Source: a virus | Direction: 5' to 3' (one strand) | DNA length: 64,000 nt | IMG/VR virus record: IMGVR_UViG_3300045988_160093 | Shown: piece by piece, positions 1 to 64,000 of the stretch | How the letters are laid out: each line of letters begins with the position of its first letter | Numbering within the stretch: the first letter of the stretch is position 1 | Notes under the pieces: model-generated | Told to the model about the DNA's origin: nothing | The model's input: only the letters and a program-made list of their open reading frames with translations | Databases searched by the model: none | Position numbers and translations under genes: made by a program

Positions 1-26
1 ACAATGACGCTCTGGCATGGGCTACG

Positions 27-791
27 ATGGCAAACAAGGGGAACGACCCTATGGCGATGGCGGCAATGATGAACGGAGGGATGAACAACTGGAACAACTC
101 TCCTTGGATGTACCTTATTTTCCTTGCCCTGTTCGGCGGCAACGGCTTTGGATTCGGCAACCGCAACGGACAATTGCAGGATGCGGAAATCCAGTCGAAG
201 CTGAACCAACTGAGCACCCAGATGCAGGACGGGAACAATACCAACCTTCTGATGGATGCCATCAAGGGCAACAACACTGCTCTTGGGCAGCTTGCAAGCA
301 ATCTGAACTGTGACTTCAATCAGTTGCAGAGCGGAGTGTGCGCCATTCAGTCGGCAATCCAACAGGTTGGCGGTCAGGTGGGCTATTCGGCAGAGAGAGT
401 CATCAATGCTGTGAACCTCGGTGACATGAACATCGTACAGCAGTTGAAGGATTGTTGCTGCCAGACACAGCAGAACATCATCAAGATGGGTTATGAGAAC
501 CAGCTCGGACAGAAGGACATCGTGAACGGTATGCAGCAAGGCTTCAGTTACACCAATACCGGTATAGAGAGAGCGGCATCGAACGTCGGGTTCCAGATGA
601 GCCAGATGGCTTGTGATCTGAAGACCAACGCAAACGCCAACACGCAGCGCATCATCGACACGCTGAACGGACACTGGCAGGAGGACCTGCAGCTTCGCCT
701 GAACAGGGCAGAGCTTGAGCTGTCGCAGCAGAGACAGAATGCCACCTTGATAGCGGCATTGGGAACCAAGGCCACTACGGCGACCACATGA
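27..791 (+). CDS. membrane-anchored Q/N-rich protein of the late block, function unknown; the frame is open to the window start, so the true start may lie upstream
   Basis: ATG at 27; hydrophobic WMYLIFLALFGG segment followed by Q/N-rich sequence; two-helix hairpin at 801-839 downstream. Confidence 0.55.
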   Translation: MANKGNDPMAMAAMMNGGMNNWNNSPWMYLIFLALFGGNGFGFGNRNGQLQDAEIQSKLNQLSTQMQDGNNTNLLMDAIKGNNTALGQLASNLNCDFNQLQSGVCAIQSAIQQVGGQVGYSAERVINAVNLGDMNIVQQLKDCCCQTQQNIIKMGYENQLGQKDIVNGMQQGFSYTNTGIERAASNVGFQMSQMACDLKTNANANTQRIIDTLNGHWQEDLQLRLNRAELELSQQRQNATLIAALGTKATTATT

Positions 792-867
792 ATTGAGGAG
801 GAGCCTGCGCCTACGGAGAAAAAGTCCGTGCGGAGGCTCTTCCGTTTAGGAAAGAAAAGGAAATGAA

Positions 868-893
868 GCGTTCTTTGACTTGTTGGAATACCG
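868..893. repeat. left copy of a conserved element, GCGTTCTTTGACTTGTTGGAATACCG; 877-893 is the inverted repeat of 1789-1804
   Basis: Near-identical copy at 6476-6502; the reverse complement of 1789-1804 (GACTTGTGGAATACCG) differs by one T. Confidence 0.7.
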
Positions 894-965
894 TAAAACA
901 ATAGTACAGAATGTTAAATGTTACAATATGTTCTGTTAAAAATAAACTTATATGTTTATTATATG

Positions 966-984
966 TAACTTTGTTGTATCTTTG
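966..984 (+). promoter_or_regulatory. Bacteroides-type -7 boxes for the TA cassette
   Basis: TAACTTTG at 966-973 and TATCTTTG at 977-984, both matching TAnnTTTG; ATG at 1018. Confidence 0.5.
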
Positions 985-1017
985 CATTGAAGGAAAAACT
1001 AATAACAAAGCTGCAAT

Positions 1018-1491
1018 ATGACAAAGGCAAGTATAAAATCAGTCGCTTCTACTGAAACGGCAAGCATATTCTCTATATGTTTTGATGGTGAAAGTTTTAC
1101 TGAATTTGAAAAGTTCGTAACAAAACACAAGGACCATTACAGTAAGGACTTGAACATTATACTTGCCGCAATAAACAGAATGCTGCAAGTAAGCGGCTTC
1201 CTTGAAAGGTATTTTAGACCAGAAGGAAAGATGCGTGACAATGTGTGCGCATTACCTATCACATCGGGGAAATTACGTCTGTATTGTCTGCGTTTAAGCG
1301 ACAGTGTCTTGATAGCTGGAAATGGAGGAGTAAAGGAGACCAAAAGATATGAAGACAGCGAAGAACTGAATGGCTATGTGATTAGTCTGCAAAATCTGGA
1401 CAACGCCATAAGACTCGCAGTAAAGAAAGGTGAAGTTACAATAGAAGAACATACAATTAACAATATTGATAATAAAACTTTTGAAGTATGA
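1018..1491 (+). CDS. RelE/HigB-superfamily (Gp49-like) toxin candidate
   Basis: Segment KLRLYCLRLSDSVLIAGNGGVKETKRYEDS resembles the Gp49/HigB-like core (yRily...ivll.gf.Kkt.k); toxin-first order; ATGA overlap with the downstream HTH gene. Confidence 0.55.
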   Translation: MTKASIKSVASTETASIFSICFDGESFTEFEKFVTKHKDHYSKDLNIILAAINRMLQVSGFLERYFRPEGKMRDNVCALPITSGKLRLYCLRLSDSVLIAGNGGVKETKRYEDSEELNGYVISLQNLDNAIRLAVKKGEVTIEEHTINNIDNKTFEV

Positions 1492-1757
1492 TAACAGGAG
1501 CTAAATTCTTTACGGATGCCATACAGTCCATACCTCCTGAGATACAGAAGCAAGTGGATTTATCTATGGCAATTTCCGATGCTATCGCAAACAGTCTTTC
1601 AAAGCGAGGTCTTTCTCAGAAGGACTTTGCGAAAATGATGGGCAAGACGGAGACAGAAGTGTCTCGTTGGCTTGCAGGCAGACATAATTTCACCCTTGCA
1701 ACACTGGCAAAGATTTCCACGGTGTTGAAAGAGAATTTAATACAAGTCGTGCATTGA
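1488..1757 (+). CDS. XRE-family HTH antitoxin candidate (HigA-like)
   Basis: LSQKDFAKMMGKTETEVSRWLAGRHNFTLATLAKIS is a classic XRE helix-turn-helix; 4-nt overlap with the upstream gene. Confidence 0.7.
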   Translation: MITGAKFFTDAIQSIPPEIQKQVDLSMAISDAIANSLSKRGLSQKDFAKMMGKTETEVSRWLAGRHNFTLATLAKISTVLKENLIQVVH

Positions 1758-1786
1758 TAAAAAATGTATTACACTTATTTATTCAA

Positions 1787-1820
1787 GCGGTATTCCACAA
1801 GTCGGGATGCCGCTTTTATT
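1787..1820 (+). terminator. intrinsic terminator and right IR element of cassette 1
   Basis: GCGGTAT (1787-1793) pairs with ATGCCGC (1807-1813), followed by TTTTATT. Confidence 0.65.
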
Positions 1821-1843
1821 GTTTAACCAAAAAGACAGAGATT

Positions 1844-2323
1844 ATGACGTTCAAGGATATAAAGAAAGGACACCCGGTGTATATACTGCACAAGGGCGAC
1901 GAGGGACTGAGAGAAGAGATAGGCAAGGTGACGGCGATCACCCAGCCACGCTTTCCGCAATACAACGGCGGCGGAACTGCATTGTCAACAACGGTTGTTG
2001 ATGTGACCGTGGAGACTGGCGGAGCGAACAACACCTACACCATACCGGCAGACTCTTCGGTTGTGAGCGCAGGGAACACGATACTCAGCGTAGACAGGGA
2101 AGGAATCCTGAAGGAAGTGGATGCCCTGGAGACGGAGAGTGACGACATCATAAACAGTGTGGCAAAGCACGAAGCAAGGAAGAAGGACTGCGAGAGAATA
2201 AAAGAAGAGTGGAATCCTGCGTTTGCCGAGAAAAAGAAACAGGACGAGCGTATCGGTTCGCTTGAAAGCGGCATGAACGAGCTGAAAGGACTGGTGAGAA
2301 CGCTTGTGGATAAATTAAGTTAG
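1844..2323 (+). CDS. hypothetical late protein with a coiled-coil C-terminus
   Basis: The ATG at 1844 lies just after the terminator; the track ORF start at 1754 overlaps the hairpin and is unlikely. Confidence 0.55.
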   Translation: MTFKDIKKGHPVYILHKGDEGLREEIGKVTAITQPRFPQYNGGGTALSTTVVDVTVETGGANNTYTIPADSSVVSAGNTILSVDREGILKEVDALETESDDIINSVAKHEARKKDCERIKEEWNPAFAEKKKQDERIGSLESGMNELKGLVRTLVDKLS

Positions 2324-2328
2324 GAGGA

Positions 2329-2691
2329 ATGACTATGGTGATGTATATATTCTTAAATGCCGTAAAAATGGCACATGAGCCGCATTTTTGTGAGAAATCC
2401 GCAGAAATGGCGATGAAAGAATTGAAATATACCGACAGGGACGGAGTGACGCACACAGAACCGAAATGGACGATGCCAATGATTGAGGAAACCACAAAGG
2501 GACTGGAGTTTCCCGAAGGGACAACGGAGTGGGACAAGTTCGTGGCATATAACAGCTTCTATGCCGACACCTGCGCCGTGCTTTCTGACGGGGAGATACT
2601 GAAAGCAGCCTATGAGTTCTACTTCAATGATGAAGACTACGGACTAGAGGGGAGCAAGATATGGCATTATATGGAGGCGATGAGGAAGTGA
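2329..2691 (+). CDS. hypothetical protein
   Basis: ATG at 2329 preceded by AGGAGG; co-directional with tight spacing. Confidence 0.5.
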   Translation: MTMVMYIFLNAVKMAHEPHFCEKSAEMAMKELKYTDRDGVTHTEPKWTMPMIEETTKGLEFPEGTTEWDKFVAYNSFYADTCAVLSDGEILKAAYEFYFNDEDYGLEGSKIWHYMEAMRK

Positions 2692-2729
2692 TTACTTGCG
2701 AGAGCGGAAAAACATAAGAATGTGAACCT

Positions 2730-2737
2730 TATTTTTG
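2730..2737 (+). promoter_or_regulatory. -7 box TATTTTTG
   Basis: The context CTTATTTTTGC also occurs at 63838-63848 upstream of another late gene. Confidence 0.45.
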
Positions 2738-2762
2738 CATAAAGGGAAATATCACGTTCGTT

Positions 2763-5396
2763 ATGAATGAAATAAAGCAGCAGCAGTTGACATGGAACGA
2801 AGGCATTACAAATGTTCCGAACGACCTTGTATGTGGAGACAACACATGCGAGACAGAACTCAACATGATATACAGGAATGGGGGGCATAGACCGATACAG
2901 AAAGAGCAGTATCAGTTCTCCATTCCTTTTCCTTTGCTCTTTGTCCACAAGTACAACGACAACTACAAACATTATATAGCTTTAAAGTCCGACAATACCA
3001 TAACGTGGTACGACCAGACGGACACGACAACCAACAATACAATTGCCAATGCCCCGGTATTGGGAGACAATGTGCAGGTAGAAGCGATAGGTAATACCCT
3101 CGTTGTGAGCAGCAGCAAAGGATTAGGCTATTACCTATGGAAGCCGGAGAACGGAAATTATAAATATCTTGGTGCAAAGATACCGGAACCGATAGTCAAG
3201 TACAGGTTTATCAACGACAGGAACTATACGGTGATGGGAGATAAAGTTTCCCTTGAAGGAATCTGCGACAAGAAAGAGACAACATACATAGGAGCAGGCA
3301 AGCAACAGGACTATAACAATGCGGTAGTCGGAGCATATTCAGCCAACAAAAACAAGATAGTGGAACTAAACGGCTTCTGCAATCCCTTCTTTGTAAGATA
3401 TGCACTGGAAATGTATGACGGAAGCTATACCTGTATAAGCGTCCCCGTTTTGATGATACCCGTAATGGGGCACAACAGCTATTGGATGACAGGCGGTCAG
3501 AGTGATGACAGCTATTATATGTACACCTATTACTCCCTGCTTATATATAATCTGAGGACAGACTATTCAGAGTGGACGGATTTAGTGAAGAACATCGCCT
3601 TGTTTGTGAGCAAAGGAGTGGACAACTATGACACAGAGAAAGACCAGACTATAGAACCGAACGGAACAACATCCAAACCCTTTTTGAAGATCAGCAGCGG
3701 TTTCATTGACGAAAACGGAGATATGGTGCAGACCAACGGAAACTGCGTCGGTGAATATTCCTTAGCCATGAAATCTACCGGCACGAGTCCAAGTGACACC
3801 CCGACATATAGCAATTGGTTATATGTGGCGCTCAGCGAGTTCAATGACGTATTGAAACTATTGGAGAACGACACCATATTCTACAAGATAAAAGAAATCC
3901 CTTTGACGGTAAGGAACCAGTGGACTATCGTCAAGTCGGACGACAAAGCACTGAAAAACCTTACTACCCAACAGTGCTTGCCGAATGATTATTTCAGCAA
4001 CTGCGTTTTCGGTTGCTCAAAGATGTATTCCTATAATCAGAGAATACATCTGATAGAACCAACGAGAGATACGTGGGAAGGAGCAGAACAATACGTAGGT
4101 TGTGACTACGATATGGGACCGGTGTATTTCTCCTATTACTTCGATATATACGTGTATATCAAAACGAATACCGGTGAACAAATAGTGCACAAGGAAATCA
4201 CAGGAAACGAGATGCTTTTCAGAACCTATTTCTTCTATCCTGATCCTAAAGCATACAAGGCAGTATTGGTGATAGACAAGAATAAAGGGTTGAACGAGAA
4301 TCTTTTTGATACAGGAGAAGGTCGGTTCAAGAAGACAGAGATATGGTTGAAAGAGTCACCATATCTGAATGGGGCATGGTGGTTCGGCAGCCTGCCAAAA
4401 GCAGAATACTCGACGAGTAATATAGAATGGGAGGCGATAGATGCAGCACCGGTAGAAAAAACTGAAGTCCAGCAGTTCGGCAATCAGATATGGGTGAGCG
4501 ATGTAAATAATCCGTGGGTGTTTACTGCAAAAGGAAATACCAGTATAGGCAACGGAAAAGTGTTAGGCTTGGCGAGTCAGACAACAGCGTTGAGTCAGGG
4601 ACAGTTCGGACAATATCCGTTGATAGCACTTTGTAGCGATGGCGTGTGGGCATTGCAGACAGACAATGAAGGACTATACTCAACGGTGCGTCCGATGTCA
4701 AGAGAGATATGCAACAACTCAAAGTCAATTACCGAAACAGACGGATACATATTCTTCACGTCAGCCAAAGGTCTGATGGTGATAGACGGAGGACAGGTTA
4801 GATGTGTGAGCGAAAAGCTGACAGGAAGAGAATCGAAAAGCATCAAAGGATTGCTTAAAATGAGTTTTGTGGACTTCCTGGAAACATGTTTCATAGCCTA
4901 TGATTATAGAGACCGCTTGCTGTATCTGATGAATACAACACCCGAATATTGCTATGTATACTCCATGACGGAAGGAACGTTCTCACTGAAAGACAGGCTG
5001 TCTTGCGTAAGGACCATTAACGGTTATCCGGACACACTGTTACAGAACGAAACAGGAGAAGTGTATAGTTTGCTTGACAGACCAAACATAAACGATGATA
5101 CAAATACTTATGGGTGCAGTTTGTCTTCACGTCCGATGAAATGGGAAAACTCGGCTGCATTGAAAACCTTAAACAGGGTGAAAGTCATTTTTGACCAGCA
5201 AGGCACAACGACCAAGATAAGACTTGCCATGTACGGGAGTAACGATTGCGTGGCATGGCAAAGAGTGACATCATTGAGAGGGAGAGGATTCAAATACTGG
5301 AAGTTCAATATAAACCTGTCAGGGCTGAAAGCATCGGATTCTTTTTCCGGAGCGCTGATAGAGACACAAGAAAGATATACAGGAAAGATAAGATAA
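2763..5396 (+). CDS. large (877 aa) structural protein, possibly tail fibre, receptor-binding or baseplate
   Basis: Long clean ORF in the late block upstream of the lysis genes; I recognise no catalytic motif. Confidence 0.6.
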   Translation: MNEIKQQQLTWNEGITNVPNDLVCGDNTCETELNMIYRNGGHRPIQKEQYQFSIPFPLLFVHKYNDNYKHYIALKSDNTITWYDQTDTTTNNTIANAPVLGDNVQVEAIGNTLVVSSSKGLGYYLWKPENGNYKYLGAKIPEPIVKYRFINDRNYTVMGDKVSLEGICDKKETTYIGAGKQQDYNNAVVGAYSANKNKIVELNGFCNPFFVRYALEMYDGSYTCISVPVLMIPVMGHNSYWMTGGQSDDSYYMYTYYSLLIYNLRTDYSEWTDLVKNIALFVSKGVDNYDTEKDQTIEPNGTTSKPFLKISSGFIDENGDMVQTNGNCVGEYSLAMKSTGTSPSDTPTYSNWLYVALSEFNDVLKLLENDTIFYKIKEIPLTVRNQWTIVKSDDKALKNLTTQQCLPNDYFSNCVFGCSKMYSYNQRIHLIEPTRDTWEGAEQYVGCDYDMGPVYFSYYFDIYVYIKTNTGEQIVHKEITGNEMLFRTYFFYPDPKAYKAVLVIDKNKGLNENLFDTGEGRFKKTEIWLKESPYLNGAWWFGSLPKAEYSTSNIEWEAIDAAPVEKTEVQQFGNQIWVSDVNNPWVFTAKGNTSIGNGKVLGLASQTTALSQGQFGQYPLIALCSDGVWALQTDNEGLYSTVRPMSREICNNSKSITETDGYIFFTSAKGLMVIDGGQVRCVSEKLTGRESKSIKGLLKMSFVDFLETCFIAYDYRDRLLYLMNTTPEYCYVYSMTEGTFSLKDRLSCVRTINGYPDTLLQNETGEVYSLLDRPNINDDTNTYGCSLSSRPMKWENSAALKTLNRVKVIFDQQGTTTKIRLAMYGSNDCVAWQRVTSLRGRGFKYWKFNINLSGLKASDSFSGALIETQERYTGKIR

Positions 5397-5462
5397 ACGT
5401 AAATATTTATAATTTAAAAGATATGGAAAAGACTGAGAACAGGATAACGGAAGGAGGTGCGC

Positions 5463-5975
5463 ATGAATGAGGGACTTGCGAGAGGAGGGGTTTTCCTGCT
5501 CATAAGTAGCGGAACATTCTCAAAGGAAGCACTGGGCGTACTGTATGACCTACGATGGATGCTGATACTGATAGCAGTGCTGATAGTCGCGGATTTCTGG
5601 TACGGACTGAGCGAGAGTCTTCAGAAGAAGGAACATTTCAGATTCTCGAGGGCAGGAAGGAGGACTTGCAACAAGTTTATGGACTACATCGGCTACCTGC
5701 TATTGGGGACGTTCTTCGGTCTGGGCATCTTCGAGCCTCTGGGCATCGCAAACCACGTCACTACGGCGGCAATAGGCTTAGGCTTCGGGTGTATTTGGGA
5801 AGTGGACAGCATCGTGGGACATATCTGTGCCCTGCACGGTGTGACAAACAAACTAAGTATAAAAAAATTCATCATCTGCCTTATACGCAAGCGCAACAAG
5901 GACGTAGGCGACGCGATCGAGGAGGCACTTGAAGAAGACAACGACAAAAAAAAGAATGGAAATGAGAAAGATTGA
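5463..5975 (+). CDS. holin-like membrane protein (about 3 TM segments)
   Basis: ATG at 5463 is 6 nt after AAGGAGG; hydrophobic segments LILIAVLIVADFWYGL, YLLLGTFFGLGIF, AAIGLGFGCIW; lies immediately upstream of and overlaps the amidase. Confidence 0.55.
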   Translation: MNEGLARGGVFLLISSGTFSKEALGVLYDLRWMLILIAVLIVADFWYGLSESLQKKEHFRFSRAGRRTCNKFMDYIGYLLLGTFFGLGIFEPLGIANHVTTAAIGLGFGCIWEVDSIVGHICALHGVTNKLSIKKFIICLIRKRNKDVGDAIEEALEEDNDKKKNGNEKD

Positions 5976-6396
5976 AAGGATATTCGTGCACTGCACGGCG
6001 AGCAACCAGAATTGGGGAACGAAGGAGCTTTGGGCAGAGTTCAAGGCGAAGGGCTGGAAACAGCCCGGCTATCATTATGTGGTGACTGCTGACGGAGGCG
6101 TACATCAGATGCTCGCAGTTGAAGAGGTGAGCAACGGAGTGAAGGGCTACAATGCCACCGCCATCAATGTGGCTTATGTGGGAGGCATAGAGCGACCGAA
6201 CAAGAAGATTGTGGCAGTAGACAACAGGACTCCGGCGCAGAAGGCAACACTGAGAAAGCTGCTTGGCATACTGCACAAGAAATATCCTACCGCAAGGATA
6301 ATGGGACACCGCAGCATCTGGGGAGAGGACAACCCGAAGAAATGGGAGAAGAGCTGTCCTTGCTTCAATGCGGTGGAGGAATATAAGGATATTTAG
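5956..6396 (+). CDS. N-acetylmuramoyl-L-alanine amidase endolysin (T7-lysozyme/PGRP type)
   Basis: IFVHCTAS...GYHYVV...NVAYVGG...IMGHRSIW...KSCPCFN matches the amidase_2 pattern; start chosen at an internal ATG. Confidence 0.85.
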   Translation: MEMRKIERIFVHCTASNQNWGTKELWAEFKAKGWKQPGYHYVVTADGGVHQMLAVEEVSNGVKGYNATAINVAYVGGIERPNKKIVAVDNRTPAQKATLRKLLGILHKKYPTARIMGHRSIWGEDNPKKWEKSCPCFNAVEEYKDI

Positions 6397-6475
6397 TTTT
6401 TTCTTCATAGTTTTAAGTGTTAGTTAATTGTTTTTCAGAGCCTCGGTCCGTGAGGATAGGGGCTTTAAAAAAAAG

Positions 6476-6502
6476 GCGTTCTTTGACTTGTTGGGATACC
6501 GC
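6476..6502. repeat. second left copy of the conserved element, GCGTTCTTTGACTTGTTGGGATACCGC
   Basis: Near-identical to 868-893 (one A/G difference at 888/6496); GTTGGGATACCGC is inverted relative to GCGGTATTCCAAC at 7747-7759. Confidence 0.7.
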
Positions 6503-6548
6503 TTGGATAAAATATTACGAATAACTTGCAGTTTAATCTTATTATCAT

Positions 6549-6556
6549 TAACTTTG
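6549..6556 (+). promoter_or_regulatory. -7 box TAACTTTG
   Basis: Matches TAnnTTTG; lies 32 nt upstream of the ATG at 6588. Confidence 0.5.
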
Positions 6557-6587
6557 CAAAATTCAATTATTAAACGTATATTTAGTT

Positions 6588-7661
6588 ATGGATAATAAGA
6601 TTAAAGAAGTTTTAAAAGAAAGAGGGATAAGTCAGAAACAGTTATGCGAAATGACAGGAATGTCAGAAGCTGGGATGAGTAAGGCTATAAATGGTACGGC
6701 AACAGAAAGCACTCTGACAAGGATAGCAGATGCCTTGAAGATAGAAGTAAGCGAACTGGCAGGGGAACAACCACTTTATGCAAAATATTCAGCTGACAAA
6801 ACACCGTTGAAATTGGGCAGCATAGAAATCCCCTGTTATGTACTGAACAACGGAATGAGGGTATTTTCGGGTAGAGGTCTTCAAAAGGCTATTGGGGCTG
6901 ACAATACATCTGGAACATGGCTGTCGAAATTTCTGAAAAGTGACGCCATTGTATGGAATACGAAACCCGGCATAACAGATATGTTTGATGCTCCTGTGAA
7001 ATTCAAGAGAAACAACGCAGGAGGTTCGCAATCAATGACTTACGGATATGAAGCTACACTCTTGATAGACTTATGTTCCGCCATTATTGACGCATATGAG
7101 AACCCGGCGTTCGACATCAGTGAAAACTACTATAAAAGAGCAAATGTAATCATCAGGGCAGTTGCAAAAGTCGGCATAATAGCCTTGATAGATGAAGCTA
7201 CCGGATATGACAAGGCGAAGGAAAGGGCGAAGAACGAACTGCAAAGTTGGTTATCTACATTTATAAACAACGAAGCTGAAAAATGGGTCAAGACTTTCCC
7301 CGACCAGTTCTTTGAGGATATATACAAGATGCGCCATTGGAATTGGGACAAATCCATAGGCAAGCCACAATTCATAGGGAAGATAATAAATGATATTGTG
7401 TATGAGCGTATCGCCCCTCTTGTATATAACGAATTAAAGAGGAAGAACCCGAAATCCGAGAAAGGCTATAGAAAATACAAGTTCCATCAATTCTTGACAA
7501 GCGATGTGGGCAAACCTGCATTGGAACGTCATTTGGCGATATTGCATTCTTTCGCTTTGGCTTCTGACTACAACTGGGCAAGATTTATGTATCTGCTTGA
7601 CAAGTCAAATCCGAAGCAATACCAACAGTTGGCATTGTTCGACGAGTTTGACATTGAATAA
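6588..7661 (+). CDS. XRE-HTH plus P63C-like domain protein (regulator or antirepressor-like)
   Basis: N-terminal ISQKQLCEMTGMSEAGMSKAINGTA HTH; the central region EIPCYVLNNGMRVFSGRGLQKAIG resembles the P63C domain as I recall it. Confidence 0.55.
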   Translation: MDNKIKEVLKERGISQKQLCEMTGMSEAGMSKAINGTATESTLTRIADALKIEVSELAGEQPLYAKYSADKTPLKLGSIEIPCYVLNNGMRVFSGRGLQKAIGADNTSGTWLSKFLKSDAIVWNTKPGITDMFDAPVKFKRNNAGGSQSMTYGYEATLLIDLCSAIIDAYENPAFDISENYYKRANVIIRAVAKVGIIALIDEATGYDKAKERAKNELQSWLSTFINNEAEKWVKTFPDQFFEDIYKMRHWNWDKSIGKPQFIGKIINDIVYERIAPLVYNELKRKNPKSEKGYRKYKFHQFLTSDVGKPALERHLAILHSFALASDYNWARFMYLLDKSNPKQYQQLALFDEFDIE

Positions 7662-7745
7662 CAAATCTTTTGAAACAGGAGAATTGTACGAAGATTCAGT
7701 GTGTGTAAAAAATGCACAAACTGCATCGCCCTTCCTTATTCTAAA

Positions 7746-7776
7746 GCGGTATTCCAACGGTAGGGATGCCGCTTTT
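7746..7776 (+). terminator. intrinsic terminator and right IR element of cassette 2
   Basis: GCGGTAT...ATGCCGC stem followed by TTTTGTT; the stem sequence is identical to the 1787-1813 hairpin. Confidence 0.65.
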
Positions 7777-7803
7777 GTTGTATATAAAAGAAAGGGAAGT
7801 GTT

Positions 7804-8247
7804 ATGGAACAGGCAATGATAAGAGTTGCAAGGCTGCTTGCCGCATTCTTGGTAGGATGCGTGTTGTGCGGACTGATGACGCTGCTGACGGGATGTAGGA
7901 GCGTGAAATATGTGAGTGTGCCGGAATATCATACGGAATACAAGGTGAAGACGGACAGCTTCATCAAGAGGGATTCCGTGTGGGTGCATGACAGTGTGAG
8001 CGTGTGGATGAAGGGAGACACCGTGTTCAAGGACAAGGTAAGGACGGAACACGAGGACCATTATATCTACACGAACAAGACGGACACGGTGATGAAGACA
8101 GACTCCGTGAGAGTGCCGTTCCCTGTAGAGAAGAAACTGGGGAAATGGGAGCAGATGCGAATCAACAGCTTTGTTCCCTTGTGTGTGATGCTTTTCATTG
8201 TGTGCGCTATCCTCGTTTGGATAATAAGAAAAAGGAACAAAACATGA
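7804..8247 (+). CDS. lipoprotein with a C-terminal transmembrane helix; unimolecular spanin candidate
   Basis: Signal plus lipobox LLTGC at the N-terminus; C-terminal FVPLCVMLFIVCAILVWII followed by RKRNK; lies downstream of the holin/amidase pair. Confidence 0.45.
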   Translation: MEQAMIRVARLLAAFLVGCVLCGLMTLLTGCRSVKYVSVPEYHTEYKVKTDSFIKRDSVWVHDSVSVWMKGDTVFKDKVRTEHEDHYIYTNKTDTVMKTDSVRVPFPVEKKLGKWEQMRINSFVPLCVMLFIVCAILVWIIRKRNKT

Positions 8248-8251
8248 TGAT

Positions 8252-8614
8252 ATGAACAGGAAAGAAGAAGAGCTCCACAGGATAGTGGAACTCACGGTAT
8301 TGTGTTGCAACACGAGCCAAGACGGACAAGACATCGGCATAGACGACATCTTGGGGAAATCAAGGAAGGAAAATCTTGTGATGGCAAGATGTATTCTTGT
8401 GTCACAGATGATCAGGCAGGGTTATAGCGTAACCACCGCATCGAAACTATTAGGAAGAACGACGCAGACGATAAGGAGAATGCTTGTAAGCAATGACAGG
8501 TTTTTACGTTCGTCGAGAGCTTACAGGATAGCGAGTGAAGAGATACGGGACAAATGCCGTCAGTTCTCTGAATCACCAAACAGTTCCTTCGGCGTATCAG
8601 TAACCGAAGGGTGA
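8252..8614 (+). CDS. small HTH protein resembling the DnaA C-terminal DNA-binding fold
   Basis: ARCILVSQMIRQGYSVTTASKLLGRTTQTIRRM pattern; last gene of the + block; its 3' end overlaps the convergent gene 8560-8949. Confidence 0.4.
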   Translation: MNRKEEELHRIVELTVLCCNTSQDGQDIGIDDILGKSRKENLVMARCILVSQMIRQGYSVTTASKLLGRTTQTIRRMLVSNDRFLRSSRAYRIASEEIRDKCRQFSESPNSSFGVSVTEG

Positions 8615-8949
8615 GCAGGCAAGTTATTATATGGCAATTCCTCATAACTGTTATCAGCTTCGATAACGGGTGGAATATCAACGCTCCTTCCAAGAACGGC
8701 AAGTTCATCAAGGTCGTGATTGATATGGTCTATACGCAGGTTGCCATTCTTGGGGATAATCAGCTTGCCGATTTCAATCATAGTTTTCAGATACATGTTC
8801 GGGCTACGCTGGCGGACATCTTCGAGCGCTTCTCTTATATTGTCACGCTCCTCGTTGAACAAGTCGTTGAGGAAATCCCTCGGCATTGCATAAGGTTCCT
8901 TCTTTTTCTTTCGGGTGATTTCATTTCGTGGTTCTTTGTCATTCATCAT
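8560..8949 (-). CDS. hypothetical protein
   Basis: ATG start; 11-nt overlap with the upstream gene. Confidence 0.5.
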   Translation of the reverse strand: MMNDKEPRNEITRKKKKEPYAMPRDFLNDLFNEERDNIREALEDVRQRSPNMYLKTMIEIGKLIIPKNGNLRIDHINHDLDELAVLGRSVDIPPVIEADNSYEELPYNNLPAHPSVTDTPKELFGDSEN

Positions 8950-9400
8950 CTTTGCCTTTCAAATAAGTTTTCCTGTAAAACCTGTGAAATCTCAGACTCT
9001 TCTCACGTTCAATCTCTTTCATTTTCTTGAACAATACAGGCATTGATTCAGGAGAAACGAAAAAAGACGGAGCAGGTTGCGTTATGGCAAACTGGGTGAG
9101 TTTATATAGAGACATTCCCAAGTATTCCGGTTTTTGGGAAAGTTCTATACAGGTCTCGTACAGCGCATCGAAGAGTGCTTTCCTGTAGGGGTTTGTATAA
9201 TTTTCCATCCTGTCCCCCTTAAAGTATTGCAGCATCCTCTGATATGCCTGGAAATGTGTAATGTAATATCTCGGAGCAGGGCTTTCTGCGGTCCTTATCC
9301 ATGCCTGCTTCTGTGTCGTACAGGTGGGCGCTACCCTCCTGTATGCTTTCATGAGGTCTATAAGCCTCTGTTCGGTAATGTCCTTGTCAAGTTTTGGCAT
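8939..9400 (-). CDS. hypothetical protein
   Basis: ATG start; co-directional operon. Confidence 0.5.
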   Translation of the reverse strand: MPKLDKDITEQRLIDLMKAYRRVAPTCTTQKQAWIRTAESPAPRYYITHFQAYQRMLQYFKGDRMENYTNPYRKALFDALYETCIELSQKPEYLGMSLYKLTQFAITQPAPSFFVSPESMPVLFKKMKEIEREKSLRFHRFYRKTYLKGKDDE

Positions 9401-9497
9401 ATGTATTCTCTTGCAAAATTAATAAATAAAGTCCGGTTGTCTGATTAAAGTCTCAGTTTTTAGAATGAGTTGTGTTTGTTGATTGGTAATACTCTTT

Positions 9498-9836
9498 TCA
9501 TCTATTGTCTCCACTGCCATGCAGCTTATTGCGCACCTGTCGGGAACGCAGCTTCGCATAATTCATCGAGGCAATATTTTCAAGCGTGTAGCCAAGATCG
9601 TGTGACAGCGTGGCGCAATACCACAGGACATCACCGATTTCCTTTGCTATTTCAAGCTTCTTTTCGGGTGTGAATTGGGAGTCATTGTCTCGCAATACCT
9701 TCTTCACTTTGTCTGCTACCTCGCCTGCCTCACCAGTCAATCCCAAAGCCGGGTATATAATCGGCTGAGGATATATCGCGGTTTCAAGGGCGAGGTTCTG
9801 GTAGTCATTCAATGTCATTTCGTGTATTTCTGTCAT
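9498..9836 (-). CDS. mazG: MazG-like nucleotide pyrophosphohydrolase
   Basis: LTGEAGEVADKVKK...EIGDVLWYCATL...NYAKL is the typical all-alpha NTP-PPase signature. Confidence 0.8.
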   Translation of the reverse strand: MTEIHEMTLNDYQNLALETAIYPQPIIYPALGLTGEAGEVADKVKKVLRDNDSQFTPEKKLEIAKEIGDVLWYCATLSHDLGYTLENIASMNYAKLRSRQVRNKLHGSGDNR

Positions 9837-9901
9837 ATACTTATTTATTTTAATTCCTAAATTTTATATAGATGTTCTGGATATTCTGGACGTTCTGGAT
9901 T

Positions 9902-10231
9902 TTAGATAAACTCGTCTTCCTTCATTAGGTCAATGTCCTCGTCGGTGGCGTCGTAGGAGACAAAGTGTGTGGGGACTTGCAGGTCCTTGTCGGACAAGGC
10001 TACGGTGTGGAGGACTACGGAACGGTCTTCGAGGATGTCCTGTATCATACCGAAGCGCGTTTCGTTTATTACTTCCGCCTCGACAAGTTTCCGTGCGGCG
10101 GTGAGGATGACGGAATGCAGCATTTCTGCTTCGGTGAAGGGTGCGTCCTGCTTTTGGAATGTGCAATACCAAGATGCCGGAGCCGTGAGGATATTCCACA
10201 TGGCTTTGAGTTTGTAAGTGAGTTTTTTCAT
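9902..10231 (-). CDS. hypothetical protein
   Basis: ATG start; the TAA stop is followed in frame by 14 sense codons (see findings). Confidence 0.5.
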   Translation of the reverse strand: MKKLTYKLKAMWNILTAPASWYCTFQKQDAPFTEAEMLHSVILTAARKLVEAEVINETRFGMIQDILEDRSVVLHTVALSDKDLQVPTHFVSYDATDEDIDLMKEDEFI

Positions 10232-10250
10232 TGTTTATGTTTTTTAGATG

Positions 10251-11279
10251 TTATATTTCTTTTATCAAGCTTATTATTTCTTCTTTGATGTTATCTACAA
10301 CTTTAATCAAACCTTTTACTTCATCACATTCTTCAATCAAAGACTTTTTGTATTCATCAGAACCTTTAACTATAATATGAATGTTGGCAGAAGTATTAAG
10401 ATAACAGATGCCATGTTCATCTTGTTTTGCAAGACAACTACATTTAGCATTTATATTATTAAAGCGAACTTTAATAACTCTATCAATAGTATCCTTGATT
10501 TCATTATATTTTATTCTGTTATCTCTCCACAACTCGTCAGGTAAGAAAGAATATTTGACGTCATCACATACAGATGTTGCTATTTCATCTTCTATAGAAG
10601 TAAGTCTATTTGCTATAAGCTTCTGTTTTGTATCTTCATCTGTAATTTCATGCAGACCGTTACCGTCATCATATATAAGTTTACTATAATCATGCCATTG
10701 ACCTTGTTGGTCTTTATAACCAATAACTTCTTGCACATCAAAGTCACCATGACTTTTGTCAGTAAGCCAATATTTTACATATACTTTAAATCGTTCAGAA
10801 GATGGTATATAAGGCATTGTAATTGGATAAAGTTTGTCAATGAAATTGGCAATACCACCTGAGAAAGTATCTGAAGGGTTTTCAGCATTAATACAATAAT
10901 ATCTGTCAATATCTGTATATTTAACATTACCTTTCAAATCTTTATAACGGAAAAGACTACTTCTACGAGGACATTGAATATGTGATTTAAGTCCACGTTT
11001 TCTAAGACTTTCATCGCTTTCAAGACTTTCACGTTTATCAATAAAGAAATCCTTATCTGTAATAGGTGACAATGGTATTTCATCAAGCAGTTTCTTAAGT
11101 ATATTCTTTGTTATACTGAAACTGTAACCACTATGTCCGTCATCCATTAAAGATTTATAAGCTTTGAGTGCTGATTGATAACATAAACAACCATAATCAA
11201 AACTTTTACCATCCCAATTAGGGTTTTCTCTTTTACATGCAGCAGCTATTTCTCTTTCTGCCCATTGTGTCATACTCAT
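10251..11279 (-). CDS. hypothetical protein (342 aa), visibly very AT-rich gene
   Basis: Clean ORF with ATG start; no motif recognised. Confidence 0.6.
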   Translation of the reverse strand: MSMTQWAEREIAAACKRENPNWDGKSFDYGCLCYQSALKAYKSLMDDGHSGYSFSITKNILKKLLDEIPLSPITDKDFFIDKRESLESDESLRKRGLKSHIQCPRRSSLFRYKDLKGNVKYTDIDRYYCINAENPSDTFSGGIANFIDKLYPITMPYIPSSERFKVYVKYWLTDKSHGDFDVQEVIGYKDQQGQWHDYSKLIYDDGNGLHEITDEDTKQKLIANRLTSIEDEIATSVCDDVKYSFLPDELWRDNRIKYNEIKDTIDRVIKVRFNNINAKCSCLAKQDEHGICYLNTSANIHIIVKGSDEYKKSLIEECDEVKGLIKVVDNIKEEIISLIKEI

Positions 11280-11282
11280 AAC

Positions 11283-11423
11283 TTACTTCTCCAGCTCTTT
11301 AAGCGACAATTCTAATAAACTTTTAATCTCTTTGTATGAATATTTACCTCCGTCTCCATACCACCATTCATCAGCCTCTTTTAAAGCGCCTTTGATATAC
11401 TCAACAGCTTTTTCTTTACTCAT
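11283..11423 (-). CDS. small hypothetical protein (46 aa)
   Basis: ATGA overlap with the stop of 11420-11821; not in the ORF track because it is under 60 aa. Confidence 0.4.
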   Translation of the reverse strand: MSKEKAVEYIKGALKEADEWWYGDGGKYSYKEIKSLLELSLKELEK

Positions 11424-11821
11424 TGCTTATCCTCCTCAATTTTTACACCGAATGGAGTACCATCAAGGAAGGTGACATCTTTAAACATTCTCCCTGAAGT
11501 AAACCATATTCCACGGCATTTTATATATTCTTTACTAAAACTAGCACCCATCATTTCAATGGGATAAAAAGAACACTTGTCTTTCACCCAACCAAATGGT
11601 ACATGCTTCTTCATCTCCTCAATACACTCTTCTGCATTAGCAAATGGGCGGTACTTAGGTTCTGGCTTTATGCGGTAATCGAAATCATCAACCTCAAATG
11701 TTGGATTATTGTCATCCCACCAAAGTGGTGTCTCGCCTGTAATGCATCTGCTTTGTATCGTCTTTCCTTCACTGAATGCCTGTATAAAAGGCAGAAGGGC
11801 TTTAGCTTGTTCTCTGTTCAT
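11420..11821 (-). CDS. hypothetical protein
   Basis: ATG start; operon context. Confidence 0.55.
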   Translation of the reverse strand: MNREQAKALLPFIQAFSEGKTIQSRCITGETPLWWDDNNPTFEVDDFDYRIKPEPKYRPFANAEECIEEMKKHVPFGWVKDKCSFYPIEMMGASFSKEYIKCRGIWFTSGRMFKDVTFLDGTPFGVKIEEDKQ

Positions 11822-11824
11822 ATT

Positions 11825-11977
11825 CTAATAATCATAAATTGTTACATACACACCATTACATCTAACATCTTCAATAGATATTTCATTTTTGAGGACTTCT
11901 ATGTCTATTTTAACAGGCAGTTCCCCGTATTTGTCTACTGATTTCTGCAATTCTTTTATTAGCTCTACGTTCGTCAT
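11825..11977 (-). CDS. small protein (50 aa), paralogue of 11981-12145
   Basis: Begins MTNVELIKELQKSVDKYGELPV; its neighbour begins MTNVELIKALLTTVENRGVLPV. Confidence 0.5.
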   Translation of the reverse strand: MTNVELIKELQKSVDKYGELPVKIDIEVLKNEISIEDVRCNGVYVTIYDY

Positions 11978-11980
11978 AAT

Positions 11981-12145
11981 TCAATAATTATAAAGTGTTA
12001 CATATTCATCATGGCATACAACATCTTTAACAGAATCTTCGTTTTCTGCATAATCTCTGAGTATTGCTGCGTCTATATAGACAGGAAGCACACCACGATT
12101 TTCTACTGTTGTCAGTAATGCTTTGATTAATTCTACATTTGTCAT
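11981..12145 (-). CDS. small protein (54 aa), paralogue of 11825-11977
   Basis: Shared N-terminus and a C-terminal V(T)xYxY motif with its neighbour. Confidence 0.5.
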   Translation of the reverse strand: MTNVELIKALLTTVENRGVLPVYIDAAILRDYAENEDSVKDVVCHDEYVTLYNY

Positions 12146-12149
12146 AATC

Positions 12150-12515
12150 TTAATCTTTTAAAGGATTATTAAAGGGCATCCAATAAAGCACACTTGGGAT
12201 ATTCCAACCACGGTAATGCTTTGTTGTTGTGGTATCTACGATGTGGGCAAAGGAGATTCTCCCTTCATCATTAAGGGCAATTACCTCCCTGTCCATTTCT
12301 GGAAGCCTGTCGTTGACTGAAATCCAAGAATTTGTTCCATAAGCAAACTCATCCTTGAGATTGTCAATTACCATTTCATCATTTGCATTTGACTGCTTTA
12401 TTATCTCAGTAAATGCCGTTGCCAAATTGTATGGCAGATTCTCATCCCTTGTTGGGACATTGAGTGTATGGGTTATGCCATTACTCTCAAAGGTTATTGT
12501 CAAGTTATCAATCAT
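12150..12515 (-). CDS. hypothetical protein with a DUF551-like C-terminus
   Basis: WISVNDRLPEMDREVIAL...VLYWMPFNNP resembles the DUF551 pattern (W..lPe...v.hWmp.P). Confidence 0.5.
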   Translation of the reverse strand: MIDNLTITFESNGITHTLNVPTRDENLPYNLATAFTEIIKQSNANDEMVIDNLKDEFAYGTNSWISVNDRLPEMDREVIALNDEGRISFAHIVDTTTTKHYRGWNIPSVLYWMPFNNPLKD

Positions 12516-12625
12516 TTGTTTTCTTGTCTGTTAATTTTACTACAATATTTCCCGTCACACCAGCTCTGTCTGCCTTGTGTGTATGCGCAGTTTGCGCAAA
12601 TTTGTTCGTTGCTTTGATTTCTCAT
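12512..12625 (-). CDS. small Cys-rich protein (37 aa)
   Basis: MRNQSNEQICANCAYTQGRQSWCDGKYCSK; ATGA overlap with the next gene. Confidence 0.4.
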   Translation of the reverse strand: MRNQSNEQICANCAYTQGRQSWCDGKYCSKINRQENK

Positions 12626-12636
12626 TTGTTTCGGTT

Positions 12637-12864
12637 TCATAGTTCTTCAATTTCTTTTTCGATTTTTTCTATGCATCTACTCACTGCCAAGATGAACTCA
12701 CTTTCTAAAATGTCGGGCATTATCAATCCTTCCCCTCCAATCCTTTTAGTCCATAAAAAAAGTTTCTCTTCCTTACAAGGTCTGTTAAGATAACGTGAAA
12801 TACTTTTAAGACCTTTCAAAGACCTGTTCAGTTCGACCGCTTTTTCAAATTCTTCTCTTGTCAT
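12637..12864 (-). CDS. hypothetical protein
   Basis: ATG start; operon context. Confidence 0.5.
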   Translation of the reverse strand: MTREEFEKAVELNRSLKGLKSISRYLNRPCKEEKLFLWTKRIGGEGLIMPDILESEFILAVSRCIEKIEKEIEEL

Positions 12865-12872
12865 ATTCTATT

Positions 12873-13337
12873 CTATTTTAGGTTCAACTTCTCCTGCCAT
12901 TCCTTGTCGTGGATGCTGCCGACCAACTCACAGTCCTCAAGTTTCTGTTGCGTGATTTCGTCAGAGATGCCGTCAGAAATGCCACGCACAGCGGATTTCG
13001 GGTTTTTGACACAGGTGAGCAGAAACATCGCCTCTTCATCACTCCACTCTATAATGCCGAAGTAATTATCACGCGCATCATCCTCCATGCAACTGAAGGG
13101 GTATTCGTCCGAGCGAAGAATATCCCCCTCATATATCTCCTTGCCGTTCTTGTCGAGGAAGCCGGTGAACTGGCAGACGGTGGTGGGGTCGATTTGATGT
13201 GCCCCGGTGAAACCAATTTTGCCTTCTTCTTCAACAAATCCCAATATGTTTAAATTACCATCAAGAGAATGGGCCAAATCACCTGAGACCCATTGTTCCT
13301 TACCTTTTCTCTTTGCCTTAAATTTAATTGTTCTCAT
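12873..13337 (-). CDS. YopX-family protein
   Basis: IKFKAK...TVCQFTGFLDKNGKEIYEGDIL...VGSIHD matches the YopX pattern. Confidence 0.75.
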   Translation of the reverse strand: MRTIKFKAKRKGKEQWVSGDLAHSLDGNLNILGFVEEEGKIGFTGAHQIDPTTVCQFTGFLDKNGKEIYEGDILRSDEYPFSCMEDDARDNYFGIIEWSDEEAMFLLTCVKNPKSAVRGISDGISDEITQQKLEDCELVGSIHDKEWQEKLNLK

Positions 13338-13713
13338 AGTTATTCTCTAAATTAAAGTCAAAATAAATTCCCAAACCAAAGAGTAAGTGTTGGAGTTGGT
13401 GAACATATTTTATTTTTGTTCTAAAAGCATCGAAAACAAAATAGTTGCCTTCAGGATATAGAAGACATGCTCCAACAAAGTCCTGTCCATCCCACTTCCA
13501 TCCGTTCTTCTCCAACATTTCATAAGTTAGGGGAATAGGCACTAAGTCTTGAGGTCTCACCTCCCTGAAGAAGTAAGCATCATCATATTCAATGTCTGGA
13601 TTATAATCATCATGATAATCCTTCACGAAGTAGTTGGTTCTGTAGGTTTCCTCAATCCTTGCCAACTTCCCTCTGTTTTTTACCCAGTCCCCTGCAATGT
13701 ATCTTTGTTCCAT
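13324..13713 (-). CDS. hypothetical protein
   Basis: ATG start; 14-nt overlap with the downstream gene. Confidence 0.5.
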   Translation of the reverse strand: MEQRYIAGDWVKNRGKLARIEETYRTNYFVKDYHDDYNPDIEYDDAYFFREVRPQDLVPIPLTYEMLEKNGWKWDGQDFVGACLLYPEGNYFVFDAFRTKIKYVHQLQHLLFGLGIYFDFNLENNYENN

Positions 13714-13727
13714 ACTATTCTTTTTTT

Positions 13728-14180
13728 TTAACGAAAATCCTCACTTTTTGAAAATCTTAATCCATCACTAATAAAATAGTAAGATGGGAGTGATTCCATA
13801 CCATCGTACAGTTTGCCATCAGTATTATACAAATAATCCGCTATCTCCTCATTGAGGAACTGGTCAAGACTGAACACTTCATTATTTTCATCGAAGATTA
13901 TCTTATCTTTCAAGAATTCCTTTATGCTTTCCAGATTGGCTTTAAAATACCTCCCATTGTGGTAGTTCCAAAGGAATTGACTACCATAGCCACGCTTCCC
14001 AAGATGCACCTTTTCTGGAATAATGTCTGAGATCATCTCGTTATATTTACTGTGCAATTTATGGAAATAGCAGGCTGTATCTACCTTATCTATAATCTCG
14101 ATGTATTCCCTAAGCAGTGACTTAATTTTGCTTTTCTGTCTCCTGCTGATTTTCTCGACACAAAAAAAGTTTGTTCCCAT
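13728..14180 (-). CDS. hypothetical protein
   Basis: ATG start; operon context. Confidence 0.5.
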   Translation of the reverse strand: MGTNFFCVEKISRRQKSKIKSLLREYIEIIDKVDTACYFHKLHSKYNEMISDIIPEKVHLGKRGYGSQFLWNYHNGRYFKANLESIKEFLKDKIIFDENNEVFSLDQFLNEEIADYLYNTDGKLYDGMESLPSYYFISDGLRFSKSEDFR

Positions 14181-14185
14181 AATGT

Positions 14186-14530
14186 TTATTGTTTGTTTTT
14201 ATTTGGCAATAGGTCTTCGATGTAGCACCATGTAAAATTCACCCCGGCACACTCGCAGAAGTTGTCCCATTGTATTTCCATGTCGAAATCTGCAAGGTCT
14301 ATATCCGTTGTAGTGTTGAAAAGATTGTAGCCTCCTACCGTGTTGTCCCATTCCAAGCCTTTGATGAGGATGATTTTTCCGCTTTCAGGAATTTCATCGT
14401 CGGTGTGCCAAAGGGCTTGCTTGAACCATGCAACACCATCCATGAAGGATATTCTCTCCATTTCCTCGTGGAATCCTTTATCTGGATTATACTTGTTGGC
14501 TGCTGTCATTATTGCTTTATCGTCAATCAT
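14186..14530 (-). CDS. hypothetical protein (weak DUF551-like WHTDDEIPESGKIILI)
   Basis: ATG start; operon context. Confidence 0.5.
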   Translation of the reverse strand: MIDDKAIMTAANKYNPDKGFHEEMERISFMDGVAWFKQALWHTDDEIPESGKIILIKGLEWDNTVGGYNLFNTTTDIDLADFDMEIQWDNFCECAGVNFTWCYIEDLLPNKNKQ

Positions 14531-14551
14531 AGTCAGTCTATCTATAAATTG

Positions 14552-14836
14552 TTAATACTTATGGCGATTCATCCATTTTTCCGCTTTCTTTCTTTCCATT
14601 CCGAGCCTCATTGCCTCACGTGAGAGAGTAAAGGATTTACAACCTTCGCAGATTTCCCATCGACTTTCTGCGATTTCATCTGTGAAGTGTTGCGTGTATT
14701 GTGGTTGTCGTGCGCATACAAAAACTTGGCGAGGAATATTGCAGTATTCATAATATGGCACTTGCTCGTCATAAGATTTATTATGTGCGCAGTTAAGTGA
14801 AACATATTCATATTTCTTTCGCTGTCTGCTATTCAT
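14552..14836 (-). CDS. Cys-rich hypothetical protein
   Basis: ATG start; several Cys pairs. Confidence 0.5.
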   Translation of the reverse strand: MNSRQRKKYEYVSLNCAHNKSYDEQVPYYEYCNIPRQVFVCARQPQYTQHFTDEIAESRWEICEGCKSFTLSREAMRLGMERKKAEKWMNRHKY

Positions 14837-14838
14837 AG

Positions 14839-15045
14839 TTACTCTCCTTTCTTTGCAAGCATTTCTACCACATCAAGCAAATAATCCAATGCCTTGGGGT
14901 ACATATCAAAGAAAAGTCCTTTTGCTCTTCCTGTGAAAAGATATATCACAGGAGAAATTATAAGAGCTATCGGTAGTCCAAAAATAAGGAATAATATTAT
15001 AGGAATCCAAAGCAGGATTACCAGTATTCTGTATAGTATTTTCAT
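14839..15045 (-). CDS. small two-TM membrane protein
   Basis: ILVILLWIPIILFLIFGLPIALIISPVIYLF. Confidence 0.5.
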   Translation of the reverse strand: MKILYRILVILLWIPIILFLIFGLPIALIISPVIYLFTGRAKGLFFDMYPKALDYLLDVVEMLAKKGE

Positions 15046-15055
15046 GATTATTTGT

Positions 15056-15511
15056 TTAGATAGTTATTTCGATGTCCTCTTTGAGAGTATAGATGAAGTT
15101 CTGTAGTTCGTGAACGAAGAATATCTCATATAACACTATTCCGTCATAAGATACTAAGTATTTTTTCGATATGGGATAATACCGAACTTCCGTACAATTA
15201 ATCTCATTTTCGTAAATGTACCATTCATAACCTTCTTCTTCTACACGGTGTCTGAACTCTTTAAATCCATTCTTTATAAGAAACTCTTTAGTGATTGGGA
15301 TGCCTTCGATTTCTTCGCACCACATCCCTGTTGGCGTATCTCCCTTTTCTCTATCAAGTTCCAACAAGGAGACGCATCCATTGAAGTTATCTGGAAATGA
15401 CAGTGCATCGTCTATGCCTACGACTTTACATATTGTTCCTTGGGGTATCGTGGAGTGGTCACTGCTGATTTTTACGAAATCTCCAATTCTTAGGTCTTCT
15501 GGTTTAATCAT
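15056..15511 (-). CDS. hypothetical protein
   Basis: ATG start; operon context. Confidence 0.55.
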   Translation of the reverse strand: MIKPEDLRIGDFVKISSDHSTIPQGTICKVVGIDDALSFPDNFNGCVSLLELDREKGDTPTGMWCEEIEGIPITKEFLIKNGFKEFRHRVEEEGYEWYIYENEINCTEVRYYPISKKYLVSYDGIVLYEIFFVHELQNFIYTLKEDIEITI

Positions 15512-15576
15512 TTTTTTAATCTTGTTTTACATTTAACTTAATTAAAGTTGCAGAATCTAACGTTTTCGTTAGTACT

Positions 15577-15608
15577 TTTGGCTATAAACCAAAGTTGTAC
15601 TAAATTTG
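15577..15608 (+). promoter_or_regulatory. Bacteroides-type promoter on the strand opposite to the surrounding operon
   Basis: TTTG at 15577-15580, 20-nt spacer, TAAATTTG at 15601-15608. Confidence 0.6.
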
Positions 15609-15612
15609 CAAC

Positions 15613-15815
15613 GTGATTTATTCAAGGAGTAACCTCCTTCTCGGCGGCAAAGCCACCGCTCTCCGTCCAATCTCCTTAGAGAAAAGACATTGCCCTTAGT
15701 CCTGTGCTGAGGGCTTTTTCGTTGTGTGTCGGCTTCATATGACGACTTCCGCAAGTAATTCAGCTTCGGATGCAGTAGCCGAGAAAGGAGGTTAATCTCC
15801 ACATGAATAAATCAC
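15613..15815. repeat. long-range inverted repeat (arms 15613-15645 and 15778-15815) enclosing about 132 nt
   Basis: Left arm GTGATTTATTCAAGGAGTAACCTCCTTCTCGGC versus reverse complement of the right arm GTGATTTATTCATGTGGAGATTAACCTCCTTTCTCGGC; the outer 12 nt are perfect. Confidence 0.85.
15692..15719 (+). terminator. intrinsic terminator/attenuator inside the inverted-repeat-bounded segment
   Basis: GCCCTTAG pairs with CTGAGGGC (one G-U), 7-nt loop, then TTTTT. Confidence 0.55.
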
Positions 15816-15922
15816 ACAAAGAGAGCGGAGTGAAAGAGGTATATTGTCGATACATTATACGGAACGGCAAGATATATTACCCTAAAAGGGCGAAGTTCTT
15901 TCACTTTTTCGTAAAGGCGTAA
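15803..15922 (+). CDS. candidate 39-aa basic peptide (MNKSHKESGVKEVYCRYIIRNGKIYYPKRAKFFHFFVKA)
   Basis: AAAGGAGG lies 9 nt upstream of the ATG; both the SD and the ATG lie inside the right IR arm; an 18-codon uORF at 15739-15795 ends 7 nt upstream. Confidence 0.35.
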   Translation: MNKSHKESGVKEVYCRYIIRNGKIYYPKRAKFFHFFVKA

Positions 15923-15943
15923 TCGATGCGTCTTAACTCTCGG

Positions 15944-15974
15944 GGAGGTGTGCCAGGAAACATCTCCTTTTTTT
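15944..15974 (+). terminator. intrinsic terminator closing the + strand unit
   Basis: GGAGGTGT pairs with ACATCTCC (one G-U), 8-nt loop, then T7. Confidence 0.65.
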
Positions 15975-16011
15975 GTTTGTCCTCCCCCTGCTGTCACCAA
16001 GGAGAGGATGG

Positions 16012-16206
16012 TTAGTTACTTTTTCTTCTCATCTCCTTTTCAAGCCGACGCTGGTAGGCTCTACGTTGTTGGCGAGTCATCTGAGTATAGGTTTCAAAGG
16101 AGTCTGGCTGAGTATCTTTATGTTGTTCAGTTTCCTCGCTAACCACAGGTCTATTCAATAGTTTAGCAAGTCTTCTAAGACTTTGTTTTGTTCTTTCCAA
16201 ATCCAT
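16012..16206 (-). CDS. hypothetical basic protein
   Basis: ATG start. Confidence 0.5.
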   Translation of the reverse strand: MDLERTKQSLRRLAKLLNRPVVSEETEQHKDTQPDSFETYTQMTRQQRRAYQRRLEKEMRRKSN

Positions 16207-16218
16207 ATTGATTACTTT

Positions 16219-16836
16219 TTAGTTGTTTTTTTTCTTCTTTTCGTCTGCGAGTATGCTTTCCACATACCTCACGACTCTTTCATATTCTCTGCCTGATTTT
16301 TCGCTGTCGGCATAGGCTTTTTTAATCAGTTCTTCGCCTGTTCCGTGGAAGCATCCGACACTCCATTTATTGTTAGAGCGTGTCCAGGTAAAATACCTTC
16401 CACTACTCCAGAAGTTCTTGAAGACTATGTAGTCTTTATTGTCACAGACTTTTGCATTTCTGATTTTTGCCTCACCATTAACATCAGCATAGCCACAGAC
16501 TATAGCATTATTAAAAATATCAGCATTATCGTAGACCAAAGCTTCGTCAAAGACCCTCGCATGGTCCCAAATCGTGGCATTACCAGAGACTTCTGCCTCA
16601 CCATAAACTTTTGCATTATCATAAACCCAAGCATTATCAGAGACTATAGCATCATCATAGACCATAGCATTACCATAAACCCAAGCATTATCAACTTGAG
16701 ATAGATTTTTCTCACTTTCTATCCAGCCGCCGAGTTCTCCTGCATTTATAATTCCAAAATCTCTCAGGGCTTTTATCCTATGTAACGTATGTCCTGCATA
16801 TTGTAGGGTTTCTGTAGTTAATTCATATTTCTTCAT
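16219..16836 (-). CDS. hexapeptide-repeat (left-handed beta-helix-like) protein with a distinct C-terminal domain
   Basis: About 13 consecutive [NDE]-A-x-[VI]-x-[GDN] hexads (NAWVYG NAMVYD DAIVSD NAWVYD NAKVYG ...). Confidence 0.7.
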   Translation of the reverse strand: MKKYELTTETLQYAGHTLHRIKALRDFGIINAGELGGWIESEKNLSQVDNAWVYGNAMVYDDAIVSDNAWVYDNAKVYGEAEVSGNATIWDHARVFDEALVYDNADIFNNAIVCGYADVNGEAKIRNAKVCDNKDYIVFKNFWSSGRYFTWTRSNNKWSVGCFHGTGEELIKKAYADSEKSGREYERVVRYVESILADEKKKKNN

Positions 16837-16840
16837 AGTG

Positions 16841-17161
16841 CTAATCTTTTATACGGTCTGGAACGTCTGGATGTTCTGGATATTTGTTGTATCTTTTCAG
16901 CTCGGCTTCGAGCATCGTAATGCTGTCAAGACCGATTGAAATCCTGCCGACAAAGTTGATGAACTTGATGATGTCGGGGAGGTCAAGGAAGGTGATTTCA
17001 CATTCACAGAAATGAAATGCTTTGCCTCTTGCGTGTATATCCCCTGCCTCATTCAGATATTTTACCTTGAACCCATCTTCCAACAAACGGTATATCAAGG
17101 AACGTTCTACACCCATCAATCCGAATTCGGGTGGGAACTGGTTGAGTTTGTATGTTGTCAT
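16841..17161 (-). CDS. hypothetical protein
   Basis: ATG start; C-terminus is YPEHPDVPDRIKD. Confidence 0.5.
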   Translation of the reverse strand: MTTYKLNQFPPEFGLMGVERSLIYRLLEDGFKVKYLNEAGDIHARGKAFHFCECEITFLDLPDIIKFINFVGRISIGLDSITMLEAELKRYNKYPEHPDVPDRIKD

Positions 17162-17168
17162 AATGTTG

Positions 17169-17459
17169 CTATTTTATTCCAATTGATAAAACATTGGAAA
17201 GTTTTTCTACCTTCTGTGTCAGCTCATAGTTCTGCTTGTTGAGCCTGTCTCTTTCAGCTCTCGCCTTGCCGATGTTGACGTGGGCTATGATTACCGAAGC
17301 AATCAGAATCGTTACAATCCATACGTATGGAAAGCGCCTTATACAGGCATCGAGCAGCCTGCCGATGGAGCCGACGGTCAGCCAGATGCCCTTGGCTATC
17401 AGTTTCAGTCCCTTGCGCAATGAGGCAGAGGGAGTGAATGTAATTGTCTGTTCTGTCAT
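17169..17459 (-). CDS. membrane protein
   Basis: PYVWIVTILIASVIIAHV hydrophobic helix. Confidence 0.5.
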   Translation of the reverse strand: MTEQTITFTPSASLRKGLKLIAKGIWLTVGSIGRLLDACIRRFPYVWIVTILIASVIIAHVNIGKARAERDRLNKQNYELTQKVEKLSNVLSIGIK

Positions 17460-17463
17460 AGAA

Positions 17464-17658
17464 TTAAAGTTTTATTGTTTTGTTTCTCACTACAAAGAAG
17501 CCTCCGTCGATGCACTTCTGGAATGCCTCTTCATCACCATCGTCGATGGTGGCGATGCTCTCTCCGTTTACCGTAGTACCGGTGATGTGAAAGCGCCGCT
17601 TTATTTTATCCAGAGCGTTCCGGCTCAGTCTTCTGTGCCAATAGATAACTTTCTGCAT
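17464..17658 (-). CDS. hypothetical protein
   Basis: ATG start. Confidence 0.45.
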   Translation of the reverse strand: MQKVIYWHRRLSRNALDKIKRRFHITGTTVNGESIATIDDGDEEAFQKCIDGGFFVVRNKTIKL

Positions 17659-18233
17659 ATCCTGTCCTTTATCTCCTGTATTCTTTTTCTCTCCTCATCC
17701 GTCATGTTTCTGAATCTTTCAGCATCGTCAGAGATTTTCTGCTGTAGTTCCTCTTCTTCACGCTTTGCATAAGCGGCATTGCGGTAAGGGATAAACCTTT
17801 CACGCAAGAGAGTAAGAATGTCGACCGGAGTAGGATAGAACGAGCCATAAGCCCCATTCATCAGACCATTGAGGAACAGCATGATTTCAGAAACTTTCAG
17901 ATAATAGAACTCCTGCACCATTGCGGTGGCAGTATATTCAATCTGCTGGACACTCATGCGAGAGGAGAAAAAAGAAATCTCGTTGACGTAAGACAAATGT
18001 ACCATCAGCAGTTGGATGGAAGAAGAATCGCCATAAGTGTTGTTTAGAGTTACGAGAGTAGGGGAAGTTCCGAACAGGCATCTCTCCTTGTATTTCCCGA
18101 CAGTGCTGATGCAATCCGGGGAATATGCCTTGCAGAAGGAAGAGAAGGTCGGAAACCTATCCCTTAAAGGAAGCGTCGTATCGCTTGATGTCGTCGATAC
18201 GCCGTGCGACTGCACCAATTCTTTGTCTGACAT
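17625..18233 (-). CDS. hypothetical protein (possibly replication-associated)
   Basis: ATG start; position next to the recombination/replication genes. Confidence 0.5.
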   Translation of the reverse strand: MSDKELVQSHGVSTTSSDTTLPLRDRFPTFSSFCKAYSPDCISTVGKYKERCLFGTSPTLVTLNNTYGDSSSIQLLMVHLSYVNEISFFSSRMSVQQIEYTATAMVQEFYYLKVSEIMLFLNGLMNGAYGSFYPTPVDILTLLRERFIPYRNAAYAKREEEELQQKISDDAERFRNMTDEERKRIQEIKDRICRKLSIGTED

Positions 18234-18546
18234 TATCTTTATAAATTAGTTCGTCCTCCCAACATCTGTTTCTGAGGAACGTTTCAAGGTTCTTTCTATA
18301 TTGTTTGTCCGGTTGAGCCTCTACATACAGAGGAACATAATCGAGGCATTTCCGCTTGTCGGTGCGAGACATTTTCCGCCACAACTTCAAGCATTTCTGC
18401 TTGCCCACCTTCTTCTGATACAAATTCCACAGAGTTTCAAAATCGCCGTCTGAAATCTCCACCATACCATCGTCAGAGGCAGGTGGAGAGATTTCGTAAC
18501 CGTGGCTTTCAAGCAGCCTGATAGCTGCCAGAATATCATCATTCAT
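18157..18546 (-). CDS. hypothetical protein with an FxxxWxxYxKKxGK motif
   Basis: Internal ATG chosen (MNDDILAA), 1 nt after the stop of the upstream gene; FETLWNLYQKKVGKQKCLKLW. Confidence 0.45.
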   Translation of the reverse strand: MNDDILAAIRLLESHGYEISPPASDDGMVEISDGDFETLWNLYQKKVGKQKCLKLWRKMSRTDKRKCLDYVPLYVEAQPDKQYRKNLETFLRNRCWEDELIYKDNVRQRIGAVARRIDDIKRYDASFKG

Positions 18547-18547
18547 A

Positions 18548-18859
18548 TCAGAACGGTAAATCCTCCTCGTCCTTATGACTTGGAGCGGGCGAAGCGGCAA
18601 TCTCTTCGGCAGACGGCTTCTGAGGATTGTCGTTCCATTCACGGAGGTCACCGATTATATATTTAGAGCGTTCCTCTTTCGGGGTGCCCTTCGGTGCGAT
18701 GCTGATATAGTGAGTGTCGCCATAACGGGACGGTTCTTTACGTTTGCTGATTGTCAGCTGCAAGATAGGACGGGTGGTGCCATCCTTGAAGTCCACCATC
18801 TTGATGAGCTTCTTGTCGATTTTGGACAGGTCTATGCTGCCCAGGAAAAAATCACTCAT
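18548..18859 (-). CDS. single-stranded DNA-binding protein candidate
   Basis: The acidic C-terminal tip KDEEDLPF resembles the SSB interaction tail (DDDIPF type); sits in the recombination module. Confidence 0.5.
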   Translation of the reverse strand: MSDFFLGSIDLSKIDKKLIKMVDFKDGTTRPILQLTISKRKEPSRYGDTHYISIAPKGTPKEERSKYIIGDLREWNDNPQKPSAEEIAASPAPSHKDEEDLPF

Positions 18860-18863
18860 ATTA

Positions 18864-19298
18864 CTAAATCATTGATTGGTTTCTTTCTATTTCTCTCTCA
18901 CAGAACTTGATGCTTTGCGTATCTTCCGGGTCAGGAATCTCAATACCGCCGATGGAAGACCAAGCCATGAAATTCCTGATAGCCGAAGACATCTCCTCGG
19001 AAGACAATTCAGAAGAAGACCTGTAGGTCTTTATCGTGTTGCCCAATCGGTTCTGCTTGGTTCTCTCGAAGATATGGGGACAAGCCTGACGCTTCATGTA
19101 AATCTCCGAAGCTTCGGTTTCAGTACAACCATACTGACAGGCGAAATAGCGGAGCATGAAATGATAGAAGCGGTTCTGTTGGGAGGTACGCACCTTACGT
19201 GGGTGACGAATTTCAACTTTACGTTTCTCCTGACAAGCCTTTTCAAAGACCGCACAGGCATCGAGATAGTCACGGGGGTCGTTAAGGTCGTAAATCAT
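18864..19298 (-). CDS. NinB/Orf-like recombination mediator candidate
   Basis: RTSQQNRFYHFMLRYFA resembles the NinB R-x-x-QN motif; ATG at 19298 preferred over the TTG at 19322. Confidence 0.45.
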   Translation of the reverse strand: MIYDLNDPRDYLDACAVFEKACQEKRKVEIRHPRKVRTSQQNRFYHFMLRYFACQYGCTETEASEIYMKRQACPHIFERTKQNRLGNTIKTYRSSSELSSEEMSSAIRNFMAWSSIGGIEIPDPEDTQSIKFCEREIERNQSMI

Positions 19299-19518
19299 CG
19301 TCGGTAGGTATTGTGTTGACAATTCTCTGGAAGATGTTTCTATTGATCAAGAACTTGTTGAAGGCTTTCAGATACAGGATTTCCTCATTCAAGCTCTTGA
19401 TAAGTTTCTCGTGTCCTTCAAGGTCGTCCTTGAACTGCGCTCTCTGAACGCCGATAAGATGGCGCAGGCGCTTCACTTCATCATTGATGTTCTTTGTTTC
19501 GTTCTTCTTGCTTCTCAT
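19282..19518 (-). CDS. coiled-coil hypothetical protein
   Basis: ATG start. Confidence 0.45.
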   Translation of the reverse strand: MRSKKNETKNINDEVKRLRHLIGVQRAQFKDDLEGHEKLIKSLNEEILYLKAFNKFLINRNIFQRIVNTIPTDDDLRP

Positions 19519-19522
19519 AAGT

Positions 19523-20239
19523 TTACAATATTATGGTTTCATTCTTTTTTGCTATATATGTAGGGACCGCAAAACGAGAGGCAACCCTTTTCTTGAAGAG
19601 CTTCGCATCAGAATTGCGTGACGAGAGATGTATGAGGATAATGTTACGACTCTTCTCAGCGTGGCAGCGAGAAAGATTCAGAATACAATTGTCGAGCGAC
19701 ATGTGTGAAACCATGAGGCGCCTGCGCTGTCCTTCATCAATAACCCTCTTGCGCACGTTCTCGGCAAGAATATCGTCGTGATAGTTAGCCTCCAGCAACC
19801 AGTGGTCAACGTTGGCAAACTCATACGGCAGCGTGTAGGTGTCGGTAGCGAAGAGCATCACTCCCATATCCTTGTGGTGTATGAGATAACCGAAATTAGG
19901 CACATCGTGCTTCACGTTGAACGGAGTGATGTGATAGCTACCGAAAGCATAAGTCCTGCCAGCCTGCATCACACAAGGATTGGCAACAGACTTCTTGTCG
20001 GCGACATCCTGATTACACCCTACAGGAAATCCCATCTTGCGGTATTCCGTGATATGGGAAGAGTGGTCGCCGTGAGCATGGCTTACGATGCACCCGGAGA
20101 TACACGACACTCTGTAGTCGATACCTTTTAGCATAGCCCTTGCCTTCACACCTGCTTCAATCAGTAAAATCTCGTCATCGTCAGAAATCAGGGCGTACCC
20201 GTTACCCGACGACGACGAGCTAAACACACGTAGTTTCAT
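19523..20239 (-). CDS. metallo-beta-lactamase-fold hydrolase (likely nuclease partner of RecT)
   Basis: The HxHxDH motif (SHAHGDHSSH); its ATG overlaps the RecT stop. Confidence 0.8.
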   Translation of the reverse strand: MKLRVFSSSSSGNGYALISDDDEILLIEAGVKARAMLKGIDYRVSCISGCIVSHAHGDHSSHITEYRKMGFPVGCNQDVADKKSVANPCVMQAGRTYAFGSYHITPFNVKHDVPNFGYLIHHKDMGVMLFATDTYTLPYEFANVDHWLLEANYHDDILAENVRKRVIDEGQRRRLMVSHMSLDNCILNLSRCHAEKSRNIILIHLSSRNSDAKLFKKRVASRFAVPTYIAKKNETIIL

Positions 20240-21141
20240 CAAATCGGGCAGTCTTCTACAGGTTTAGATTCCTCCTCCTTGATTTCGACAGCCTGAGCAT
20301 CGAAAACAGGTTTGGTTTCATTGTTCTCCTCGTTGCGCTGCTCAACCGCAGAAGATTCATCCTCAGCGAGAGCTGACATCATCTCGATAGACAGATAGCC
20401 ATACTTGGAAAGTAGCCGGCGAAGGACGGTCTTTATAGCCATAGAGTTGAAATCGCCTTCCCATCCGACCTTGCCCTGCTGCGGTCCGTTGACCGCCTGG
20501 TCGTTAGCCATATCACAAAGAGCGTCAACCGAAGGCAGCGGATTCTTCTCAGCGTTGCGCTTGAAAGAAGGAGAGAATTTCAAGGCATATGCAGCCATTT
20601 CACCAAGAGACATGAAGAGAGTCTTGGAAAATCCGTTTACCGTCTCGAAGTGGGCGAAATAGCCGACAACCTTTTCAGATGTCTTCTCACCCGAGAGGTC
20701 GATGGCGCCGGAGAGTTTGTCTCTGCCAACCATCTCACCCTCATACACCACATCGGCATTGATATTCTTGTACTGCCCGGTACGCATAGCCAACTGGATA
20801 TATCCTCTATAACCGAGGACTATCTGCGGAGTGGGAACGCTCTTGCGCTGAGCCTTATCCCAGTTGTTGAACACGAGGATATAGGCATATCCTAACTGTT
20901 TGTTGAGAGGCAGTTTGAGAGTCGCCGCCTTGATAGCTTCCTGTATAACCTTCTTTTGTTCACATTTCTGCAACTGCGTATCGTTAGTGAACACCTCTAC
21001 GAGTGACGTGGCGAACGTTCCTGCATTCTTGCCCAATACCTGTTTGAGCTGATTCTGAACATAAGAGCTGTTGATACTCTTCGTGAAATTCATGACGCCC
21101 ACTTGTGTAGGAGTCAAAGACTTTGTTACTTCTGTAGCCAT
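20239..21141 (-). CDS. recT: RecT-family single-strand annealing protein
   Basis: VLGYRGYIQLAMRTGQYKNI core typical of RecT. Confidence 0.8.
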   Translation of the reverse strand: MATEVTKSLTPTQVGVMNFTKSINSSYVQNQLKQVLGKNAGTFATSLVEVFTNDTQLQKCEQKKVIQEAIKAATLKLPLNKQLGYAYILVFNNWDKAQRKSVPTPQIVLGYRGYIQLAMRTGQYKNINADVVYEGEMVGRDKLSGAIDLSGEKTSEKVVGYFAHFETVNGFSKTLFMSLGEMAAYALKFSPSFKRNAEKNPLPSVDALCDMANDQAVNGPQQGKVGWEGDFNSMAIKTVLRRLLSKYGYLSIEMMSALAEDESSAVEQRNEENNETKPVFDAQAVEIKEEESKPVEDCPI

Positions 21142-21143
21142 AT

Positions 21144-23135
21144 TTATCTTACTGTTAGTTTTTCATCCTCCGAAACGAACAATCTAATCTGCTGCCCCTC
21201 TGTGTCGAGGAAATTATCATTGTTGATACTCTCAGCATTGTCAATCACAACCGGAGCGGAAATATCATAATATTTAGCAATAGCATTGCAGATGTCAACA
21301 CCAGCCATTATATATCCGGCAGAGTTGAGACCATCCGCAGCCTCTGTTCCCTTGAATGTGGCTTCACAATACGCTTCACGATTACCATTAACCAGGGTGC
21401 GGAACATCTTCCATCTGACAAGCGAGAAATGCTTGTTTACCCTATCTTCAAGGATAGAGTCGGCACGTGTCTTGTATTCAACAAGAATATCCTCCTGTTT
21501 TTCCAAGTTGGCAATCTGCTGGGCGAGGATTCTGTTCTCCTCATTAAGTTCGCTGATATATGTGGAAACCTTGTCGAACTGAACCTTGGAAGCCAGAGTC
21601 GTTGTAAGACTCTTGATCAACAAATCAAGTTCTTTCTCTTTTGAACGAGTCTCTTCATCCACTTCCTGTATAGGAGAGTCCTCGACGTTTTCAAGAGCCT
21701 TTTCAAGTTCATGAACCTTCTCGTCAGCCGAGCAGTACTTCTCATCCTCAATCAGCAAATCCCTGATACTCACATCTGGCATGGCAGGAACATTAGCGAG
21801 ATATTCGTTCTCCTTGTCAATCTCCCCGATACGGACACGGGCTTCTTCAGAGTGAATAGTGGCGCTTTCAAATTGTCGTTTCAGCTCCTCTTCGTTCATC
21901 TTTATCTTCTCAGCAACAGCACGGAGTTCAGCTATCTTGTCAGCCTTGCTTTCGTTGAACTGCGCTTTGAGTAGAGAAATTTTCTCTTTCAGCTGCTCTT
22001 CCGGAAGATATTGTCCGCAGGTCGGGCAAACATTGACGTCGTCGGGAGCCGAGAAAGAACTCCTCTGTTCCGACTCCCATTTACCACGGAAATCAACCTT
22101 CTGTTTTGTGAGGTCAGCGACAGCCTCCCGATTGTTTGCGACAATGTTTTCACACTGCTTCAAGACAACCTGCAGGTCAACCTTCTCGTTGTTATTGGAT
22201 GCAATCTTGGCGTTGGCTTTCTTGTACTCCTTCTGGGTGTCTGCAAGAATGGAGTTATATTTATCCTCGACAACCTTTTCCCTGTCGGCAAGGATGATGC
22301 GCTGCTTCTCAATATCCTCCTTGATGCGTTTTCTCTTGACGTCAGAAGGAGACAATGTCTTTTCCTCTATGATGGAAGCCCTAAGAGTGTCAAGTTCCTT
22401 TGTCTTCTCTTTAATCTGTCTTTCAATATCATCCCAATCCTGCTTTTCAGGAAGAGCCTTTTCCTGTTCCTTCAAGCGGACCGGCACCATGTCGAGTTTC
22501 TTGCGGAGTTCACGGATCTGAAACCGCAGATGCTTGTGATAGTCCTCGATGCTCTGCTTCTGCAGCTCTGCCAACAGGGGGTCGAACATCTGATTATCGC
22601 CGGTGATGTCAGACTGCTTGATTTCCCCGGCAAGACGGGAGAGAAATTCACGCTTTGTTGCCCAAGGCAGGGAGAGAAAATAAGTAGGGGAGGTTATAGA
22701 CTTGAAGACCGTCTCGTTGACTATATCATTGATATATTTGGTATAGTCGGTAGACGAAACGGACTGCCCGTCGATATAGCACTCCTGATAATTGCCGGAG
22801 AATACCGTCTCCGTTTCACCGTGAGGCTTTACCCATCGCTCCTTCAATGTTCTGCGGAGCGTCCTGTCAACACCGTCGATGCTGATTTCCAATTCAACCG
22901 AGTGGTCGAGACGGGGAATGTCGATGCCGTCAGCTCCATGGGTCTTGATGGCGAATGCCGTGCGATACAGATGATCCTTGTTGAACAGACACCATGTGAT
23001 GGCATCGAGGACCGTGGTCTTGCCAGACTCGTTGCGTCCAAAAATGTTGGTAACATCAGGAGCGAATGAGATTTCAAGATTAGGAAAAGCCTTGAAATTC
23101 TCAAGTCTGATTCTTTTAAAAAAAATATGCTTCAT
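21144..23135 (-). CDS. SMC/SbcC/RecF-like AAA ATPase with a long coiled coil
   Basis: Walker A GRNESGKTT at the N-terminus, central K/E-rich coiled coil, C-terminal VVIDNAESI (Walker B/D-loop). Confidence 0.75.
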   Translation of the reverse strand: MKHIFFKRIRLENFKAFPNLEISFAPDVTNIFGRNESGKTTVLDAITWCLFNKDHLYRTAFAIKTHGADGIDIPRLDHSVELEISIDGVDRTLRRTLKERWVKPHGETETVFSGNYQECYIDGQSVSSTDYTKYINDIVNETVFKSITSPTYFLSLPWATKREFLSRLAGEIKQSDITGDNQMFDPLLAELQKQSIEDYHKHLRFQIRELRKKLDMVPVRLKEQEKALPEKQDWDDIERQIKEKTKELDTLRASIIEEKTLSPSDVKRKRIKEDIEKQRIILADREKVVEDKYNSILADTQKEYKKANAKIASNNNEKVDLQVVLKQCENIVANNREAVADLTKQKVDFRGKWESEQRSSFSAPDDVNVCPTCGQYLPEEQLKEKISLLKAQFNESKADKIAELRAVAEKIKMNEEELKRQFESATIHSEEARVRIGEIDKENEYLANVPAMPDVSIRDLLIEDEKYCSADEKVHELEKALENVEDSPIQEVDEETRSKEKELDLLIKSLTTTLASKVQFDKVSTYISELNEENRILAQQIANLEKQEDILVEYKTRADSILEDRVNKHFSLVRWKMFRTLVNGNREAYCEATFKGTEAADGLNSAGYIMAGVDICNAIAKYYDISAPVVIDNAESINNDNFLDTEGQQIRLFVSEDEKLTVR

Positions 23136-23566
23136 CTTCTTGTTATTTGGTAAACGAAATTTTTACATACGGTTTTGTAGTGTTTTGCTATCTCCTGAAT
23201 CTCAAAGGTAGACAGCTTGTTGTTCTGATGTTTGGCAGCTTCAAGAAGGAGTAGTTTCTTCTCACCTAATTTCTCGTAGAGACCTTTTCGATAATTGTAG
23301 ATGTTACCCTCGTCAAATCTATTGCAAGCCCGGCATTGGGCGTGGCAATTGTCTTCGGAGTATCTTGTAGACATGTGCCTGCGGTTTATGTAGTGACCAC
23401 AATCGGCTTGGTCGATGGGTAGTATTCTGCCGCAAGAGATACATTTGAAGGCTCTACCTTCGTATTCCTGGGAGTCTCTTGTCCTGATGAATATGGAGAA
23501 GGCTCTGTCAGCCGCCATTATTGCTCTCTTCCTTTTTTCTATCGGGTTATCTGTTCTTCTAATCAT
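23132..23566 (-). CDS. ninG: NinG/Rap-like recombination endonuclease
   Basis: FIRTRD...CISCGR...CGHY...YSEDNCHAQCRACNRFDEGN matches the lambda NinG C-terminal pattern. Confidence 0.8.
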   Translation of the reverse strand: MIRRTDNPIEKRKRAIMAADRAFSIFIRTRDSQEYEGRAFKCISCGRILPIDQADCGHYINRRHMSTRYSEDNCHAQCRACNRFDEGNIYNYRKGLYEKLGEKKLLLLEAAKHQNNKLSTFEIQEIAKHYKTVCKNFVYQITRR

Positions 23567-23714
23567 AATGTTTTATTTTATTATTCAATAAATGGATGGC
23601 TCTCATGTGCGCTTCAAGACAATCGAGAGACATTGATGATATGTTGTCGAGGATATTGTCGTAATGTTCGTCAACCATATCCCTCAACATTCCTTTCGTG
23701 TTCAATGAAATCAT
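23559..23714 (-). CDS. small hypothetical protein (51 aa)
   Basis: ATG at 23714; 8-nt overlap with the ninG start. Confidence 0.4.
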   Translation of the reverse strand: MISLNTKGMLRDMVDEHYDNILDNISSMSLDCLEAHMRAIHLLNNKIKHYD

Positions 23715-23729
23715 ATAATAACAGTTTAG

Positions 23730-23813
23730 TGGGCGCATACGGAATCGAACCGCCAGCGGATATTTAGATTAAAATGGCTTATTGTAGTGGTGTTCCGCTG
23801 CCACTTTGCGCCC
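23730..23813 (-). tRNA. tRNA-like gene with a non-canonical central region; anticodon not assignable
   Basis: Perfect 7-bp acceptor GGGCGCA/TGCGCCC, D arm GTGG-CAGCGGAACA-CCAC, T arm GGCGG-TTCGATT-CCGTA; the 32-nt AT-rich middle gave no 5-bp/7-nt anticodon arm by hand. Confidence 0.45.
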
Positions 23814-23829
23814 TTGTAAATAAAAAGAA

Positions 23830-23846
23830 GCCCGACCCTCACGGGC
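23830..23846 (-). terminator. intrinsic terminator between tRNA-like genes
   Basis: Minus-strand GCCCG-TGAGGGT-CGGGC followed by TTCTTTTTATTT. Confidence 0.55.
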
Positions 23847-23918
23847 AGGACTCCAAAGTACGAAACTTTCATATTCGCTTGCCTCCGCTGAGGCTCTAAT
23901 CTATGTAATCTATGGTAG

Positions 23919-24000
23919 TGGCGAAGGGAAGAATCGAACTTCCTTGCTCTCAGGCTTTATATGCCATGACACACTTCCAGATGCTGCGCCGACCTTCACC
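23919..24000 (-). tRNA. tRNA-like gene with a non-canonical central region; anticodon not assignable
   Basis: Acceptor GGTGAAG/CTTCGCC (one G-U), perfect T arm GGAAG-TTCGATT-CTTCC; I could not fold the D and anticodon arms canonically. Confidence 0.4.
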
Positions 24001-24094
24001 GGTTGAGGAGCTTGTACTCCTCGAATAGAGACCCATAAAGCAGGATTTTCACCTGCAGCATGTCCTTTTCATGCTGATGTTGGTTAATATAATG

Positions 24095-24331
24095 TTAGAA
24101 TAATCTCGCTCTTGAATTGTCCATATCCTCCATGGTCCTCACCTTAAACCACTTCTTCGGGCGGTTCTTCGGTGCGTAGACAACACCGAGACCGATGTAC
24201 TGCGGACAGGAAAGATGGAACGGAGAGATGCTGCCGCCGAAAAATTCAGAACTCTGTTCACGGCAGCTGTTCTTGATGTGGCAGAACGATATGTAGTTCT
24301 GACACACGGGATGGGTATAAAAGTGTGACAT
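24095..24331 (-). CDS. hypothetical Cys/His-containing protein
   Basis: ATG start just downstream of the terminator at 24351-24380. Confidence 0.4.
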   Translation of the reverse strand: MSHFYTHPVCQNYISFCHIKNSCREQSSEFFGGSISPFHLSCPQYIGLGVVYAPKNRPKKWFKVRTMEDMDNSRARLF

Positions 24332-24350
24332 AAATTCATTTTAAATTAAA

Positions 24351-24380
24351 ATCCTCCCTATCCTCACGGACGGGAAGGAT
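24351..24380 (-). terminator. intrinsic terminator downstream of the tRNA-Trp-like gene
   Basis: Stem ATCCTCCC/GGGAAGGAT with one bulge, loop TATCCTCACGGAC, U-rich tract on the minus strand. Confidence 0.55.
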
Positions 24381-24449
24381 TGACACATAAATAAATCAAA
24401 CAAATAGTTATATGTCGAATTAGCAAAATATAATAAAAACAAAATGCGA

Positions 24450-24534
24450 TGGAGACAGGACAGGACTTGAACCTGCGTCTTGCATCAGTCTTTGGAAGAC
24501 CTGTGCATGCTCTCACCTTTTGAGCTACCCGCCT
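24450..24534 (-). tRNA. tRNA-Trp(CCA)-like gene, 85 nt, with an apparently extended anticodon stem
   Basis: Acceptor AGGCGGG/CCTGTCT (two G-U), TA-GCTC...GAGC D arm, T arm GCAGG-TTCAAGT-CCTGT, loop TTCCAAA; an extra TGCA(C)/(A)TGCA pair flanks the 5-bp anticodon stem. Confidence 0.6.
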
Positions 24535-24539
24535 CTTTG

Positions 24540-24920
24540 AATATATGATGATGAAAGCGTAAGCCGTTTGCTTTCTTGCCCCTCTTGTGTTCCCTTTATG
24601 CTCCGCTTGCATCTTTAAAAGAAAAATGCAGTTCGTTTGTCGCTACTCAGAAACACGCTGAGAGAGGACTTGCGTATAATTGTGCGTCCTTTTCACGGGT
24701 CGCGGCATCCACGATGCTCTCCGCTACTTTATTACACCTATACTATTTTGTTTCGATAAGTCAAAGATCGTTCGTCACGGAAGAGCCGTCGCCTCGCCTC
24801 GACTTCCTTATGGTTCGCCCCTTGGCTGATAGGGGCAAGGCATATACCGTCCATTTGATTGGTTCCGCTCGCCGGTCTCGCTCCGGGTTGTCAGTCTTCA
24901 GCTGTCTCGGCGGATGATTT
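24540..24920 (-). ncRNA. candidate structured non-coding RNA (about 380 nt, visibly GC-richer, many local hairpins)
   Basis: No credible ORF on either strand; hairpins include GCCCCT-atcagcca-AGGGGC, CTCAG-cgtgttt-CTGAG and CCGG-agcgaga-CCGG; lies directly upstream of the tRNA-like cluster. Confidence 0.35.
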
Positions 24921-24921
24921 G

Positions 24922-25125
24922 TCAAGGATAAAACCTGTATCTTGATTTTATCCCAGTGTCGCATTTAATGCAGTTAATCTTACCGCTTCTCGCCATGCGG
25001 CGCAGGGTTTCGGGTTTGATACCCATTTGTTGCGCCTTCTCTTCGGTAGAGAGATATTTTGGCATCGACGGGAACCGCTTGTCAAGTTCCTCTGCGACTA
25101 TTTGTCTGATTTCTTCTGCTGTCAT
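24922..25125 (-). CDS. excisionase-like HTH protein (MerR/Xis-type)
   Basis: LSTEEKAQQMGIKPETLRRMARSGKINCIK...YRF is the typical Bacteroides HTH_17/Xis-like pattern. Confidence 0.6.
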   Translation of the reverse strand: MTAEEIRQIVAEELDKRFPSMPKYLSTEEKAQQMGIKPETLRRMARSGKINCIKCDTGIKSRYRFYP

Positions 25126-25127
25126 AA

Positions 25128-25676
25128 CTAAAAATATTTTTGCTGAAACTTGCGGCGTAGGTAGTTGACTACATCTTCAGGAGTTTTCAAGAAATCTTCA
25201 TTGATAAGCATTGCAACCTGTTTTTCAAGTTCAAAGTATTCTTTCTGTTTTTCCTCCGTTCCGTATTCGTTACGGAGTTGCTTGTCGTGCTTGTTGGTGA
25301 TGATATAGTTTATACCCTTGCCGAGAATTGGCATATAGCGTTTCATCTGATGCGGAGTGCATATCCTATTCATCGCTGATGCAAGTTCTCTGTATGCGTC
25401 TCCTGCTTCATTGCGGTATGTAAGCATCTTGTCATAGACGAATTTTAAAACGTCATATTTAAATGAGGGATTTATCCACATACAGAAATCAATGAATAAA
25501 ATTGGATGCATGTATGTTCCCCCATTCCTCCCTCTTGATTTTAAATACACCATTTTTGGGGTATTTAAATTCTCTCTTTTCATTATGGTTTGGATAAACT
25601 CAACAGTTTTCGAGGATGCAAAATATTTATCCAAATGCCGTTGTGTGACTCCAGTCTGTTCATTCCATTGTTTCAA
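25128..25676 (-). CDS. KilA-N domain protein; non-ATG (TTG) start or frameshifted N-terminus
   Basis: GGTYMHPILFIDFCMWINPSFKYDVLKFV KilA-N core; a 24-codon ATG-initiated ORF (25673-25747) abuts in another frame. Confidence 0.65.
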   Translation of the reverse strand: MKQWNEQTGVTQRHLDKYFASSKTVEFIQTIMKRENLNTPKMVYLKSRGRNGGTYMHPILFIDFCMWINPSFKYDVLKFVYDKMLTYRNEAGDAYRELASAMNRICTPHQMKRYMPILGKGINYIITNKHDKQLRNEYGTEEKQKEYFELEKQVAMLINEDFLKTPEDVVNYLRRKFQQKYF

Positions 25677-25770
25677 CAGACTTGTAGCGTTAAAAATGCG
25701 TCTCTGGTTCTCTGCTCAACCACAAAGTTGGCAAGTGGTCTCTTCATAATCTGGTTTGTTATCATTTTCT

Positions 25771-25962
25771 TCAAAGTTTTGTTCGTTCATATCTTACGAA
25801 ATTCAATCTGTATGCCTTGATGCGGATTTGCTCCGCAAGCTCCGTGTCATGACGGAAAGCCAAGGCTCTGCGGACCGTCTGCTCGCTGACCCCAAATATT
25901 GCAGCCAGTTTTTTTAGTGTACCGTAACGCAGTTTTATCGGTTTTTTCTTGTTTGGTATCAT
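25771..25962 (-). CDS. Cro-like small HTH regulator (first gene of the leftward operon)
   Basis: LKKLAAIFGVSEQTVRRAL HTH; divergent from the CI-like gene. Confidence 0.6.
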   Translation of the reverse strand: MIPNKKKPIKLRYGTLKKLAAIFGVSEQTVRRALAFRHDTELAEQIRIKAYRLNFVRYERTKL

Positions 25963-25988
25963 ATCTTTTTCTATATTTGCAGCACTAT

Positions 25989-26123
25989 AACCTAATTGTA
26001 GGTTTGTGTAACTTATGTGTGGTAGGTTTATGTAACCTATTACATTTGCAAAAGTAGGTTATTATAACTTGATTTGCAAGAAAATCAGGGAGAAAGTGAG
26101 TTATATTAACCTTATTATAGGTT
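25989..26123. promoter_or_regulatory. genetic-switch region: palindromic operators and back-to-back -7 boxes
   Basis: AACCTAATTGTAGGTT 25989-26004, TAGGTTTATGTAACCTA 26023-26039, AACCTTATTATAGGTT 26108-26123; TACATTTG (+) at 26041-26048 abuts CAAAAGTA at 26049-26056, which is TACTTTTG on the minus strand. Confidence 0.6.
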
Positions 26124-26169
26124 TTAATACAACTGTTCACATTGACACCTATTTAATAAAGGAGGACTT

Positions 26170-26628
26170 ATGGCATACACAAGTGAAAAGATGAACGAGA
26201 TTAGAGACAGGCTCGCTTGCGTGCTTGAACAGAAAGGATTGTCCAAGAACGCCATGGCGAGAGCTGCGAACATAAATACGTCTAATTTCTGTCGGAAACT
26301 GAAGAAGGATTCTTCAGACAACCTGACTGAGAATAATGTCAGGAACGTTGCCCTTGCTTTTAATCTCAACCTGGGCTGGTTAGAAGACGGTGTAGGGGAG
26401 ATGTTCGGAGCACCTTCGGCTATCGAAAGTATGCAGGCGTTTGACAAGGTGTTCAAATCTGACAAGGACAAGACGGCAAACGTTACACAAAGTGCAGAAA
26501 GGACACTCGCAGATTTGGACAGCACAAACAAAATCCTGATGGATCAGCTTGAAAGCAAGAATATGGAAATAGAACGCCTCAACAAGCGTATAGACCAACT
26601 TCTTGCTATAATAGAGAAAATGAAATAA
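26170..26628 (+). CDS. CI-like repressor (XRE HTH plus C-terminal coiled coil)
   Basis: LSKNAMARAANINTSNFCRKLK HTH; GGAGG lies before the ATG; C-terminal heptads. Confidence 0.65.
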   Translation: MAYTSEKMNEIRDRLACVLEQKGLSKNAMARAANINTSNFCRKLKKDSSDNLTENNVRNVALAFNLNLGWLEDGVGEMFGAPSAIESMQAFDKVFKSDKDKTANVTQSAERTLADLDSTNKILMDQLESKNMEIERLNKRIDQLLAIIEKMK

Positions 26629-26647
26629 AACAAAAGCTATTGAGCTT

Positions 26648-27073
26648 ATGAAGGCTAATTTTTTACAATACCTTGATGAGGTAATCTTAGGCAAGGTAGA
26701 GAGGACTCTTGTATGGAGAGTCACACGTTTCGGTATCGGCATCCTGCCGTTGCTGGCGTCACTAATGTTTGTAACACACATATTCCTGCTTATCCGAGGA
26801 TATGACTTCGGATTGGCTTACGTGTTCTGCAGCTATTCCTTTACGGGTTTCCTCGTATGGATAGCAATAAGCGTCACATTCCAGTTTAATTGGATGCACA
26901 GGGCATTCATCAGCTATAACTATCTGGTGAGCTTCTGCGTGGATTTCAATAGAGAGGTGGGACTGGGAGGCTGGCTTATGCCTGCAAGGTGGTTCGTGTT
27001 CGCCTTGGGAGTCTTAATGCTTGCGGATTTCATCTGGGAAAACGGATGGAAGAAGATGGGGAAGATTAATTAA
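26648..27073 (+). CDS. multi-TM membrane protein (lysogeny-expressed moron, possible superinfection exclusion)
   Basis: About 4 hydrophobic helices; co-directional with the repressor. Confidence 0.55.
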   Translation: MKANFLQYLDEVILGKVERTLVWRVTRFGIGILPLLASLMFVTHIFLLIRGYDFGLAYVFCSYSFTGFLVWIAISVTFQFNWMHRAFISYNYLVSFCVDFNREVGLGGWLMPARWFVFALGVLMLADFIWENGWKKMGKIN

Positions 27074-27092
27074 AAACTCAAAACTAAATAAA

Positions 27093-27422
27093 ATGAATTG
27101 GATTTTGTTGGGTAGTCTGTTGTTTGCGAAGATTTTACATAATGCAACAACGCTTGCTTACGGTGACTTTAAAGGGTCTTCAAAAACTGCATATCAGTAT
27201 CTGACTCTCGCTACAGGTTTTGGCGGTTTCGTTTGGTATGGTTGTTTGATTGGTTCGTTCTTTGTAATGAAATGGTATTTGCCGCTTGTTTTGTTCATCC
27301 TTACAATACCTCTTGGTTTCTTAACTCCTCGTGACCAAATGAAGAGAATATACTGTTCGTTTGCTTTGCCGCCTGTTTTAGCAGTTTGTGTGGTCTTGCT
27401 TGTGTTGTTGGCTTTAGCTTAA
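27093..27422 (+). CDS. multi-TM membrane protein
   Basis: ATG at 27093 (MNWILLGSLLFAK); about 3 hydrophobic helices. Confidence 0.55.
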   Translation: MNWILLGSLLFAKILHNATTLAYGDFKGSSKTAYQYLTLATGFGGFVWYGCLIGSFFVMKWYLPLVLFILTIPLGFLTPRDQMKRIYCSFALPPVLAVCVVLLVLLALA

Positions 27423-27439
27423 CTTATAAAGTAAAGAAT

Positions 27440-27865
27440 ATGGAAATGAAGAAAATTTTGCGTTGGATTGCAGTACTGCCTGCAACGGTATTGTGTTCAG
27501 TCGTTACCTTTGTCTTGGGAAAATTGTTTGCATGGTTTGTTGTTAACAAATTCTTTATACTATCAAGTAATAGTGAAGATAGTTGGGGGTATATAATTAG
27601 TACGGCTCTCGCTAACTATGCAGCTGGTATGTTGGGAGTCTCTGCAGGGGCTGCAGTCGCTCCAAGTCACAAATATACAGTTTCGATAGTTCTGACTGTT
27701 ATACTTTTATGCCTGTTTTGTATTTCTATAGGTGTTGAAAGTATTTTGGACGATTTTAAGTGGTATCAATATGTTTATATGGCTTTGATGCTTGTAGGTG
27801 CAATACTTGGTGTATTGCAAGTAAAAGAAGAAGAGAGGGATAAAAGTAATAGGGGTGAAAAATAA
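27440..27865 (+). CDS. multi-TM membrane protein
   Basis: ATG at 27440 (MEMKKILRWIAVLPATVL); about 4 hydrophobic helices. Confidence 0.55.
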   Translation: MEMKKILRWIAVLPATVLCSVVTFVLGKLFAWFVVNKFFILSSNSEDSWGYIISTALANYAAGMLGVSAGAAVAPSHKYTVSIVLTVILLCLFCISIGVESILDDFKWYQYVYMALMLVGAILGVLQVKEEERDKSNRGEK

Positions 27866-28206
27866 TGTAGGTTGCCTTTCTGTAATAGAGGTATTTGCGT
27901 ACTTGTTGGCACTACCGTTCTTTATTGTGTTTTTTGTGTCTTGGTCTTTACCTGGACACGAAAAGACTTTCGTTGCTATGTTGCATTGGTTGTGTATTAA
28001 GCTTGTTAGGAATAGCTCATTTCAACCAACAATTCAAACAACTCTTGTTTACATTATTTTGTGGTGTAGTTCTTGTTTGTGGTGGTTTATTGTTTAAGTT
28101 TGAACCTTGTAGAAGTATTGCATTGGCAATTCTTATTTTGTCCATATTGTCTTATGGTAAGATTTTCATATTTGTTGTAAAAAAGATGATAAAGTCTTTT
28201 TCTTAG
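27855..28206 (+). CDS. membrane protein ORF(s) with uncertain frame (GTG 27855-28097 or TTG 27895-28206)
   Basis: Two overlapping hydrophobic ORFs without ATG starts; possibly one frameshifted gene. Confidence 0.3.
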
Positions 28207-28454
28207 TCCTACCGCTTTGCCTTCTCGATGTTGTACTCCTCAAACGAAGGATGCTCGCCGTAATTGGCAGAAAACAGGTCATTTTCTGTCACTGTCGGGG
28301 TCTTTTTGACTTGATTTGCGCCAATTTTGGGGTGTACTGTAGTAAGTCTTTGTTCTTCTTCATAATGATAATATATTTAACTTAATATTTGACTTATTCT
28401 TAGCTAATGAAAGCCTGTGTCTCCTCTCCACTCCTCTGCATTTGTTAATAGGTC

Positions 28455-29261
28455 TTATTTTGTTACCGGCTCTTTTTCGTGAAAAGTCGGAGCTACGATA
28501 TGACTCTTTCCATCATTGCTGAAATACACGTTGCTTTGCTTTGAGTAAGCCGTTCTCGTGCGTCCGCTCTCGATGATTAGAGAGCCGTCAGCGCATCTGT
28601 ATGCCTGACTGCGTGTAATATCCTTTGGGTTCTTGTTCAGAGGGACGATGCGGATTATTCTCTTTACAATCTTGCGTTCGGTAAGATAGCTGGTAATCTT
28701 CATAGCCTGATACCTTGTTCCGTTTGTCAAGTCCATGATCGTAGCATACGAACAGCCGAGATAATCCTCACAGAAGTCTGTTTTCAGCATACGTACTTCT
28801 TTCTTCCGGGCAGACCGTATTTCTTTGACAGTCTTTCCGTCCTCTGCATTATGGTGCGTATTGAAAACTTCGGTGATGACGTTTATCTTGTTCTCAACAA
28901 CTATGCGCTTGACAAGGAATTTCAGTTGTGGCATAAAGAGGTTTTTCAAATCCCCTTCGCACAATTTATATGAATAATCACGATTTGTATATAGTTTCCT
29001 CGCTATGTACCTTATTACACCGTTCTCGTTGCGTTCTTCTCTCACGTAACCATATTCCATTGCATCAGCAACAAGTCTTTTGAACTTGTCTTTTGTCATA
29101 TGCAGAGTCTTGGCAGCGTTGTTGAGAGATGTATAAATGAGGTCGGATGAACGGAACATCAACTTAATCTTGATAGCAAAACAGAAGGCTTCTAAACGTT
29201 TCTTGTCGCTTAGAGCCTTCTGCGCTTCTTTTACGGATATTTTAATCAAATTGTATTCCAT
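28455..29261 (-). CDS. hypothetical protein (268 aa), possibly a winged-helix DNA-binding or Rep-like protein
   Basis: ATG at 29261 (MEYNLIKISV); -7 box TATCTTTG on the minus strand at 29382-29389; operator-like TAACCTAAT at 29398-29406. Confidence 0.5.
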   Translation of the reverse strand: MEYNLIKISVKEAQKALSDKKRLEAFCFAIKIKLMFRSSDLIYTSLNNAAKTLHMTKDKFKRLVADAMEYGYVREERNENGVIRYIARKLYTNRDYSYKLCEGDLKNLFMPQLKFLVKRIVVENKINVITEVFNTHHNAEDGKTVKEIRSARKKEVRMLKTDFCEDYLGCSYATIMDLTNGTRYQAMKITSYLTERKIVKRIIRIVPLNKNPKDITRSQAYRCADGSLIIESGRTRTAYSKQSNVYFSNDGKSHIVAPTFHEKEPVTK

Positions 29262-29499
29262 AAAGTACAAAAGCGAAGCCCCATAAAGTGATGTAGACTT
29301 TACAGGGCTTCTATATAAATCTGGCTTGCACCAGAAAGGAGGCAATGTTATTTTCAGTCCTACATCAACCGAATTGCGTTGCAAAGATAGTGTATAGTAA
29401 CCTAATCTGCAAGTTATTAAAGGTTATTTAACTTAGGGGTCAGAACCTGAATTAATAATAATTATGATAGGTTTGTGTAAGGATTTATATGGATTTTCG

Positions 29500-29830
29500 T
29501 ATCTTTGCAGACGAAAATATACGTTTTAAATTAAATACGAATTAAATACACGTCAGAAAGGAGGATTGTGTAAATAATTGATATTCAATATTTTGAACTT
29601 GATAGGTTCGAACCCCAAGCGGATCACTTGGGGAGGTTTCTAAGCCTCCCTTTTTTGTATCTGATAATCAAGTAGTTACGTTGTAAAACATTGAATATCA
29701 AAGGATTAGAGATAAAGAAATAATTGATTTTAGCCAACAAAAGGTGTATATGTACGTATCAGATACGTATGAAATGTTACACAAAATAAATACAAATTAA
29801 ATACACGGGACTGAAAATTTAAATACACGT
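29500..29830. other. attP-like region upstream of the integrase
   Basis: Direct repeats TTAAATACACG at 29542-29552, 29797-29807 and 29819-29829 (plus TTAAATACGA at 29531-29540); 12-bp inverted repeat TTGATATTCAAT 29578-29589 / 29690-29701; GGTTCGAACC and two hairpins between them. Confidence 0.45.
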
Positions 29831-29915
29831 ATTTAATTTGGGCTTAAAACGCTGATAGAAAAGCGTTTGCGTGATAGAATACAGGGAAACTGAAAACTAA
29901 ATTTAACATTTGCCT

Positions 29916-31058
29916 ATGAAGATAGCGAAAATAAAGCTCATCTTTGACCGTCGCCACAAGGCTGCGAAAGATAAGGAAGGAGCGATAGATTTAAGGATTG
30001 CATACGGAGGAAAGCAGAAATTCTTGTCAACCGGTGTAGCGGTCTTGCCAACACAATGGGATGCAAAGCAGGAGTGTGTGAAGTTCCGTCCGGATGCGGT
30101 TGCCGTAAATTCCATGTTGCGCCAGCTTGTAAACAGATGCCACGAGATGATTGACGAGATGGCGGAGAAAGGTGCGGTGGACTTGGCTAAGTTGAGCAGG
30201 GTGACGGACAGCAGGACCTACGATATGACCTTCATCGAGTATATAAACAAGAGAATACCTGAAAGGAATGTCTCGGAGCATACAAGGAACAGGTATAGGT
30301 GCTTTGTGAGGGCTTTTGAGCAGTGGGGGAGGATGATGTACTTTACCGACATCACGGAGAGTAATATCCGCTCTTTCGATGAATGGCTGCACAGGAGGAT
30401 AGTGGACGGGAAGCCTCTCATGCAGAGCACAATCGCCACATATCACAAGTATCTGAAACTTTTCATCAATGATGCGATGACCGACGAGTTGGTGAGTGAT
30501 AATCCCTATCAGAGCAAGAGGATTCATATAGACAAGGCGGAAGGTGGGCAGATTGCCTGCCTGACCGCTGAGCAGGTGGAGAAGATTGAGAATCTGGACA
30601 TCAGGGACGCCAGCTTGGAGAGGACGAGGGATTTGTTCTTGTTTCAGTGTTATACCGGTCTTGCCTATTCGGATTTGATGAAATTCCGCTTGTCTGACTG
30701 CGAGAAGGAGGATGATGGCAGCTACAGGCTGAACGACAGGAGAACGAAGACGAACACGGAATACACTCTTTATCTTACCGACAAGGCTGTAGCCATTGCG
30801 GAGAAATACGACGGGATCCTGCCGTGCATCAGCAATCAGAAATACAATATGTTCCTGAAAGCCATCGGTCAGATGATTGGTGAACCGAAGCTGCACTCCC
30901 ATATGGGCAGGAGTACGTTCGCTTCGATGATGCTGAACAACGGAGTGAGCACCGACATCATCAAACATGCTCTCGGTCATACGACAACTCTACAGACCAA
31001 CAGGTATGCGACGATGCGAGACAAGACGATTAAGGATGCGTTCAAGAAGATGAAATGA
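29916..31058 (+). CDS. int: tyrosine site-specific integrase
   Basis: ATG at 29916 (the track start is TTG); C-terminal HMGRSTFAS...HALGHTTTLQTNRYA contains the R..H..R..Y catalytic pattern. Confidence 0.85.
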   Translation: MKIAKIKLIFDRRHKAAKDKEGAIDLRIAYGGKQKFLSTGVAVLPTQWDAKQECVKFRPDAVAVNSMLRQLVNRCHEMIDEMAEKGAVDLAKLSRVTDSRTYDMTFIEYINKRIPERNVSEHTRNRYRCFVRAFEQWGRMMYFTDITESNIRSFDEWLHRRIVDGKPLMQSTIATYHKYLKLFINDAMTDELVSDNPYQSKRIHIDKAEGGQIACLTAEQVEKIENLDIRDASLERTRDLFLFQCYTGLAYSDLMKFRLSDCEKEDDGSYRLNDRRTKTNTEYTLYLTDKAVAIAEKYDGILPCISNQKYNMFLKAIGQMIGEPKLHSHMGRSTFASMMLNNGVSTDIIKHALGHTTTLQTNRYATMRDKTIKDAFKKMK

Positions 31059-31130
31059 AATGTTACATAGGTATAAGAGAAAACCTTTGGGCGTATGGTC
31101 GTTCGTGGTTTCCGTGTGTAAGGTTTAAAT

Positions 31131-31171
31131 AAAAAAAAAGAGGATGCGGTGTGGTGGCTGCATCCTCTTTG
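31131..31171. terminator. bidirectional intrinsic terminator between convergent genes
   Basis: A9, AGAGGATGC/GCATCCTCT perfect 9-bp stem (31139-31168); the terminal T continues into a short T-run (31168-31170). Confidence 0.7.
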
Positions 31172-31201
31172 TCTATTATGCGGATAGATAAAATCTATTG
31201 T

Positions 31202-31555
31202 TTACATTTCTCTCAAAGGCTTAGTATAAGCGTTGAGCATCTTGATTTCGGCAAGTTTCTTTTGCAAAGCTCCGATAAGGTTCATTGTTTCAACCTCTGA
31301 CAGATAAAGATTTGTCTTATGTGCCGGGTCGTCTTCGGTTATCTCTACGTTTATCGCAAAAGGACACAGACACTTTTTGTCGTTGGTTGTTATAGTAGAG
31401 AAAGCTGCGGACAAATCAATTGTACCTGTTTCAGCTAATATCTCTTCTGTTTGTGAATTGTCAAGCATCGTTTGTGTGGTTGACAAAACCTCTACATAAT
31501 TCTTATCGCCTTTGGCTTCTGCGATAGGGGTAACGAGTTCAATAAATCTTTTCAT
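31202..31555 (-). CDS. hypothetical protein
   Basis: ATG start. Confidence 0.5.
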   Translation of the reverse strand: MKRFIELVTPIAEAKGDKNYVEVLSTTQTMLDNSQTEEILAETGTIDLSAAFSTITTNDKKCLCPFAINVEITEDDPAHKTNLYLSEVETMNLIGALQKKLAEIKMLNAYTKPLREM

Positions 31556-31572
31556 ATGTCTTTTTTTTAAAA

Positions 31573-32415
31573 TTAATTATTTTGTTCTATAATTGGCAGG
31601 ATGCCGTGTTTCTTCAATAGGTTGTACAGGAAGAAACGCCCTTTCTGTGTCCATTTCGTATTGTACACGATAGTCTTTGTCCCGTTGGTGCGTGTTATTT
31701 CCACTGGTTCGGACTGCACGTAGCCACAGGATATGTATTTGGAATAGAGAATCCACGACGTGCCGACTTTGTGCTGTATACCAAGGTTGCGAAGCAGGAT
31801 ATTGAAAGCCTTTGCGGATTTTCCGTAGTCCTGTGCGATGGTGGTTACGAGGATTGTACTCTTGCACTGGAGAACCATATCCACATAGCTTACCTTGGGT
31901 TGCATCTTGCTTACTGCGGTGTTGAGTTCTGTGATTTGTGCGTCCTTGACTTCGATTTCCTGTGCCTGACGTTTGTTCTCCAGAGTAAGCTGTTGTTTCT
32001 GTTCCTCGGATTCTACAAGCTGCTTGAGAGCGTCAAGGTAGGTTTCGGGGAGTTGAGGCTTGTTGTTCTTCTCTAAGGTTTCAAGTCTGTTGATGATTTT
32101 TTCACGGAGAAGGGCATCGTAACCACTGGCGAGGATGAGGCAACCTTTAGGGGTTAACCTGTAACACGGTCTTTTTTCTCCCTTTTTGTCGGTGTATTCA
32201 ACCGGCTCAAAATTGAGCTGGTTCACGCCTTGTTCCAAAAGTTCGCGAATATCACGCATTACATTCTTGTGTTGTTTACCTGTAACCTCTGCGATTTCAA
32301 GCGAAGTCATTCCTGTTCCTGATACTCTGTCGCTAACGGATAAAGAGTTTGTGCTTCTGTTGGTAGTTCCAAGAATGTTGTCTATTACATTTATACTGTT
32401 CATTGAGTTTGCCAT
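31573..32415 (-). CDS. Rha-family regulator / antirepressor (Rha N-terminal domain plus KilAC/ANT-like C-terminal domain)
   Basis: MTSLEIAEVTGKQHKNVMRDIRELL is the Rha signature; C-terminal TTIAQDYGKSAKAFNILLRNLGIQH. Confidence 0.7.
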   Translation of the reverse strand: MANSMNSINVIDNILGTTNRSTNSLSVSDRVSGTGMTSLEIAEVTGKQHKNVMRDIRELLEQGVNQLNFEPVEYTDKKGEKRPCYRLTPKGCLILASGYDALLREKIINRLETLEKNNKPQLPETYLDALKQLVESEEQKQQLTLENKRQAQEIEVKDAQITELNTAVSKMQPKVSYVDMVLQCKSTILVTTIAQDYGKSAKAFNILLRNLGIQHKVGTSWILYSKYISCGYVQSEPVEITRTNGTKTIVYNTKWTQKGRFFLYNLLKKHGILPIIEQNN

Positions 32416-32433
32416 ATTTATATATGTAAGGTA

Positions 32434-32479
32434 AAAAAATGTCCCTATCCTCGGAGGTAGCAGCTCGTCAGACAGGGAC
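32434..32479 (-). terminator. intrinsic terminator
   Basis: Minus-strand GTCCCT...AGGGAC stem followed by U7; the loop contains CCUCCGAGGAUAGGG. Confidence 0.5.
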
Positions 32480-32658
32480 TATATATAGAATTTGTCTATA
32501 ATTCAAATTTCAGGTGCGTTCTGCTACAACTCACGCTTGCAAAGATATAGTGTAAATTGTTGCGTTTTTCCGTTCTCGCCATTTCGGTGAGATTTCTTAT
32601 AAAAAAATTGCTCGTCCTGCCGATAGCCCAGCTGATGGTCAACGCTCAGTCTTTGAAT

Positions 32659-32781
32659 TTAATGACTGTGCAGTTCATACCATCCGTTTACAAGACAGAA
32701 GATGATGAAGAGAATCCAGAAGATTAACTTTATCTTCTCCATCATCTCCTCCTCTTTCCATTTTCTTTCGTATCTTTTCAT
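32659..32781 (-). CDS. small membrane peptide (40 aa)
   Basis: MKRYERKWKEEEMMEKIKLIFWILFIIFCLVNGWYELHSH; its start overlaps the upstream stop. Confidence 0.35.
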   Translation of the reverse strand: MKRYERKWKEEEMMEKIKLIFWILFIIFCLVNGWYELHSH

Positions 32782-33200
32782 TACGCTGCTTTTTTAGTTA
32801 GTGATTTCAGTTTATACATATTCTTCAAAAGTAAGGATTTTATTTCCTCGTGATATTCGCTCGGTTGATTGCAGACTCCTCGACTCTGCACTATAGAGAA
32901 GATCTTTAGGTCTATCTCTATCGTCTCCGTGTGCTCTCCGTTTACCTGTGCTGATAATATCAGCGTGTCGGGCTTCTTGTAATATCCACAAGCGAATACA
33001 CAATGATGCATCATTTCACCTTCCTCTTTGAACTCCTCGATGGATTTCAGAGGTTGGATGGTTATCGAGCCATTCTCAACTTTGAAGCCGATGAATTTCT
33101 TGATGAAGTTCTCAAAGTATTTCTCAGCCTGCTCGTCGTTCATCCTCTCCATCGCTGCCCTCTGCCTTTCCTCTCGTTCCTCTTCTCTTTCAAGTCTCAA
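32781..33200 (-). CDS. PcfJ-like domain protein (C-terminal part)
   Basis: EEGEMMHHCVFACGYYKKPDTLILSA is the PcfJ-like motif; the track start is TTG. Confidence 0.6.
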   Translation of the reverse strand: MRLEREEEREERQRAAMERMNDEQAEKYFENFIKKFIGFKVENGSITIQPLKSIEEFKEEGEMMHHCVFACGYYKKPDTLILSAQVNGEHTETIEIDLKIFSIVQSRGVCNQPSEYHEEIKSLLLKNMYKLKSLTKKAA

Positions 33201-33936
33201 AGCATATAGATTGTGCGTTGTATGGGAGGTTCATCGGGCAAACATAGAACGGATTGTGCAGGTCATAATGAAGTTTCTCTGCCATAGAGACGGTGTCACT
33301 CCATAGGTTGTAATCAAGTTCCTCGGTCAAATATCCGTGCTTCCATGCAAGTTTGACAATCTCCTGCTTGAATTGCAGTCTGTTCAGCAAAAGAAGTTCG
33401 GCAACCCTCGGTCTTTGCTTGAGGATAGTTTCAATGAATGGGAATGTGTCAACGTGTAAATCATCTGGAAGCCAGACATAGTTCCTGCCTATCAGGTAGA
33501 ACTGGTTCTCCCTGTAGTTACAGATAACCTTTTCGGCTTTCCTCGAACGGACGAATAATTTTGAGTAGGATATATCAGTCAGGCGGTTGTAATATCCGTT
33601 CTTCCTGTTGGTCCTAACCTCCATCGGGCTGTCCATCAAAAAGGTGTCGTAATAACCGCAGGTTGCGAAACGCTGCTTTGCTCTCACAACGTTTCCGTGT
33701 GCGCTTACCCATACCTGCATGAACTCCCTGCAAACATTGTTCTTCTTCTTGTGTTTCACAAAGGAGAAATACCTCACAACTGAAAATTCCTTCTTCTGTT
33801 CCAACACTGCGTAATAGACTTTGCTATTACATTTTGGAGTCTCTTTGCTGAATTTCTCGACGATATGTCGAGGCAGAGGAAGGAGTGTCTGTGACAACTC
33901 CTCCGCTCTCTTCTGTATTTTCGTTCTTGGTCTCAT
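33190..33936 (-). CDS. PcfJ-like protein, N-terminal part (possibly one gene with 32781-33200)
   Basis: 11-nt overlap; the downstream frame is open across the junction. Confidence 0.55.
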   Translation of the reverse strand: MRPRTKIQKRAEELSQTLLPLPRHIVEKFSKETPKCNSKVYYAVLEQKKEFSVVRYFSFVKHKKKNNVCREFMQVWVSAHGNVVRAKQRFATCGYYDTFLMDSPMEVRTNRKNGYYNRLTDISYSKLFVRSRKAEKVICNYRENQFYLIGRNYVWLPDDLHVDTFPFIETILKQRPRVAELLLLNRLQFKQEIVKLAWKHGYLTEELDYNLWSDTVSMAEKLHYDLHNPFYVCPMNLPYNAQSICFET

Positions 33937-34202
33937 ATTTTATATCTCCCTTGTTTTGTTGCTTTCCCGAACATTGTTAGCTGTGTCCGTCCAAAACTTT
34001 GTGTGTCACTATAATAAGGCGTATAAGTTAAGGCTACATCTTCATCTCTATAGCTTTTTGCATAAATGAAATGGCTGCTTAGTCTAACACCTTTCTTCAC
34101 AAAATGAATTAATGCCCTTTTCGCTTCTTTAAGTGTGCGATACTTTATCTCTTGCGAAATTATAGGATTAAAAATGCCAATAATATAATAATCTATCTTC
34201 AT
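33933..34202 (-). CDS. hypothetical protein
   Basis: ATGA overlap. Confidence 0.5.
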   Translation of the reverse strand: MKIDYYIIGIFNPIISQEIKYRTLKEAKRALIHFVKKGVRLSSHFIYAKSYRDEDVALTYTPYYSDTQSFGRTQLTMFGKATKQGRYKI

Positions 34203-34203
34203 A

Positions 34204-34584
34204 TCAGAACAGGCTTAACTCTTGGTGTTTCGGGTTCTTAGTCTCTTGCTTTGCCCTCTTGGGTTTCATCGCTACCGTCTTGGGCTGCGGTTTCGGCTCT
34301 GTAGGTTTCTCGGTCGAAACGTTCTCGGGCAATGGCTCTGGCTTCACATCGTCTTCTTGGTAGTAGTGGATAATGTGGTTGAGCATCGTCTCATCATCCC
34401 AGTAGCACGTCCTGCACCCTCTCGCTTCGTCCGTCGGTGCGTCCTTGACTGCCTTGAAAGCCTCGCCAGTTACGTACTCCGCAAGTTCTTTCAGGCTTTT
34501 GTTCGGTTTCGACAACAACGATTTAAAGTCGCTGTCCTTCTCTGCCTGTTTGTCAATGAGTTTCTTTAGATAATCTGTCAACAT
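34204..34584 (-). CDS. PcfK-like protein (the family that includes anti-CRISPR AcrIIA9)
   Basis: YLKKLIDKQAEKDSDF...LKELAEYV...MLNHIIHYYQEDDV fits the PcfK-like pattern (..YL..RA..D..F...HYY.EDD). Confidence 0.55.
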   Translation of the reverse strand: MLTDYLKKLIDKQAEKDSDFKSLLSKPNKSLKELAEYVTGEAFKAVKDAPTDEARGCRTCYWDDETMLNHIIHYYQEDDVKPEPLPENVSTEKPTEPKPQPKTVAMKPKRAKQETKNPKHQELSLF

Positions 34585-34590
34585 AAGCTA

Positions 34591-34944
34591 CTATACTTTG
34601 AAATTGAAAATACGTTTGTTCTTCTCGTTCTCCTGCTTGATTAGGACCTTGTAAGACTCCCATTTCAATATCAGTTCCTCGAGCATCTTAAACGGTTTCT
34701 CTGTTGTTCTAACCAAAGACAAAAGAGTGTTCCGCTTCAATCCTCGGTAAAAGTGTTTCCGCTGGATTACGAAAAACTTCTCTCCGTCTCTCTGCTCGAT
34801 CGAGATGTTTTCACCCTCGATGTTGACAACTCCTGACTCCATTTCAATGGTAATATCAATCTTGTTGTTGTCCTTAATCCATTGTTGGATGTCACTCCAA
34901 CAACGGATTATCTGAATGTTCTTGTTTACGTCTGTCTTTTTCAT
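34591..34944 (-). CDS. hypothetical protein
   Basis: ATG start. Confidence 0.5.
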   Translation of the reverse strand: MKKTDVNKNIQIIRCWSDIQQWIKDNNKIDITIEMESGVVNIEGENISIEQRDGEKFFVIQRKHFYRGLKRNTLLSLVRTTEKPFKMLEELILKWESYKVLIKQENEKNKRIFNFKV

Positions 34945-35180
34945 TCTGCAAGATGATAATTAAATTCTTTCATCGCTCTTGATAGAGTCGAGAAAGGTAC
35001 GGACTGCAAAATGTGTCCTCCGTTCTCGTCGCAAAGTACTACATTGTAGTCTTCGTCAATTCCCTCTCTTGTCAAAAGGACGTACATCCCTTTGTATTTC
35101 GCATATCCTTTCTGCATTACTTCAACGTTCTGGATAGCTTCTTTCAGAACCTTTTTTCGCATTCTGTCATACATATTCAT
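34941..35180 (-). CDS. hypothetical protein
   Basis: ATGA overlaps on both sides. Confidence 0.5.
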   Translation of the reverse strand: MNMYDRMRKKVLKEAIQNVEVMQKGYAKYKGMYVLLTREGIDEDYNVVLCDENGGHILQSVPFSTLSRAMKEFNYHLAE

Positions 35181-35461
35181 TTCGTTTTGATGTTTAACTC
35201 CTTGTTGATAGTCTCTCGGATTGTCTTAGATAAATACTGTCGATACCACTTGCCGTTTTTGCTAACCTTACAGATATAGCATGAGCCTGTCTTACGGTTA
35301 ACCACTATCGGGTATGTCTTTCCGTTGGCTTCGTACTTGTAAGACGTAACAAGCGTGTCTCTTGCTGCTTTCGCCTGTACAAAGGTGTTGCCCTTTCTCG
35401 TCGTCTGCCCTGCTGCAAATATCGTGCAGAATAGGGCTACTGTCAATAGTAGATGTTTCAT
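35177..35461 (-). CDS. secreted small protein
   Basis: Signal peptide MKHLLLTVALFCTIFAAGQ. Confidence 0.55.
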   Translation of the reverse strand: MKHLLLTVALFCTIFAAGQTTRKGNTFVQAKAARDTLVTSYKYEANGKTYPIVVNRKTGSCYICKVSKNGKWYRQYLSKTIRETINKELNIKTK

Positions 35462-35637
35462 AACTCTTCCGCTTTAATGGTAGTTCCTTGATAATCGCTT
35501 GCGGTCAAGATATATTCGTCCGCTGAAGCTTTGTAATACTCTGTTGCAACTTTGTTTGTTGCGTCTTCTCTGTCTTCTGCATCGACAAAAAACTCTTTCG
35601 TCAATGTCTCGGTTACTGTTACTTTAAACTTTTTCAT
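35458..35637 (-). CDS. DpnD/PcfM-like small protein (59 aa)
   Basis: MKKFKVTVTETLTKEFFVDAEDREDATNKVATEYYK... fits the DpnD/PcfM pattern; ATGA overlap downstream. Confidence 0.5.
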   Translation of the reverse strand: MKKFKVTVTETLTKEFFVDAEDREDATNKVATEYYKASADEYILTASDYQGTTIKAEEL

Positions 35638-35721
35638 AATCTTGTATTTTAAATGTTAGAAAATTGGTAGCCAGTGGCGGTGTCGCTCCGCTTGGTTTCT
35701 CTCCCTCACTGGCTTTAGGTT

Positions 35722-35865
35722 TCATTTCAAAATCTCTTTAAGTGAGATTAGGTGCTTCTGAAGCTCTGCTAACGTTGAGAGCTGCGCTACGGTGTCACAA
35801 TAGTTCATCAGTGCTCTCACGCTCTCGTTTATAGCTTTCAATTCGGTGATTACTTCTGCTGTCAT
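35722..35865 (-). CDS. small hypothetical protein (47 aa)
   Basis: ATG at 35865 overlaps the stop of the upstream gene (ATGA). Confidence 0.4.
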   Translation of the reverse strand: MTAEVITELKAINESVRALMNYCDTVAQLSTLAELQKHLISLKEILK

Positions 35866-36134
35866 TTCTCTGTAAAAATTAAAGTTATTATATTTTCTGT
35901 TGTCACTTGCGTTATACAAACGCTCGGATCAATAGATTTCTTTCTCTCGTTGACGGTTGAGGCTATATCCTCTATCTCGCCTTCCTGCATCTTGATGTAT
36001 GCTTTGGTCTCGGTGCGGTATAGGATTGTCTTCCGTCCGTTAATCTCACCTATCAAGGTATTAATTAGCTCTCGTCCTGTGCCCTCGTCGAATATCCTCT
36101 TCAACAATGTAGGGCTTGCGCTTCTTGTTGTCAT
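35862..36134 (-). CDS. hypothetical protein
   Basis: ATGA overlaps. Confidence 0.5.
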   Translation of the reverse strand: MTTRSASPTLLKRIFDEGTGRELINTLIGEINGRKTILYRTETKAYIKMQEGEIEDIASTVNERKKSIDPSVCITQVTTENIITLIFTEK

Positions 36135-36433
36135 ACTCCGTACAGATTTACTATTATACTATAATGCCCTAAAGCATCGAAAATTCTCATGCTCGTTGCC
36201 GTTCTGCCTTTAATCTCTATATCCCTGCACCACTGCTGCACCTCCTTTATGGTTTCTTTCTTGTCGCAAATGATATTCAGAATACTGCTTTCAGGCACTA
36301 CGAATACCCTAACATTCCTGTCTATACCGACAACGCCCTGGAATGTGTACGTGTCGTTCTTCTCTTCTTTTGTAAACTTGTCGAAAAGGCTGTCAATCGC
36401 TTTTAATAGATTAATCCACGCTAAATCTTTCAT
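36131..36433 (-). CDS. hypothetical protein
   Basis: Internal ATG at 36433 (MKDLAWINLL) chosen. Confidence 0.5.
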   Translation of the reverse strand: MKDLAWINLLKAIDSLFDKFTKEEKNDTYTFQGVVGIDRNVRVFVVPESSILNIICDKKETIKEVQQWCRDIEIKGRTATSMRIFDALGHYSIIVNLYGV

Positions 36434-36447
36434 ATAGTTTCTTTTTT

Positions 36448-36669
36448 TTATCCGAACACATTGTAGAGCTTCGCCCTGCCGTGTGTCTCTCTTAGTTCTT
36501 TCAACATAGAGCGTTTCAATTCGCCCTGAAAATTCTCTCTGATGTATTTCTCGCACGTTTTCTTGTTCCAGAAATACACTACCGAATTGCCTATTCCGTT
36601 TTTCAGGCAAAACCACATCTGCCCTCCGAGAACATCGGATAGCCCTGCTTTCTGTGCTTCAAATGTCAT
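36448..36669 (-). CDS. hypothetical protein
   Basis: ATG start; about 225-nt leader from a candidate -7 box (TAGATTTG on the minus strand, 36903-36910). Confidence 0.5.
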   Translation of the reverse strand: MTFEAQKAGLSDVLGGQMWFCLKNGIGNSVVYFWNKKTCEKYIRENFQGELKRSMLKELRETHGRAKLYNVFG

Positions 36670-36973
36670 ATCCTAATCGTTATAATTTTAAGTTCAAATT
36701 AAATTGCTCGGTGTACGTTGAGCGCCCAACGTCTACAAGCATGTAGCCTAACTTCTGCGGTTAACGTCTGCATATCGACGTGTGATTTTTACGTTATCAC
36801 ACAAACGGATTACGTTGTCTCGGTTTACAGTGTTGTCTCACGATTTCCGCTTTCAGTCCTTTTTATTAATGAGGGAGTCGGCTCAAAGGGAACTTCTAAT
36901 CGCAAATCTATACCCTCCACGTGTGTAGGTAGGGTAGACGTTGCATCTACCCCGAACGGCTTAAATACCGTAT

Positions 36974-37120
36974 CTACCCTTGAAACTTGCTGCAACCGTG
37001 CAAACTCGGTGTGCCGTTGATTAGACAGGTACACTCGTCAAACTCTGGAGCTATCGGGCTGAAATAATACCTGCAAAACTTGCAATAAATGCAGCAATAC
37101 GACTGTTTCTCTGTTATCAT
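36974..37120 (-). CDS. small Cys-rich protein (48 aa, 8 Cys)
   Basis: MITEKQSYCCIYCKFCRYYF...ECTC...GC. Confidence 0.35.
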   Translation of the reverse strand: MITEKQSYCCIYCKFCRYYFSPIAPEFDECTCLINGTPSLHGCSKFQG

Positions 37121-37131
37121 AGTTATTCCTC

Positions 37132-37236
37132 CTATTCTTTCGTAAACTCGTTATAATGTCTACCTACATAAATACCCAGAATGTAGCCAACTACCATTGT
37201 GACTACAGATAACCAAATCAATAAATCAGTTGTCAT
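37132..37236 (-). CDS. small single-TM peptide (34 aa)
   Basis: MTTDLLIWLSVVTMVVGYILGIYVGRHY. Confidence 0.35.
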   Translation of the reverse strand: MTTDLLIWLSVVTMVVGYILGIYVGRHYNEFTKE

Positions 37237-37441
37237 CGACTACCCTCCCATCTATTTTTGGATATGTGGCATCAATCAATCTGCACACGTGGTCGCAACC
37301 GTCGTATCTCTCTAACGTGCCGTCCTGCTCCATTTCCTGAAGGAGTAGATATACATCACTCTTTAGTTGCTCGTTCTCTCTGCTGGCGGTGCAGCTACAC
37401 AAGCTAACAACCGCCAATGTTGCTAATACTAAGTTCTTCAT
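37226..37441 (-). CDS. small lipoprotein
   Basis: ATG at 37441; MKNLVLATLAVVSLCSC signal and lipobox. Confidence 0.55.
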   Translation of the reverse strand: MKNLVLATLAVVSLCSCTASRENEQLKSDVYLLLQEMEQDGTLERYDGCDHVCRLIDATYPKIDGRVVDDN

Positions 37442-37467
37442 ATCGTTTCTTTTTAAGTTAAATTCGT

Positions 37468-37515
37468 GCCGTGCGTGGGCTTGAACCACGGTGTGAGCCT
37501 CTATACTCTCACGGC
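37468..37515 (-). ncRNA. tRNA-like minihelix (acceptor-like stem plus perfect T-arm-like hairpin) in a 5' leader
   Basis: Minus-strand GCCGTG ... CGTGG-TTCAAGC-CCACG-CACGGC; no anticodon arm. Confidence 0.3.
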
Positions 37516-37529
37516 TAAGGGTTATCTTC

Positions 37530-37660
37530 TCGCAGGTGTCCGTATGTTAAGTATGTCAATGACCGCTTGTCTTTAGTTGACGTTGCAAAGGTATAGAAAT
37601 ATTCCGATAATACAAAAGAAAATACAGGAATAATGTAATAATTAACACGGATTTAACTAT
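37530..37660. repeat. duplicated promoter/leader cassette, copy 1
   Basis: Shares CTCGCAGGTGTC.CGTATGTTAAGTATGTCAA...GACGTTGCAAA.GTA...AATAATTAACACG with 38494-38620. Confidence 0.75.
37586..37616 (-). promoter_or_regulatory. Bacteroides-type promoter firing leftward (early operon)
   Basis: On the minus strand: TTTG (37616-37613), 19-nt spacer, TACCTTTG (37593-37586). Confidence 0.6.
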
Positions 37661-37736
37661 TATAGCCCTTGTGTTAACTTTTGTTTGTAAATATCGGGTA
37701 TATCTTATAATATTTGGTGTATTCTTATAAATTAGT

Positions 37737-37744
37737 TATCTTTG
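37737..37744 (+). promoter_or_regulatory. -7 box TATCTTTG for HTH gene A
   Basis: Lies 35 nt upstream of the ATG at 37780. Confidence 0.5.
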
Positions 37745-37779
37745 CATCCATTATTAATATAATATATATATTATATAAT

Positions 37780-38031
37780 ATGGATTTAAAGAAAGCTATT
37801 AGGGCGCATGGCTCAACAATTAGCGCTTGTGCGGATTATCTGGGTATAACACAACCGTCATTAACAGAACAAATTAAAAATGGGACTATCGGTTTAAAAC
37901 GTGTTGAACTGATAGCTAAATTTATTGGCTGTTCTCTGCCCGAACTGGTTGCAGACGATAACGACAACAACAAGTGTGAGGTTCTCTGCCCTCACTGTAA
38001 AAAACCGATAACAATCACAATATGCGGTTGA
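37780..38031 (+). CDS. XRE-HTH regulator with a C-terminal CPHC motif (paralogue A)
   Basis: ISACADYLGITQPSLTEQIKNG HTH; C-terminal VLCPHCKKPITITICG. Confidence 0.65.
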   Translation: MDLKKAIRAHGSTISACADYLGITQPSLTEQIKNGTIGLKRVELIAKFIGCSLPELVADDNDNNKCEVLCPHCKKPITITICG

Positions 38032-38032
38032 T

Positions 38033-38320
38033 ATGAGATTTAAATCAGTGCTTAAAAAATACAAGTTGACACAAAATGACTTAGCAGAGAGACTCAACAT
38101 CAATCGTGTATCAGTGTGTCGATTACTCGCAGATGATAACGACATCAGACTGTCTACAATAGTCAAGATAGCACACGCTGTAGGATGCTCCCCAGCTGAG
38201 CTAATCGATGATACAGTAGTAGAGACTACAGATGACTCTAATACTAACACTGTCGCCCTGACCTGTCCTCACTGTCACAAGAGCATCCGCCTGAGCATCC
38301 AGAGCGATGGCAACGACTAA
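38033..38320 (+). CDS. XRE-HTH regulator with a C-terminal CPHC motif (paralogue B)
   Basis: LTQNDLAERLNINRVSVCRLL HTH; C-terminal LTCPHCHKSIRLSIQSDGND is identical to paralogue C. Confidence 0.65.
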   Translation: MRFKSVLKKYKLTQNDLAERLNINRVSVCRLLADDNDIRLSTIVKIAHAVGCSPAELIDDTVVETTDDSNTNTVALTCPHCHKSIRLSIQSDGND

Positions 38321-38493
38321 TTTTGCGAAAGTGTTCAAAACTTCGCATCCGTTTCTCTTGATTTTTGTAATTTCCATATTCTTATCTCCTATATTAGTTA
38401 TACATTGTCCTCTTGTCGGTCTCGCTCCGATTATAAGGTCTACCCCTCAAGAGGTGTTAATCGTTAATCACTCTGTTATGTGTTCTCCTGCTC

Positions 38494-38620
38494 CTCGCAG
38501 GTGTCTCGTATGTTAAGTATGTCAAAGGTCGCTGTCCTAATCGACGTTGCAAATGTAGGGATAAAACCATACATCGCCAAATAATTAACACGAAAATGTA
38601 GGGATTTAACGCTAATTTAA
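38494..38620. repeat. duplicated promoter/leader cassette, copy 2
   Basis: See 37530-37660. Confidence 0.75.
38550..38581 (-). promoter_or_regulatory. second leftward Bacteroides-type promoter, antisense to HTH genes B and A
   Basis: On the minus strand: TTTG (38581-38578), 20-nt spacer, TACATTTG (38557-38550). Confidence 0.55.
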
Positions 38621-38711
38621 CTAAAACAAGATGAAATGTTAAACCCATACATAATTTATTAACACTTGCTAAACGTCGTGGTATAGGCATACATATATAA
38701 GATATAAGCTG

Positions 38712-38719
38712 TATCTTTG
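38712..38719 (+). promoter_or_regulatory. -7 box TATCTTTG for HTH gene C
   Basis: Lies 24 nt upstream of the ATG at 38744. Confidence 0.5.
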
Positions 38720-38743
38720 CCGTAATACTATAACCTTACATAT

Positions 38744-39019
38744 ATGGATATAAAAAAAATTGCTAAAGAAAAAGGCTACACGATGGCGAGAATAGCCGAC
38801 GAATTAGGGATTAACCGTGTAACCCTCGCACAATCCCTCAATGGTAATCCAACACTACACAAGTTGCAGGATATAGCTAATGTTCTGGGATGCTCTGTTG
38901 GGGACTTCTTCCGTGACGAGATGGGGGAGGATAAGTCTAACAATCCATCCGTCTCCCTGACCTGCCCTCATTGTCACAAGAGCATCCGCCTGAGCATCCA
39001 GAGCGATGGCAACGACTAA
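38744..39019 (+). CDS. XRE-HTH regulator with a C-terminal CPHC motif (paralogue C)
   Basis: YTMARIADELGINRVTLAQSLNG HTH; the last 20 aa and about 30 nt past the stop nearly repeat 38257-38350. Confidence 0.65.
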   Translation: MDIKKIAKEKGYTMARIADELGINRVTLAQSLNGNPTLHKLQDIANVLGCSVGDFFRDEMGEDKSNNPSVSLTCPHCHKSIRLSIQSDGND

Positions 39020-39029
39020 TTTTGCGAAA

Positions 39030-40010
39030 AGTGTTCTAAATTTCGCATTCGGTCTCAAAATTCTCGGGTATGTATGTTCTAAACTTCTTATTTGTAAAGA
39101 TAAAATCAAAAAGAACAATCTGCGTTAAGCCAAATGTATAAATTGTCAATCTTACACAAGTGAGACGAGAGAGACAACGACAATGAGGGACTTAATGATT
39201 TGATTGTCAAAAAAGTTGAAAAAAGGCGAGGTTAAGGGATTTTGACGAATTTTGCAAAATCTCTTCCCAACATCTGCGAGAGCGGAAAATCACACATTAT
39301 ATAATGCTAACTTAGCGCCACATACGTATTGACATTGCTGTCGTGCGTGTGTGGCGTTCTTTGTCTTCCTGTATCTCCGTGCGCCCCCAGATGTGTTTTC
39401 GCTTCTGCTTCCTCGATGCCGTACCGTGTGCCTTGTTCCCTTCCCTCCAGATGCGTTCAGGAGGGCGAAAAAAATCGAAAATCGAGCGAAAATCAATACA
39501 TAATCAATACACGATGTCGTGTGCACGTGTGTAAGTAGCTGATGTGTAGCGAGTTGGCACGTTAGGTTCTGTTCCTATTAGGAGTAACACGTGATTTTTT
39601 TTGCGACACGATACCTTCTTTTCTGCGATACATGCGTGATGTGTGCGTGTGCGATGCGAGTACGAGGGTGAGGATGGTTGCTGGCAGCACGGACACGTGG
39701 CGATGGTGTGGACGATGCGGAGCGGTGGACGGGTGGCACACGCAGGTGCATCACACGCATACCCAGACCCCCGGGGGCATAGGTACCTCGGATGCGGGTT
39801 CACTCGTAGAAAGCACACATACTTTTCAAGGGGGGGGCTATAGGTACCCCCTTAAGAGGAGGTAAGTATATATTTTTCAATTTCCTTTATGGTGTTGATA
39901 TTATACTGATTGTCAAATATTATTTCATGGTATTGGTATTTGTGAAAGCTGTTGGTGCAGGAAGGATATATAGGAGAATGTTTAAAAGGATAACATTAAA
40001 AACAGATAGA
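39030..40010. other. about 1-kb non-coding region with a GC-rich core (roughly 39330-39850)
   Basis: Only short overlapping ORFs of implausible composition; direct repeats AATCAATACA x2 (39492-39512) and GGGGGC(A/TA)TAGGTACC x2 (39773-39787, 39833-39848); CCCCCGGGGG; G8; TGATTGTCAA at 39201 and 39907. Confidence 0.5.
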
Positions 40011-40012
40011 AT

Positions 40013-40726
40013 ATGATAGCAAGGTTATTGTCATTTGATGTGGGTATAAATCCATATTGTGTAAGGAAGAAGGAGTGGGTCCAGTTAGCTACAGCCGCTA
40101 TTGGTGCTATAGGTTCGTTGATTGGCGGTGCAGCATCAGCGAAGAAGGCGAAGAAGGCGGAGTTGGAGTTAGCAGCGAAGCAGAACAGGGAGGAAGCTTG
40201 GTTTCAGCGTCGTTACAATGAGAACTATGCCGATACTGCAGCAGGCAGGGCGATGATCAACGAGGCGAAGGATTATGCTCGTGAGAATTGGAAGAAGGCG
40301 AGTGGTGCAGCAGCGGTGACGGGTGGTACGGATGCAGCTACTGCTCAGGCTAAGGAGGCTGGCAACAAGGTAGTCGGAGATGCTATTAGGAATATGGCAG
40401 CTCAGGACACTGCGAGGAAGGATTCTGCAGAGAATACCCATTTGCGTATGCAGGACAACTATTCGAATCAGAAGATAGCGTTGGCACAACAGAATGCGAG
40501 CAATGTAGCATCCACTGCTGCAGGTTTGAGTAATGCTGCTATGACTGCTGCTGCATCGTTTGGTGATGGTACGAAGAAGGCTCCCGATTTGAAGGGGGAG
40601 AGCAATGAAGGTTTGGTTACTCAGACTGGTGCTGATGGTAACACTACTGCGGTGCCGAAGGGTGGCAAGACGATATTTGAAGAGATAGACGAGAGTCCTT
40701 ATAGAGAACAGGAAAAGTATTTGTGA
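40013..40726 (+). CDS. A/K/Q-rich internal-virion/ejection-type protein candidate
   Basis: First gene of a tight three-gene module (1-nt spacers); hydrophobic AAIGAIGSLIGGAASA followed by low-complexity alpha-helical sequence. Confidence 0.55.
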   Translation: MIARLLSFDVGINPYCVRKKEWVQLATAAIGAIGSLIGGAASAKKAKKAELELAAKQNREEAWFQRRYNENYADTAAGRAMINEAKDYARENWKKASGAAAVTGGTDAATAQAKEAGNKVVGDAIRNMAAQDTARKDSAENTHLRMQDNYSNQKIALAQQNASNVASTAAGLSNAAMTAAASFGDGTKKAPDLKGESNEGLVTQTGADGNTTAVPKGGKTIFEEIDESPYREQEKYL

Positions 40727-40727
40727 T

Positions 40728-42356
40728 ATGGTGAAGAAAGAGAATACGCAGACTCCGTTAGGTACGGTAAATCCGTATGATGGCAATACGACTCCGAAGG
40801 ATAATGTGCAGAGTGGTACGACTCAGGCGCCTAATTTATGGGCTAATGGAGGCAGTGTTTTGGGCAATGCAGTGAATAATGTTTTCGGTGCTCCTCAGAC
40901 TGCTGTGAATACTCAGGCTAATGTTCAGCAGACGGGGAATGTGGTTCAGAACGGAAACACAGTTTCAAATGTAGATGCAACCTCAAACGGAAACGTAGTT
41001 CAGAATGCAGGTGCAACCCCAAATGTGGGCGCAACGCCAAACGGGAATGCCGTTGCAGAAGGTAAGGATGGGAATAATGTTCCGACCGTCACCGATGCTA
41101 AGAATGGGAGCGAAGCTCAGAATGCAGTCACTACTACTGAAGGGAACGAAGTGCAGAGTGGAGATAAATCTACTGAAGGAAATCCGCAAGAGGATGTAAA
41201 GCAGCCCGAATTGAATGAAGACGAGCAGGCTTTGCTTGCAATGCAGAATGCGTCCATGGAGGATTATAGGAAGAGATACAAGCAGGCGAGTGACATCACG
41301 CAGGGGGTTTATGATTATCTCAATGGTGGTTCCGATGCAGAGGAAGAGCCTTACAAGAAGAAGAACGAAAGCAAGAAGAAACTTTTAGCATTGGCTGACG
41401 CATTGAGACACATCGGCAATCTTTTCTACGTAAACAAGGGTGCTACTCCACAGCAGTTCAATTCGCCTGTCTTGATGCAGGAACAGCGATACCAGCAGGA
41501 GAAAGCCGAAAGAGAAAAGAAGAGGGCTTCACAAGCTAAAGCGGCAATGGACAAAGCCAAGATGGATGCTGATGCAGCGTATAAGGATGCGATGCTTGGT
41601 ATGAAGCAAAATGATTTCATGCGCAATGTCTATAACGATAATAGAAGATATGGTCTTGACAAGGATAAGTTCGCCTGGCAGAAGGATAAGGACACGCAGA
41701 GTCTCGGTTTGAAGAAGCAGGGACTTGAAGAGACCGTAAGGCACAACAAGGCGAATGAGGCACAGGGCAGGGAAAGGAATGCCATTGCCCGTCAGAGATT
41801 GGCTATAGCGAGAGCTAAGGAGGCGAGAGAGGCGAGAGATGCAGGTCCGGGTTCACTCGGTAAGGGCAGCAGAACGTTTGTTACTCCACAAGGTGTCGTA
41901 TATACATTGAGCAGAAATTACTTGCAGCCTGCAAACATTGTGACCATCTATAACAAGATGAAAGAGCATGGTTGTTTGAAGAAGGGCAGCGAGAATACAT
42001 ATAAGTTTGATTCAGACCTTTTGGAGCAATTAGGATTGGGAGGATCCGGCGGCTCTACGGCAAAGATGCTCAGCGCGATATTGTGTTCGGCTACTGATAA
42101 CCCGACGGCACATTATTGGCATTGGAAGTTGGGTTCACCGCTGGGCTACGAATACGAAGGTGGTATGAGTGACGAGCTGAAAGCTAAATTGGTCGGTACA
42201 GGCAAACCAAGGAAAGCAGCAAGCAAGCCAAAGCCAGCAAGCAGACCAGTGAGTAAGTCAGTGAGCAAGTCAGTGACTAAGCCAAAACCGAAAAAGTCTG
42301 CAAACCATCAGAATGGAGGAAGAAAGGGAAATAACCGTAGTAATTTGGTAATATAA
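40728..42356 (+). CDS. low-complexity N/G/V-repeat plus K/R/E coiled-coil protein (virion cargo candidate)
   Basis: NGNVVQN-type repeats at the N-terminus, basic tail KPKPASRPVSKSVSKSVTKPKPKK. Confidence 0.55.
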   Translation: MVKKENTQTPLGTVNPYDGNTTPKDNVQSGTTQAPNLWANGGSVLGNAVNNVFGAPQTAVNTQANVQQTGNVVQNGNTVSNVDATSNGNVVQNAGATPNVGATPNGNAVAEGKDGNNVPTVTDAKNGSEAQNAVTTTEGNEVQSGDKSTEGNPQEDVKQPELNEDEQALLAMQNASMEDYRKRYKQASDITQGVYDYLNGGSDAEEEPYKKKNESKKKLLALADALRHIGNLFYVNKGATPQQFNSPVLMQEQRYQQEKAEREKKRASQAKAAMDKAKMDADAAYKDAMLGMKQNDFMRNVYNDNRRYGLDKDKFAWQKDKDTQSLGLKKQGLEETVRHNKANEAQGRERNAIARQRLAIARAKEAREARDAGPGSLGKGSRTFVTPQGVVYTLSRNYLQPANIVTIYNKMKEHGCLKKGSENTYKFDSDLLEQLGLGGSGGSTAKMLSAILCSATDNPTAHYWHWKLGSPLGYEYEGGMSDELKAKLVGTGKPRKAASKPKPASRPVSKSVSKSVTKPKPKKSANHQNGGRKGNNRSNLVI

Positions 42357-42357
42357 T

Positions 42358-45300
42358 ATGGCAGACAAGATAACGCAGGTATATAATGCCTATAAGGCAG
42401 ACGGAGCAACGCGAGCTCAGAGCGAGCAGCAGTTCCGTAATTGGATGTACGGCGACAATTATCGCCGTGGAGTATGGAATGATTTGAGAAAGCAGGGTGC
42501 TCAAGTAGGTACGTTTGAGCATTTCACCGAAGCTTTGGGCTATAAAATGAATCCCAAAGTGAAGAGCAAGGTTGCCAAGCAAGCCATTCAGTATGGTGCA
42601 CCGAAAGTCCCTGACAACTGGGGGCAGATGGATATGGGCAGGACATTCGCCAATGACGAGATGGAGCAGCAGCTTGAAACACAAAGGAACAATCAGGCTT
42701 CGTCCAATGCAAAGAAGACCGGAAGTAACGAGCCTATAGCTCAAAGAGTGAAAGAAAAGTTGAATAGGACACATCTGAAGGAGGCGAGCAAGTCTGGGAC
42801 TATTATGAATCCGTTGACAGGTGAGCCTATAAACAATGTTCCTACTTACAGGGAAAAGAAAGAAGGCAAGTACTGGAATCCTATTACGGAAACAGATATG
42901 GGTGATGCTGTACTTGACTGGAGTACTACTGATGCCAATGGCGATAAGGTGGCGCAGACTCAAACCAAGCAGAACTTTGAGGCTGATGCAGCGGCAAAGG
43001 CAATAGCAAATGAGCTGACTAAAACTGCTGACTATAAGGGGAAATGGGCTAAATTTGATAGCGAATTTGAAAAACATCACGGACTTGTGTATCATCCTGC
43101 CGAATACGAAGAGAATAAGAAGTATAGAGAGGAAGGATTTGACGATAATTCCAAAATGCTGTATGAGAAGTATGCTCCAAAGCTTGAAGATGTAAGCGCA
43201 CTCCTCGGCAGTAAGAACGCAAAGGAAGCCATTGTAGCGGCGGCTTCAAAATTAGGTATAACACCTGATGATTTTCTGAATCGCTATGTCGTCCCGGCAA
43301 CTGAAAAAGCCAATGAAGAAGAATACCATAAGCGAGGCATAGAACATTTTATGCCAAAGAACGCTTGGGAAAATATGAAAGCCAATTTCGCTGTGTCGTC
43401 TTTGGGTAACGCAGCAAATAAAAGCTTGGTTCCAGAGGAATATCAGAACATGCGCAATGAAGCAGTAGAAACGTATTCTGATGCGAACAGCAAGACGCTT
43501 GACGAGAAAGGTGTGTTCAGTAAGGAAGGAATACAGGCACTTGGACGAAATATTTCCGGAGGTACGGCAAGGGTTATGCCGGATGCCGTAGGTTTTGTTA
43601 TTGCCGGCGCTGAAGCGAAAGGTGTTGTCAAAGGTCTTGAAATAGGATGGAAAGCTCTGCGAGGAACAGGTTTGGTAACAAAAGTACTTGGCAAGGCAGT
43701 TCCAAAGACATTGACTTCTCTGACGAAGAAATATGGCGCACAGACAGCAGGAAGAATCCTCAATGCGGTGAACAATGAAAGCATAGGAAGCTTCATACAG
43801 GCTAATGCAAGGCAGTTTGCGCAAGGTTCCTTGACAATGGGTATTTTTGAAGCAAACAATTACCTTGCTACAGAAGGTCGGGAGAAAATAAAAGAAGGCA
43901 AATGGGGGGAGTTTGCCGAAGGACTCTACACTTCCGGAATGTCAGGCTTGGGTACAGGTATGCTATTTTCAGGAATAGGTACGGTAACTGGCGCTCTTGG
44001 TCGTAACCTTGGTGTAACAGGCAGAGAGACAACAAGACTTGAAAAACTAAAGCATGGAACTGAGAAAGCCTTGTTCTCTGCCTCGGCATTATTTGTAGAA
44101 GGACTTGGTTTCAGGGCAGAGGATCTATATGACGAAGCAAAGAAAGGCGAGCTTACTTTTGGTAGCGTTCTTGAAAACGGAGGAAAGGGAGTTATCGACA
44201 AGATAACAATGGATTTAGGAATGGCGGCAGGTAAAGGAAAACGCCCCAGTCTAAAACAAATGGTAGTCGGTGCGGTTGCCAACACTAATCCACACGTTAA
44301 ATTCTCTGCCGTAGAGAAGAACGAGCTGATGAAAAGTACAGGAGGCAAGAGCTTGTTTGAAGCGTTGGATGGTATAGCGGAAGGCAAGAATGTTTCTCCT
44401 GTGTACAGAACGAAGATGAGCGAGTTTTTCAATGATCCGAACATCTCAAGACGTACAAAGCAAAAGGTGGCTTATGTTGTAGGTAAAACTATAGACACCA
44501 ATATGCCGAGGACGGAAAGGGTTTCTATTTCACAAGGAACATCAGGGACACAGGAGGTCCGCACGTATTCCAAAGACGGAGAACTACTGACTGTCGATGT
44601 ATATAAAAATGCAGAAGCCGCAGAAGTGGCAAAACAGGAAATCTACGCAAAGAGAGACAAGAATGATTTTATCGCATTGTGGGTAGACAGCCTGAAACCG
44701 ACACAATCTGAGAATAATACAGCCTTGGAAAACACAGCAAAAGAGCTGGGCTATGATGACGTAGGCGTTTTCCTGGCAGACTGGGATGAAGCTCAGAAAA
44801 GCAGCGATGCGGATTTTCTTTCAAAAGTCTCAAAGACGATAAACGAAAACATCGGAAAGATTGTTGCAGACAGACACAAGCAGATGCTTGATGCAAAAAG
44901 AGCAATCAATGAGGAATACGATGTAGATATAGACAAGGTCTTGGATAAAAACCCCGTTATGTGGAAAGACAAAGAACGGGAAGCAGTAAAAGAGTTGGGC
45001 AGTCGTTTGAAGAAAGGTTTTTCAGACAAGAACGATGAGGCTCATAATAATGCTATAGCCCGTCAGGACGGTGCTGATTTGTCAGAGCAGACTGAACTTG
45101 AGGATTCAGAAAAAGTCATTGAGTCATCGCAAGCAGTCAACGAGAGACTTGATTCGGCAGTCGAGGCATGGCGAAAGATGCAGGAAGAGAACCCTGACCT
45201 TGCAGAGTGGATGAAGAACAATCCTGATTCGACGGTGGAAGAGCTAAGAGAAAACTTCGGTGATTATGTAGCCGATGCGTATATGGAGTTAAGCAATGCC

Positions 45301-48300
45301 AAGGCTATGCGAGACGGTTTTATTCAGAATACCGGCGAAAAGATTGAGGATGCCGTAAAGAACCAAGTGGAGCAGGCGAAGTTTACCGGCACCATGCAGA
45401 ATAAGGAAGGCTCAAAAGTTGTAACAGATAACAGTGTTACTGTTTTTGCAGACAAAGACGGAAACGAATACACACTTGTTGGCGGAGACGTCATTGTTGA
45501 TTCGGCAGGAGACGGTTCGTATAGTGCAGGAAAATCGGGACTTGTAATATTCCGTGACAAGGATGGTAATCTTATTCAGCGTACAAACTTCGATGGGCTG
45601 AATGAAGTAGGGACTTTCTCATTGGAAGACTATGCCAACCGCATCCGCACAACCCTGCAGGAACAGAAGACAGCCGAGATTCAGAGTACCGAAACACCGT
45701 TGCCGGAGAGTCAAAATAAAGAAACGCCGAAAGAAGAATTACCATCCGAGGCGCCAAAGAGTGAAGAACCGAAAGAAGAAGATTTTATCCGAAACTCCAA
45801 TTCGGAAGAAAAGTTATCGTCAGAAAAAGACGAATGGGGGAATCCTCTGATAAAGGCAAGTGACGGTAGTGTAGACTTCGGTGAAATAAGTGAAGGTTAC
45901 GGGCTACAGGCAGCTCCTATCAGACTTAGCCTTGGTGAGAATAAGAAGAACCCCGAAACAGGCAAGGATGAAGGTTATGGCTTGTTGCATATTGAAGCAA
46001 GGCATGGTGATCAGATAAGGAAAGCCGGTTTTAATTCTATTGAAGAGTTTGTAGAATCAATAGCCAGAGACTATACGGAGATACGTGAGGGGGTCCAAAT
46101 AGGAACTACACAGACTTATCTCATTGTCAAAAAAGACGGTCATGCAAATACTCTTTATATCGAGCTTTCGCGTGACGGTAAATATTGGAACGTGAACAGC
46201 GCAGGAATATTCAAGGAGAAATATGTAAACAGAAAAAACGAAATCAAGCCTGAACCCACGGTGGGGAGTAGTACAAGCACCGATACTACTGGAGTTAATC
46301 ACGGCCTTAACGAGGGTGCAACCGTCACCAGCGGGAATTCTCCCATGATTTCTGATAGCAAAGATACGACAAAATCCTCAGACTTGCAAGAGGGTAATGA
46401 AACTTTAACATTCAAGAATACAGAAGCAGCCAAGGAAGAGTCGAATTACGAGAAGAACGACATTCCTATGGACAATGAGGGTGAGCCGGTATACGAGCAG
46501 GTGCCCAAGGAGAGGACTGCACAGGATTTGTTTGACAAGTTGGGCGATGGCAATGTAGCTCACAATTACGCTCAGATAAGAATAGAAGGAGCAGAGAAAG
46601 AGCTGAAAGAAGCCAAGAAGAAAGAGCCGAAGATAGGTACGAAGATAAACGAGTATCTAAAGAAGAAGCAGGAATATGAAGACAGAGTGAAAGCCGCAGA
46701 GGACAAGGTGGCTTATTGGGAAAGCGTGAAGGAGGAAATAGAGAAGCTTACCCATACCACACCCGAAGAGCTGAAAGAAGCACAGGAAGAACTTGACGGA
46801 ACGGCAGCACGGGAAGAGTACAAGAAAACGGTAGGCGAGACACAGCCTGCAGACGGCGTGTCTTTGGCAGCTGAGTTTGTAGTAGACGCAAGGATTACAC
46901 CTGAGAGTTTCAGAAAAGAGACAGGTCTGAGCGCTGCTGATCAGCGGACGTTTGTCGGTATGATTGCAGGTGCCGAGAAAGGCGGCAAGTCTATAGAGAG
47001 ACTTGGTGAAGAACTGGTAGAGTATGACAACGCGTATTATGGCGGAGCGTATTTCCATGGAGATTCCAACGATGCAAGGAGTGCCATCATTTCCGCTTTG
47101 ATGAGTGCCAAGTCGAGAAAAGGTCTGAGAGAGATGGCTCAGCCCGATATGGAGAGAGAAGTCCGTGAACGTGCACGGATGAGAGATGAGGCTTATCACG
47201 AGAGATACGGCATGGATTATGAGGAATATTTGTCATATTCTGAGCAGGAGATGCCACATATATTGGGAAAATTGAATAACTTTGACGAGCAAAAGTATTT
47301 GCAGGACAAAGCAGAAGAAATTACTAATCAAATAAATAAAGAACATGGAAAAACCGATAGAGAAAATGACTCCTCAAGAGAAGAGTCAGTACATGGTGCA
47401 GGCGATAAAGTATTGCCTGAAGAAAGGATTGATGACCGAGGAAGAGGTGAAAGCCCCAAGGAACATGGAGGAAGAGAAAAGGCTGAGCGCCGAGGCAATA
47501 CTGAGGATGCGCCTCTACATGAAACGCCATCCGGAGGAGAAGTAGAGAAGGGGGAACGTAAAGAAGAAAAACCGTCAGACCCATCCGACGCAGCCGAAGG
47601 AATGCGAGGAGCTGCCGAGCAATTCCATGAAGAAAGAGTGGAGAAGGCACGCAAGGCGTATGAGGAAGCCAAGGCGAGCGGTGATGTGTCAGAGACGAAA
47701 CGCACGAAAGACGAATACAGGAAAGCCCTTGACGACAAGTTGAAGGCGCAGGGTATTGGTCTTATTGAGAGGAGGAAGACTATAGCCAAGGAGATGGGTG
47801 AAGAACCGAAGGTTGAAAAGCCTAAAGGTGAAGGTCCGAAAGTCGGTGAGAAGCAGTGGGAGGATATGACACCTACGGAGAGAGCCGAGAAAGCCGATGC
47901 CGATCCATTGACCGAAGACGAGATACGCAGCGATGAAGACAACAAGGAGCTTGCAGCAGCGGCAATAGCCTATCTCAATGGTGATAAGAGTTTGTTAAAC
48001 CAAATAGCTTATTTAAAAATTTACGGAAATGTTAGGAGTAGACATGAGGATGTTCCCGGCAATAGCGGAACAGAAGACACATCACAGCTGGCTGCAACCG
48101 ATAATGGAGGCGGCGAAGGAATGGAGCTGGAGTCAGGACGAGGCAGCGGAGGAACTGCTGAGCCGATGGATAGAGGAGCAGGCGGAGAGACTGCACCCGG
48201 AAAGCAAGAGAGCGGAGAGACTGGTAAGGGAAACGCTGATACTCCTGCTGGAGAAGGAAGCCATATCGAAGGTGAAGGAGGAGCACCCGGACTGGGCGGA

Positions 48301-51300
48301 CTACCTGCCGGAAGTGGTGGACGCACAGGAAGCGGCAATGCTGGGAGCACGGGAAGTGTGGGCAGAGGACGAGGACGAGGAAGCGGCAGCAGACCTTCTA
48401 AGTCAAATGGAAAGCGGAAGCCTGCAGCCAAGCAAGGAACTACTTTCCCGAATAGCAAAGGGCGAGATGTAAAGCAGGAGACAAAAGATGCGAAAGCGGC
48501 GATGTTGGCGGCTTTTGCAGAGTTCAACAAGAGGAACAAGAAGGACAAGAATATCCTTTCTTCATCCTTCCTGCTCGGTTTAGAAAAACATCTTCCAACA
48601 GCCGAAGCTCTCGAATATCTGCCAGACGTGATGAAAGCGACAGGCAGATACGGTGTTGCCCTTATCGGTGAAGGAATCTACAAGACAAAGGAATGGATAA
48701 AGAATGTACGTGAAGCAATCTTCGATGTAATGAAAGAAGGTGGTTTCTCAGATGCAGACATCGACGAGTATATCAGAGAGATGTGGCACATGCCTTGGGA
48801 GATGGATGGGGAAACCCACAAGATAGGCGAATGGGCAAGCATCAAGGGGTATGCTGGTCTTAGAGAGAGCCTGAAAGAACCTTTGCGTAAGAAGTTTGAC
48901 AAGCAGGTACTTGCGGAGCCGACGGAAGTAAAGGTGGGTGACAGAAAGAATATTGAAGAGACTTTGCCTTTCCTTCTACCTCAGCAGCAGGACGATGTGC
49001 TGAAAGCCGAAACACAGTTCTTTGATGAGAGCCATAAGGACAAAGCCCACGCCAACGGCAAAGGATATATGTTTACCAACGGTACTGGAACGGGTAAGAC
49101 GTACACAGGACTTGGCATCATCAAGAGAATGGTGAAGCAGGGCAAAGGAAGAATCCTTATCATTACTCCAAGCCAGCAGAAAGTAAAAGACTGGATAAAT
49201 GACGGAAAGAACCTTTGCCTTGACATCAGAGACCTTGATGATTGGGCAAACGAGCGAGGCAGCACTGCCACGAACGAGAAAGGCGATGGTGTTGTGATTA
49301 CAACCTTTGCTAATTTCGGCACGAACAAGAGGCTGCTTGAAGACCAATTCGATGCGATTGTCTATGACGAGAGCCATAGAATCATGGAGAATAAGAATGC
49401 CACCGAGACAGCACGAAGCAGACAACACTACATGCTCAGCAACAGGAACGAGAGTTACGCCTTGATGAGATTGGAGGAAATCAATCCTGACTGCATGAAG
49501 ATGCGTGGTCTTGCAGAAGACTTTGAGGATGCGCGAAAGAAAGAGGTAGAGCGAATACAAGCCGAATACCGAAAGGAGCATCCGTCAGAGAATGAGAAGG
49601 AGATGAGATTCCATACATCCAAGTCGCTGCCAAAGGACATCCATTCTTTTAGTATTTCAGACAAGGCGAAATTCCCCGAGCTTGGCAAGATATACGAAGA
49701 CTATATCAAGGCGAGAGACTATTATATTAATAATGTGAAGCCAAAACTGGAGAAGCAGGCAAAGGAATCCGTAGACAAAACAAAGGTGGTGTTCCTTTCC
49801 GCTACTCCGTTCAATACAAGAGAGAACATAGAGTATGCCGAAGGTTATCTCTTCTCATACCCAGAGAGAAATGAAATGGGGCAGAGCGGCAAGACGCAGT
49901 TCTTCCTTGAACATTTCGGTGCAGGATACAAATACCGCTATCACAGACTGGAGAGCAGTACATCAAATGCCGAAGCACTCGCCAAGCAGGAGATAGCTTT
50001 CAGTGACTGGTTGCAGAATGACTTGGGTACGATGAGCGGTAGGGTGATCGACAGTCCGTTTGACTATTCAAGAGATTTCCCTACGGTATCAGTAGAACAC
50101 GCTGACGAGTTCAATACAGCCTGCGAGGAGATTTCACGAGACAAGATATTCGGTGACGCATACAGGAAGGTGCTTGGTGACTACAATTATGGTAGCGCCC
50201 TGTTTGAGACAATGAAGGTGTCAGCCCTCCTACCGAGATTGAGAGAACACCTTGCAGCAGGTCGAAAGATAGTAATCTTCCATAGGCGAGTGACGAGCAA
50301 GGAACCATTGAAAGCCCCGTTCGGAATGATACTTGGCGAGCAGGCAGAGCAGACCATCAAAGCACTGCCGAAGGAAAAGCAGCCGGAAGCAAGAACCCGT
50401 CTGAACGAATTGAGGGACAGGTATTCGGGATTGCTTGAGTGGGAGAAGACCTTGGATTTCAGTATGCCGAGAGAACAGCTTGCAAAAGCTTTCGGAGAAG
50501 ACAACGTGTTGTATTTCAGCGGCAGCGAGAACAAGAAAGTGAAGAGTGAAGCCGTAAAGCAGTTCAACGACGACAACAGCGGCAAGAACATCATTGTGAT
50601 ACAGGAAGCGAGCGGTAAGGAAGGTATCTCCCTCCATGACACCACAGGCAAGCATCAGAGAGTATGTATCACTTTGGCTTTGCCTCAGAGTCCTATCACA
50701 GCCCTGCAGATAGAAGGAAGAACATACCGAATAGGCAACGAGAGCAATGCCATCTTTGAATATCCTGTACTTGGACTTACAAGCGAATACAACCTTTTTG
50801 CAAGCAAGTTCAACAGACAGGTGTCGACGACTGAGAACCTTGCCCTTGGTAGCCAGGCGAGAAACCTAAGAGACAGTTTCGCAAGAGGCATCGAGGAACA
50901 TAGCGGTGTTGTCCCCATTGACCAGCAGGGCGTGGGTGGCAAGGAGTTCGATAAAGGTGATGCCAACGAGAACGACCCGTTTGACAATGCAGTCCTTGAC
51001 TACTATACCAACCAAAGGTTGAACAAGAACAACCGAGAGGGAGTAGACTACTTCCCGACCCCCGAACCCCTTGGCTACAAGATGGTGGAATGGGCAAATA
51101 TTGGAGAGGGAGATTCGGTATTGGAGCCGAGTGCCGGTCATGGTGCGATAGCGAGATATGTTCCACAATCAAACGAGCTTGTGGCTATAGAGCCAAGCAT
51201 GAGCCTGTTTGCAAAGCTACAGATGAAAGCAGGAGGCTTGGGCAGGAAATTCCAGAACGAGACCTTTGAGGCATATCATATAAGCAACAAGCATGATACA

Positions 51301-54300
51301 ATCGTGATGAATCCACCATTCGGACACGCAGGAGCCACAGCGATAGCGCATATAGAAAAGGCGTTCGGACATTTGGAGGAAGGCGGACGTATGGTAGCCA
51401 TCATCCCGAGGGGTGCGATGGACAAGAAGTTCGACAAATGGTATGACAATGAGAAGACCGCGGCAATGCGAGCCGAGGTGGACCTTCCTGATATAGTATT
51501 CCAGCAGGCAGGAACATCGGTAAGATGCAGAGTGGTAGTCGTTGACAAGATAACCGACTCTAAACTCCGTGAGCAGGCGCATATGGAGAAGGCGGATTTG
51601 AGTGGTCATTACGACAAGATAGAAGATTTCTTCAACGACCTGCGAAATATAGAAGTCCCCGACAGGATCATCGATACCAACTTCAAGATGCAGAAGATGA
51701 GCAAGAGTGCAGTCAAGAGCTTGAAGGAAATCAGGGATGTATGGTCAGCAGATGTTGACAAGGACGGTGTGCACGTCAGGACAAGCAGCTGGATGGGTTA
51801 CGACATCAGCTTTACGGGTAGCGAAGACCCGAAGCGATGGAAGGACAAGATGGCGGCGACTTATGACAAGTACGCCCAGATGGAGAAGTCGGAATTGAGA
51901 GAAGGCAACAAAGCCGTGTTCGGTGAGTTGAAAGAGCTTGCATGCAAACTTGCAGGAATGACCGAAGACGAGATGAGAAGGTATCTCGTAAGCAAGGGGG
52001 CAGGTAGTGTAAAGTTCCGCAAGAACGACAATCTAACCCCCGAAGAGCGCCGGTCAGAGGAGCGCATGGAGGAACATCATGTCGAAGTTGCCAAGGCGGC
52101 GGAGAATCTGAATACGAAAGTTAACGTGTGTGTGGACATCAATGATGTGACGAATGCGGAGGCGAGATCAGCTATAGAAAGAGGTGAGAAAGTGAAAGCT
52201 TGGTACGATACCCGAACGGGAGAGGTGCACGTTTATCTTCCAAATGTCACAGACAAGTATGACGCACAGATGAGCGTAGCCCACGAGGTGGTAGCCCACA
52301 AGGGAATGAGAGGACTCCTTGGTGAGGAAGGCTATCGGAGTATGATGCGCAGAATGTACACACACCTTTCCAATGAGGAAGCGAAGGAGGTGAACGAGCG
52401 CATGATGAAGAACGGATGGGACTTCTATACAGCAATGGACGAGTGGGTGGCAGACAAGGCAGAGGAAAGCGTGTTCACACCAAAGTATGTAGTGATGAAA
52501 GACGGTCTGCACCGATACCCATTGGATAAGGTATTCCATATCGTGACGGAGGCTATGCACGATGTAGGGTATAGGATTAATCCGAACGTGGACGATGTGA
52601 AGTACTGGTTGTGGGCGAGCAAGAAGGGATTGAAGAACGGCGATGCCTACACGGAAATGAAGCGCAACTCGTTCTTGTGGCGACTGAACCACAATACATC
52701 GAATGACGGAATTGAGAACGGAGAGTTCGTGGAAACAGGCGGAGTCAGATTCAGTAATGGAAATAGTAAGTTGAATGGCGAAGATTCAGAAAAATTATTC
52801 GCATCTTTGCAAAACAAAAAAGGAAAGGAATATTATGACACAGTTACAGAAATCGCAAGAAGAGTTGTCGAACGAAGAAACGGCAAGGCAACAGTTCTTG
52901 AAGAATCCAATGGAAAATCGGAGAGTGATACTAATGAGAGCTTCTACGGAGGATTTAAAAGTGTTGCTCACTGCGCTGCTTCAATCATCACACATGACGT
53001 TGAAAGAAGCGTTTATGCAGATGTCGCGAACAGGGAAAATAAAAGCCGCGGGTCTGAATCCGCTGGAGAAGGCTTATATGCAAACATTGACAAGAATGTA
53101 CGGTCACAAGGACTTGGAGCAGAGAACAAGGAGGGGTTGGCTAACCGAGTCAACAGAGAAATTTTCAGCAGACTTAAAGACTGGGCTGAGCAAAACCACG
53201 CTTGGCTTGATAGACGAAATTTTGGAAAAAAATATCCAACTTCCAATAAAATAGGCGAAGGCGAGGAAGCAGAAGTATATTTATCAAAAGACGGTAAGAG
53301 CGTACTTAAAATCATTCATAATGATACTTATCTAAATCCTGTAGGAAGCAAACTTGATGAACTTGCATATGAGAATATAGCATTGGGTGATAACGAGCGT
53401 AAGGTTATCGGTTTCATGAAAGACCCGTATGCTTTCAATGATAATATGCTTATTCTTGTTGAACAGCCTTATGTTGAAGGCAAAACCGTTGATGAAATTT
53501 ACGGAGGAGACACTCCCGAAGCCTTGGCTTTTATAGACAAGGTTATGAAAGATAAAGGTTTTGAAGTCAAGGAAACCCCATTTAGCGAAGACTTGGATGA
53601 TTGGCTTGTGAAGACCTACTACAATAGAGATTTTACAATACGTGACGTAAACACGGGAAATGTAATTGTAGATAAAGACGGGAAACCACATGTCATTGAT
53701 GTTTATGCTTTTATTAATCACGGTGAATTTGAGAAGTATGGTGATAATAGTATTCCTGCTAATACTGCTAATTTTGAAATCGATTTCACCAAACCGACAA
53801 ATAAAAGTGCTGAAAGAAAAGTTAACTCACAAGCAAAGGGTAGTGGCAACATCCGTTTCCGTAAAGACGACAAGGCGAAGCATGAGTCAACCTTGTTCCG
53901 CAAACCCAGTCTTGACAGGAGCAAGAACGATACACCTCTGATGTCAGCGACAAAGGACTCCATCGACAAGGCACTCAACAATTGGAACGCACGAAGAATA
54001 GAATGTTGGACCGACGACAAGCACGGACTGAGAGTATTCCAACAGAAGCTTGCCGAAGGATTGACGAAAGGCATGAACGACAGTATGGACTCCTATCATG
54101 GAGCCATTAACCAAAGTTCCATTGTCAGAGAGAAACAATACCAGTTTGAGACGAGAGAGCTGAAAACGATGAACGATGCCGTGAAGGAATGTACCCGAAA
54201 GCTTGGCGGCGGTATGGAAGGATATGAAGAGCTGAATAAGTATGCCTACGTGAAGAGCGGTCTTGAAAGAAACAGAGTGTTGTTCGTGAGAGACGCAGCA

Positions 54301-57210
54301 GAGCAGGTAGACAAAAAAATCATGAAGCTCAACAAAGAAGCCCTCGACAAGGACCCACAGGCGACGACCCTCGCCAAGATGGGAGTTGAAGAGTTCAGAG
54401 ACGCATTCCATTCAGAAAAAAAGTTCCAGGAAACATTGCTCAATTCCGGCAAGATAAGCCTTGCAGAATACTACAAAGCCCTTGACGACTTCATAAAAGG
54501 TTTCAGTTTTCCACATACAGGTGACGCAGGAAAGAACGCCTTGATAGACAAGCTCAATGATTGGTATGCCGACAAGATAGGCGGCAAGTATGACGAGAAT
54601 GAGAATGACTATTCCGGAATAAGGAAATTCGACGACTTTGACAGTGACGCAGAAAGGATAGACTACGTGATGAATACGGAAGCCACTTTGGGCGAAGGGT
54701 CAAAGAACAAGTTGTGGCAAGGAATAGGCGGAGTGACACGTTTCGCCATAGACAACGACTATAATTATGGAGTGATAAGCAAGGATGTTCATAGCAGAGT
54801 CTCAAGTATGTTCAGTTGGTATATTCCTATGCGAGGATTCAAGGAAGACACGATGGAGGATATGTACGCTTATATGCACAATGAGATTTCCGATGGAGGC
54901 AATGTCAGTTCGGTAGTAAAGAGAGCCGACGGACGAACGACACTTGCCGACAGTCCGTTGGGAACGGCAGCAGCCCTTGCGGAGCGCAGTATCTCAAACG
55001 GCGAGGACAACCGCAACAAGCAGAGACTTTACAGACTCGTGAACCAGTGGCTGAAAGACCACACTACGACCAACGAGGACGGAAAGATAGAACTTACCGA
55101 AGAAGCCCCGGCAGTGATCAGTGAGGTGTGGTATAAGAAAGTCACCGACCATACGACAGGTGAAACATATTGGGAAGCCGTAATGCCGGATATAGACGGA
55201 GAGAAGGACCCCAAGCAGATACGCGCGAAAGTGGAACGCTTTGAAGAGAATATGCGCAATGCAGAGAAAAACGGCAACGCTACACGAACACTGCAGAAGG
55301 GAACGTTTGCCAAGCCATTCAAGGTGGCGAAACACAAGAACGAGCACGTTGTCTTTGTCAATGTAAACGGAAAGCAGAAGATGATAATCATGCAAGGCAA
55401 TCCACGTCCTGCACAGGCAATCAACGGAGATACGGCAAGCGATGTGACAGCAGGCAGGCTGATGAGAGGAATGAGTGCGATGTTCACATCATACAACATA
55501 ACGTTCAGTGTCACGAATACAAGCAGAGACACCTTCTTCGCCAACAACAACGTTGCAATCAGAGAAAATGCTGCATATTACGCTCGCTTCGTGAAGAACC
55601 AAGCCCTTATGGGAGGTTCTATGCTTCAAGGAACCGTTATGATGAACATGCCGAAGGTGAAAGGAATGTACTATCAGTTGTGGTCAGACTACAAAAAAGG
55701 CAAGAAGCTTACAGGCAAGTACGGTAAATATTTCGAGGAGTATATGAACAACGGCGGCAAGACAGGCTTCGTACAGACCAAGACGATAGAAGACTTGGAG
55801 AAACATATCAGAAATGAAGCTACGCAAAAGATGCTGTCAGCCTCGACGTTGGGCAAGGTAATGAGTAAGGTGCCCGAAGTGATAGAAGCCTTGAATGAAA
55901 GGTCAGAGAATATGAACCGCTTTGCTTGCTACGTGACAAGCAGGGAGATGGGAAGAAGCGTCATGCGCAGCGTTTCAGATGCGAAGGAGGTCAGCACGAA
56001 CTTCAACCGCAAGGGTTCAGGAAGCAAAGCCTTCAAAGGAACGAACGCAAAGGCATGGGAGAAATGGCAGGGATGGTTATATGATAGAGCCAAGAGCTAC
56101 TATCTCTTCTTCAATGCCGGAATGCAGGGCTTGTCTGTGCTGACCAACAACTTTGTGAGGCACAAGGTGAAGACCGCGGCCTTTGCAGTAGGAATCCCGA
56201 TATTGTTCGCGAGCAGTATAATACCGGCCCTCAACAGTTGGATAGCATCCTGCTTTGACGAGGACGACCAGTATGACAACCTTAGCGAGTGGGAGAGGAG
56301 AAACAATATCTGCATATACGCAGGACATTCCAACTGGGTAAAGGTGCCGTTGCCGATTGAGCTGAGAGCCTTCTACGGCTTTGGAGACATAGCGTTAGGT
56401 GTGACAAATCCAGCCTTCCGTTCAGAAAAAGGATTGTGGCTTGACATGCTGTCACAGGTGACGCAGATACTACCAGTTGACTTTATGGGAGAAGGCGGAG
56501 ATTTTTGGGGAGCTTTAATGCCAGATGTTGCCAAACCACTTTACCACGTTTGGGTTAACAGAGACTGGACCGGCAAGCCTATATACAAAGACTACGATTA
56601 TCTGAAATACGAGCCCGAATACCAAAAGGTGTTCCAGGGAGAAAACGAGTGGTTTGTATCGTTCAGCAAATTTATAAACGAGATGAGCGGCGGTAACGAG
56701 CACGTGAAAGGTTCTCTTGACGGAAAATGGAACAACCCTGCAATATGGGGTGAAATCATCACCGGATATGGAGGCGGTGCATTGTCGGATGCCATACGTA
56801 CAGGAAAGCTGGCAACGAGAGTAGCCACATGGAATTGGGAAGATTTCTCCACAAGAGAAGTACCGATGGTAAGAGCCTTGTACAGTTCGGCAACCGAGAA
56901 AACAAAATACTACAGGTCGCTCAGCAAGTATGCCCATTATAAGGAAGATGCCGACAAATACCTGCATGACTTCAAGGCAAATCTGAAAAGCGACAATCCG
57001 TTGTATGTGATGAAGGCAATCAGCGATATGAAGCGAGAGTCGCCGGAGTTCGTGAGGATGGCGAAAATCCACGGGTTTGAGAAGAGTATCAAGGACCTAA
57101 AGAAAATCGCCAACAACGAGAAGATTCCGAAGAAAGCCCGCGATGAGGCAAAAGAGCTCATCAACCAAGAGAAAGTAAAACTCGTGAAAGAATTTGAAAG
57201 TGACGAATAG
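42358..57210 (+). CDS. giant (4950 aa) polyvalent multidomain protein, probable packaged/ejected anti-defence cargo
   Basis: Uninterrupted 14.85-kb ORF with ATG start; multiple enzymatic motifs (see the domain entries). Confidence 0.85.
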   Translation: MADKITQVYNAYKADGATRAQSEQQFRNWMYGDNYRRGVWNDLRKQGAQVGTFEHFTEALGYKMNPKVKSKVAKQAIQYGAPKVPDNWGQMDMGRTFANDEMEQQLETQRNNQASSNAKKTGSNEPIAQRVKEKLNRTHLKEASKSGTIMNPLTGEPINNVPTYREKKEGKYWNPITETDMGDAVLDWSTTDANGDKVAQTQTKQNFEADAAAKAIANELTKTADYKGKWAKFDSEFEKHHGLVYHPAEYEENKKYREEGFDDNSKMLYEKYAPKLEDVSALLGSKNAKEAIVAAASKLGITPDDFLNRYVVPATEKANEEEYHKRGIEHFMPKNAWENMKANFAVSSLGNAANKSLVPEEYQNMRNEAVETYSDANSKTLDEKGVFSKEGIQALGRNISGGTARVMPDAVGFVIAGAEAKGVVKGLEIGWKALRGTGLVTKVLGKAVPKTLTSLTKKYGAQTAGRILNAVNNESIGSFIQANARQFAQGSLTMGIFEANNYLATEGREKIKEGKWGEFAEGLYTSGMSGLGTGMLFSGIGTVTGALGRNLGVTGRETTRLEKLKHGTEKALFSASALFVEGLGFRAEDLYDEAKKGELTFGSVLENGGKGVIDKITMDLGMAAGKGKRPSLKQMVVGAVANTNPHVKFSAVEKNELMKSTGGKSLFEALDGIAEGKNVSPVYRTKMSEFFNDPNISRRTKQKVAYVVGKTIDTNMPRTERVSISQGTSGTQEVRTYSKDGELLTVDVYKNAEAAEVAKQEIYAKRDKNDFIALWVDSLKPTQSENNTALENTAKELGYDDVGVFLADWDEAQKSSDADFLSKVSKTINENIGKIVADRHKQMLDAKRAINEEYDVDIDKVLDKNPVMWKDKEREAVKELGSRLKKGFSDKNDEAHNNAIARQDGADLSEQTELEDSEKVIESSQAVNERLDSAVEAWRKMQEENPDLAEWMKNNPDSTVEELRENFGDYVADAYMELSNAKAMRDGFIQNTGEKIEDAVKNQVEQAKFTGTMQNKEGSKVVTDNSVTVFADKDGNEYTLVGGDVIVDSAGDGSYSAGKSGLVIFRDKDGNLIQRTNFDGLNEVGTFSLEDYANRIRTTLQEQKTAEIQSTETPLPESQNKETPKEELPSEAPKSEEPKEEDFIRNSNSEEKLSSEKDEWGNPLIKASDGSVDFGEISEGYGLQAAPIRLSLGENKKNPETGKDEGYGLLHIEARHGDQIRKAGFNSIEEFVESIARDYTEIREGVQIGTTQTYLIVKKDGHANTLYIELSRDGKYWNVNSAGIFKEKYVNRKNEIKPEPTVGSSTSTDTTGVNHGLNEGATVTSGNSPMISDSKDTTKSSDLQEGNETLTFKNTEAAKEESNYEKNDIPMDNEGEPVYEQVPKERTAQDLFDKLGDGNVAHNYAQIRIEGAEKELKEAKKKEPKIGTKINEYLKKKQEYEDRVKAAEDKVAYWESVKEEIEKLTHTTPEELKEAQEELDGTAAREEYKKTVGETQPADGVSLAAEFVVDARITPESFRKETGLSAADQRTFVGMIAGAEKGGKSIERLGEELVEYDNAYYGGAYFHGDSNDARSAIISALMSAKSRKGLREMAQPDMEREVRERARMRDEAYHERYGMDYEEYLSYSEQEMPHILGKLNNFDEQKYLQDKAEEITNQINKEHGKTDRENDSSREESVHGAGDKVLPEERIDDRGRGESPKEHGGREKAERRGNTEDAPLHETPSGGEVEKGERKEEKPSDPSDAAEGMRGAAEQFHEERVEKARKAYEEAKASGDVSETKRTKDEYRKALDDKLKAQGIGLIERRKTIAKEMGEEPKVEKPKGEGPKVGEKQWEDMTPTERAEKADADPLTEDEIRSDEDNKELAAAAIAYLNGDKSLLNQIAYLKIYGNVRSRHEDVPGNSGTEDTSQLAATDNGGGEGMELESGRGSGGTAEPMDRGAGGETAPGKQESGETGKGNADTPAGEGSHIEGEGGAPGLGGLPAGSGGRTGSGNAGSTGSVGRGRGRGSGSRPSKSNGKRKPAAKQGTTFPNSKGRDVKQETKDAKAAMLAAFAEFNKRNKKDKNILSSSFLLGLEKHLPTAEALEYLPDVMKATGRYGVALIGEGIYKTKEWIKNVREAIFDVMKEGGFSDADIDEYIREMWHMPWEMDGETHKIGEWASIKGYAGLRESLKEPLRKKFDKQVLAEPTEVKVGDRKNIEETLPFLLPQQQDDVLKAETQFFDESHKDKAHANGKGYMFTNGTGTGKTYTGLGIIKRMVKQGKGRILIITPSQQKVKDWINDGKNLCLDIRDLDDWANERGSTATNEKGDGVVITTFANFGTNKRLLEDQFDAIVYDESHRIMENKNATETARSRQHYMLSNRNESYALMRLEEINPDCMKMRGLAEDFEDARKKEVERIQAEYRKEHPSENEKEMRFHTSKSLPKDIHSFSISDKAKFPELGKIYEDYIKARDYYINNVKPKLEKQAKESVDKTKVVFLSATPFNTRENIEYAEGYLFSYPERNEMGQSGKTQFFLEHFGAGYKYRYHRLESSTSNAEALAKQEIAFSDWLQNDLGTMSGRVIDSPFDYSRDFPTVSVEHADEFNTACEEISRDKIFGDAYRKVLGDYNYGSALFETMKVSALLPRLREHLAAGRKIVIFHRRVTSKEPLKAPFGMILGEQAEQTIKALPKEKQPEARTRLNELRDRYSGLLEWEKTLDFSMPREQLAKAFGEDNVLYFSGSENKKVKSEAVKQFNDDNSGKNIIVIQEASGKEGISLHDTTGKHQRVCITLALPQSPITALQIEGRTYRIGNESNAIFEYPVLGLTSEYNLFASKFNRQVSTTENLALGSQARNLRDSFARGIEEHSGVVPIDQQGVGGKEFDKGDANENDPFDNAVLDYYTNQRLNKNNREGVDYFPTPEPLGYKMVEWANIGEGDSVLEPSAGHGAIARYVPQSNELVAIEPSMSLFAKLQMKAGGLGRKFQNETFEAYHISNKHDTIVMNPPFGHAGATAIAHIEKAFGHLEEGGRMVAIIPRGAMDKKFDKWYDNEKTAAMRAEVDLPDIVFQQAGTSVRCRVVVVDKITDSKLREQAHMEKADLSGHYDKIEDFFNDLRNIEVPDRIIDTNFKMQKMSKSAVKSLKEIRDVWSADVDKDGVHVRTSSWMGYDISFTGSEDPKRWKDKMAATYDKYAQMEKSELREGNKAVFGELKELACKLAGMTEDEMRRYLVSKGAGSVKFRKNDNLTPEERRSEERMEEHHVEVAKAAENLNTKVNVCVDINDVTNAEARSAIERGEKVKAWYDTRTGEVHVYLPNVTDKYDAQMSVAHEVVAHKGMRGLLGEEGYRSMMRRMYTHLSNEEAKEVNERMMKNGWDFYTAMDEWVADKAEESVFTPKYVVMKDGLHRYPLDKVFHIVTEAMHDVGYRINPNVDDVKYWLWASKKGLKNGDAYTEMKRNSFLWRLNHNTSNDGIENGEFVETGGVRFSNGNSKLNGEDSEKLFASLQNKKGKEYYDTVTEIARRVVERRNGKATVLEESNGKSESDTNESFYGGFKSVAHCAASIITHDVERSVYADVANRENKSRGSESAGEGLYANIDKNVRSQGLGAENKEGLANRVNREIFSRLKDWAEQNHAWLDRRNFGKKYPTSNKIGEGEEAEVYLSKDGKSVLKIIHNDTYLNPVGSKLDELAYENIALGDNERKVIGFMKDPYAFNDNMLILVEQPYVEGKTVDEIYGGDTPEALAFIDKVMKDKGFEVKETPFSEDLDDWLVKTYYNRDFTIRDVNTGNVIVDKDGKPHVIDVYAFINHGEFEKYGDNSIPANTANFEIDFTKPTNKSAERKVNSQAKGSGNIRFRKDDKAKHESTLFRKPSLDRSKNDTPLMSATKDSIDKALNNWNARRIECWTDDKHGLRVFQQKLAEGLTKGMNDSMDSYHGAINQSSIVREKQYQFETRELKTMNDAVKECTRKLGGGMEGYEELNKYAYVKSGLERNRVLFVRDAAEQVDKKIMKLNKEALDKDPQATTLAKMGVEEFRDAFHSEKKFQETLLNSGKISLAEYYKALDDFIKGFSFPHTGDAGKNALIDKLNDWYADKIGGKYDENENDYSGIRKFDDFDSDAERIDYVMNTEATLGEGSKNKLWQGIGGVTRFAIDNDYNYGVISKDVHSRVSSMFSWYIPMRGFKEDTMEDMYAYMHNEISDGGNVSSVVKRADGRTTLADSPLGTAAALAERSISNGEDNRNKQRLYRLVNQWLKDHTTTNEDGKIELTEEAPAVISEVWYKKVTDHTTGETYWEAVMPDIDGEKDPKQIRAKVERFEENMRNAEKNGNATRTLQKGTFAKPFKVAKHKNEHVVFVNVNGKQKMIIMQGNPRPAQAINGDTASDVTAGRLMRGMSAMFTSYNITFSVTNTSRDTFFANNNVAIRENAAYYARFVKNQALMGGSMLQGTVMMNMPKVKGMYYQLWSDYKKGKKLTGKYGKYFEEYMNNGGKTGFVQTKTIEDLEKHIRNEATQKMLSASTLGKVMSKVPEVIEALNERSENMNRFACYVTSREMGRSVMRSVSDAKEVSTNFNRKGSGSKAFKGTNAKAWEKWQGWLYDRAKSYYLFFNAGMQGLSVLTNNFVRHKVKTAAFAVGIPILFASSIIPALNSWIASCFDEDDQYDNLSEWERRNNICIYAGHSNWVKVPLPIELRAFYGFGDIALGVTNPAFRSEKGLWLDMLSQVTQILPVDFMGEGGDFWGALMPDVAKPLYHVWVNRDWTGKPIYKDYDYLKYEPEYQKVFQGENEWFVSFSKFINEMSGGNEHVKGSLDGKWNNPAIWGEIITGYGGGALSDAIRTGKLATRVATWNWEDFSTREVPMVRALYSSATEKTKYYRSLSKYAHYKEDADKYLHDFKANLKSDNPLYVMKAISDMKRESPEFVRMAKIHGFEKSIKDLKKIANNEKIPKKARDEAKELINQEKVKLVKEFESDE
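43550..44290 (+). other. glycine-rich hydrophobic region of the giant protein
   Basis: GFVIAGAEAKGVVKG ... SGMSGLGTGMLFSGIGTVTGALG ... MVVGAVAN. Confidence 0.4.
45835..46224 (+). other. compact His/Arg motif module, possibly a BECR-type (barnase/EndoU/colicin-like) RNase domain
   Basis: GYGLLHIEARHGDQIRKAGF (aa 1206-1225) within a roughly 130-aa globular-looking block; the assignment is from memory of polyvalent-protein domains. Confidence 0.3.
48106..48440 (+). other. G/S/E/R low-complexity (RGG-like) linker
   Basis: GGGEGMELESGRGSGG...GSVGRGRGRGSGSRPSKSNGKRKP. Confidence 0.7.
48960..50780 (+). other. superfamily-2 (SNF2/DEAD-like) helicase domain
   Basis: GTGTGKT at nt 49081 (aa 2242-2248), DESH at nt 49366 (aa 2337-2340), QIEGRTYRIG at nt 50707 (aa 2784-). 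Confidence 0.8.
51040..51560 (+). other. N6-adenine DNA methyltransferase domain
   Basis: YFPTPEPL, VLEPSAGHGAI (nt 51118, motif I), NPPF (nt 51310-51321, motif IV). Confidence 0.8.
52150..52460 (+). other. zincin-like metallopeptidase motif region
   Basis: HEVVAH (HExxH) at nt 52282-52299 (aa 3309-3314). Confidence 0.5.
53200..53760 (+). other. protein-kinase-like fold
   Basis: IGEGEEAEVY (aa 3632-3641), K3651 in VLKIIH, RDVNTGN (D3763, N3768), VIDV (D3781, 18 residues after D3763). Confidence 0.55.
56166..56255 (+). other. hydrophobic (TM-like) helix in the C-terminal region
   Basis: VKTAAFAVGIPILFASSIIPALNSWIASCF. Confidence 0.45.
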
Positions 57211-57225
57211 AAACGAAAGAAAAAA

Positions 57226-57253
57226 GGAAGAGTCTTGATTGGCTCTTCCTTTT
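57226..57253. terminator. bidirectional intrinsic terminator between convergent operons
   Basis: A5, GGAAGAG/CTCTTCC stem, TTTT. Confidence 0.65.
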
Positions 57254-57257
57254 ATAG

Positions 57258-57884
57258 TTAAGGGAACGGGTGCATCCCCTTGCGCAGCCTGCCCGGTTTG
57301 TAGCTCAAGAGAGCGTTGTGGATTTCCTCTAAAGACAATTCCATCTGCTGCTCCTTTGATGCAGTGACAGGGTCCTTTGCGGTAAGGTACAACAAAAGGT
57401 ATTCATACAAGCATCCGTTTACGATGTAGTCGTGGATAGCATCCGTCAAAGGAGTCAAGGCGTTTTCGTTCCACCAATCGCCCACCGACATTGCGATGTC
57501 AATCTCTTCGTTGTCCCTTATCCTGTCAGACGCAGCAGGAATATCCTCCTGCTTCAATACCGAAGCGAGTTTCCTTTTGGCAAGAGAAAGATATTTGTTG
57601 AACCATCTTTGCAAGAGAGGACCAACGGCATCCGTGTTCTCGATATTGTTGTCCTGCAAGCCCTTCTCGTTGCGCCTACTACGGGTGATGATACTCAGTT
57701 CGGCTTCAACATCATAGATAAGCTGGGGGCGCATAATATAAATATGGTATTCCCTTTTCTGTTTGCCACATACATTAGCCCTGCCGGTCATGCGATTGCA
57801 GTCACATTCCAGTTCAGAGGAAATGGCATATCTCTCAACGGCATCACATTGAGGATTGTTCGGGTCGTGATAAATGTTACTCAT
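57258..57884 (-). CDS. hypothetical head/neck-associated protein
   Basis: Last gene of the portal-terminase operon; ATGA overlap upstream. Confidence 0.5.
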   Translation of the reverse strand: MSNIYHDPNNPQCDAVERYAISSELECDCNRMTGRANVCGKQKREYHIYIMRPQLIYDVEAELSIITRSRRNEKGLQDNNIENTDAVGPLLQRWFNKYLSLAKRKLASVLKQEDIPAASDRIRDNEEIDIAMSVGDWWNENALTPLTDAIHDYIVNGCLYEYLLLYLTAKDPVTASKEQQMELSLEEIHNALLSYKPGRLRKGMHPFP

Positions 57885-58339
57885 AAGAATTTCAGTTTTA
57901 GTAAATGATACACACTATACATTATTATATATCCAAGGAAGAGAGAATATATATGGATGAAGAAGTTAACCCCAGGCAGCAGTCCGATCAGAACGGCAAA
58001 CGGGAGAATCCTCCTGCACATAGGATAAAAACCTGCAGAGTAAGCCCACGTTGCACCGATATGCGCAAACAGGACCGCAGACAATCCCATAGTGGCAGTA
58101 TCACCCATAGGAAGAAAAGAAGCAGCCACAGCAGCAATGTAAGCCACAATGCCAACATTCTTTCTGAATGACAACAGGGCAACCAAATTGGCAAGCAAGT
58201 GAAAGACGTTCGCATGGGAAAACGGATAGAAGAAATGAGATACACCATATTCATTCCATACGAACGAACATCTGTACCCAAGCAGGAACGCCAAGAAAAC
58301 GGCAACCGCTATAGAAGCGTTAGTCAAGTTAAATTTCAT
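57881..58339 (-). CDS. minimal six-TM rhomboid-like intramembrane serine protease
   Basis: FSHANVFHLLANL (compare GlpG FSHASLMHILFNL), GLSAVLFAHIG (compare GLSGVVYALMG, catalytic Ser), IHIYSLFLG (compare AHIAGLAVG, catalytic His). Confidence 0.7.
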   Translation of the reverse strand: MKFNLTNASIAVAVFLAFLLGYRCSFVWNEYGVSHFFYPFSHANVFHLLANLVALLSFRKNVGIVAYIAAVAASFLPMGDTATMGLSAVLFAHIGATWAYSAGFYPMCRRILPFAVLIGLLPGVNFFIHIYSLFLGYIIMYSVYHLLKLKFL

Positions 58340-59097
58340 TCTTCAACAATTATGGTTACGAGATTCTTTACAATCGGGTCGTGTCGGGAATATAGCTGCA
58401 AGGTAGCCATACCGCTTTCCCTTCCAAAGACAGAGAAGGAATTGTCATTATGAGACGCGACCTGCATGATGGCGAGATTGAGAGAAGTCGCTTCAATATC
58501 ATTGGTAGCATCTTCATCAATAGAGTAAGAGATAACAGCCGTCTCGCCTTTTTTTACCTTTACGGCAGCATCCGGTACATGGATAGCTGTAGTGTAAGGA
58601 TATTTCGGAGCCATCGGCGGTGTACGGTCGAAGCACTTTAGAATCGGAGTCAGGATGCGCTCAGACATTTCAGAATAGTCAGCAGCCCTCTTCGGGTTGA
58701 TTGGAGCCCACCACAACATCAGCATCTTCTTTATTATGAAATCAGAGCCAAGACGGGCAAGAGTATCTTTATTGGCATTGTTGAATCTGTCAGAAACCTC
58801 CATCCTGTATTTCACGGCAGCACTGTCCGACAAGTCAAGGAAAACCGCATTGTCAGCAGCAGTCAGATATTTCTGCGTAGCAAAGTCAGACATAAACGTT
58901 TTCAGTTCCTCAGCCGCCGTGAGCATATCCCTTTGGAGTTTCCTCTCCTTGTATTCATCATCACCAGCCTGCTCGTGATATGCAAGTCTTGTAGCCTTTT
59001 CATCAGCCGCCCTGTCAGAATTGGAAGTGATGAGCGTTTCAGACTTGACCGCATCCAAAATCGTGGAGCGTAAAAGAATAAGTTGTATAGTCTTCAT
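58336..59097 (-). CDS. structural protein with a C-terminal Ig-like (Big_2-like) domain
   Basis: The C-terminal ~85 aa shows a beta-rich pattern (VKVKKGETAVISYSID...ATLQLYS...VTIIV). Confidence 0.5.
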   Translation of the reverse strand: MKTIQLILLRSTILDAVKSETLITSNSDRAADEKATRLAYHEQAGDDEYKERKLQRDMLTAAEELKTFMSDFATQKYLTAADNAVFLDLSDSAAVKYRMEVSDRFNNANKDTLARLGSDFIIKKMLMLWWAPINPKRAADYSEMSERILTPILKCFDRTPPMAPKYPYTTAIHVPDAAVKVKKGETAVISYSIDEDATNDIEATSLNLAIMQVASHNDNSFSVFGRESGMATLQLYSRHDPIVKNLVTIIVEE

Positions 59098-59108
59098 ATA
59101 GTATGTAT

Positions 59109-59579
59109 TTATGATATTTCACCTGTAGTCTCGTCAAGAGGCGAAGAAGAAGTCACCACCTTGGACCTGTTGAAAACAGAGTTGCGGATATTGGAAAGCA
59201 AGACATCACACTCCGTAATATATTTCTTAGCCAGTTCAGAACCCGTCATAGACAAGTACTGAGCAAGACAATACGCACGAGCATAACTTGACACAAGGTC
59301 GTTATACATCTCCGTAAGGTCGTCAGTAATACCATTGTTGACTGAAATGAGAATCTCATCCCCATCCTTATGATAATTGTTTATACACTCAGGAGCGATG
59401 GCGACAACCGATAGAACGGCATCCTTGGCAAGTCCCGTTATCAGTCCTTTCTCCCTTGACGAGAGGGCGAACGTAGTATAAGTCGGTTCGCCACCTTCGT
59501 TCTTAATCCTCTTGCTGATCATCGCCAGCTGGTCCTGCACATTGTCAAAGACCGAAGAAATGTCAATTTTTATTCTCAT
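59109..59579 (-). CDS. hypothetical head-associated protein
   Basis: ATG start; downstream of the terminase. Confidence 0.5.
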   Translation of the reverse strand: MRIKIDISSVFDNVQDQLAMISKRIKNEGGEPTYTTFALSSREKGLITGLAKDAVLSVVAIAPECINNYHKDGDEILISVNNGITDDLTEMYNDLVSSYARAYCLAQYLSMTGSELAKKYITECDVLLSNIRNSVFNRSKVVTSSSPLDETTGEIS

Positions 59580-59591
59580 AACATTATAATA

Positions 59592-61718
59592 TTAAATAGA
59601 AGCCTCGGTAACACCTTCCCTTTCCTTTACCCTCTTCTGCATAACCTTCCAAGTCGGGCGCTCCATATCATAGAGAGAAACCCACAAGGCAATGGCAGTA
59701 GACATAACGACATCATCATGGTTGTCCCTGCCGACGATATTACCCATAGAACCATCCTCTCTGCGCTCGTAAATCCTCAACTCCTGGTAGCAAGTCTCGT
59801 CAGGCTCGTTCCATAGCTTATCATCAACGGCAGCAATGAGATTGTCGATAATCTGGACCTTGGTCAGTTTGTTGGTCTGGAATCCGAATTTCATCACAAT
59901 CTTGTCAGCGACCTCTTCCGACCCCGTAGAACGCTGATACAAGTTTTCATAGAAGTCAGCTATCTCCTCGATGAGAGTAGCGAAGTGGTCACCCTCGGTA
60001 TTGGAGTTACGCTCCCTGTCGGCAGTGTTGGACTCAATGACAAGCAGGGCATTGTCGTAGAAGTGTGCCAATGCAGCAGCCTTCCAAGCAAGCAAATCAT
60101 GACGGCAGTGTCCCCTCCATCGGGCAACGACCTGCGGGATGCCACCCTTCATTTCCGGCATCAGTCCCTTGCGGTCGATAACCGTCATTACCGTATAGTC
60201 AGAACCTTGGCTCTTGCCACCAATATCCACCGCAACGACATACCTGTTCTTGATGTTCAGAATGTTGTTGTTAGGCAAGTTCCATATCTTCAAGTCTCCA
60301 TCCTCGCAAAAGTCAATCTGAGCTTTAAGATAGAAGCTCTTGCTTTTCTTCATGCCATAAGGCAGACGGATGTCAGCCCTGTAAAGCGGTTCACGCAAGT
60401 ATCTCTCTTTGAGTTCGTCAATAGCGTACTGATCGAAGACAAGGTTACCGCTGTTTCGGAAAGCCTCTACCGGGTCAACGGGAGCCTCCGTCGCCATATA
60501 AGCGTGGTTCTTGAATTTGTTTCTCGTATGCCGATACCAGTTGATAGCCTGAAAGCAAGCCCCCAGTTTCCACATACGCCAGAAGAACCTTCCCGATTCA
60601 CGGAAACCTTTAGGCTTTGCCTGACTATCCTTGTTGACGAGAAGCCATCGTGCAAACTCATACCTGTTATCCACCTTCTCCATATCGTGTTCGATGTGGA
60701 AGAACGGAACAAAGATAAACTTGTAGGCATCGTTGTTGTCGGGATTCATGGCGCTTTGGCATTTGTCGTAGAAGAATCCCGACATACCACGACCTGTAGA
60801 CTCAAAAATCTCAATGTTGTCAGGAATACGCAAGATACTACCCGACACAGAAGACAATACAGCTTCCGGGTCATGCTCGTCAGACTGCTTCCAATAAGCC
60901 ACCTCAGAGTAGTGGGCGCAATGAAAGTTAGAACCGCGAACATTATCATAGTTGTCAAAAGACGCAACCGTGATAGTAGAAGTACGCACAGGCTTTCTTC
61001 CGTCAGTCACAACGAAGTCGTCGGTAGAACCCTCATACGGAGACATCTGCAGCTGTCTTCCAGGCAGACCGATGGTCCATCCTTTCTGCTTCTCGATAGC
61101 CTTGCGGTACATCGCCTTAATCTTCTTTGATGTAGCCTTCACCTGAGAGAGGACAATAGAGTTCCATCCGTCGGGGTGTCTGAAATCCTGCATCCATTTG
61201 ATGTAAAGCTGCGAAAGTGTGGAGCCACCCCATTGCCTCGCCTTCAAGATGATGACAAATATAGGTTGGTTGGATTTTCTCAGAGACTCGAAAAGTGCCA
61301 GCAGTCTGCGTTGAGGATAGTTCAATCTGAACGGAACCATCATACCCGTAGTCTTGTCCTCGATTTTATCGGTGAGATAGAGAGCGAACTCCGGGTCCTC
61401 ACGCATACGAGCCTTACATATTTCAAAAGACACCGCCGTAGATAGTTGTTCAGAATAATCCTTTCCCCACACATCAGTGATATATTTCTGAATAGAACCG
61501 ACGCTGACAACATCTTTCAGTACCCTGTTCAGAAGACACTCCTTCGGTACATACATAAGAGGATAAATCATATCAGGAATCTCTATCCTCACCCTGTTCT
61601 CGAAGTCGTAGCATCCCCTTCCTGTCACAGGGTCATATTCACCGAAGATTTCCTTCATCCTCTCATCATCTTCGGCAATCAGTTCCTCTATTTTCTTCTC
61701 AAGTTCCTCTTCCGTCAT
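59592..61718 (-). CDS. terL: terminase large subunit
   Basis: ILKARQWGGSTL (Walker A-like), HCAHYSEVAYW (Walker B/catalytic Glu), FESTGRG, nuclease-domain YVVAVDIGG...LLVIESN...HDDVVMS; ATG at 61718 preferred over the TTG at 61724. Confidence 0.85.
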   Translation of the reverse strand: MTEEELEKKIEELIAEDDERMKEIFGEYDPVTGRGCYDFENRVRIEIPDMIYPLMYVPKECLLNRVLKDVVSVGSIQKYITDVWGKDYSEQLSTAVSFEICKARMREDPEFALYLTDKIEDKTTGMMVPFRLNYPQRRLLALFESLRKSNQPIFVIILKARQWGGSTLSQLYIKWMQDFRHPDGWNSIVLSQVKATSKKIKAMYRKAIEKQKGWTIGLPGRQLQMSPYEGSTDDFVVTDGRKPVRTSTITVASFDNYDNVRGSNFHCAHYSEVAYWKQSDEHDPEAVLSSVSGSILRIPDNIEIFESTGRGMSGFFYDKCQSAMNPDNNDAYKFIFVPFFHIEHDMEKVDNRYEFARWLLVNKDSQAKPKGFRESGRFFWRMWKLGACFQAINWYRHTRNKFKNHAYMATEAPVDPVEAFRNSGNLVFDQYAIDELKERYLREPLYRADIRLPYGMKKSKSFYLKAQIDFCEDGDLKIWNLPNNNILNIKNRYVVAVDIGGKSQGSDYTVMTVIDRKGLMPEMKGGIPQVVARWRGHCRHDLLAWKAAALAHFYDNALLVIESNTADRERNSNTEGDHFATLIEEIADFYENLYQRSTGSEEVADKIVMKFGFQTNKLTKVQIIDNLIAAVDDKLWNEPDETCYQELRIYERREDGSMGNIVGRDNHDDVVMSTAIALWVSLYDMERPTWKVMQKRVKEREGVTEASI

Positions 61719-61720
61719 AT

Positions 61721-63685
61721 TCAACCTTGTTTAAGCATTTGTTGAGCGTTCTGCACATTCTGCTCAGACATCATCTGCTGCTGCGGCGACATCTGCTGCT
61801 GTTGCATTGCGAGCTGCTGTTGCATAGCCGCCTGAGCCTCGGCAGACTGAACCTGCTGCAAGAGCATATCCTTGAACGGCAGATTGATACACTGTAGATA
61901 CTGAGAGATGTTGATTGCGCCAAGCTGGAGCAACTGCAATGCTGTATCATTAATCTGTGACTGATAAGCGACAGAAGCCGTGCTCTCCTTGATAGAAATC
62001 TTGAACATCACATCACGAGCCGAAAGCCGGTCATATTCAATGATGCTTGTATTATCCTTGTTCATAATCGGTCTTCCGTTGTCGTAATATTGCTTGATGT
62101 TAGACACCTTCTTCTTGGCAAGTTTCTCCGTAAACACCGTCATGTCAGAAAGCAGAGAATAAAGAGAAGTCGTAGCGTTCTGCTGCTCCATCGCATAACG
62201 AGAAAACGAAGTGCCGGCAGAAGGAGTCTTGCCCTGCAAAGCGCCGCTCACATTTGTAATCTCCTTTGTAAGGTTGAGCTGCATCTGCAACAACTCCGTA
62301 GTGCCAATCTGTACTGCATTAGATGTAATAATCTCCGGTCTCGCATTCGGGTTAAGACGGGAAGTCTCATAGAAGATGATGCCGTCATACTCGGTAAATT
62401 CATCCGCAAAATCCTGTGGCGTCATATCGTCAGGAATACAACCCTTTGGGACGATAGTGATACCCTTTGCAGAAGAACGAGCCGCCATATCGTGCATTAC
62501 AATAAGACGATTGATATACCTCTGCTGATCGATGATGTTAGACATGAACGGATGCACCTCACCATTAACGAACGGGTAAAGTTTAAGCGTGAACGGATGC
62601 GCATTGTATTCATAGGGACATTCACCTTCACATAAGATAGTTCCGTCGGGAGCAAGAAAAGAGTAATACCAGAACACATCTTCAATCGGGCTTGTCGTTA
62701 TGTAAGCCCTCTGTTCCTTCGGTACACCCACCTTGTCATAAGCCTCCTTCCTCTTTCTGTTAATCTCCTTTATACGGGGAAGGTCTTTCAATTCAATCCT
62801 GAACCTTGCATCGTCAGCGTTCCCTGCTATAGGGTCTTCACACTGTAATCTCTGTTTGGACTCCTTTGTCCACACCTCGATAACCCTGCGGCAACTCCTG
62901 TCGGCAGACGAAAAGAAATTGATATTGGAGAGATTTCCGCCGTCATTCTGCTGCAAGTCAGAAGTCTCGTCATAGCAGTCACCCATATTGAAAATGCGGT
63001 CGATGTCCTCAATCGTCCATCCCAATTCAGGTTTTGCGAATTTTGAATACAATTCAGGGCGAGAGCAGTCATGAAGGAGACCAATGGTAGTAACGTCCTG
63101 GTGACGGGGATCAGTGCCCCCATCCCAGAACGCCATGTTCGGGTTACAATAGTCCGTCCATGTATCATAGACTCCATCACGCTCCTCGTAACATTCCCGA
63201 CAAAGAGCGACGCCGCCAGTGAGATAATCCCGGAAAACGGTAGAGAGTACATCCGGCATGAAGGTGTCCTGCCAGTTAGCCTGCAGTGTAGCCGACATCA
63301 TATCCGAAAGCCATTGGGAATCATGGGTACGAGCAAAGCAGACAGGTTCGGTAGCCTGTTTTTCATACATACCAGCAAGAGTGGAGAAGACAGAAATCAT
63401 GATATTGTTCGTAAGAGGGACATTACCCTTCTTTTTCAGATACTCCCTTTCTGTGATATATCCACATTTGTAGTAAATCACATCACCCCATTGGTCACCG
63501 AAAGTATAATTGTTTGTCCTTTCCCTGACCTCTCTGAGTTTTCTCTTGTTCTCCCAAAGTTGGTTGCAACGTGCGACAAGGTTGTAATCCCTCTTGCCGC
63601 AGGAAACGGTCCGCTTCCTTCGAATAGACGTTGCCTTGCCCTTGTCGGACACATCATTAAGAGTATATAAACGTTTAAGTGGCAT
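61721..63685 (-). CDS. portal protein candidate
   Basis: About 654 aa directly upstream of terL with a Q-rich C-terminus; ATG at 63685 preferred over the GTG at 63703; -7 box TATTTTTG on the minus strand at 63703-63710. Confidence 0.6.
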   Translation of the reverse strand: MPLKRLYTLNDVSDKGKATSIRRKRTVSCGKRDYNLVARCNQLWENKRKLREVRERTNNYTFGDQWGDVIYYKCGYITEREYLKKKGNVPLTNNIMISVFSTLAGMYEKQATEPVCFARTHDSQWLSDMMSATLQANWQDTFMPDVLSTVFRDYLTGGVALCRECYEERDGVYDTWTDYCNPNMAFWDGGTDPRHQDVTTIGLLHDCSRPELYSKFAKPELGWTIEDIDRIFNMGDCYDETSDLQQNDGGNLSNINFFSSADRSCRRVIEVWTKESKQRLQCEDPIAGNADDARFRIELKDLPRIKEINRKRKEAYDKVGVPKEQRAYITTSPIEDVFWYYSFLAPDGTILCEGECPYEYNAHPFTLKLYPFVNGEVHPFMSNIIDQQRYINRLIVMHDMAARSSAKGITIVPKGCIPDDMTPQDFADEFTEYDGIIFYETSRLNPNARPEIITSNAVQIGTTELLQMQLNLTKEITNVSGALQGKTPSAGTSFSRYAMEQQNATTSLYSLLSDMTVFTEKLAKKKVSNIKQYYDNGRPIMNKDNTSIIEYDRLSARDVMFKISIKESTASVAYQSQINDTALQLLQLGAINISQYLQCINLPFKDMLLQQVQSAEAQAAMQQQLAMQQQQMSPQQQMMSEQNVQNAQQMLKQG

Positions 63686-63839
63686 ACGAAAAACTTTTTT
63701 CACAAAAATACAAATATGCGGATTGTGTTTTTCCGAACCCGCACATCGTCAGCGGTGTGAACGAGAACCAAGGAGAAAAATAATCAAGACATATCATAGC
63801 AGTTTCGGCGAGAACGGAAATAACGGGTAGTAAAAGACT

Positions 63840-63847
63840 TATTTTTG
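63840..63847 (+). promoter_or_regulatory. -7 box TATTTTTG for the rightward late gene
   Basis: Same CTTATTTTTGC context as 2728-2738; ATG at 63871. Confidence 0.45.
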
Positions 63848-63870
63848 CGGTATAAACAATCCAATGAACT

Positions 63871-64000
63871 ATGAGCGCTAAGGATAACAAAGAAGAAATA
63901 ATCGAGGAGCAGCAGGTGCAAGAACCAGCACCAGAGCCTACCCCAAACAGGGACGCCTACAAAGCCTCCTTTGGAGAAGACTATCCCGATGTGGACTTTG
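63871..64000 (+). CDS. 5' end of an acidic protein (scaffold-like?), truncated by the window end
   Basis: MSAKDNKEEIIEEQQVQEPAPEPTPNRDAYKASFGEDYPDVDF; divergent from the portal gene. Confidence 0.4.
   Translation, partial: MSAKDNKEEIIEEQQVQEPAPEPTPNRDAYKASFGEDYPDVDF

Follow-up and report, generated by a model that had tools for sequence, protein, structure and literature searches.

Within a 64,000-nucleotide stretch of viral DNA (IMG/VR record IMGVR_UViG_3300045988_160093), referred to below as the window, a single gene encodes a product of 4950 aa, which raises the questions of whether such a gene is genuine, what kind of protein it specifies and what a phage would use it for. The gene and the hairpin that follows it are:

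42358..57210, plus strand: giant polyvalent-protein gene, 4950 aa, ATG start, no internal stop
57226..57255, no strand assigned: terminator-like hairpin, GGAAGAG-N10-CTCTTCC then TTTTAT, read directly from the sequence

An earlier note on this DNA, made from the letters without database searches, described one uninterrupted frame and listed a series of motifs; the frame is indeed uninterrupted and each motif is found in the translation. That note had also named an assembly chimera as something that could undo its reading. Within the assembly collection, the identical product is on record in 30 blocks. It was read on at least 22 contigs, 20-200 kb long, which stem from separate assemblies in different projects (ENA, Logan) and on which the neighbouring genes are alike. 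Consequently, an assembly chimera is ruled out. The hairpin, which sits between the giant gene and convergent minus-strand genes, was missed by a consensus scan because its loop exceeds 8 nt.

The gene is real, and its product falls into a class that has been described before, the giant polyvalent proteins of phages (Iyer et al. 2017), as the earlier note had proposed and as matches to Kinase-PolyVal (56 bits, GA 27) and LPD38 (101-106 bits, GA 27) bear out. Like the proteins of that class (PMC5512222), it gathers many disparate enzymatic domains on one polypeptide encoded beside virion genes; at least two such activities are represented, with helicase, methyltransferase (MTase) and kinase domains at or above the Pfam/PHROG thresholds. 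Kinase-PolyVal, LPD38, a PBECR-like module, an MTase-helicase dyad and a putative zincin-like peptidase are likewise common to both. From PMC5512222 we also take the concepts used below, namely the injection of polyvalent proteins, their processing by an MPTase and the restriction of LPD38 to phages.

The phage is a temperate phage of Bacteroidales, probably of Prevotella/Segatella type, with an integrase gene (29916-31058), a terminase-like gene (59592-61724) and a P22-like portal gene (61721-63703). The portal and terminase-like genes lie no more than 7 kb from the giant gene, which ends a compact module of three genes. The 1-nt spacing of this module, noticed previously, is confirmed by the coordinates of the two upstream genes:

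40013..40726, plus strand: first module gene, 237 aa, weak match to the T7_gp14 internal-virion-protein family
40728..42356, plus strand: second module gene, 542 aa, no family match

The first product matches PF24072 with E = 6.6e-4 (20.1 bits, under the GA of 27), and 8 of its 120 best homologues have a precomputed hit to the same family; the profile of its own family did not match T7 gp14 itself. It is 34% identical to gp70 of Bacteroides phage BF1-TP2. The second gene occupies the position of the virion proteins JC1 gp68 (510 aa) and Bcep22 gp74 (532 aa), and a sequence comparison of both upstream genes with their Bcep22/JC1 counterparts detected no similarity.

The part of the giant protein that is most widely shared lies at its C-terminus:

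53941..57207, plus strand: C-terminal chassis module, aa 3862-4950, mostly alpha-helical, phrog_14770 at 2.3e-130
56152..56223, plus strand: lone transmembrane (TM)-like hydrophobic helix, aa 4599-4622, immediately ahead of LPD38, KD19 = 1.83 (Kyte-Doolittle hydrophobicity, 19-residue window)
56263..56868, plus strand: LPD38 domain, aa 4636-4837, PF18857 at 1.1e-28 to 3.1e-30 (101-106 bits, GA 27)

A search with the C-terminal 1095 aa retrieved 4531 cluster representatives (E <= 1e-3), the match being mostly at the C-terminus of proteins of 3000-6900 aa. In nearly all of the best 150 it is at the extreme C-terminus; these have a median length of 4537 aa, 57 of them being at least 4950 aa long. 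Among these 150, a zincin-like segment is found in 122, a helicase in 30, an MTase in 34, a kinase in 12 and a PBECR-like module in 10, and stand-alone versions of the chassis (800-1450 aa) exist as well. The earlier note did not recognise the size or the combination of modules, yet neither is unusual: isolated Bacteroides phages encode homologues of 5391 and 5553 aa, and one relative, P0152 (6565 aa), has every named module. Since the class consists of a conserved virion/ejection chassis with swappable enzyme modules, the 4950-aa protein is not unique but a typical member of its family. Of the hydrophobic segments first reported near both ends, the C-terminal one is TM-like, and its equivalent ahead of LPD38 has a KD19 of at least 1.0 in 149 of 150 relatives; in 133 of the 150, no other 19-mer of the whole protein exceeds it in hydrophobicity. 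Toward the other end, the Gly-rich stretches at aa 406 and 529, which fall within a strain-variable segment, are only weakly hydrophobic (KD19 1.1-1.25). The AF2 model of the C-terminal module (pLDDT 74, pTM 0.66) retrieved no relative and no solved ejection protein from the PDB with Foldseek (best E 0.68).

A second recurrent element precedes this module:

52066..52770, plus strand: zincin-like HExxxH domain, aa 3237-3471, with H3309, E3310, H3314 and E3362

The HEVVAH motif at aa 3309, from which a zincin had been proposed, is strongly conserved; it reads HExxxH, and HExxH is absent from the whole protein. About 0.16 HExxH-type motifs are expected by chance in this composition, so that the motif alone proves nothing. 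H3309, E3310, H3314 and E3362 are invariant in alignments A1 and A4 and across 15 diverged homologues, and the homologous segment recurs in 122 of the 150 best family representatives. In the AF2 model (pLDDT 74, core 85-93) a helix, three strands, the HExxxH helix and a helix bearing the Glu follow one another, an order compatible with a zincin. Pfam returned zero matches for the domain and for the homologous segments scanned (4 relatives, then 14), a PDB sequence-profile search gave no match, and Foldseek against the PDB (best E 0.24) listed no peptidase; against BFVD, the model matched other phage polyvalent proteins. An HEXXXH peptidase variant was described by Iyer et al. 2017 (PMC5512222), from whose polyvalent proteins the present one differs in that its HExxxH domain falls outside all current Pfam models. 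As neither profile nor fold backs the zincin assignment, a processing step by this domain is speculative.

Homologues of the C-terminal module provide the link to virions. The giant "DarB-like" virion proteins of the Burkholderia/Ralstonia podophages Bcep22 and JC1 have a homologous module, Bcep22 gp75 aligning with aa 4112-4760 (E = 2e-22), and their three-gene layouts of 242/532/4602 aa (gp73/gp74/gp75) and 196/510/4515 aa resemble the 237/542/4950 aa found here. In both systems the giant gene closes the virion block and convergent genes come next. JC1 gp67/gp68/gp69 (196/510/4515 aa) were all found to be virion-associated by mass spectrometry (MS) (PMC9144972). In contrast, the C-terminal module alone aligns, with an identity of only about 23%, no similarity was detected between the upstream genes, Bcep22 carries HExxH in place of HExxxH and lacks R[FY]R motifs, and host phylum and cassette set differ. 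Similarly, gp35 of Stx2 phage 86, which has the Pfam set of Stx phage phi24B gp47, aligns with aa 4259-4855 (E = 8e-24). Both Stx phage proteins (2783-2811 aa; LPD5, LPD1, MuF_C, LPD38) share the LPD38-containing C-terminus, close the structural block and adjoin the integrase, but they are half the size, carry other LPD modules and have no helicase, MTase or kinase. The phi24B protein (LPD5, LPD1, LPD38) is abundant in virions by MS and invisible in cryo-EM maps, and its authors proposed it as a capsid-packaged ejection protein, leaving open how a protein of more than 3000 aa is organised inside the capsid (bioRxiv 10.64898/2026.04.10.717836). These virion-associated homologues (JC1, phi24B) lend indirect support to the earlier suggestion of ejected cargo, and by analogy with them the 4950-aa protein would be packaged and ejected. 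Packaging an intact 550-kDa protein is physically demanding, which counts against such a view.

The three-gene order, with rising sizes and a weak T7_gp14 match in the first gene, also recalls T7 gp14-gp15-gp16, although that match is below cut-off and the third protein is here almost four times the size of its T7 counterpart. No gp16-like lytic transglycosylase domain was present in Pfam tiles of the 4950-aa protein, and no fold match linked the C-terminal model to solved ejectosome structures. Closer relatives are found in the isolated temperate Bacteroides phages BS-TP4 (gp3, 5391 aa), BKO1-TP3 (gp55, 5553 aa) and BF1-TP2 (gp68, 3633 aa), which belong to a phage group with the same P22-like portal, rhomboid-like gene, terminase-like gene and integrase. 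The first gene of the module, the zincin-like domain and the C-terminal module are homologous in all three (the two protein regions at 25-31% identity), and in BS-TP4 and BKO1-TP3 the giant gene is directly upstream of the portal gene. Their cargo differs: InPase, ART-PolyVal and PBECR5 in BF1-TP2; ddrB-ParB, InPase and an SNF2-type (true DarB-type) helicase in BKO1-TP3; and neither Kinase-PolyVal nor a Strawberry-notch (Sno)-like helicase in any of them.

From the N-terminus onward, the following parts precede the helicase:

42358..42785, plus strand: N-terminal leader, aa 1-143, 90-95% nucleotide identity among strains
42786..45342, plus strand: strain-variable N-terminal segment, aa 144-995, alleles about 55% identical, flanks about 94%
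45693..46420, plus strand: cassette slot 1, aa 1113-1354, PBECR-like putative RNase, GC 0.43
47266..48555, plus strand: linker of 430 aa, aa 1637-2066, low hydrophobicity, including RGG/GRGRGRG at aa 2002

The leader shows weak similarity to the N-terminus of BKO1-TP3 gp55, and a Pfam search of the variable segment was without match. The core of slot 1 (about aa 1173-1289) contains the GYGLLHIEARHG motif at aa 1206 as well as H1211 and T1265, which are kept in 11 of 11 and 9 of 11 homologues, respectively. For the RNase-like module that had been proposed, the PBECR3 match is weak (E = 0.004, 17.5 bits) and stays below the GA of 30. Among 11 homologues of the module, PBECR3 is matched by four (best 7e-4) and PBECR1 by two (7.6e-4), all below GA, and alignment to PBECR1 gave an hhalign probability of 56%. 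In relative P0004, a bona fide PBECR2 occupies this slot, which is shortened in L006 and L014; in P0002 it is 97% identical, elsewhere being a 55%-identical allele. The linker, in which the RGG-like stretch was correctly noted (GRGRGRG at aa 2002), is probably disordered.

Two adjacent domains follow:

48886..50907, plus strand: SF2 helicase, Strawberry-notch-like, aa 2177-2850 (ResIII, AAA_34, phrog_10691)
50995..51687, plus strand: N6-adenine DNA methyltransferase, aa 2880-3110 (phrog_6263, Pfam MTS)

The helicase and MTase previously read from motifs both hold in profile searches. For the helicase, scores were 52.7 bits for ResIII, 38 for AAA_34 (GA 27), 26.3 for Helicase_C and 30.1 for Helicase_C_4 (GA 30.5), so that the N-lobe is above and the Helicase_C_4 C-lobe just under its GA; ResIII and Helicase_C also exceed their cut-offs, and phrog_10691 matches at 9e-243. 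Its motifs are I (GTGTGKT, 2242), II (DESH, 2337, with an extra DESH copy at aa 2223), III (SATP, 2481) and VI (QIEGRTYRIG, 2784). Motif I and the motif VI core Q, G, R, R are kept in 26 of 26 homologues, and the other residues of motifs II, III and VI in at least 24. The MTase matches phrog_6263 "DNA methyltransferase" at 2.6e-21 and Pfam MTS at 23.4 bits (GA 23); an FPTP helix (2899), motif I EPSAGHG (2923) and motif IV NPPF (2985) form a gamma-class N6A-MTase signature kept in 22-26 of 26 homologues, F2988 in 14 of 26. In all 30 family members with both modules among the best 150 representatives, the MTase lies about 30 aa downstream of the helicase.

The earlier note had equated this pair with the architecture of P1 DarB, a comparison that does not survive. 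Both proteins combine an N6A-MTase, with TP helix, motif I and NPPF/Y, and an SF2 helicase, and DarB is virion-associated. However, the DarB family is laid out as LPD36, an EcoKI/TaqI-like N6A-MTase and a C-terminal SWI2/SNF2 helicase; in P1 DarB the MTase (145-290) precedes an SNF2 helicase (849+), the reverse of the order found here, and DarB matches SNF2-rel_dom whereas the 4950-aa protein matches AAA_34/Helicase_C_4; DarB is also only 2255 aa long, without kinase, PBECR, LPD38 or zincin. BLASTP against DarB aligned 261 aa of the MTase at 24% identity (E = 1e-4, single pairwise comparison) and, for the helicase, the motif VI region alone (E = 6e-4). The polyvalent proteins of PMC5512222 differ as well: MTase then helicase is stated there to be "nearly always" the order, the Strawberry-notch helicase is given for "a few instances" only, and LPD36 had no hit in our protein. 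With a reversed domain order and marginal DarB similarity, the anti-restriction role is one of analogy; protection of injected DNA in cis would be a plausible role shared with P1 DarB.

Between the zincin-like domain and the C-terminal module lies a further cassette, and short motifs mark the joints:

52743..53882, plus strand: cassette slot 3, aa 3463-3842, GC 0.39 against 0.51 and 0.47 in the flanks
53170..53706, plus strand: Kinase-PolyVal domain, aa 3605-3783, PF18762 at 6.1e-15 (56 bits, GA 27)
52009..52020, plus strand: junction motif VKFR, aa 3218-3221, 3 aa upstream of the LPD3 insertion site
52744..52755, plus strand: junction motif VRFS, aa 3463-3466, left edge of the kinase cassette
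53851..53862, plus strand: junction motif IRFR, aa 3832-3835, 8 aa ahead of the right edge of the kinase cassette

The PF18762 match confirms the kinase-like set recognised earlier (GEGEEAEVY at 3633, K3651, DVNTGN at 3763, VIDV at 3779), of which G3635, Y3641, D3763, N3768 and D3781 are kept in 13 of 13 homologues and K3651 in 12. This kinase type has been reported mainly from (pro)phages of Bacteroidetes and Verrucomicrobia (Iyer et al. 2017, J Bacteriol, PMC5512222). Close relatives differ by insertion or deletion of whole modules, with junctions at a [VI][RK]F[RS] motif: the 96%-identical P0005/L014 lack the kinase cassette, as does L006, and in L014 and L006 an additional LPD3 module is inserted 3 aa past VKFR, flanked in L006 by the motif on both sides. 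Of the four copies in the 4950-aa protein, three are no more than 10 aa away from the three indel junctions, which were mapped independently. Cassette GC is 0.39-0.43 and that of the flanks 0.46-0.51. In BF1-TP2, the motif stands between ART-PolyVal and PBECR5 and also on either side of the zincin-like domain.

We consider it probable that the 4950-aa protein is a virion-packaged, host-injected polyvalent protein of a temperate Bacteroidales phage, built of a chassis and exchangeable effector cassettes. The chassis, which comprises the HExxxH zincin-like domain and the C-terminal module of about 1100 aa with its TM-like helix and LPD38 and is common to thousands of phage proteins, would steer the protein into the capsid and, upon infection, out of it or into a membrane, presumably alongside the products of the two small upstream genes, in the manner of podovirus internal-core/ejection proteins. 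The N-terminal and central part would form a train of exchangeable effectors with low-complexity linkers between them: the PBECR-like putative RNase, the Sno-like SF2 translocase fused to the N6-adenine MTase, and the Kinase-PolyVal protein kinase. The activities and targets of these modules are predicted from their domains. The helicase-MTase dyad could track along incoming phage DNA and methylate it, thereby protecting it from restriction in functional analogy to P1 DarB, while kinase and RNase may act at an early stage of infection by modifying proteins and RNAs of the host. Finally, the peptidase may cleave the polyprotein at linker motifs and release the modules.

A mainly structural role, as ejectosome or trans-envelope conduit comparable to T7 gp16 or the P22 ejection proteins, appears unlikely. 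Here, length and the C-terminal membrane helix would matter and the enzymes would be dispensable passengers of little effect on infection. Such a role agrees with the chassis being the only family-wide part, with its stand-alone forms, with near relatives dropping or swapping enzyme cassettes yet keeping the gene, and with the conduit role suggested for gp47 by the phi24B authors (bioRxiv 10.64898/2026.04.10.717836). However, helicase, MTase and kinase catalytic residues are (nearly) invariant across 13-26 diverged homologues, which argues for selection on activity, and no fold resemblance to solved ejectosome proteins was found. A conduit and packaged effectors are in any case mutually compatible.

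Far less probable is that the protein, without being packaged, works in the cytoplasm of an infected cell or lysogen, as a giant DNA-modification/anti-defence enzyme or an R-M-like superinfection-exclusion factor. A helicase and an MTase likewise make up the core of type I and type III R-M systems, NCBIfam gives as its best match a (very weak) dnd restriction-enzyme helicase, the phage is temperate as judged from its integrase, and hosts may capture polyvalent proteins against incoming elements (Iyer et al., PMC5512222). Yet Pfam searches detected no nuclease domain, the gene sits in the late/virion block at the position of the Bcep22/JC1 virion-protein genes, and LPD38 is limited to phage-type polyvalent proteins (PMC5512222). 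That a chimeric join or masked frameshift merged two or three real genes is hardly credible at all, even though L006 and L007 carry the region as overlapping ORFs (1973, 1646 and 987 aa) and L014 as ORFs of at least 1181 (running off the locus start), 2259 and 1343 aa: these splits fall at cassette junctions and not at random positions, the contigs with the identical product come from several projects and assemblers, and many family members have 4500-6900 aa, some in complete isolate phage genomes.

Within the favoured reading of a packaged chassis with effectors, we advance a more daring idea that is rather doubtful, namely that the giant protein is a true polyprotein whose [VI]-R-F-[RS] (R-[FY]-R) linkers serve both as self-cleavage sites of the HExxxH domain and as joints of cassette exchange. 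If so, the peptidase would excise itself after ejection and free the kinase, the helicase-MTase and other effectors, co-infecting phages would swap whole effector cassettes at the same linkers, and the system would parallel, in phages, the cassette shuffling of polymorphic toxins. Among 150 family members, [VIL]RF[RS] is enriched 3.7-fold, and R[FY]R piles up directly before and after the zincin-like domain, where it occurs 23 and 43 times, whereas each 50-aa bin would be expected to hold about 2.

The giant gene of the window consists of a constant chassis, formed by a zincin-like HExxxH domain and a C-terminal module, and of exchangeable effector modules. It is a single ORF of 4950 codons (42358-57210, plus strand), with an ATG start and no interrupting stop in the window, and it closes a three-gene module (40013-40726, 40728-42356 and 42358-57210) in which one base separates each gene from its neighbour. 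The uninterrupted frame, the one-base spacing and the presence of every quoted motif agree with the earlier note. Public assemblies record the identical 4950-aa product in 30 blocks of the collection; it was read on 22 contigs, 20-200 kb long and from differing studies, always with the same neighbour genes. The suggestion that the gene is an assembly chimera was rejected on the basis of these 22 contigs from separate studies. A megablast search of the giant gene against 50,697 phage records gave no match. Two of the motif readings held in part: HEVVAH is present but is an HExxxH, HExxH being found nowhere in the protein, and of the hydrophobic segments noted near both ends only one is TM-like (aa 4599-4622; KD19, the Kyte-Doolittle hydrophobicity over a 19-residue window, 1.83), the N-proximal ones being weak Gly-rich segments.

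Domain map of the giant protein (aa positions; gene on the plus strand; GA, Pfam gathering cut-off)
1-143: conserved leader
144-995: strain-variable region, no family match
1113-1354: PBECR-like module flanked by two low-complexity linkers; PBECR3 at E 0.004 and 17.5 bits, below the GA of 30
1379-1636: helical region, common to the Bacteroides phage BF1-TP2
1637-2066: disordered linker with RGG
2177-2850: Sno-like SF2 helicase; ResIII 52.7 bits, AAA_34 38 bits, Helicase_C_4 30.1 against a GA of 30.5
2880-3110: N6A-MTase; PHROG 'DNA methyltransferase' 2.6e-21; FPTP, EPSAGHG and NPPF
3237-3471: HExxxH zincin-like domain
3605-3783: Kinase-PolyVal, 56 bits; catalytic set invariant in 13 homologues
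3862-4950: conserved C-terminal module with one TM-like helix and LPD38 (101-106 bits)

The helicase, MTase and kinase modules proposed from the motifs were confirmed by these Pfam and PHROG matches and by the conservation of their catalytic motifs; helicase motifs I, II, III and VI are essentially invariant across 26 homologues. Assignment of the RNase-like module is more tentative. Its residues H1211 and T1265 are conserved, but the PBECR3 score falls below the cut-off, and among 11 homologues PBECR3 was matched by four and PBECR1 by two, all sub-threshold. In hhalign comparisons PBECR1 alone matched the module (probability 56%); nothing was found with the PBECR2 and PBECR5 alignments, a test that was insensitive because the positive controls, PBECR families compared with each other, also failed. 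An NCBIfam scan of the giant protein returned only a weak dnd-helicase match judged meaningless, and a phmmer search of the whole protein against PDB sequences only a match of the MTase (0.015). Within the conserved C-terminal module, nucleotides 55186-55527 (aa 4277-4390) give a weak sub-threshold match to Nmad5, a nucleotide-modification-associated domain (24.4 bits against a GA of 27, E = 3.5e-5), which overlaps the beta-rich part of the structural model.

Kinase-PolyVal, PBECR, LPD38, the MTase-helicase dyad and the MPTase hub were all defined by Iyer et al. (2017, PMC5512222), who found the Kinase-PolyVal type mainly in (pro)phages of Bacteroidetes and Verrucomicrobia and LPD38 only in phages. 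With its LPD38, Kinase-PolyVal, helicase and MTase modules, the giant protein is indeed a polyvalent protein, as the earlier note had it. Its size and combination of modules, which had been thought unusual, are not. A word-indexed protein search returned only 4 proteins for the N-terminal 1400 aa and 5 for the C-terminal 1095 aa. When the latter stretch was the query of an exhaustive HMMER search, 4531 cluster representatives were retrieved at E <= 1e-3, of which 1021 remained at E <= 1e-30. Among the best 150 of the 4531, the match lies at the extreme C-terminus in nearly all, the median length is 4537 aa and the maximum 6927 aa; 121 of the 150 reach at least 3000 aa and 57 at least 4950 aa. 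A BLASTP comparison of the 150 with the individual modules of the window detected the zincin-like domain in 122, the MTase in 34, the helicase in 30, the kinase in 12 and the PBECR-like module in 10. One of them (P0152, 6565 aa) carries every named module, and two others (P0012, 5007 aa; P0013, 5041 aa) have nearly the architecture of the window's protein. GenBank already holds BS-TP4 gp3 (5391 aa) and BKO1-TP3 gp55 (5553 aa, annotated 'DarB-like antirestriction'), and stand-alone proteins made of the zincin-like domain plus the C-terminal module also exist (800-1450 aa). A unique size and combination was therefore rejected, and the giant protein is a further member of an already known, very large family.

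Relation to P1 DarB was likewise overstated. DarB has an N-terminal MTase followed by a SNF2-type helicase, whereas the window's protein has a Sno-like helicase preceding the MTase, an order kept, with about 30 aa between the two, in 30/30 family members that have both modules. In a single BLASTP comparison, the giant protein aligned with DarB over the MTase (24% identity, E = 1e-4) and over the helicase motif VI region, and nowhere else. Given the reversed domain order, the other helicase type and the low MTase identity, a DarB orthologue was rejected: by architecture the dyad is not a DarB-family member, although it may work like DarB. BKO1-TP3 has a SNF2-type helicase where the window has the Sno-like one, which indicates that this phage group uses both types in the same slot.

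Exchange of modules is evident between close relatives. The related locus L014 is of the same phage type as the window: across 10 kb of flanking genes the two are 90-95% identical at the nucleotide level. Four replacements separate the two giant genes.

Replacements in the giant gene, window compared with L014 (aa of the window's protein)
144-995: diverged allele
1113-1354: PBECR slot, replaced by 351 nt in L014
3224/3226: extra 709 nt in L014
3463-3842: kinase cassette, replaced by 27 nt in L014

A family representative 96% identical to the window's protein (P0005) also lacks the kinase cassette. Both cassettes are missing from locus L006, in which an LPD3 domain has been inserted after the MTase and before the zincin-like domain. 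The PBECR slot of another representative (P0004) holds a bona fide PBECR2 without sequence similarity to the window's module. P0002 is 55% identical to the window's protein overall and 97% identical across the PBECR-like module, which points to recent exchange. GC content is 0.39 in the kinase cassette, 0.43 in the PBECR slot and 0.46-0.51 in the flanks. In BF1-TP2 the same chassis carries InPase, ART-PolyVal and PBECR5. In L006/L007 and L014 the homologous region is read as two or three overlapping ORFs that split exactly at cassette junctions, and the first split of L006 recurs in another assembly (L007); the splits may reflect genuinely separate genes, programmed frameshifts or sequencing errors.

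The strain-variable region (42786-45342, aa 144-995), which has Gly-rich, weakly hydrophobic stretches, occurs as alleles of about 55% identity in phages whose flanks are about 94% identical (L014, L015, P0002 and P0003), and is either a diversifying or a recombining region.

A short motif, [VI][RK]F[RS], is present four times in the giant protein against a shuffle mean of 0.9, and three of the four copies are no more than 10 residues away from the three indel junctions that the comparison with L014 had independently placed.

Motif copies near junctions (plus strand)
52009-52020: VKFR, aa 3218
52744-52755: VRFS, aa 3463
53851-53862: IRFR, aa 3832

Two copies bracket the LPD3 insert of L006, and four copies in BF1-TP2 gp68 coincide with domain boundaries: one precedes ART-PolyVal, one lies between that domain and PBECR5, and two flank the zincin-like domain. 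Across the 150 family members [VIL]RF[RS] is 3.7-fold enriched (84 observed, 22.7 expected; permuted controls 18-39), and R[FY]R peaks at -50 to 0 (23) and +150 to +250 (43) from the start of the zincin-like domain, where about 2 are expected per 50-aa bin. The motif could be a self-processing site for peptidase cleavage, a recombination joint, or both. Alternatively, it could simply be part of conserved domain termini. Only 20-26% of family members have it next to the zincin-like domain. We regard its function as a hypothesis, short of a finding.

The zincin-like domain itself, which had been proposed from its motif, is probably a putative metallopeptidase, a reading we adopt because Iyer et al. 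explicitly described an HEXXXH variant of the polyvalent-protein metallopeptidase (PMC5512222). H3309, E3310, H3314 and E3362 are invariant in 15 homologues (27-58% identical), and the AF2 model (pLDDT 74, core 85-93) shows a helix, three strands, the HExxxH helix and a Glu helix in that order. The zincin claim nonetheless keeps a motif-only basis: Pfam models gave no match to the domain or the homologous segments scanned, a profile of the region found nothing relevant among PDB sequences, and Foldseek against the PDB returned no significant match and no peptidase. Foldseek against BFVD recovered only other phage polyvalent proteins.

By analogy with its relatives, the giant protein is likely a virion cargo. 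Packaging of polyvalent proteins and their injection with DNA were proposed by Iyer et al. (2017, PMC5512222). Mass spectrometry of the Burkholderia podophage JC1 showed all three products of consecutive genes to be virion-associated, namely gp67 (196 aa), gp68 (510 aa) and the 'DarB-like' gp69 of 4515 aa (PMC9144972). The corresponding sizes are 237/542/4950 aa in the window and 242/532/4602 aa in Bcep22, whose gp75 aligns with aa 4112-4760 (E = 2e-22); BLASTP and HMM comparisons of Bcep22 gp73 and gp74 with the window's upstream genes found nothing. The Stx phage phi24B gp47 (2811 aa; LPD5, LPD1, LPD38) is abundant in purified virions, is not seen in the cryo-EM maps and was proposed by its authors to be a capsid-packaged ejection protein; the homologue in Stx2-86, with the same Pfam set, aligns with aa 4259-4855 (E = 8e-24). 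A single hydrophobic helix directly before LPD38 is kept in 149/150 relatives and is the hydrophobicity maximum of the whole protein in 133/150, which is compatible with membrane insertion during ejection. The 237-aa first gene product matches the T7_gp14 internal-virion family of Pfam weakly and below threshold; 8/120 homologues carry a hit to that family, and an HMM of its family did not match gp14 in the T7 proteome. Modelled with AF2, the C-terminal module is mainly helical (pLDDT 74, pTM 0.66), and Foldseek found no significant match for it among the solved structures of the PDB, so that the comparison with T7 gp16 and P22 ejection proteins is one of position, not of structure. By tblastn, the C-terminal module also has significant matches in the archaeal Methanosarcina virus MetMV (E = 1e-19) and the Bacillus podophage Dartukuta. 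Its distribution thus extends across domains of life and different kinds of cell envelope, a point relevant to any 'trans-periplasmic conduit' model specific to Gram-negative bacteria.

Counting as established the domain identities, the catalytic-residue conservation, the architecture of the family, the turnover of cassettes and the late-gene setting, we propose the following course. As judged from homologues, the giant protein would enter the capsid together with the products of the two small upstream genes and would leave through portal and tail when the phage infects. Domain biochemistry and the precedent of DarB suggest that the helicase-MTase would then translocate on the entering DNA and methylate adenines, blunting restriction, while domain biochemistry suggests host proteins and RNAs as targets of the kinase and the PBECR-like RNase. 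More speculatively, the putative HExxxH peptidase might cut the polyprotein. The protein illustrates how the virion of a common human-gut Bacteroidales phage may come equipped with a methylase-translocase, a protein kinase and a likely RNase, enzymes that could act ahead of any phage gene expression. The class, the Pfam domains, the giant size and the virion location are already in the literature; what makes this member interesting is how cassettes turn over between strains, together with an HExxxH domain that is a Pfam orphan, the conserved TM helix and the candidate junction motif. Since near-identical phages from different metagenomes differ by whole cassettes, the locus is a natural experiment on counter-defence turnover in the gut. 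The zincin-like/TM helix/LPD38 chassis, the HExxxH domain and the candidate junction motif provide handles for biochemistry that were absent from the 2017 computational description.

The window is from a temperate phage, as follows from its gene content.

Phage genes of the window
21144-23135, minus: SbcC-like ATPase
29916-31058, plus: integrase
59592-61724, minus: terminase-like gene
61721-63703, minus: P22-like portal (PF16510, 1.6e-33)

Its nearest deposited relatives are the isolated temperate Bacteroides phages BF1-TP2, BS-TP4 and BKO1-TP3, which share with it the portal, terminase-like and rhomboid-like genes and the small-small-giant module; in two of the three the portal gene immediately follows the giant gene. 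An alignment-based scan of one genome per GTDB species located 167 loci encoding the C-terminal module, almost throughout in Bacteroidales, among them the chromosome of Phocaeicola massiliensis DSM 17679; the closest is in Prevotella sp. UBA1104 (51% identity). The same genomes yielded nothing with a single C-terminal sequence as query, and neither did a search of IMG/VR for related loci with the 237-aa protein. No tRNAs were found in the window.

Several observations concern the neighbouring genes. Between the giant gene and the convergent minus-strand block, a 7-bp hairpin with a 10-nt loop (57226-57255) has an A-run and TTTTAT at its flanks and probably terminates transcription in both directions; it was overlooked by a promoter/terminator consensus scan of the window, which performed no better than on shuffles. 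Three of the four adjacent genes at 57258-59579 (minus; 208, 253 and 156 aa) match phrog_19255, of unknown function, and are a local paralogue cluster between the giant and terminase-like genes. A 152-aa rhomboid-like membrane protein (57881-58339, minus; PF01694 at 20.5 bits, just under the cut-off) is encoded in the packaging block, which is unusual for a phage head module, and is kept, and labelled rhomboid, in BF1-TP2, BS-TP4 and BKO1-TP3. Terminase models match only the C-terminal ~150 aa of the 708-aa terminase-like protein, whose homologues in deposited Bacteroides phage records bear the label 'tail spike protein', likely a misannotation, with notes citing terminase structure hits. Finally, PcfJ-like and DpnD/PcfM-like genes, of families known from conjugative plasmids, are found in the phage early region, at about 33000-36000 in the window and at 1-2845 of the 135-kb contig of a related locus (L002), upstream of the window-equivalent region.

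Follow-up and report, generated by a model that had tools for sequence, protein, structure and literature searches.

A compact rhomboid-family protease gene in the head and packaging operon of Bacteroidales phages and its possible link to a membrane-anchored capsid protein

The closest described relative of the protein analyzed here is the rhomboid GlpG of E. coli and H. influenzae (MEROPS S54, PF01694), which shares with it a six-helix core with both termini inside (N-in/C-in), an HxxxxHxxxN motif in transmembrane (TM) helix 2, a GxS motif in TM4, a histidine in TM6 and a glycine seven residues after this histidine (His+7). A WR motif is frequent in rhomboids and is not catalytic. The substrates of bacterial rhomboids are known for only a few enzymes. 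One of these substrates, TatA, has its N-terminus outside and keeps its TM helix after processing by AarA. AarA of Providencia stuartii is reported to mature TatA by cutting off a short N-terminal piece beside this helix (PMC3712462). Rhombosortase (TIGR03902), a small rhomboid, serves one particular sorting signal with which it co-occurs, GlyGly-CTERM, which consists of a GG pair, a helix and a basic cluster, in this order. In phages, the prohead proteases (HK97 gp4, T4 gp21 and ClpP-like enzymes) are soluble enzymes enclosed within the procapsid.

Here, we analyze a gene of IMG/VR virus record IMGVR_UViG_3300045988_160093 (the whole 64,000-nucleotide stretch is referred to as the window), whose product, the mini-rhomboid, has GlpG as its best match in both sequence-profile and fold comparisons. 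The features of the locus are listed in Table 1.

Table 1. Positions of the mini-rhomboid gene, its motifs and its neighbours in the window
Feature	Position	Strand	Basis
Mini-rhomboid gene, 152 aa, ATG start, six TM helices, N-in/C-in	57881..58339	-	ORF, Pfam Rhomboid, family profile against GlpG, AlphaFold2, Foldseek, topology
TM2 motif H42-x4-H47-x3-N51 (GlpG H145/H150/N154)	58187..58216	-	Sequence reading, conservation, hhalign register
G85-L86-S87, putative catalytic Ser, start of TM4 (GlpG G199-L200-S201)	58079..58087	-	Conservation; aligned to GLSG of GlpG
H129, putative catalytic His, TM6 (GlpG H254)	57953..57955	-	Conserved in 128/129; aligned to AHIAG of GlpG
ATGA overlap, stop of upstream 253-aa gene and rhomboid start	58336..58339	-	Sequence; + strand reads TCAT
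ATGA overlap, rhomboid stop and start of downstream 208-aa gene	57881..57884	-	Sequence; + strand reads TCAT
p208, phrog_19255-like conserved neighbour	57258..57884	-	PHROG E 4e-9
p253, phrog_19255-like, paralogue of p156 and p208	58336..59097	-	PHROG, neighbourhood
p156, phrog_19255-like paralogue	59109..59579	-	PHROG, neighbourhood
Large terminase subunit (TerL)	59592..61724	-	PHROG terminase match; clusters with TerL of related phages
Portal protein, P22-like	61721..63703	-	Pfam P22_portal E 1.6e-33; phrog_156 E 2.8e-62
Start of scaffold-like gene, cut by the window end	63871..64000	+	Translation matches scaffold-like protein of relative L001
Giant polyvalent (DarB-like) protein of 4950 aa, encoded convergently to the operon, with a single hydrophobic segment at aa 4604-4622	42358..57210	+	

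Assignment of the gene product to the rhomboid family

Taken alone, the window protein matched the Pfam Rhomboid family with an E-value of 6e-4 and 20.5 bits, below the gathering cut-off of 22.6, and a single-sequence search of the PDB returned spurious monobody matches only. A shallow profile of 11 sequences missed GlpG, and AlphaFold2 (AF2) with that alignment gave a poor model (pLDDT 54); the GlpG match and a confident model were resolved only with an alignment of 129 sequences. The profile of this 129-member family matched GlpG in the PDB across all six helices (E 4e-11), and hhalign against E. coli GlpG gave a probability of 92% (E 7e-7). Among the 129 homologues, 107 matched Pfam Rhomboid at E <= 0.01, the best at 8.9e-16. 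The only NCBIfam similarity was to TIGR03902, with 13-17 bits for the relatives against a cut-off of 84 and no match for the window protein.

The AF2 model (pLDDT 96.2, pTM 0.90) contains helices at residues 5-19, 34-40, 45-57, 64-73, 87-101, 104-119 and 126-151, that is, six TM helices and a short L1 helix. In a Foldseek comparison with the PDB, the best 31 matches were all GlpG or iRhom (probability 1.0, query-normalised TM-score 0.52-0.68), and the matches after these had E-values of at least 4.

Most homologues are just 23-35% identical to the window protein. H47, G85 and S87 are invariant in the 129 homologues, while H42, N51 and H129 are each found in 128. H47 and N51 correspond to the oxyanion-hole residues H150 and N154 of GlpG, and A88 after S87 completes a GxSx motif. 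With regard to the GxxxG-type motif of small packing residues that follows the His in TM6, G136, at His+7, is present in 106, and His+3 is a serine in the window protein. The original prediction had read in this stretch a six-TM open reading frame (ORF) with a TM2 H-x4-H-x3-N, a TM4 G-L-S-x and a TM6 His motif, aligned by eye to the GlpG core, and had named an incompatible fold or topology, or a Ser and His not conserved among homologues, as outcomes that would refute it. The ORF is present as described, both in the ORF list and in the AF2 helices. Each motif codon was verified on the sequence: rhomboid residues 40-52 read FSHANVFHLLANL, with H42 at 58214-58216, H47 at 58199-58201 and N51 at 58187-58189, and H129 lies within IHIYSLFLG. 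In the hhalign register, H42/H47/N51/G85-S87/H129 stand against H145/H150/N154/G199-S201/H254. Neither refuting outcome was met, given the Foldseek matches, the N-in topology supported by all 129 sequences (K+R 9.8 versus 1.1) and the conservation of S87 (129/129) and H129 (128/129).

The mini-rhomboid could still be an inactive pseudoprotease of the derlin/iRhom kind, or a hydrophobic protein that resembles rhomboids by chance; its Pfam score lies under the threshold, and the positions aligned to the canonical WR motif of loop L1 are not conserved among the 129 homologues (H35, kept in 80/129, is the closest conserved residue). However, the Ser, the two His and the Asn are kept in 128-129 of 129 sequences despite the low identity, and GlpG is specifically what both the profile and the fold comparisons match. 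We give this reading very little credence. The resemblance to rhomboids is far beyond chance.

Homology, modelling and conservation together identify the ORF product as a six-helix rhomboid-family intramembrane serine protease of approximately 150 residues; its catalytic competence is supported on the same grounds, without biochemical activity data. It is predicted to lie in the inner membrane of the host, its N- and C-termini both cytoplasmic and its Ser87/His129 site facing the periplasmic leaflet, as in GlpG. Compared with GlpG, the phage protein is approximately 30 residues shorter than the core, lacks the cytoplasmic N-domain, has a shortened loop L1, has conserved Asn44 and Pro122 residues specific to the phage family, and is encoded by a phage in a head/packaging operon.

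Neighbourhood and distribution of the mini-rhomboid gene

The gene lies in the portal-terminase operon, as originally predicted, and overlaps both of its neighbours. The prediction had also described it as translationally coupled to structural genes on both sides. The 4-nt ATGA overlaps are real, and the one at the rhomboid start is shared by the relative L243, but the neighbours have not been shown to be structural: they are phrog_19255 paralogues without a Pfam match, and the p208 and p253 family profiles gave no PDB match. Separately, we observed that the GenBank annotation of neighbouring genes is wrong.

The mini-rhomboid family is widespread among Bacteroidales-type viral contigs, within the head/packaging module. 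In 30 rhomboid clusters from IMG/VR, TerL lay no more than 9 kb from the rhomboid in 22, the rhomboid was directly upstream of TerL in 15, and p208 was within 9 kb in 15; the portal and p253 families were also recurrent. On the evidence of synteny, the rhomboid belongs to the core late genes of the head/packaging module throughout a large Bacteroidales phage lineage whose capsid is of the SU10 type and whose portal is of the P22 type. No other recognisable protease was found in this module by Pfam, PHROG or neighbour-family analyses.

PHROGs v4 has no family for the mini-rhomboid, and megablast and tblastn searches of INPHARED gave no close phage. Members of the same family carry automatic annotations in BF1-TP2 (gp59, 'rhomboid family intramembrane serine protease') and BS-TP4 ('rhomboid domain-containing protein'), and the 'Protein glpG-like' of Podoviridae sp. 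ctzXp5 belongs to it as well (TM-score 0.80, 27% identity). Phage rhomboids have thus already been annotated automatically; our literature searches gave no functional study of a viral rhomboid, and neither the paper on the isolates nor a 2025 review of the rhomboid superfamily mentions one.

As possible substrates, the original prediction had proposed membrane-anchored phage proteins, including the holin, a spanin candidate and the giant protein. The giant protein has a single hydrophobic segment and is a conserved neighbour in 10/30 clusters, and several small TM ORFs lie at 26.6-28.2 kb of the window. Nevertheless, the hydrophobic segment is kept in the rhomboid-less clade (L241) and so does not co-vary with the rhomboid, and the giant protein was rejected as a co-varying substrate and judged the less likely one. 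The candidate lysis ORFs are approximately 30 kb away, with no conserved linkage. Among the conserved neighbour families, TM segments are always present only in the rhomboid and the major capsid protein (MCP); they occur in 65% of the partial giant-protein sequences, and no further family has them. We regard a substrate among these other phage membrane proteins as quite improbable. The best substrate candidate is the putative N-terminal membrane anchor of the MCP, which is encoded just past the window end and was out of sight when the original prediction was made.

The capsid protein anchor and its co-occurrence with the mini-rhomboid

In syntenic relatives, the anchored MCP gene follows the scaffold-like gene. 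As it would lie beyond the window end in this phage, its anchor is inferred from close relatives; one of them, L243, has 92% DNA identity to the window across the aligned junction and continues into an MCP that starts with MRRMRKFFESKTMAAQLLLIVLAVVTGGIGMA followed by AGAVIG. A local family (f52) that adjoins the rhomboid in some loci was rejected as the anchored capsid protein and is instead a Q/P/N-rich protein. The MCPs of the rhomboid-carrying relatives all begin with a basic, hydrophobic and Gly/Ser-rich segment that ends in x-M-A, followed by an acidic linker. The anchor and its invariant Ala are present in 34/34 anchored MCP clusters and Met precedes the Ala in 29, the motif being x-(M>F/L/T)-A, while the rest of the MCP is just 20-30% identical. 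The n-region carries a charge of +2 to +4; downstream of the Ala, the net charge over 20 residues is -2 to -6.

The conserved Met could be the true start of the MCP, the anchor being an artefact of ORF calling. We consider this unlikely, since in every one of the 34 diverged clusters the upstream frame is open and hydrophobic and is left intact by indels, five clusters have L, F or T instead of the Met, and approximately 37% of the codon differences are synonymous.

Among loci found via the MCP or the portal, the rhomboid is present in 129 of the 134 with an anchored MCP, the remaining five not being evaluable, and in none of the 92 with an anchor-less MCP. The anchor-less control set was obtained by scanning with the portal; searching for distant homologues with an MCP profile gave only close relatives and hence no negative control. 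Locus L169 has an anchored MCP, no rhomboid, and a holin and an endolysin after p208; it is not evaluable, since TerL also falls outside the locus. Synteny is otherwise identical in the two groups, as illustrated by L186 (TerL<RHO<f1<scaffold>MCP with a TM segment) and L227 (TerL<f1<scaffold>MCP without one, TerL overlapping f1), and the anchor-less MCPs start approximately at the position of the x-M-A site of the anchored ones. The loci without anchor and rhomboid form one sister clade, so that statistically they represent a single event of co-loss or co-gain. As only approximately 20-27 kb were inspected per contig in this clade, a rhomboid outside the inspected part cannot be ruled out with certainty.

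The same co-occurrence could be a coincidence of one shared ancestry event, with the rhomboid cleaving host envelope proteins for takeover, superinfection exclusion or the inactivation of receptors or defences. Bacterial rhomboids with known targets cleave membrane proteins of the cell, as reported for AarA-TatA (PMC3712462) and for GlpG with orphan subunits (PMC7232013), and in the Stenotrophomonas phages DLP3 and DLP5 the gene for a 'rhomboid membrane protein' lies outside the head module, among moron-like genes, unlike in the mini-rhomboid family. The single co-variation event is compatible with this explanation as well. However, the mini-rhomboid gene stays in the head/packaging operon across 30 diverged clusters and through several rearrangements, overlaps TerL or structural-module genes, and is cleanly excised along with the loss of the anchor. 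A host envelope target seems unlikely to us.

Proposed removal of the capsid protein anchor

We propose that the MCP is made with the N-terminal segment described above and a flexible acidic linker, and that the mini-rhomboid, in place of a soluble prohead protease, would cut at or near the x-(M>F/L/T)-A motif and so detach the capsid protein from the membrane, making it available for head assembly. That the mini-rhomboid removes the anchor is a purely comparative inference, with no cleavage observed, and we hold it to be about as probable as its contrary.

The anchor itself raises two difficulties. Its charge pattern is that of an N-in export signal, which would make it a type II substrate, whereas the canonical rhomboid substrates are type I or type III, and which at face value would export a capsid protein that must remain cytoplasmic. 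Moreover, the x-M-A motif fits the published P4/P1/P2' preference of rhomboids at P4 and P1 only, and it is also compatible with host signal peptidase I, since position -1 is Ala and position -3 is mostly a small or aliphatic residue.

Host signal peptidase I might make the cut, leaving the aftermath to the rhomboid, which, acting like a signal-peptide peptidase or a quality-control protease, would for example degrade the anchor peptides left behind, hundreds for each capsid, or remove precursors that have stalled in the membrane or translocon. The -1/-3 rule is obeyed in most clusters, the n/h/c-region architecture is classic, and the observed co-variation of rhomboid and anchor would equally result. 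Nevertheless, some clusters have Tyr or Met at -3, where signal peptidase I disfavours bulky or aromatic residues, and the near-invariant Met at -2 is not among its requirements. Full Sec export of the capsid protein would kill the phage, so something phage-specific must still hold the MCP in the cytoplasm. Quality control of orphan membrane proteins is documented for bacterial rhomboids, GlpG acting on orphan subunits (PMC7232013), and this lends some support to a clean-up role. We consider this division of labour improbable, as a whole.

Removal of the anchor by the mini-rhomboid would resemble AarA-TatA in that a rhomboid matures a specific partner by taking off a short N-terminal stretch beside a TM helix; it would differ in that the hydrophobic segment is N-in and is proposed to be cut at its C-terminal end, the helix itself being lost. 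With rhombosortase, the mini-rhomboid shares a small size and, under this proposal, a dedicated, co-occurring signal, and the basic cluster, helix and GG of the capsid anchor mirror the GlyGly-CTERM layout. The capsid signal, however, lies at the N-terminus with the reverse orientation along the chain, and its GG, found in many anchors just before the cut region, is not universal. The proposed removal of an N-terminal MCP segment and the position of the gene in the head module recall the prohead proteases; the mini-rhomboid, in contrast, is predicted by AF2 and Foldseek to be an integral membrane rhomboid of unrelated fold, not a soluble assemblin-like or ClpP-like enzyme.

We tentatively suggest, at somewhat less than even confidence, that in this lineage of gut phages the MCP is a membrane-tethered precursor with a signal-peptide-like N-terminus, released for head assembly by the phage's own rhomboid and not by a soluble prohead protease. 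To our knowledge, no capsid maturation route through the membrane and intramembrane proteolysis has a precedent. If confirmed, the mini-rhomboid would be the first viral rhomboid with a defined substrate, as far as our literature searches found, and would form with the MCP a natural pair of enzyme and substrate, the segment cleaved being N-in and type II-like. The rhomboid is compact, its candidate substrate is highly expressed and linked to it genetically, and the isolates BKO1-TP3, BS-TP4 and BF1-TP2 are cultivable, so that the substrate question is directly testable. A membrane-anchored capsid protein would mean that head assembly begins at the membrane and depends on intramembrane proteolysis, and such a route would explain the lack of a recognisable prohead protease in these abundant gut phages.

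A rhomboid-family protein with a complete catalytic set

The window encodes a member of the rhomboid family in which the catalytic set is complete and conserved and the topology is like that of GlpG. Codon reading on the DNA bore out the ORF of the original prediction, its three quoted motifs (the TM2 motif being FSHANVFHLLANL) and its ATGA overlaps with the genes on both sides. Searched alone, the protein matched Pfam Rhomboid with an E-value of 6e-4 over residues 35-140 (profile positions 7-137 of 143); its score of 20.5 bits is slightly under the gathering score of 22.6. Near homologues are scarce (12, every one metagenomic). Searching 1.84 billion cluster representatives with a profile retrieved 293 relatives at E <= 1e-3, and almost all of the best 150 of these are 140-175 aa long.

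For most of the 129 relatives that were aligned, identity to the window protein is only 23-35%. H47, G85 and S87 do not vary in this alignment; H42, N51 and H129 are each present in 128 sequences and N44 in 120. Profile selection of the homologues biases them toward rhomboid motifs; nevertheless, complete conservation is not forced by it. Individually, 107 of the 129 matched Pfam Rhomboid (best E-value, 8.9e-16). The profile built from all 129 recovered GlpG crystal structures from the PDB with an E-value of 4e-11, covering all six helices, followed by unrelated chains at E > 0.3. An hhalign comparison with the core of E. coli GlpG (92% probability) pairs H42/H47/N51/G85-S87/H129 with GlpG H145/H150/N154/G199-S201/H254. 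The GlpG core sequence used for this comparison is consistent with the GlpG chains aligned in the PDB profile search.

The AlphaFold2 model obtained with the 129-sequence alignment reached a pLDDT of 96.2 and a pTM of 0.90 (pLDDT of 54 with only 11 sequences). Its top 31 Foldseek matches in the PDB were all GlpG or iRhom chains (probability 1.0, TM-score <= 0.68), and matches below these had E >= 4. Lys and Arg residues number 9.8 on the N-terminus/L2/L4/C-terminus side versus 1.1 on the L1/L3/L5 side, a bias of the same sign in 129/129 sequences, which indicates an N-in/C-in topology with the active site facing the periplasm, as in GlpG. Thus, neither an incompatible fold or topology nor loss of the Ser and His among homologues, either of which would have refuted the rhomboid assignment, was found. 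The phage protein shares the six helices and catalytic positions of GlpG, but it falls some 30 residues short of the length of the GlpG core, its L1 loop is shortened and the WR motif is not conserved. Similarity to rhombosortase (NCBIfam) is faint and confined to relatives (13-17 bits versus a cut-off of 84). In the absence of a biochemical assay, we consider it very probable that the window protein is an active rhomboid.

Location of the rhomboid gene in the head module

The genes portal, TerL (large terminase subunit), p156, p253, rhomboid and p208 follow one another in this order on the minus strand, convergent with the gene for a giant polyvalent protein, homologues of which carry ResIII helicase, Kinase-PolyVal, ddrB-ParB and LPD38 domains. 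The genes p156, p253 and p208 are mutual paralogues (phrog_19255) of unknown function, with no Pfam or PDB match; therefore, the earlier description of the flanking genes as structural was unjustified. In related phages, two to four phrog_19255-type genes lie between portal and TerL.

Features of the window
Feature	Position	Strand	Remarks
Asn/Gln/Gly-rich protein	27-791	+	254 aa; short hydrophobic stretch (WMYLIFLALFGG)
Four successive small ORFs	26648-28206	+	141, 133, 159, 103 aa; 2-3 predicted TM helices each
Giant polyvalent (DarB-like) protein	42358-57210	+	single 4950-aa ORF; one hydrophobic segment, aa 4604-4622
p208	57258-57884	-	208 aa
ATGA overlap	57881-57884	-	rhomboid stop/p208 start
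Rhomboid ORF	57881-58339	-	ATG start; 152 aa
TM2 motif	residues 40-52		codons read on DNA
GLSA	residues 85-88		codons read on DNA
IHIYSLFLG	residues 128-136		codons read on DNA
ATGA overlap	58336-58339	-	p253 stop/rhomboid start
p253	58336-59097	-	253 aa
p156	59109-59579	-	
TerL	59592-61724	-	
Portal	61721-63703	-	
Scaffold-like gene start	63871-64000	+	divergent from portal; cut at window end

Relatives with a 52-60% identical rhomboid preserve this gene order. Among isolates, the temperate Bacteroides phages BKO1-TP3, BS-TP4 and BF1-TP2 are closest (portals ~34-37% identical); their family members are labelled 'glycoside hydrolase', 'rhomboid domain-containing protein' and 'rhomboid family intramembrane serine protease'; further relatives come from metagenome bins of Prevotella and Bacteroides. 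When IMG/VR was scanned with HANIFHLxxN in back-translated form, 103 stretches were retrieved. Counting previously fetched loci as well, a family member is encoded in 100 loci in addition to the window, and at 70% identity these fall into 30 clusters. Of the 30 clusters, 22 have TerL no more than 9 kb from the rhomboid gene; the same distance takes in p208 in 15 clusters, the p253/p156 family in 15, portal in 14 and the gene for the giant protein in 10. In 15 clusters, TerL is the next gene downstream of rhomboid and has the same orientation, and in these clusters rhomboid is usually preceded by a gene for a 135-190-aa protein (phrog_27246). These counts indicate that rhomboid has kept its place in the head/packaging module across several rearrangements; it belongs to the core genes of this module.

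Some GenBank labels in these isolates are likely mis-annotations. The 'tail spike proteins' BKO1-TP3 gp51 (L003:11587-13701) and BF1-TP2 gp60 (L109:7936-9963) match terminase families in PHROG and group with the window TerL, and the 'glycoside hydrolase' BKO1-TP3 gp50 (L003:13694-14212) is the rhomboid (family HMM E-value, 7e-32). Elsewhere in the window, the four successive small ORFs may form a lysis or membrane cassette.

Co-occurrence with an anchored major capsid protein

Among the conserved neighbour families, hydrophobic segments are always present only in the rhomboid and the major capsid protein (MCP; Pfam SU10_MCP in BKO1-TP3, E-value 2.9e-30); 65% of the partial giant-protein sequences have such a segment. 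The window ends before the MCP gene, and a contig 92% identical in DNA over the portal/scaffold junction runs into an MCP starting with MRRMRKFFESKTMAAQLLLIVLAVVTGGIGMA followed by AGAVIG. In relatives, the anchored MCP gene begins ~25 nt past the scaffold-like gene stop. In 34/34 anchored MCP clusters, defined at 85% identity, the N-terminal anchor consists of 2-4 basic residues, ~12-15 hydrophobic residues and a Gly/Ser/Thr-rich stretch. It ends in x-(M/F/L/T)-A, with M in 29 clusters, F, L or T in 5, and an invariant Ala; between this motif and the capsid fold lies a Gly-, Asp-, Ala- and Thr-rich linker of 40-77 residues. This x-M-A motif is kept even though the remaining MCP is only 20-30% identical between subgroups. 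We judged it unlikely that its conserved Met is the true MCP start codon.

Loci were also recruited independently of the rhomboid, via MCP or portal (a related portal is present in at least 559 viral contigs). This revealed a clade whose MCP begins straight at the linker (MDGETVQVGG..., MATEQTVQQ...), with otherwise the same synteny and no rhomboid gene. The order Portal> f38< TerL< RHO< f1< scaffold> MCP of an anchored locus (L186; f1 and f38 are neighbour families) becomes Portal> TerL< f1< scaffold> MCP in the anchor-less L227, where TerL (12024-14153) overlaps f1 (14092-14541). A scan with anchor-less MCPs, down to 63% identity, added 80 loci with neither anchor nor rhomboid. In total, rhomboid is present in 129 of 134 loci with an anchored MCP, the other 5 being not evaluable (4 truncated, 1 rearranged), and in 0 of 92 with an anchor-less MCP. 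In these totals, the call made by the hydrophobicity threshold was overridden on inspection for three obvious anchors, and a few contigs are counted twice (e.g., L227 and L248). Hence, among the evaluable loci, the rhomboid occurs exactly where the MCP has an N-terminal hydrophobic segment with the conserved Ala-terminated motif. A neighbour-joining tree groups the anchor-less members into a single monophyletic clade, which branches from among the anchored ones; the co-occurrence therefore counts as one clean co-loss or co-gain rather than many independent events.

In the rearranged locus (L169:13854-14956), p208 is followed by a 4-TM holin-like gene and a T4-lysozyme-like endolysin in place of rhomboid and TerL, indicating rearrangement of the head module in this phage. 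Additionally, a 58-65-aa ORF between the scaffold and MCP genes of the anchor-less clade (L227:15467-15640; also L213, L234 and L238) duplicates the Gly/Thr/Ala-rich N-terminal linker of the downstream MCP.

Possible substrate and relation to known rhomboids

From this co-occurrence we infer, with roughly even confidence for and against, that the rhomboid removes the MCP anchor and releases the MCP from the membrane. The rhomboid reading of the original prediction is retained, while its likely substrate is refined to one absent from its list. The giant protein, which was on that list, does not co-vary, as its hydrophobic segment persists in the rhomboid-less clade. The Asn/Gln/Gly-rich protein at 27-791, also proposed earlier, has no x-M-A-type motif.

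The charge asymmetry of the anchor is that of an N-in export signal; therefore, x-M-A would lie at the periplasmic face, on the same side as the rhomboid active site. Against cleavage of the anchor by the rhomboid, the chain direction would be opposite to that of classical type I/III substrates, and the anchor charge is predicted to put the capsid fold outside the cell. Stalled loop insertion, for which there are no test data, might reconcile these points: the long flexible acidic linker would thread back across the membrane and, after cleavage, slip back into the cytoplasm. A serious rival is a two-step process in which host signal peptidase I cuts the anchor and the rhomboid clears the remnants; x-M-A suits this peptidase at -1 and mostly at -3, where, however, Tyr or Met exceptions occur.

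Phage rhomboid-like genes are already known as automatic annotations, such as the UniProt 'glpG-like' proteins of gut Podoviridae (TM-score of 0.80 to the window rhomboid model), the GenBank labels of the Bacteroides isolates and, in Stenotrophomonas phages DLP3/DLP5, a 'rhomboid membrane protein'. No functional study of phage rhomboids was found in the literature; apart from the DLP papers, full-text searches that paired rhomboid with phage, with terminase or with capsid returned only unrelated papers. The rhomboid gene goes unmentioned in the publication on the Bacteroides isolates, a 2025 review of the rhomboid superfamily mentions neither phages nor viruses, and the family is absent from PHROGs v4. 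The window protein adds a new and unusually small representative to a known family, and its fixed place in the head module, together with its link to an anchored capsid protein, appears to be undescribed.
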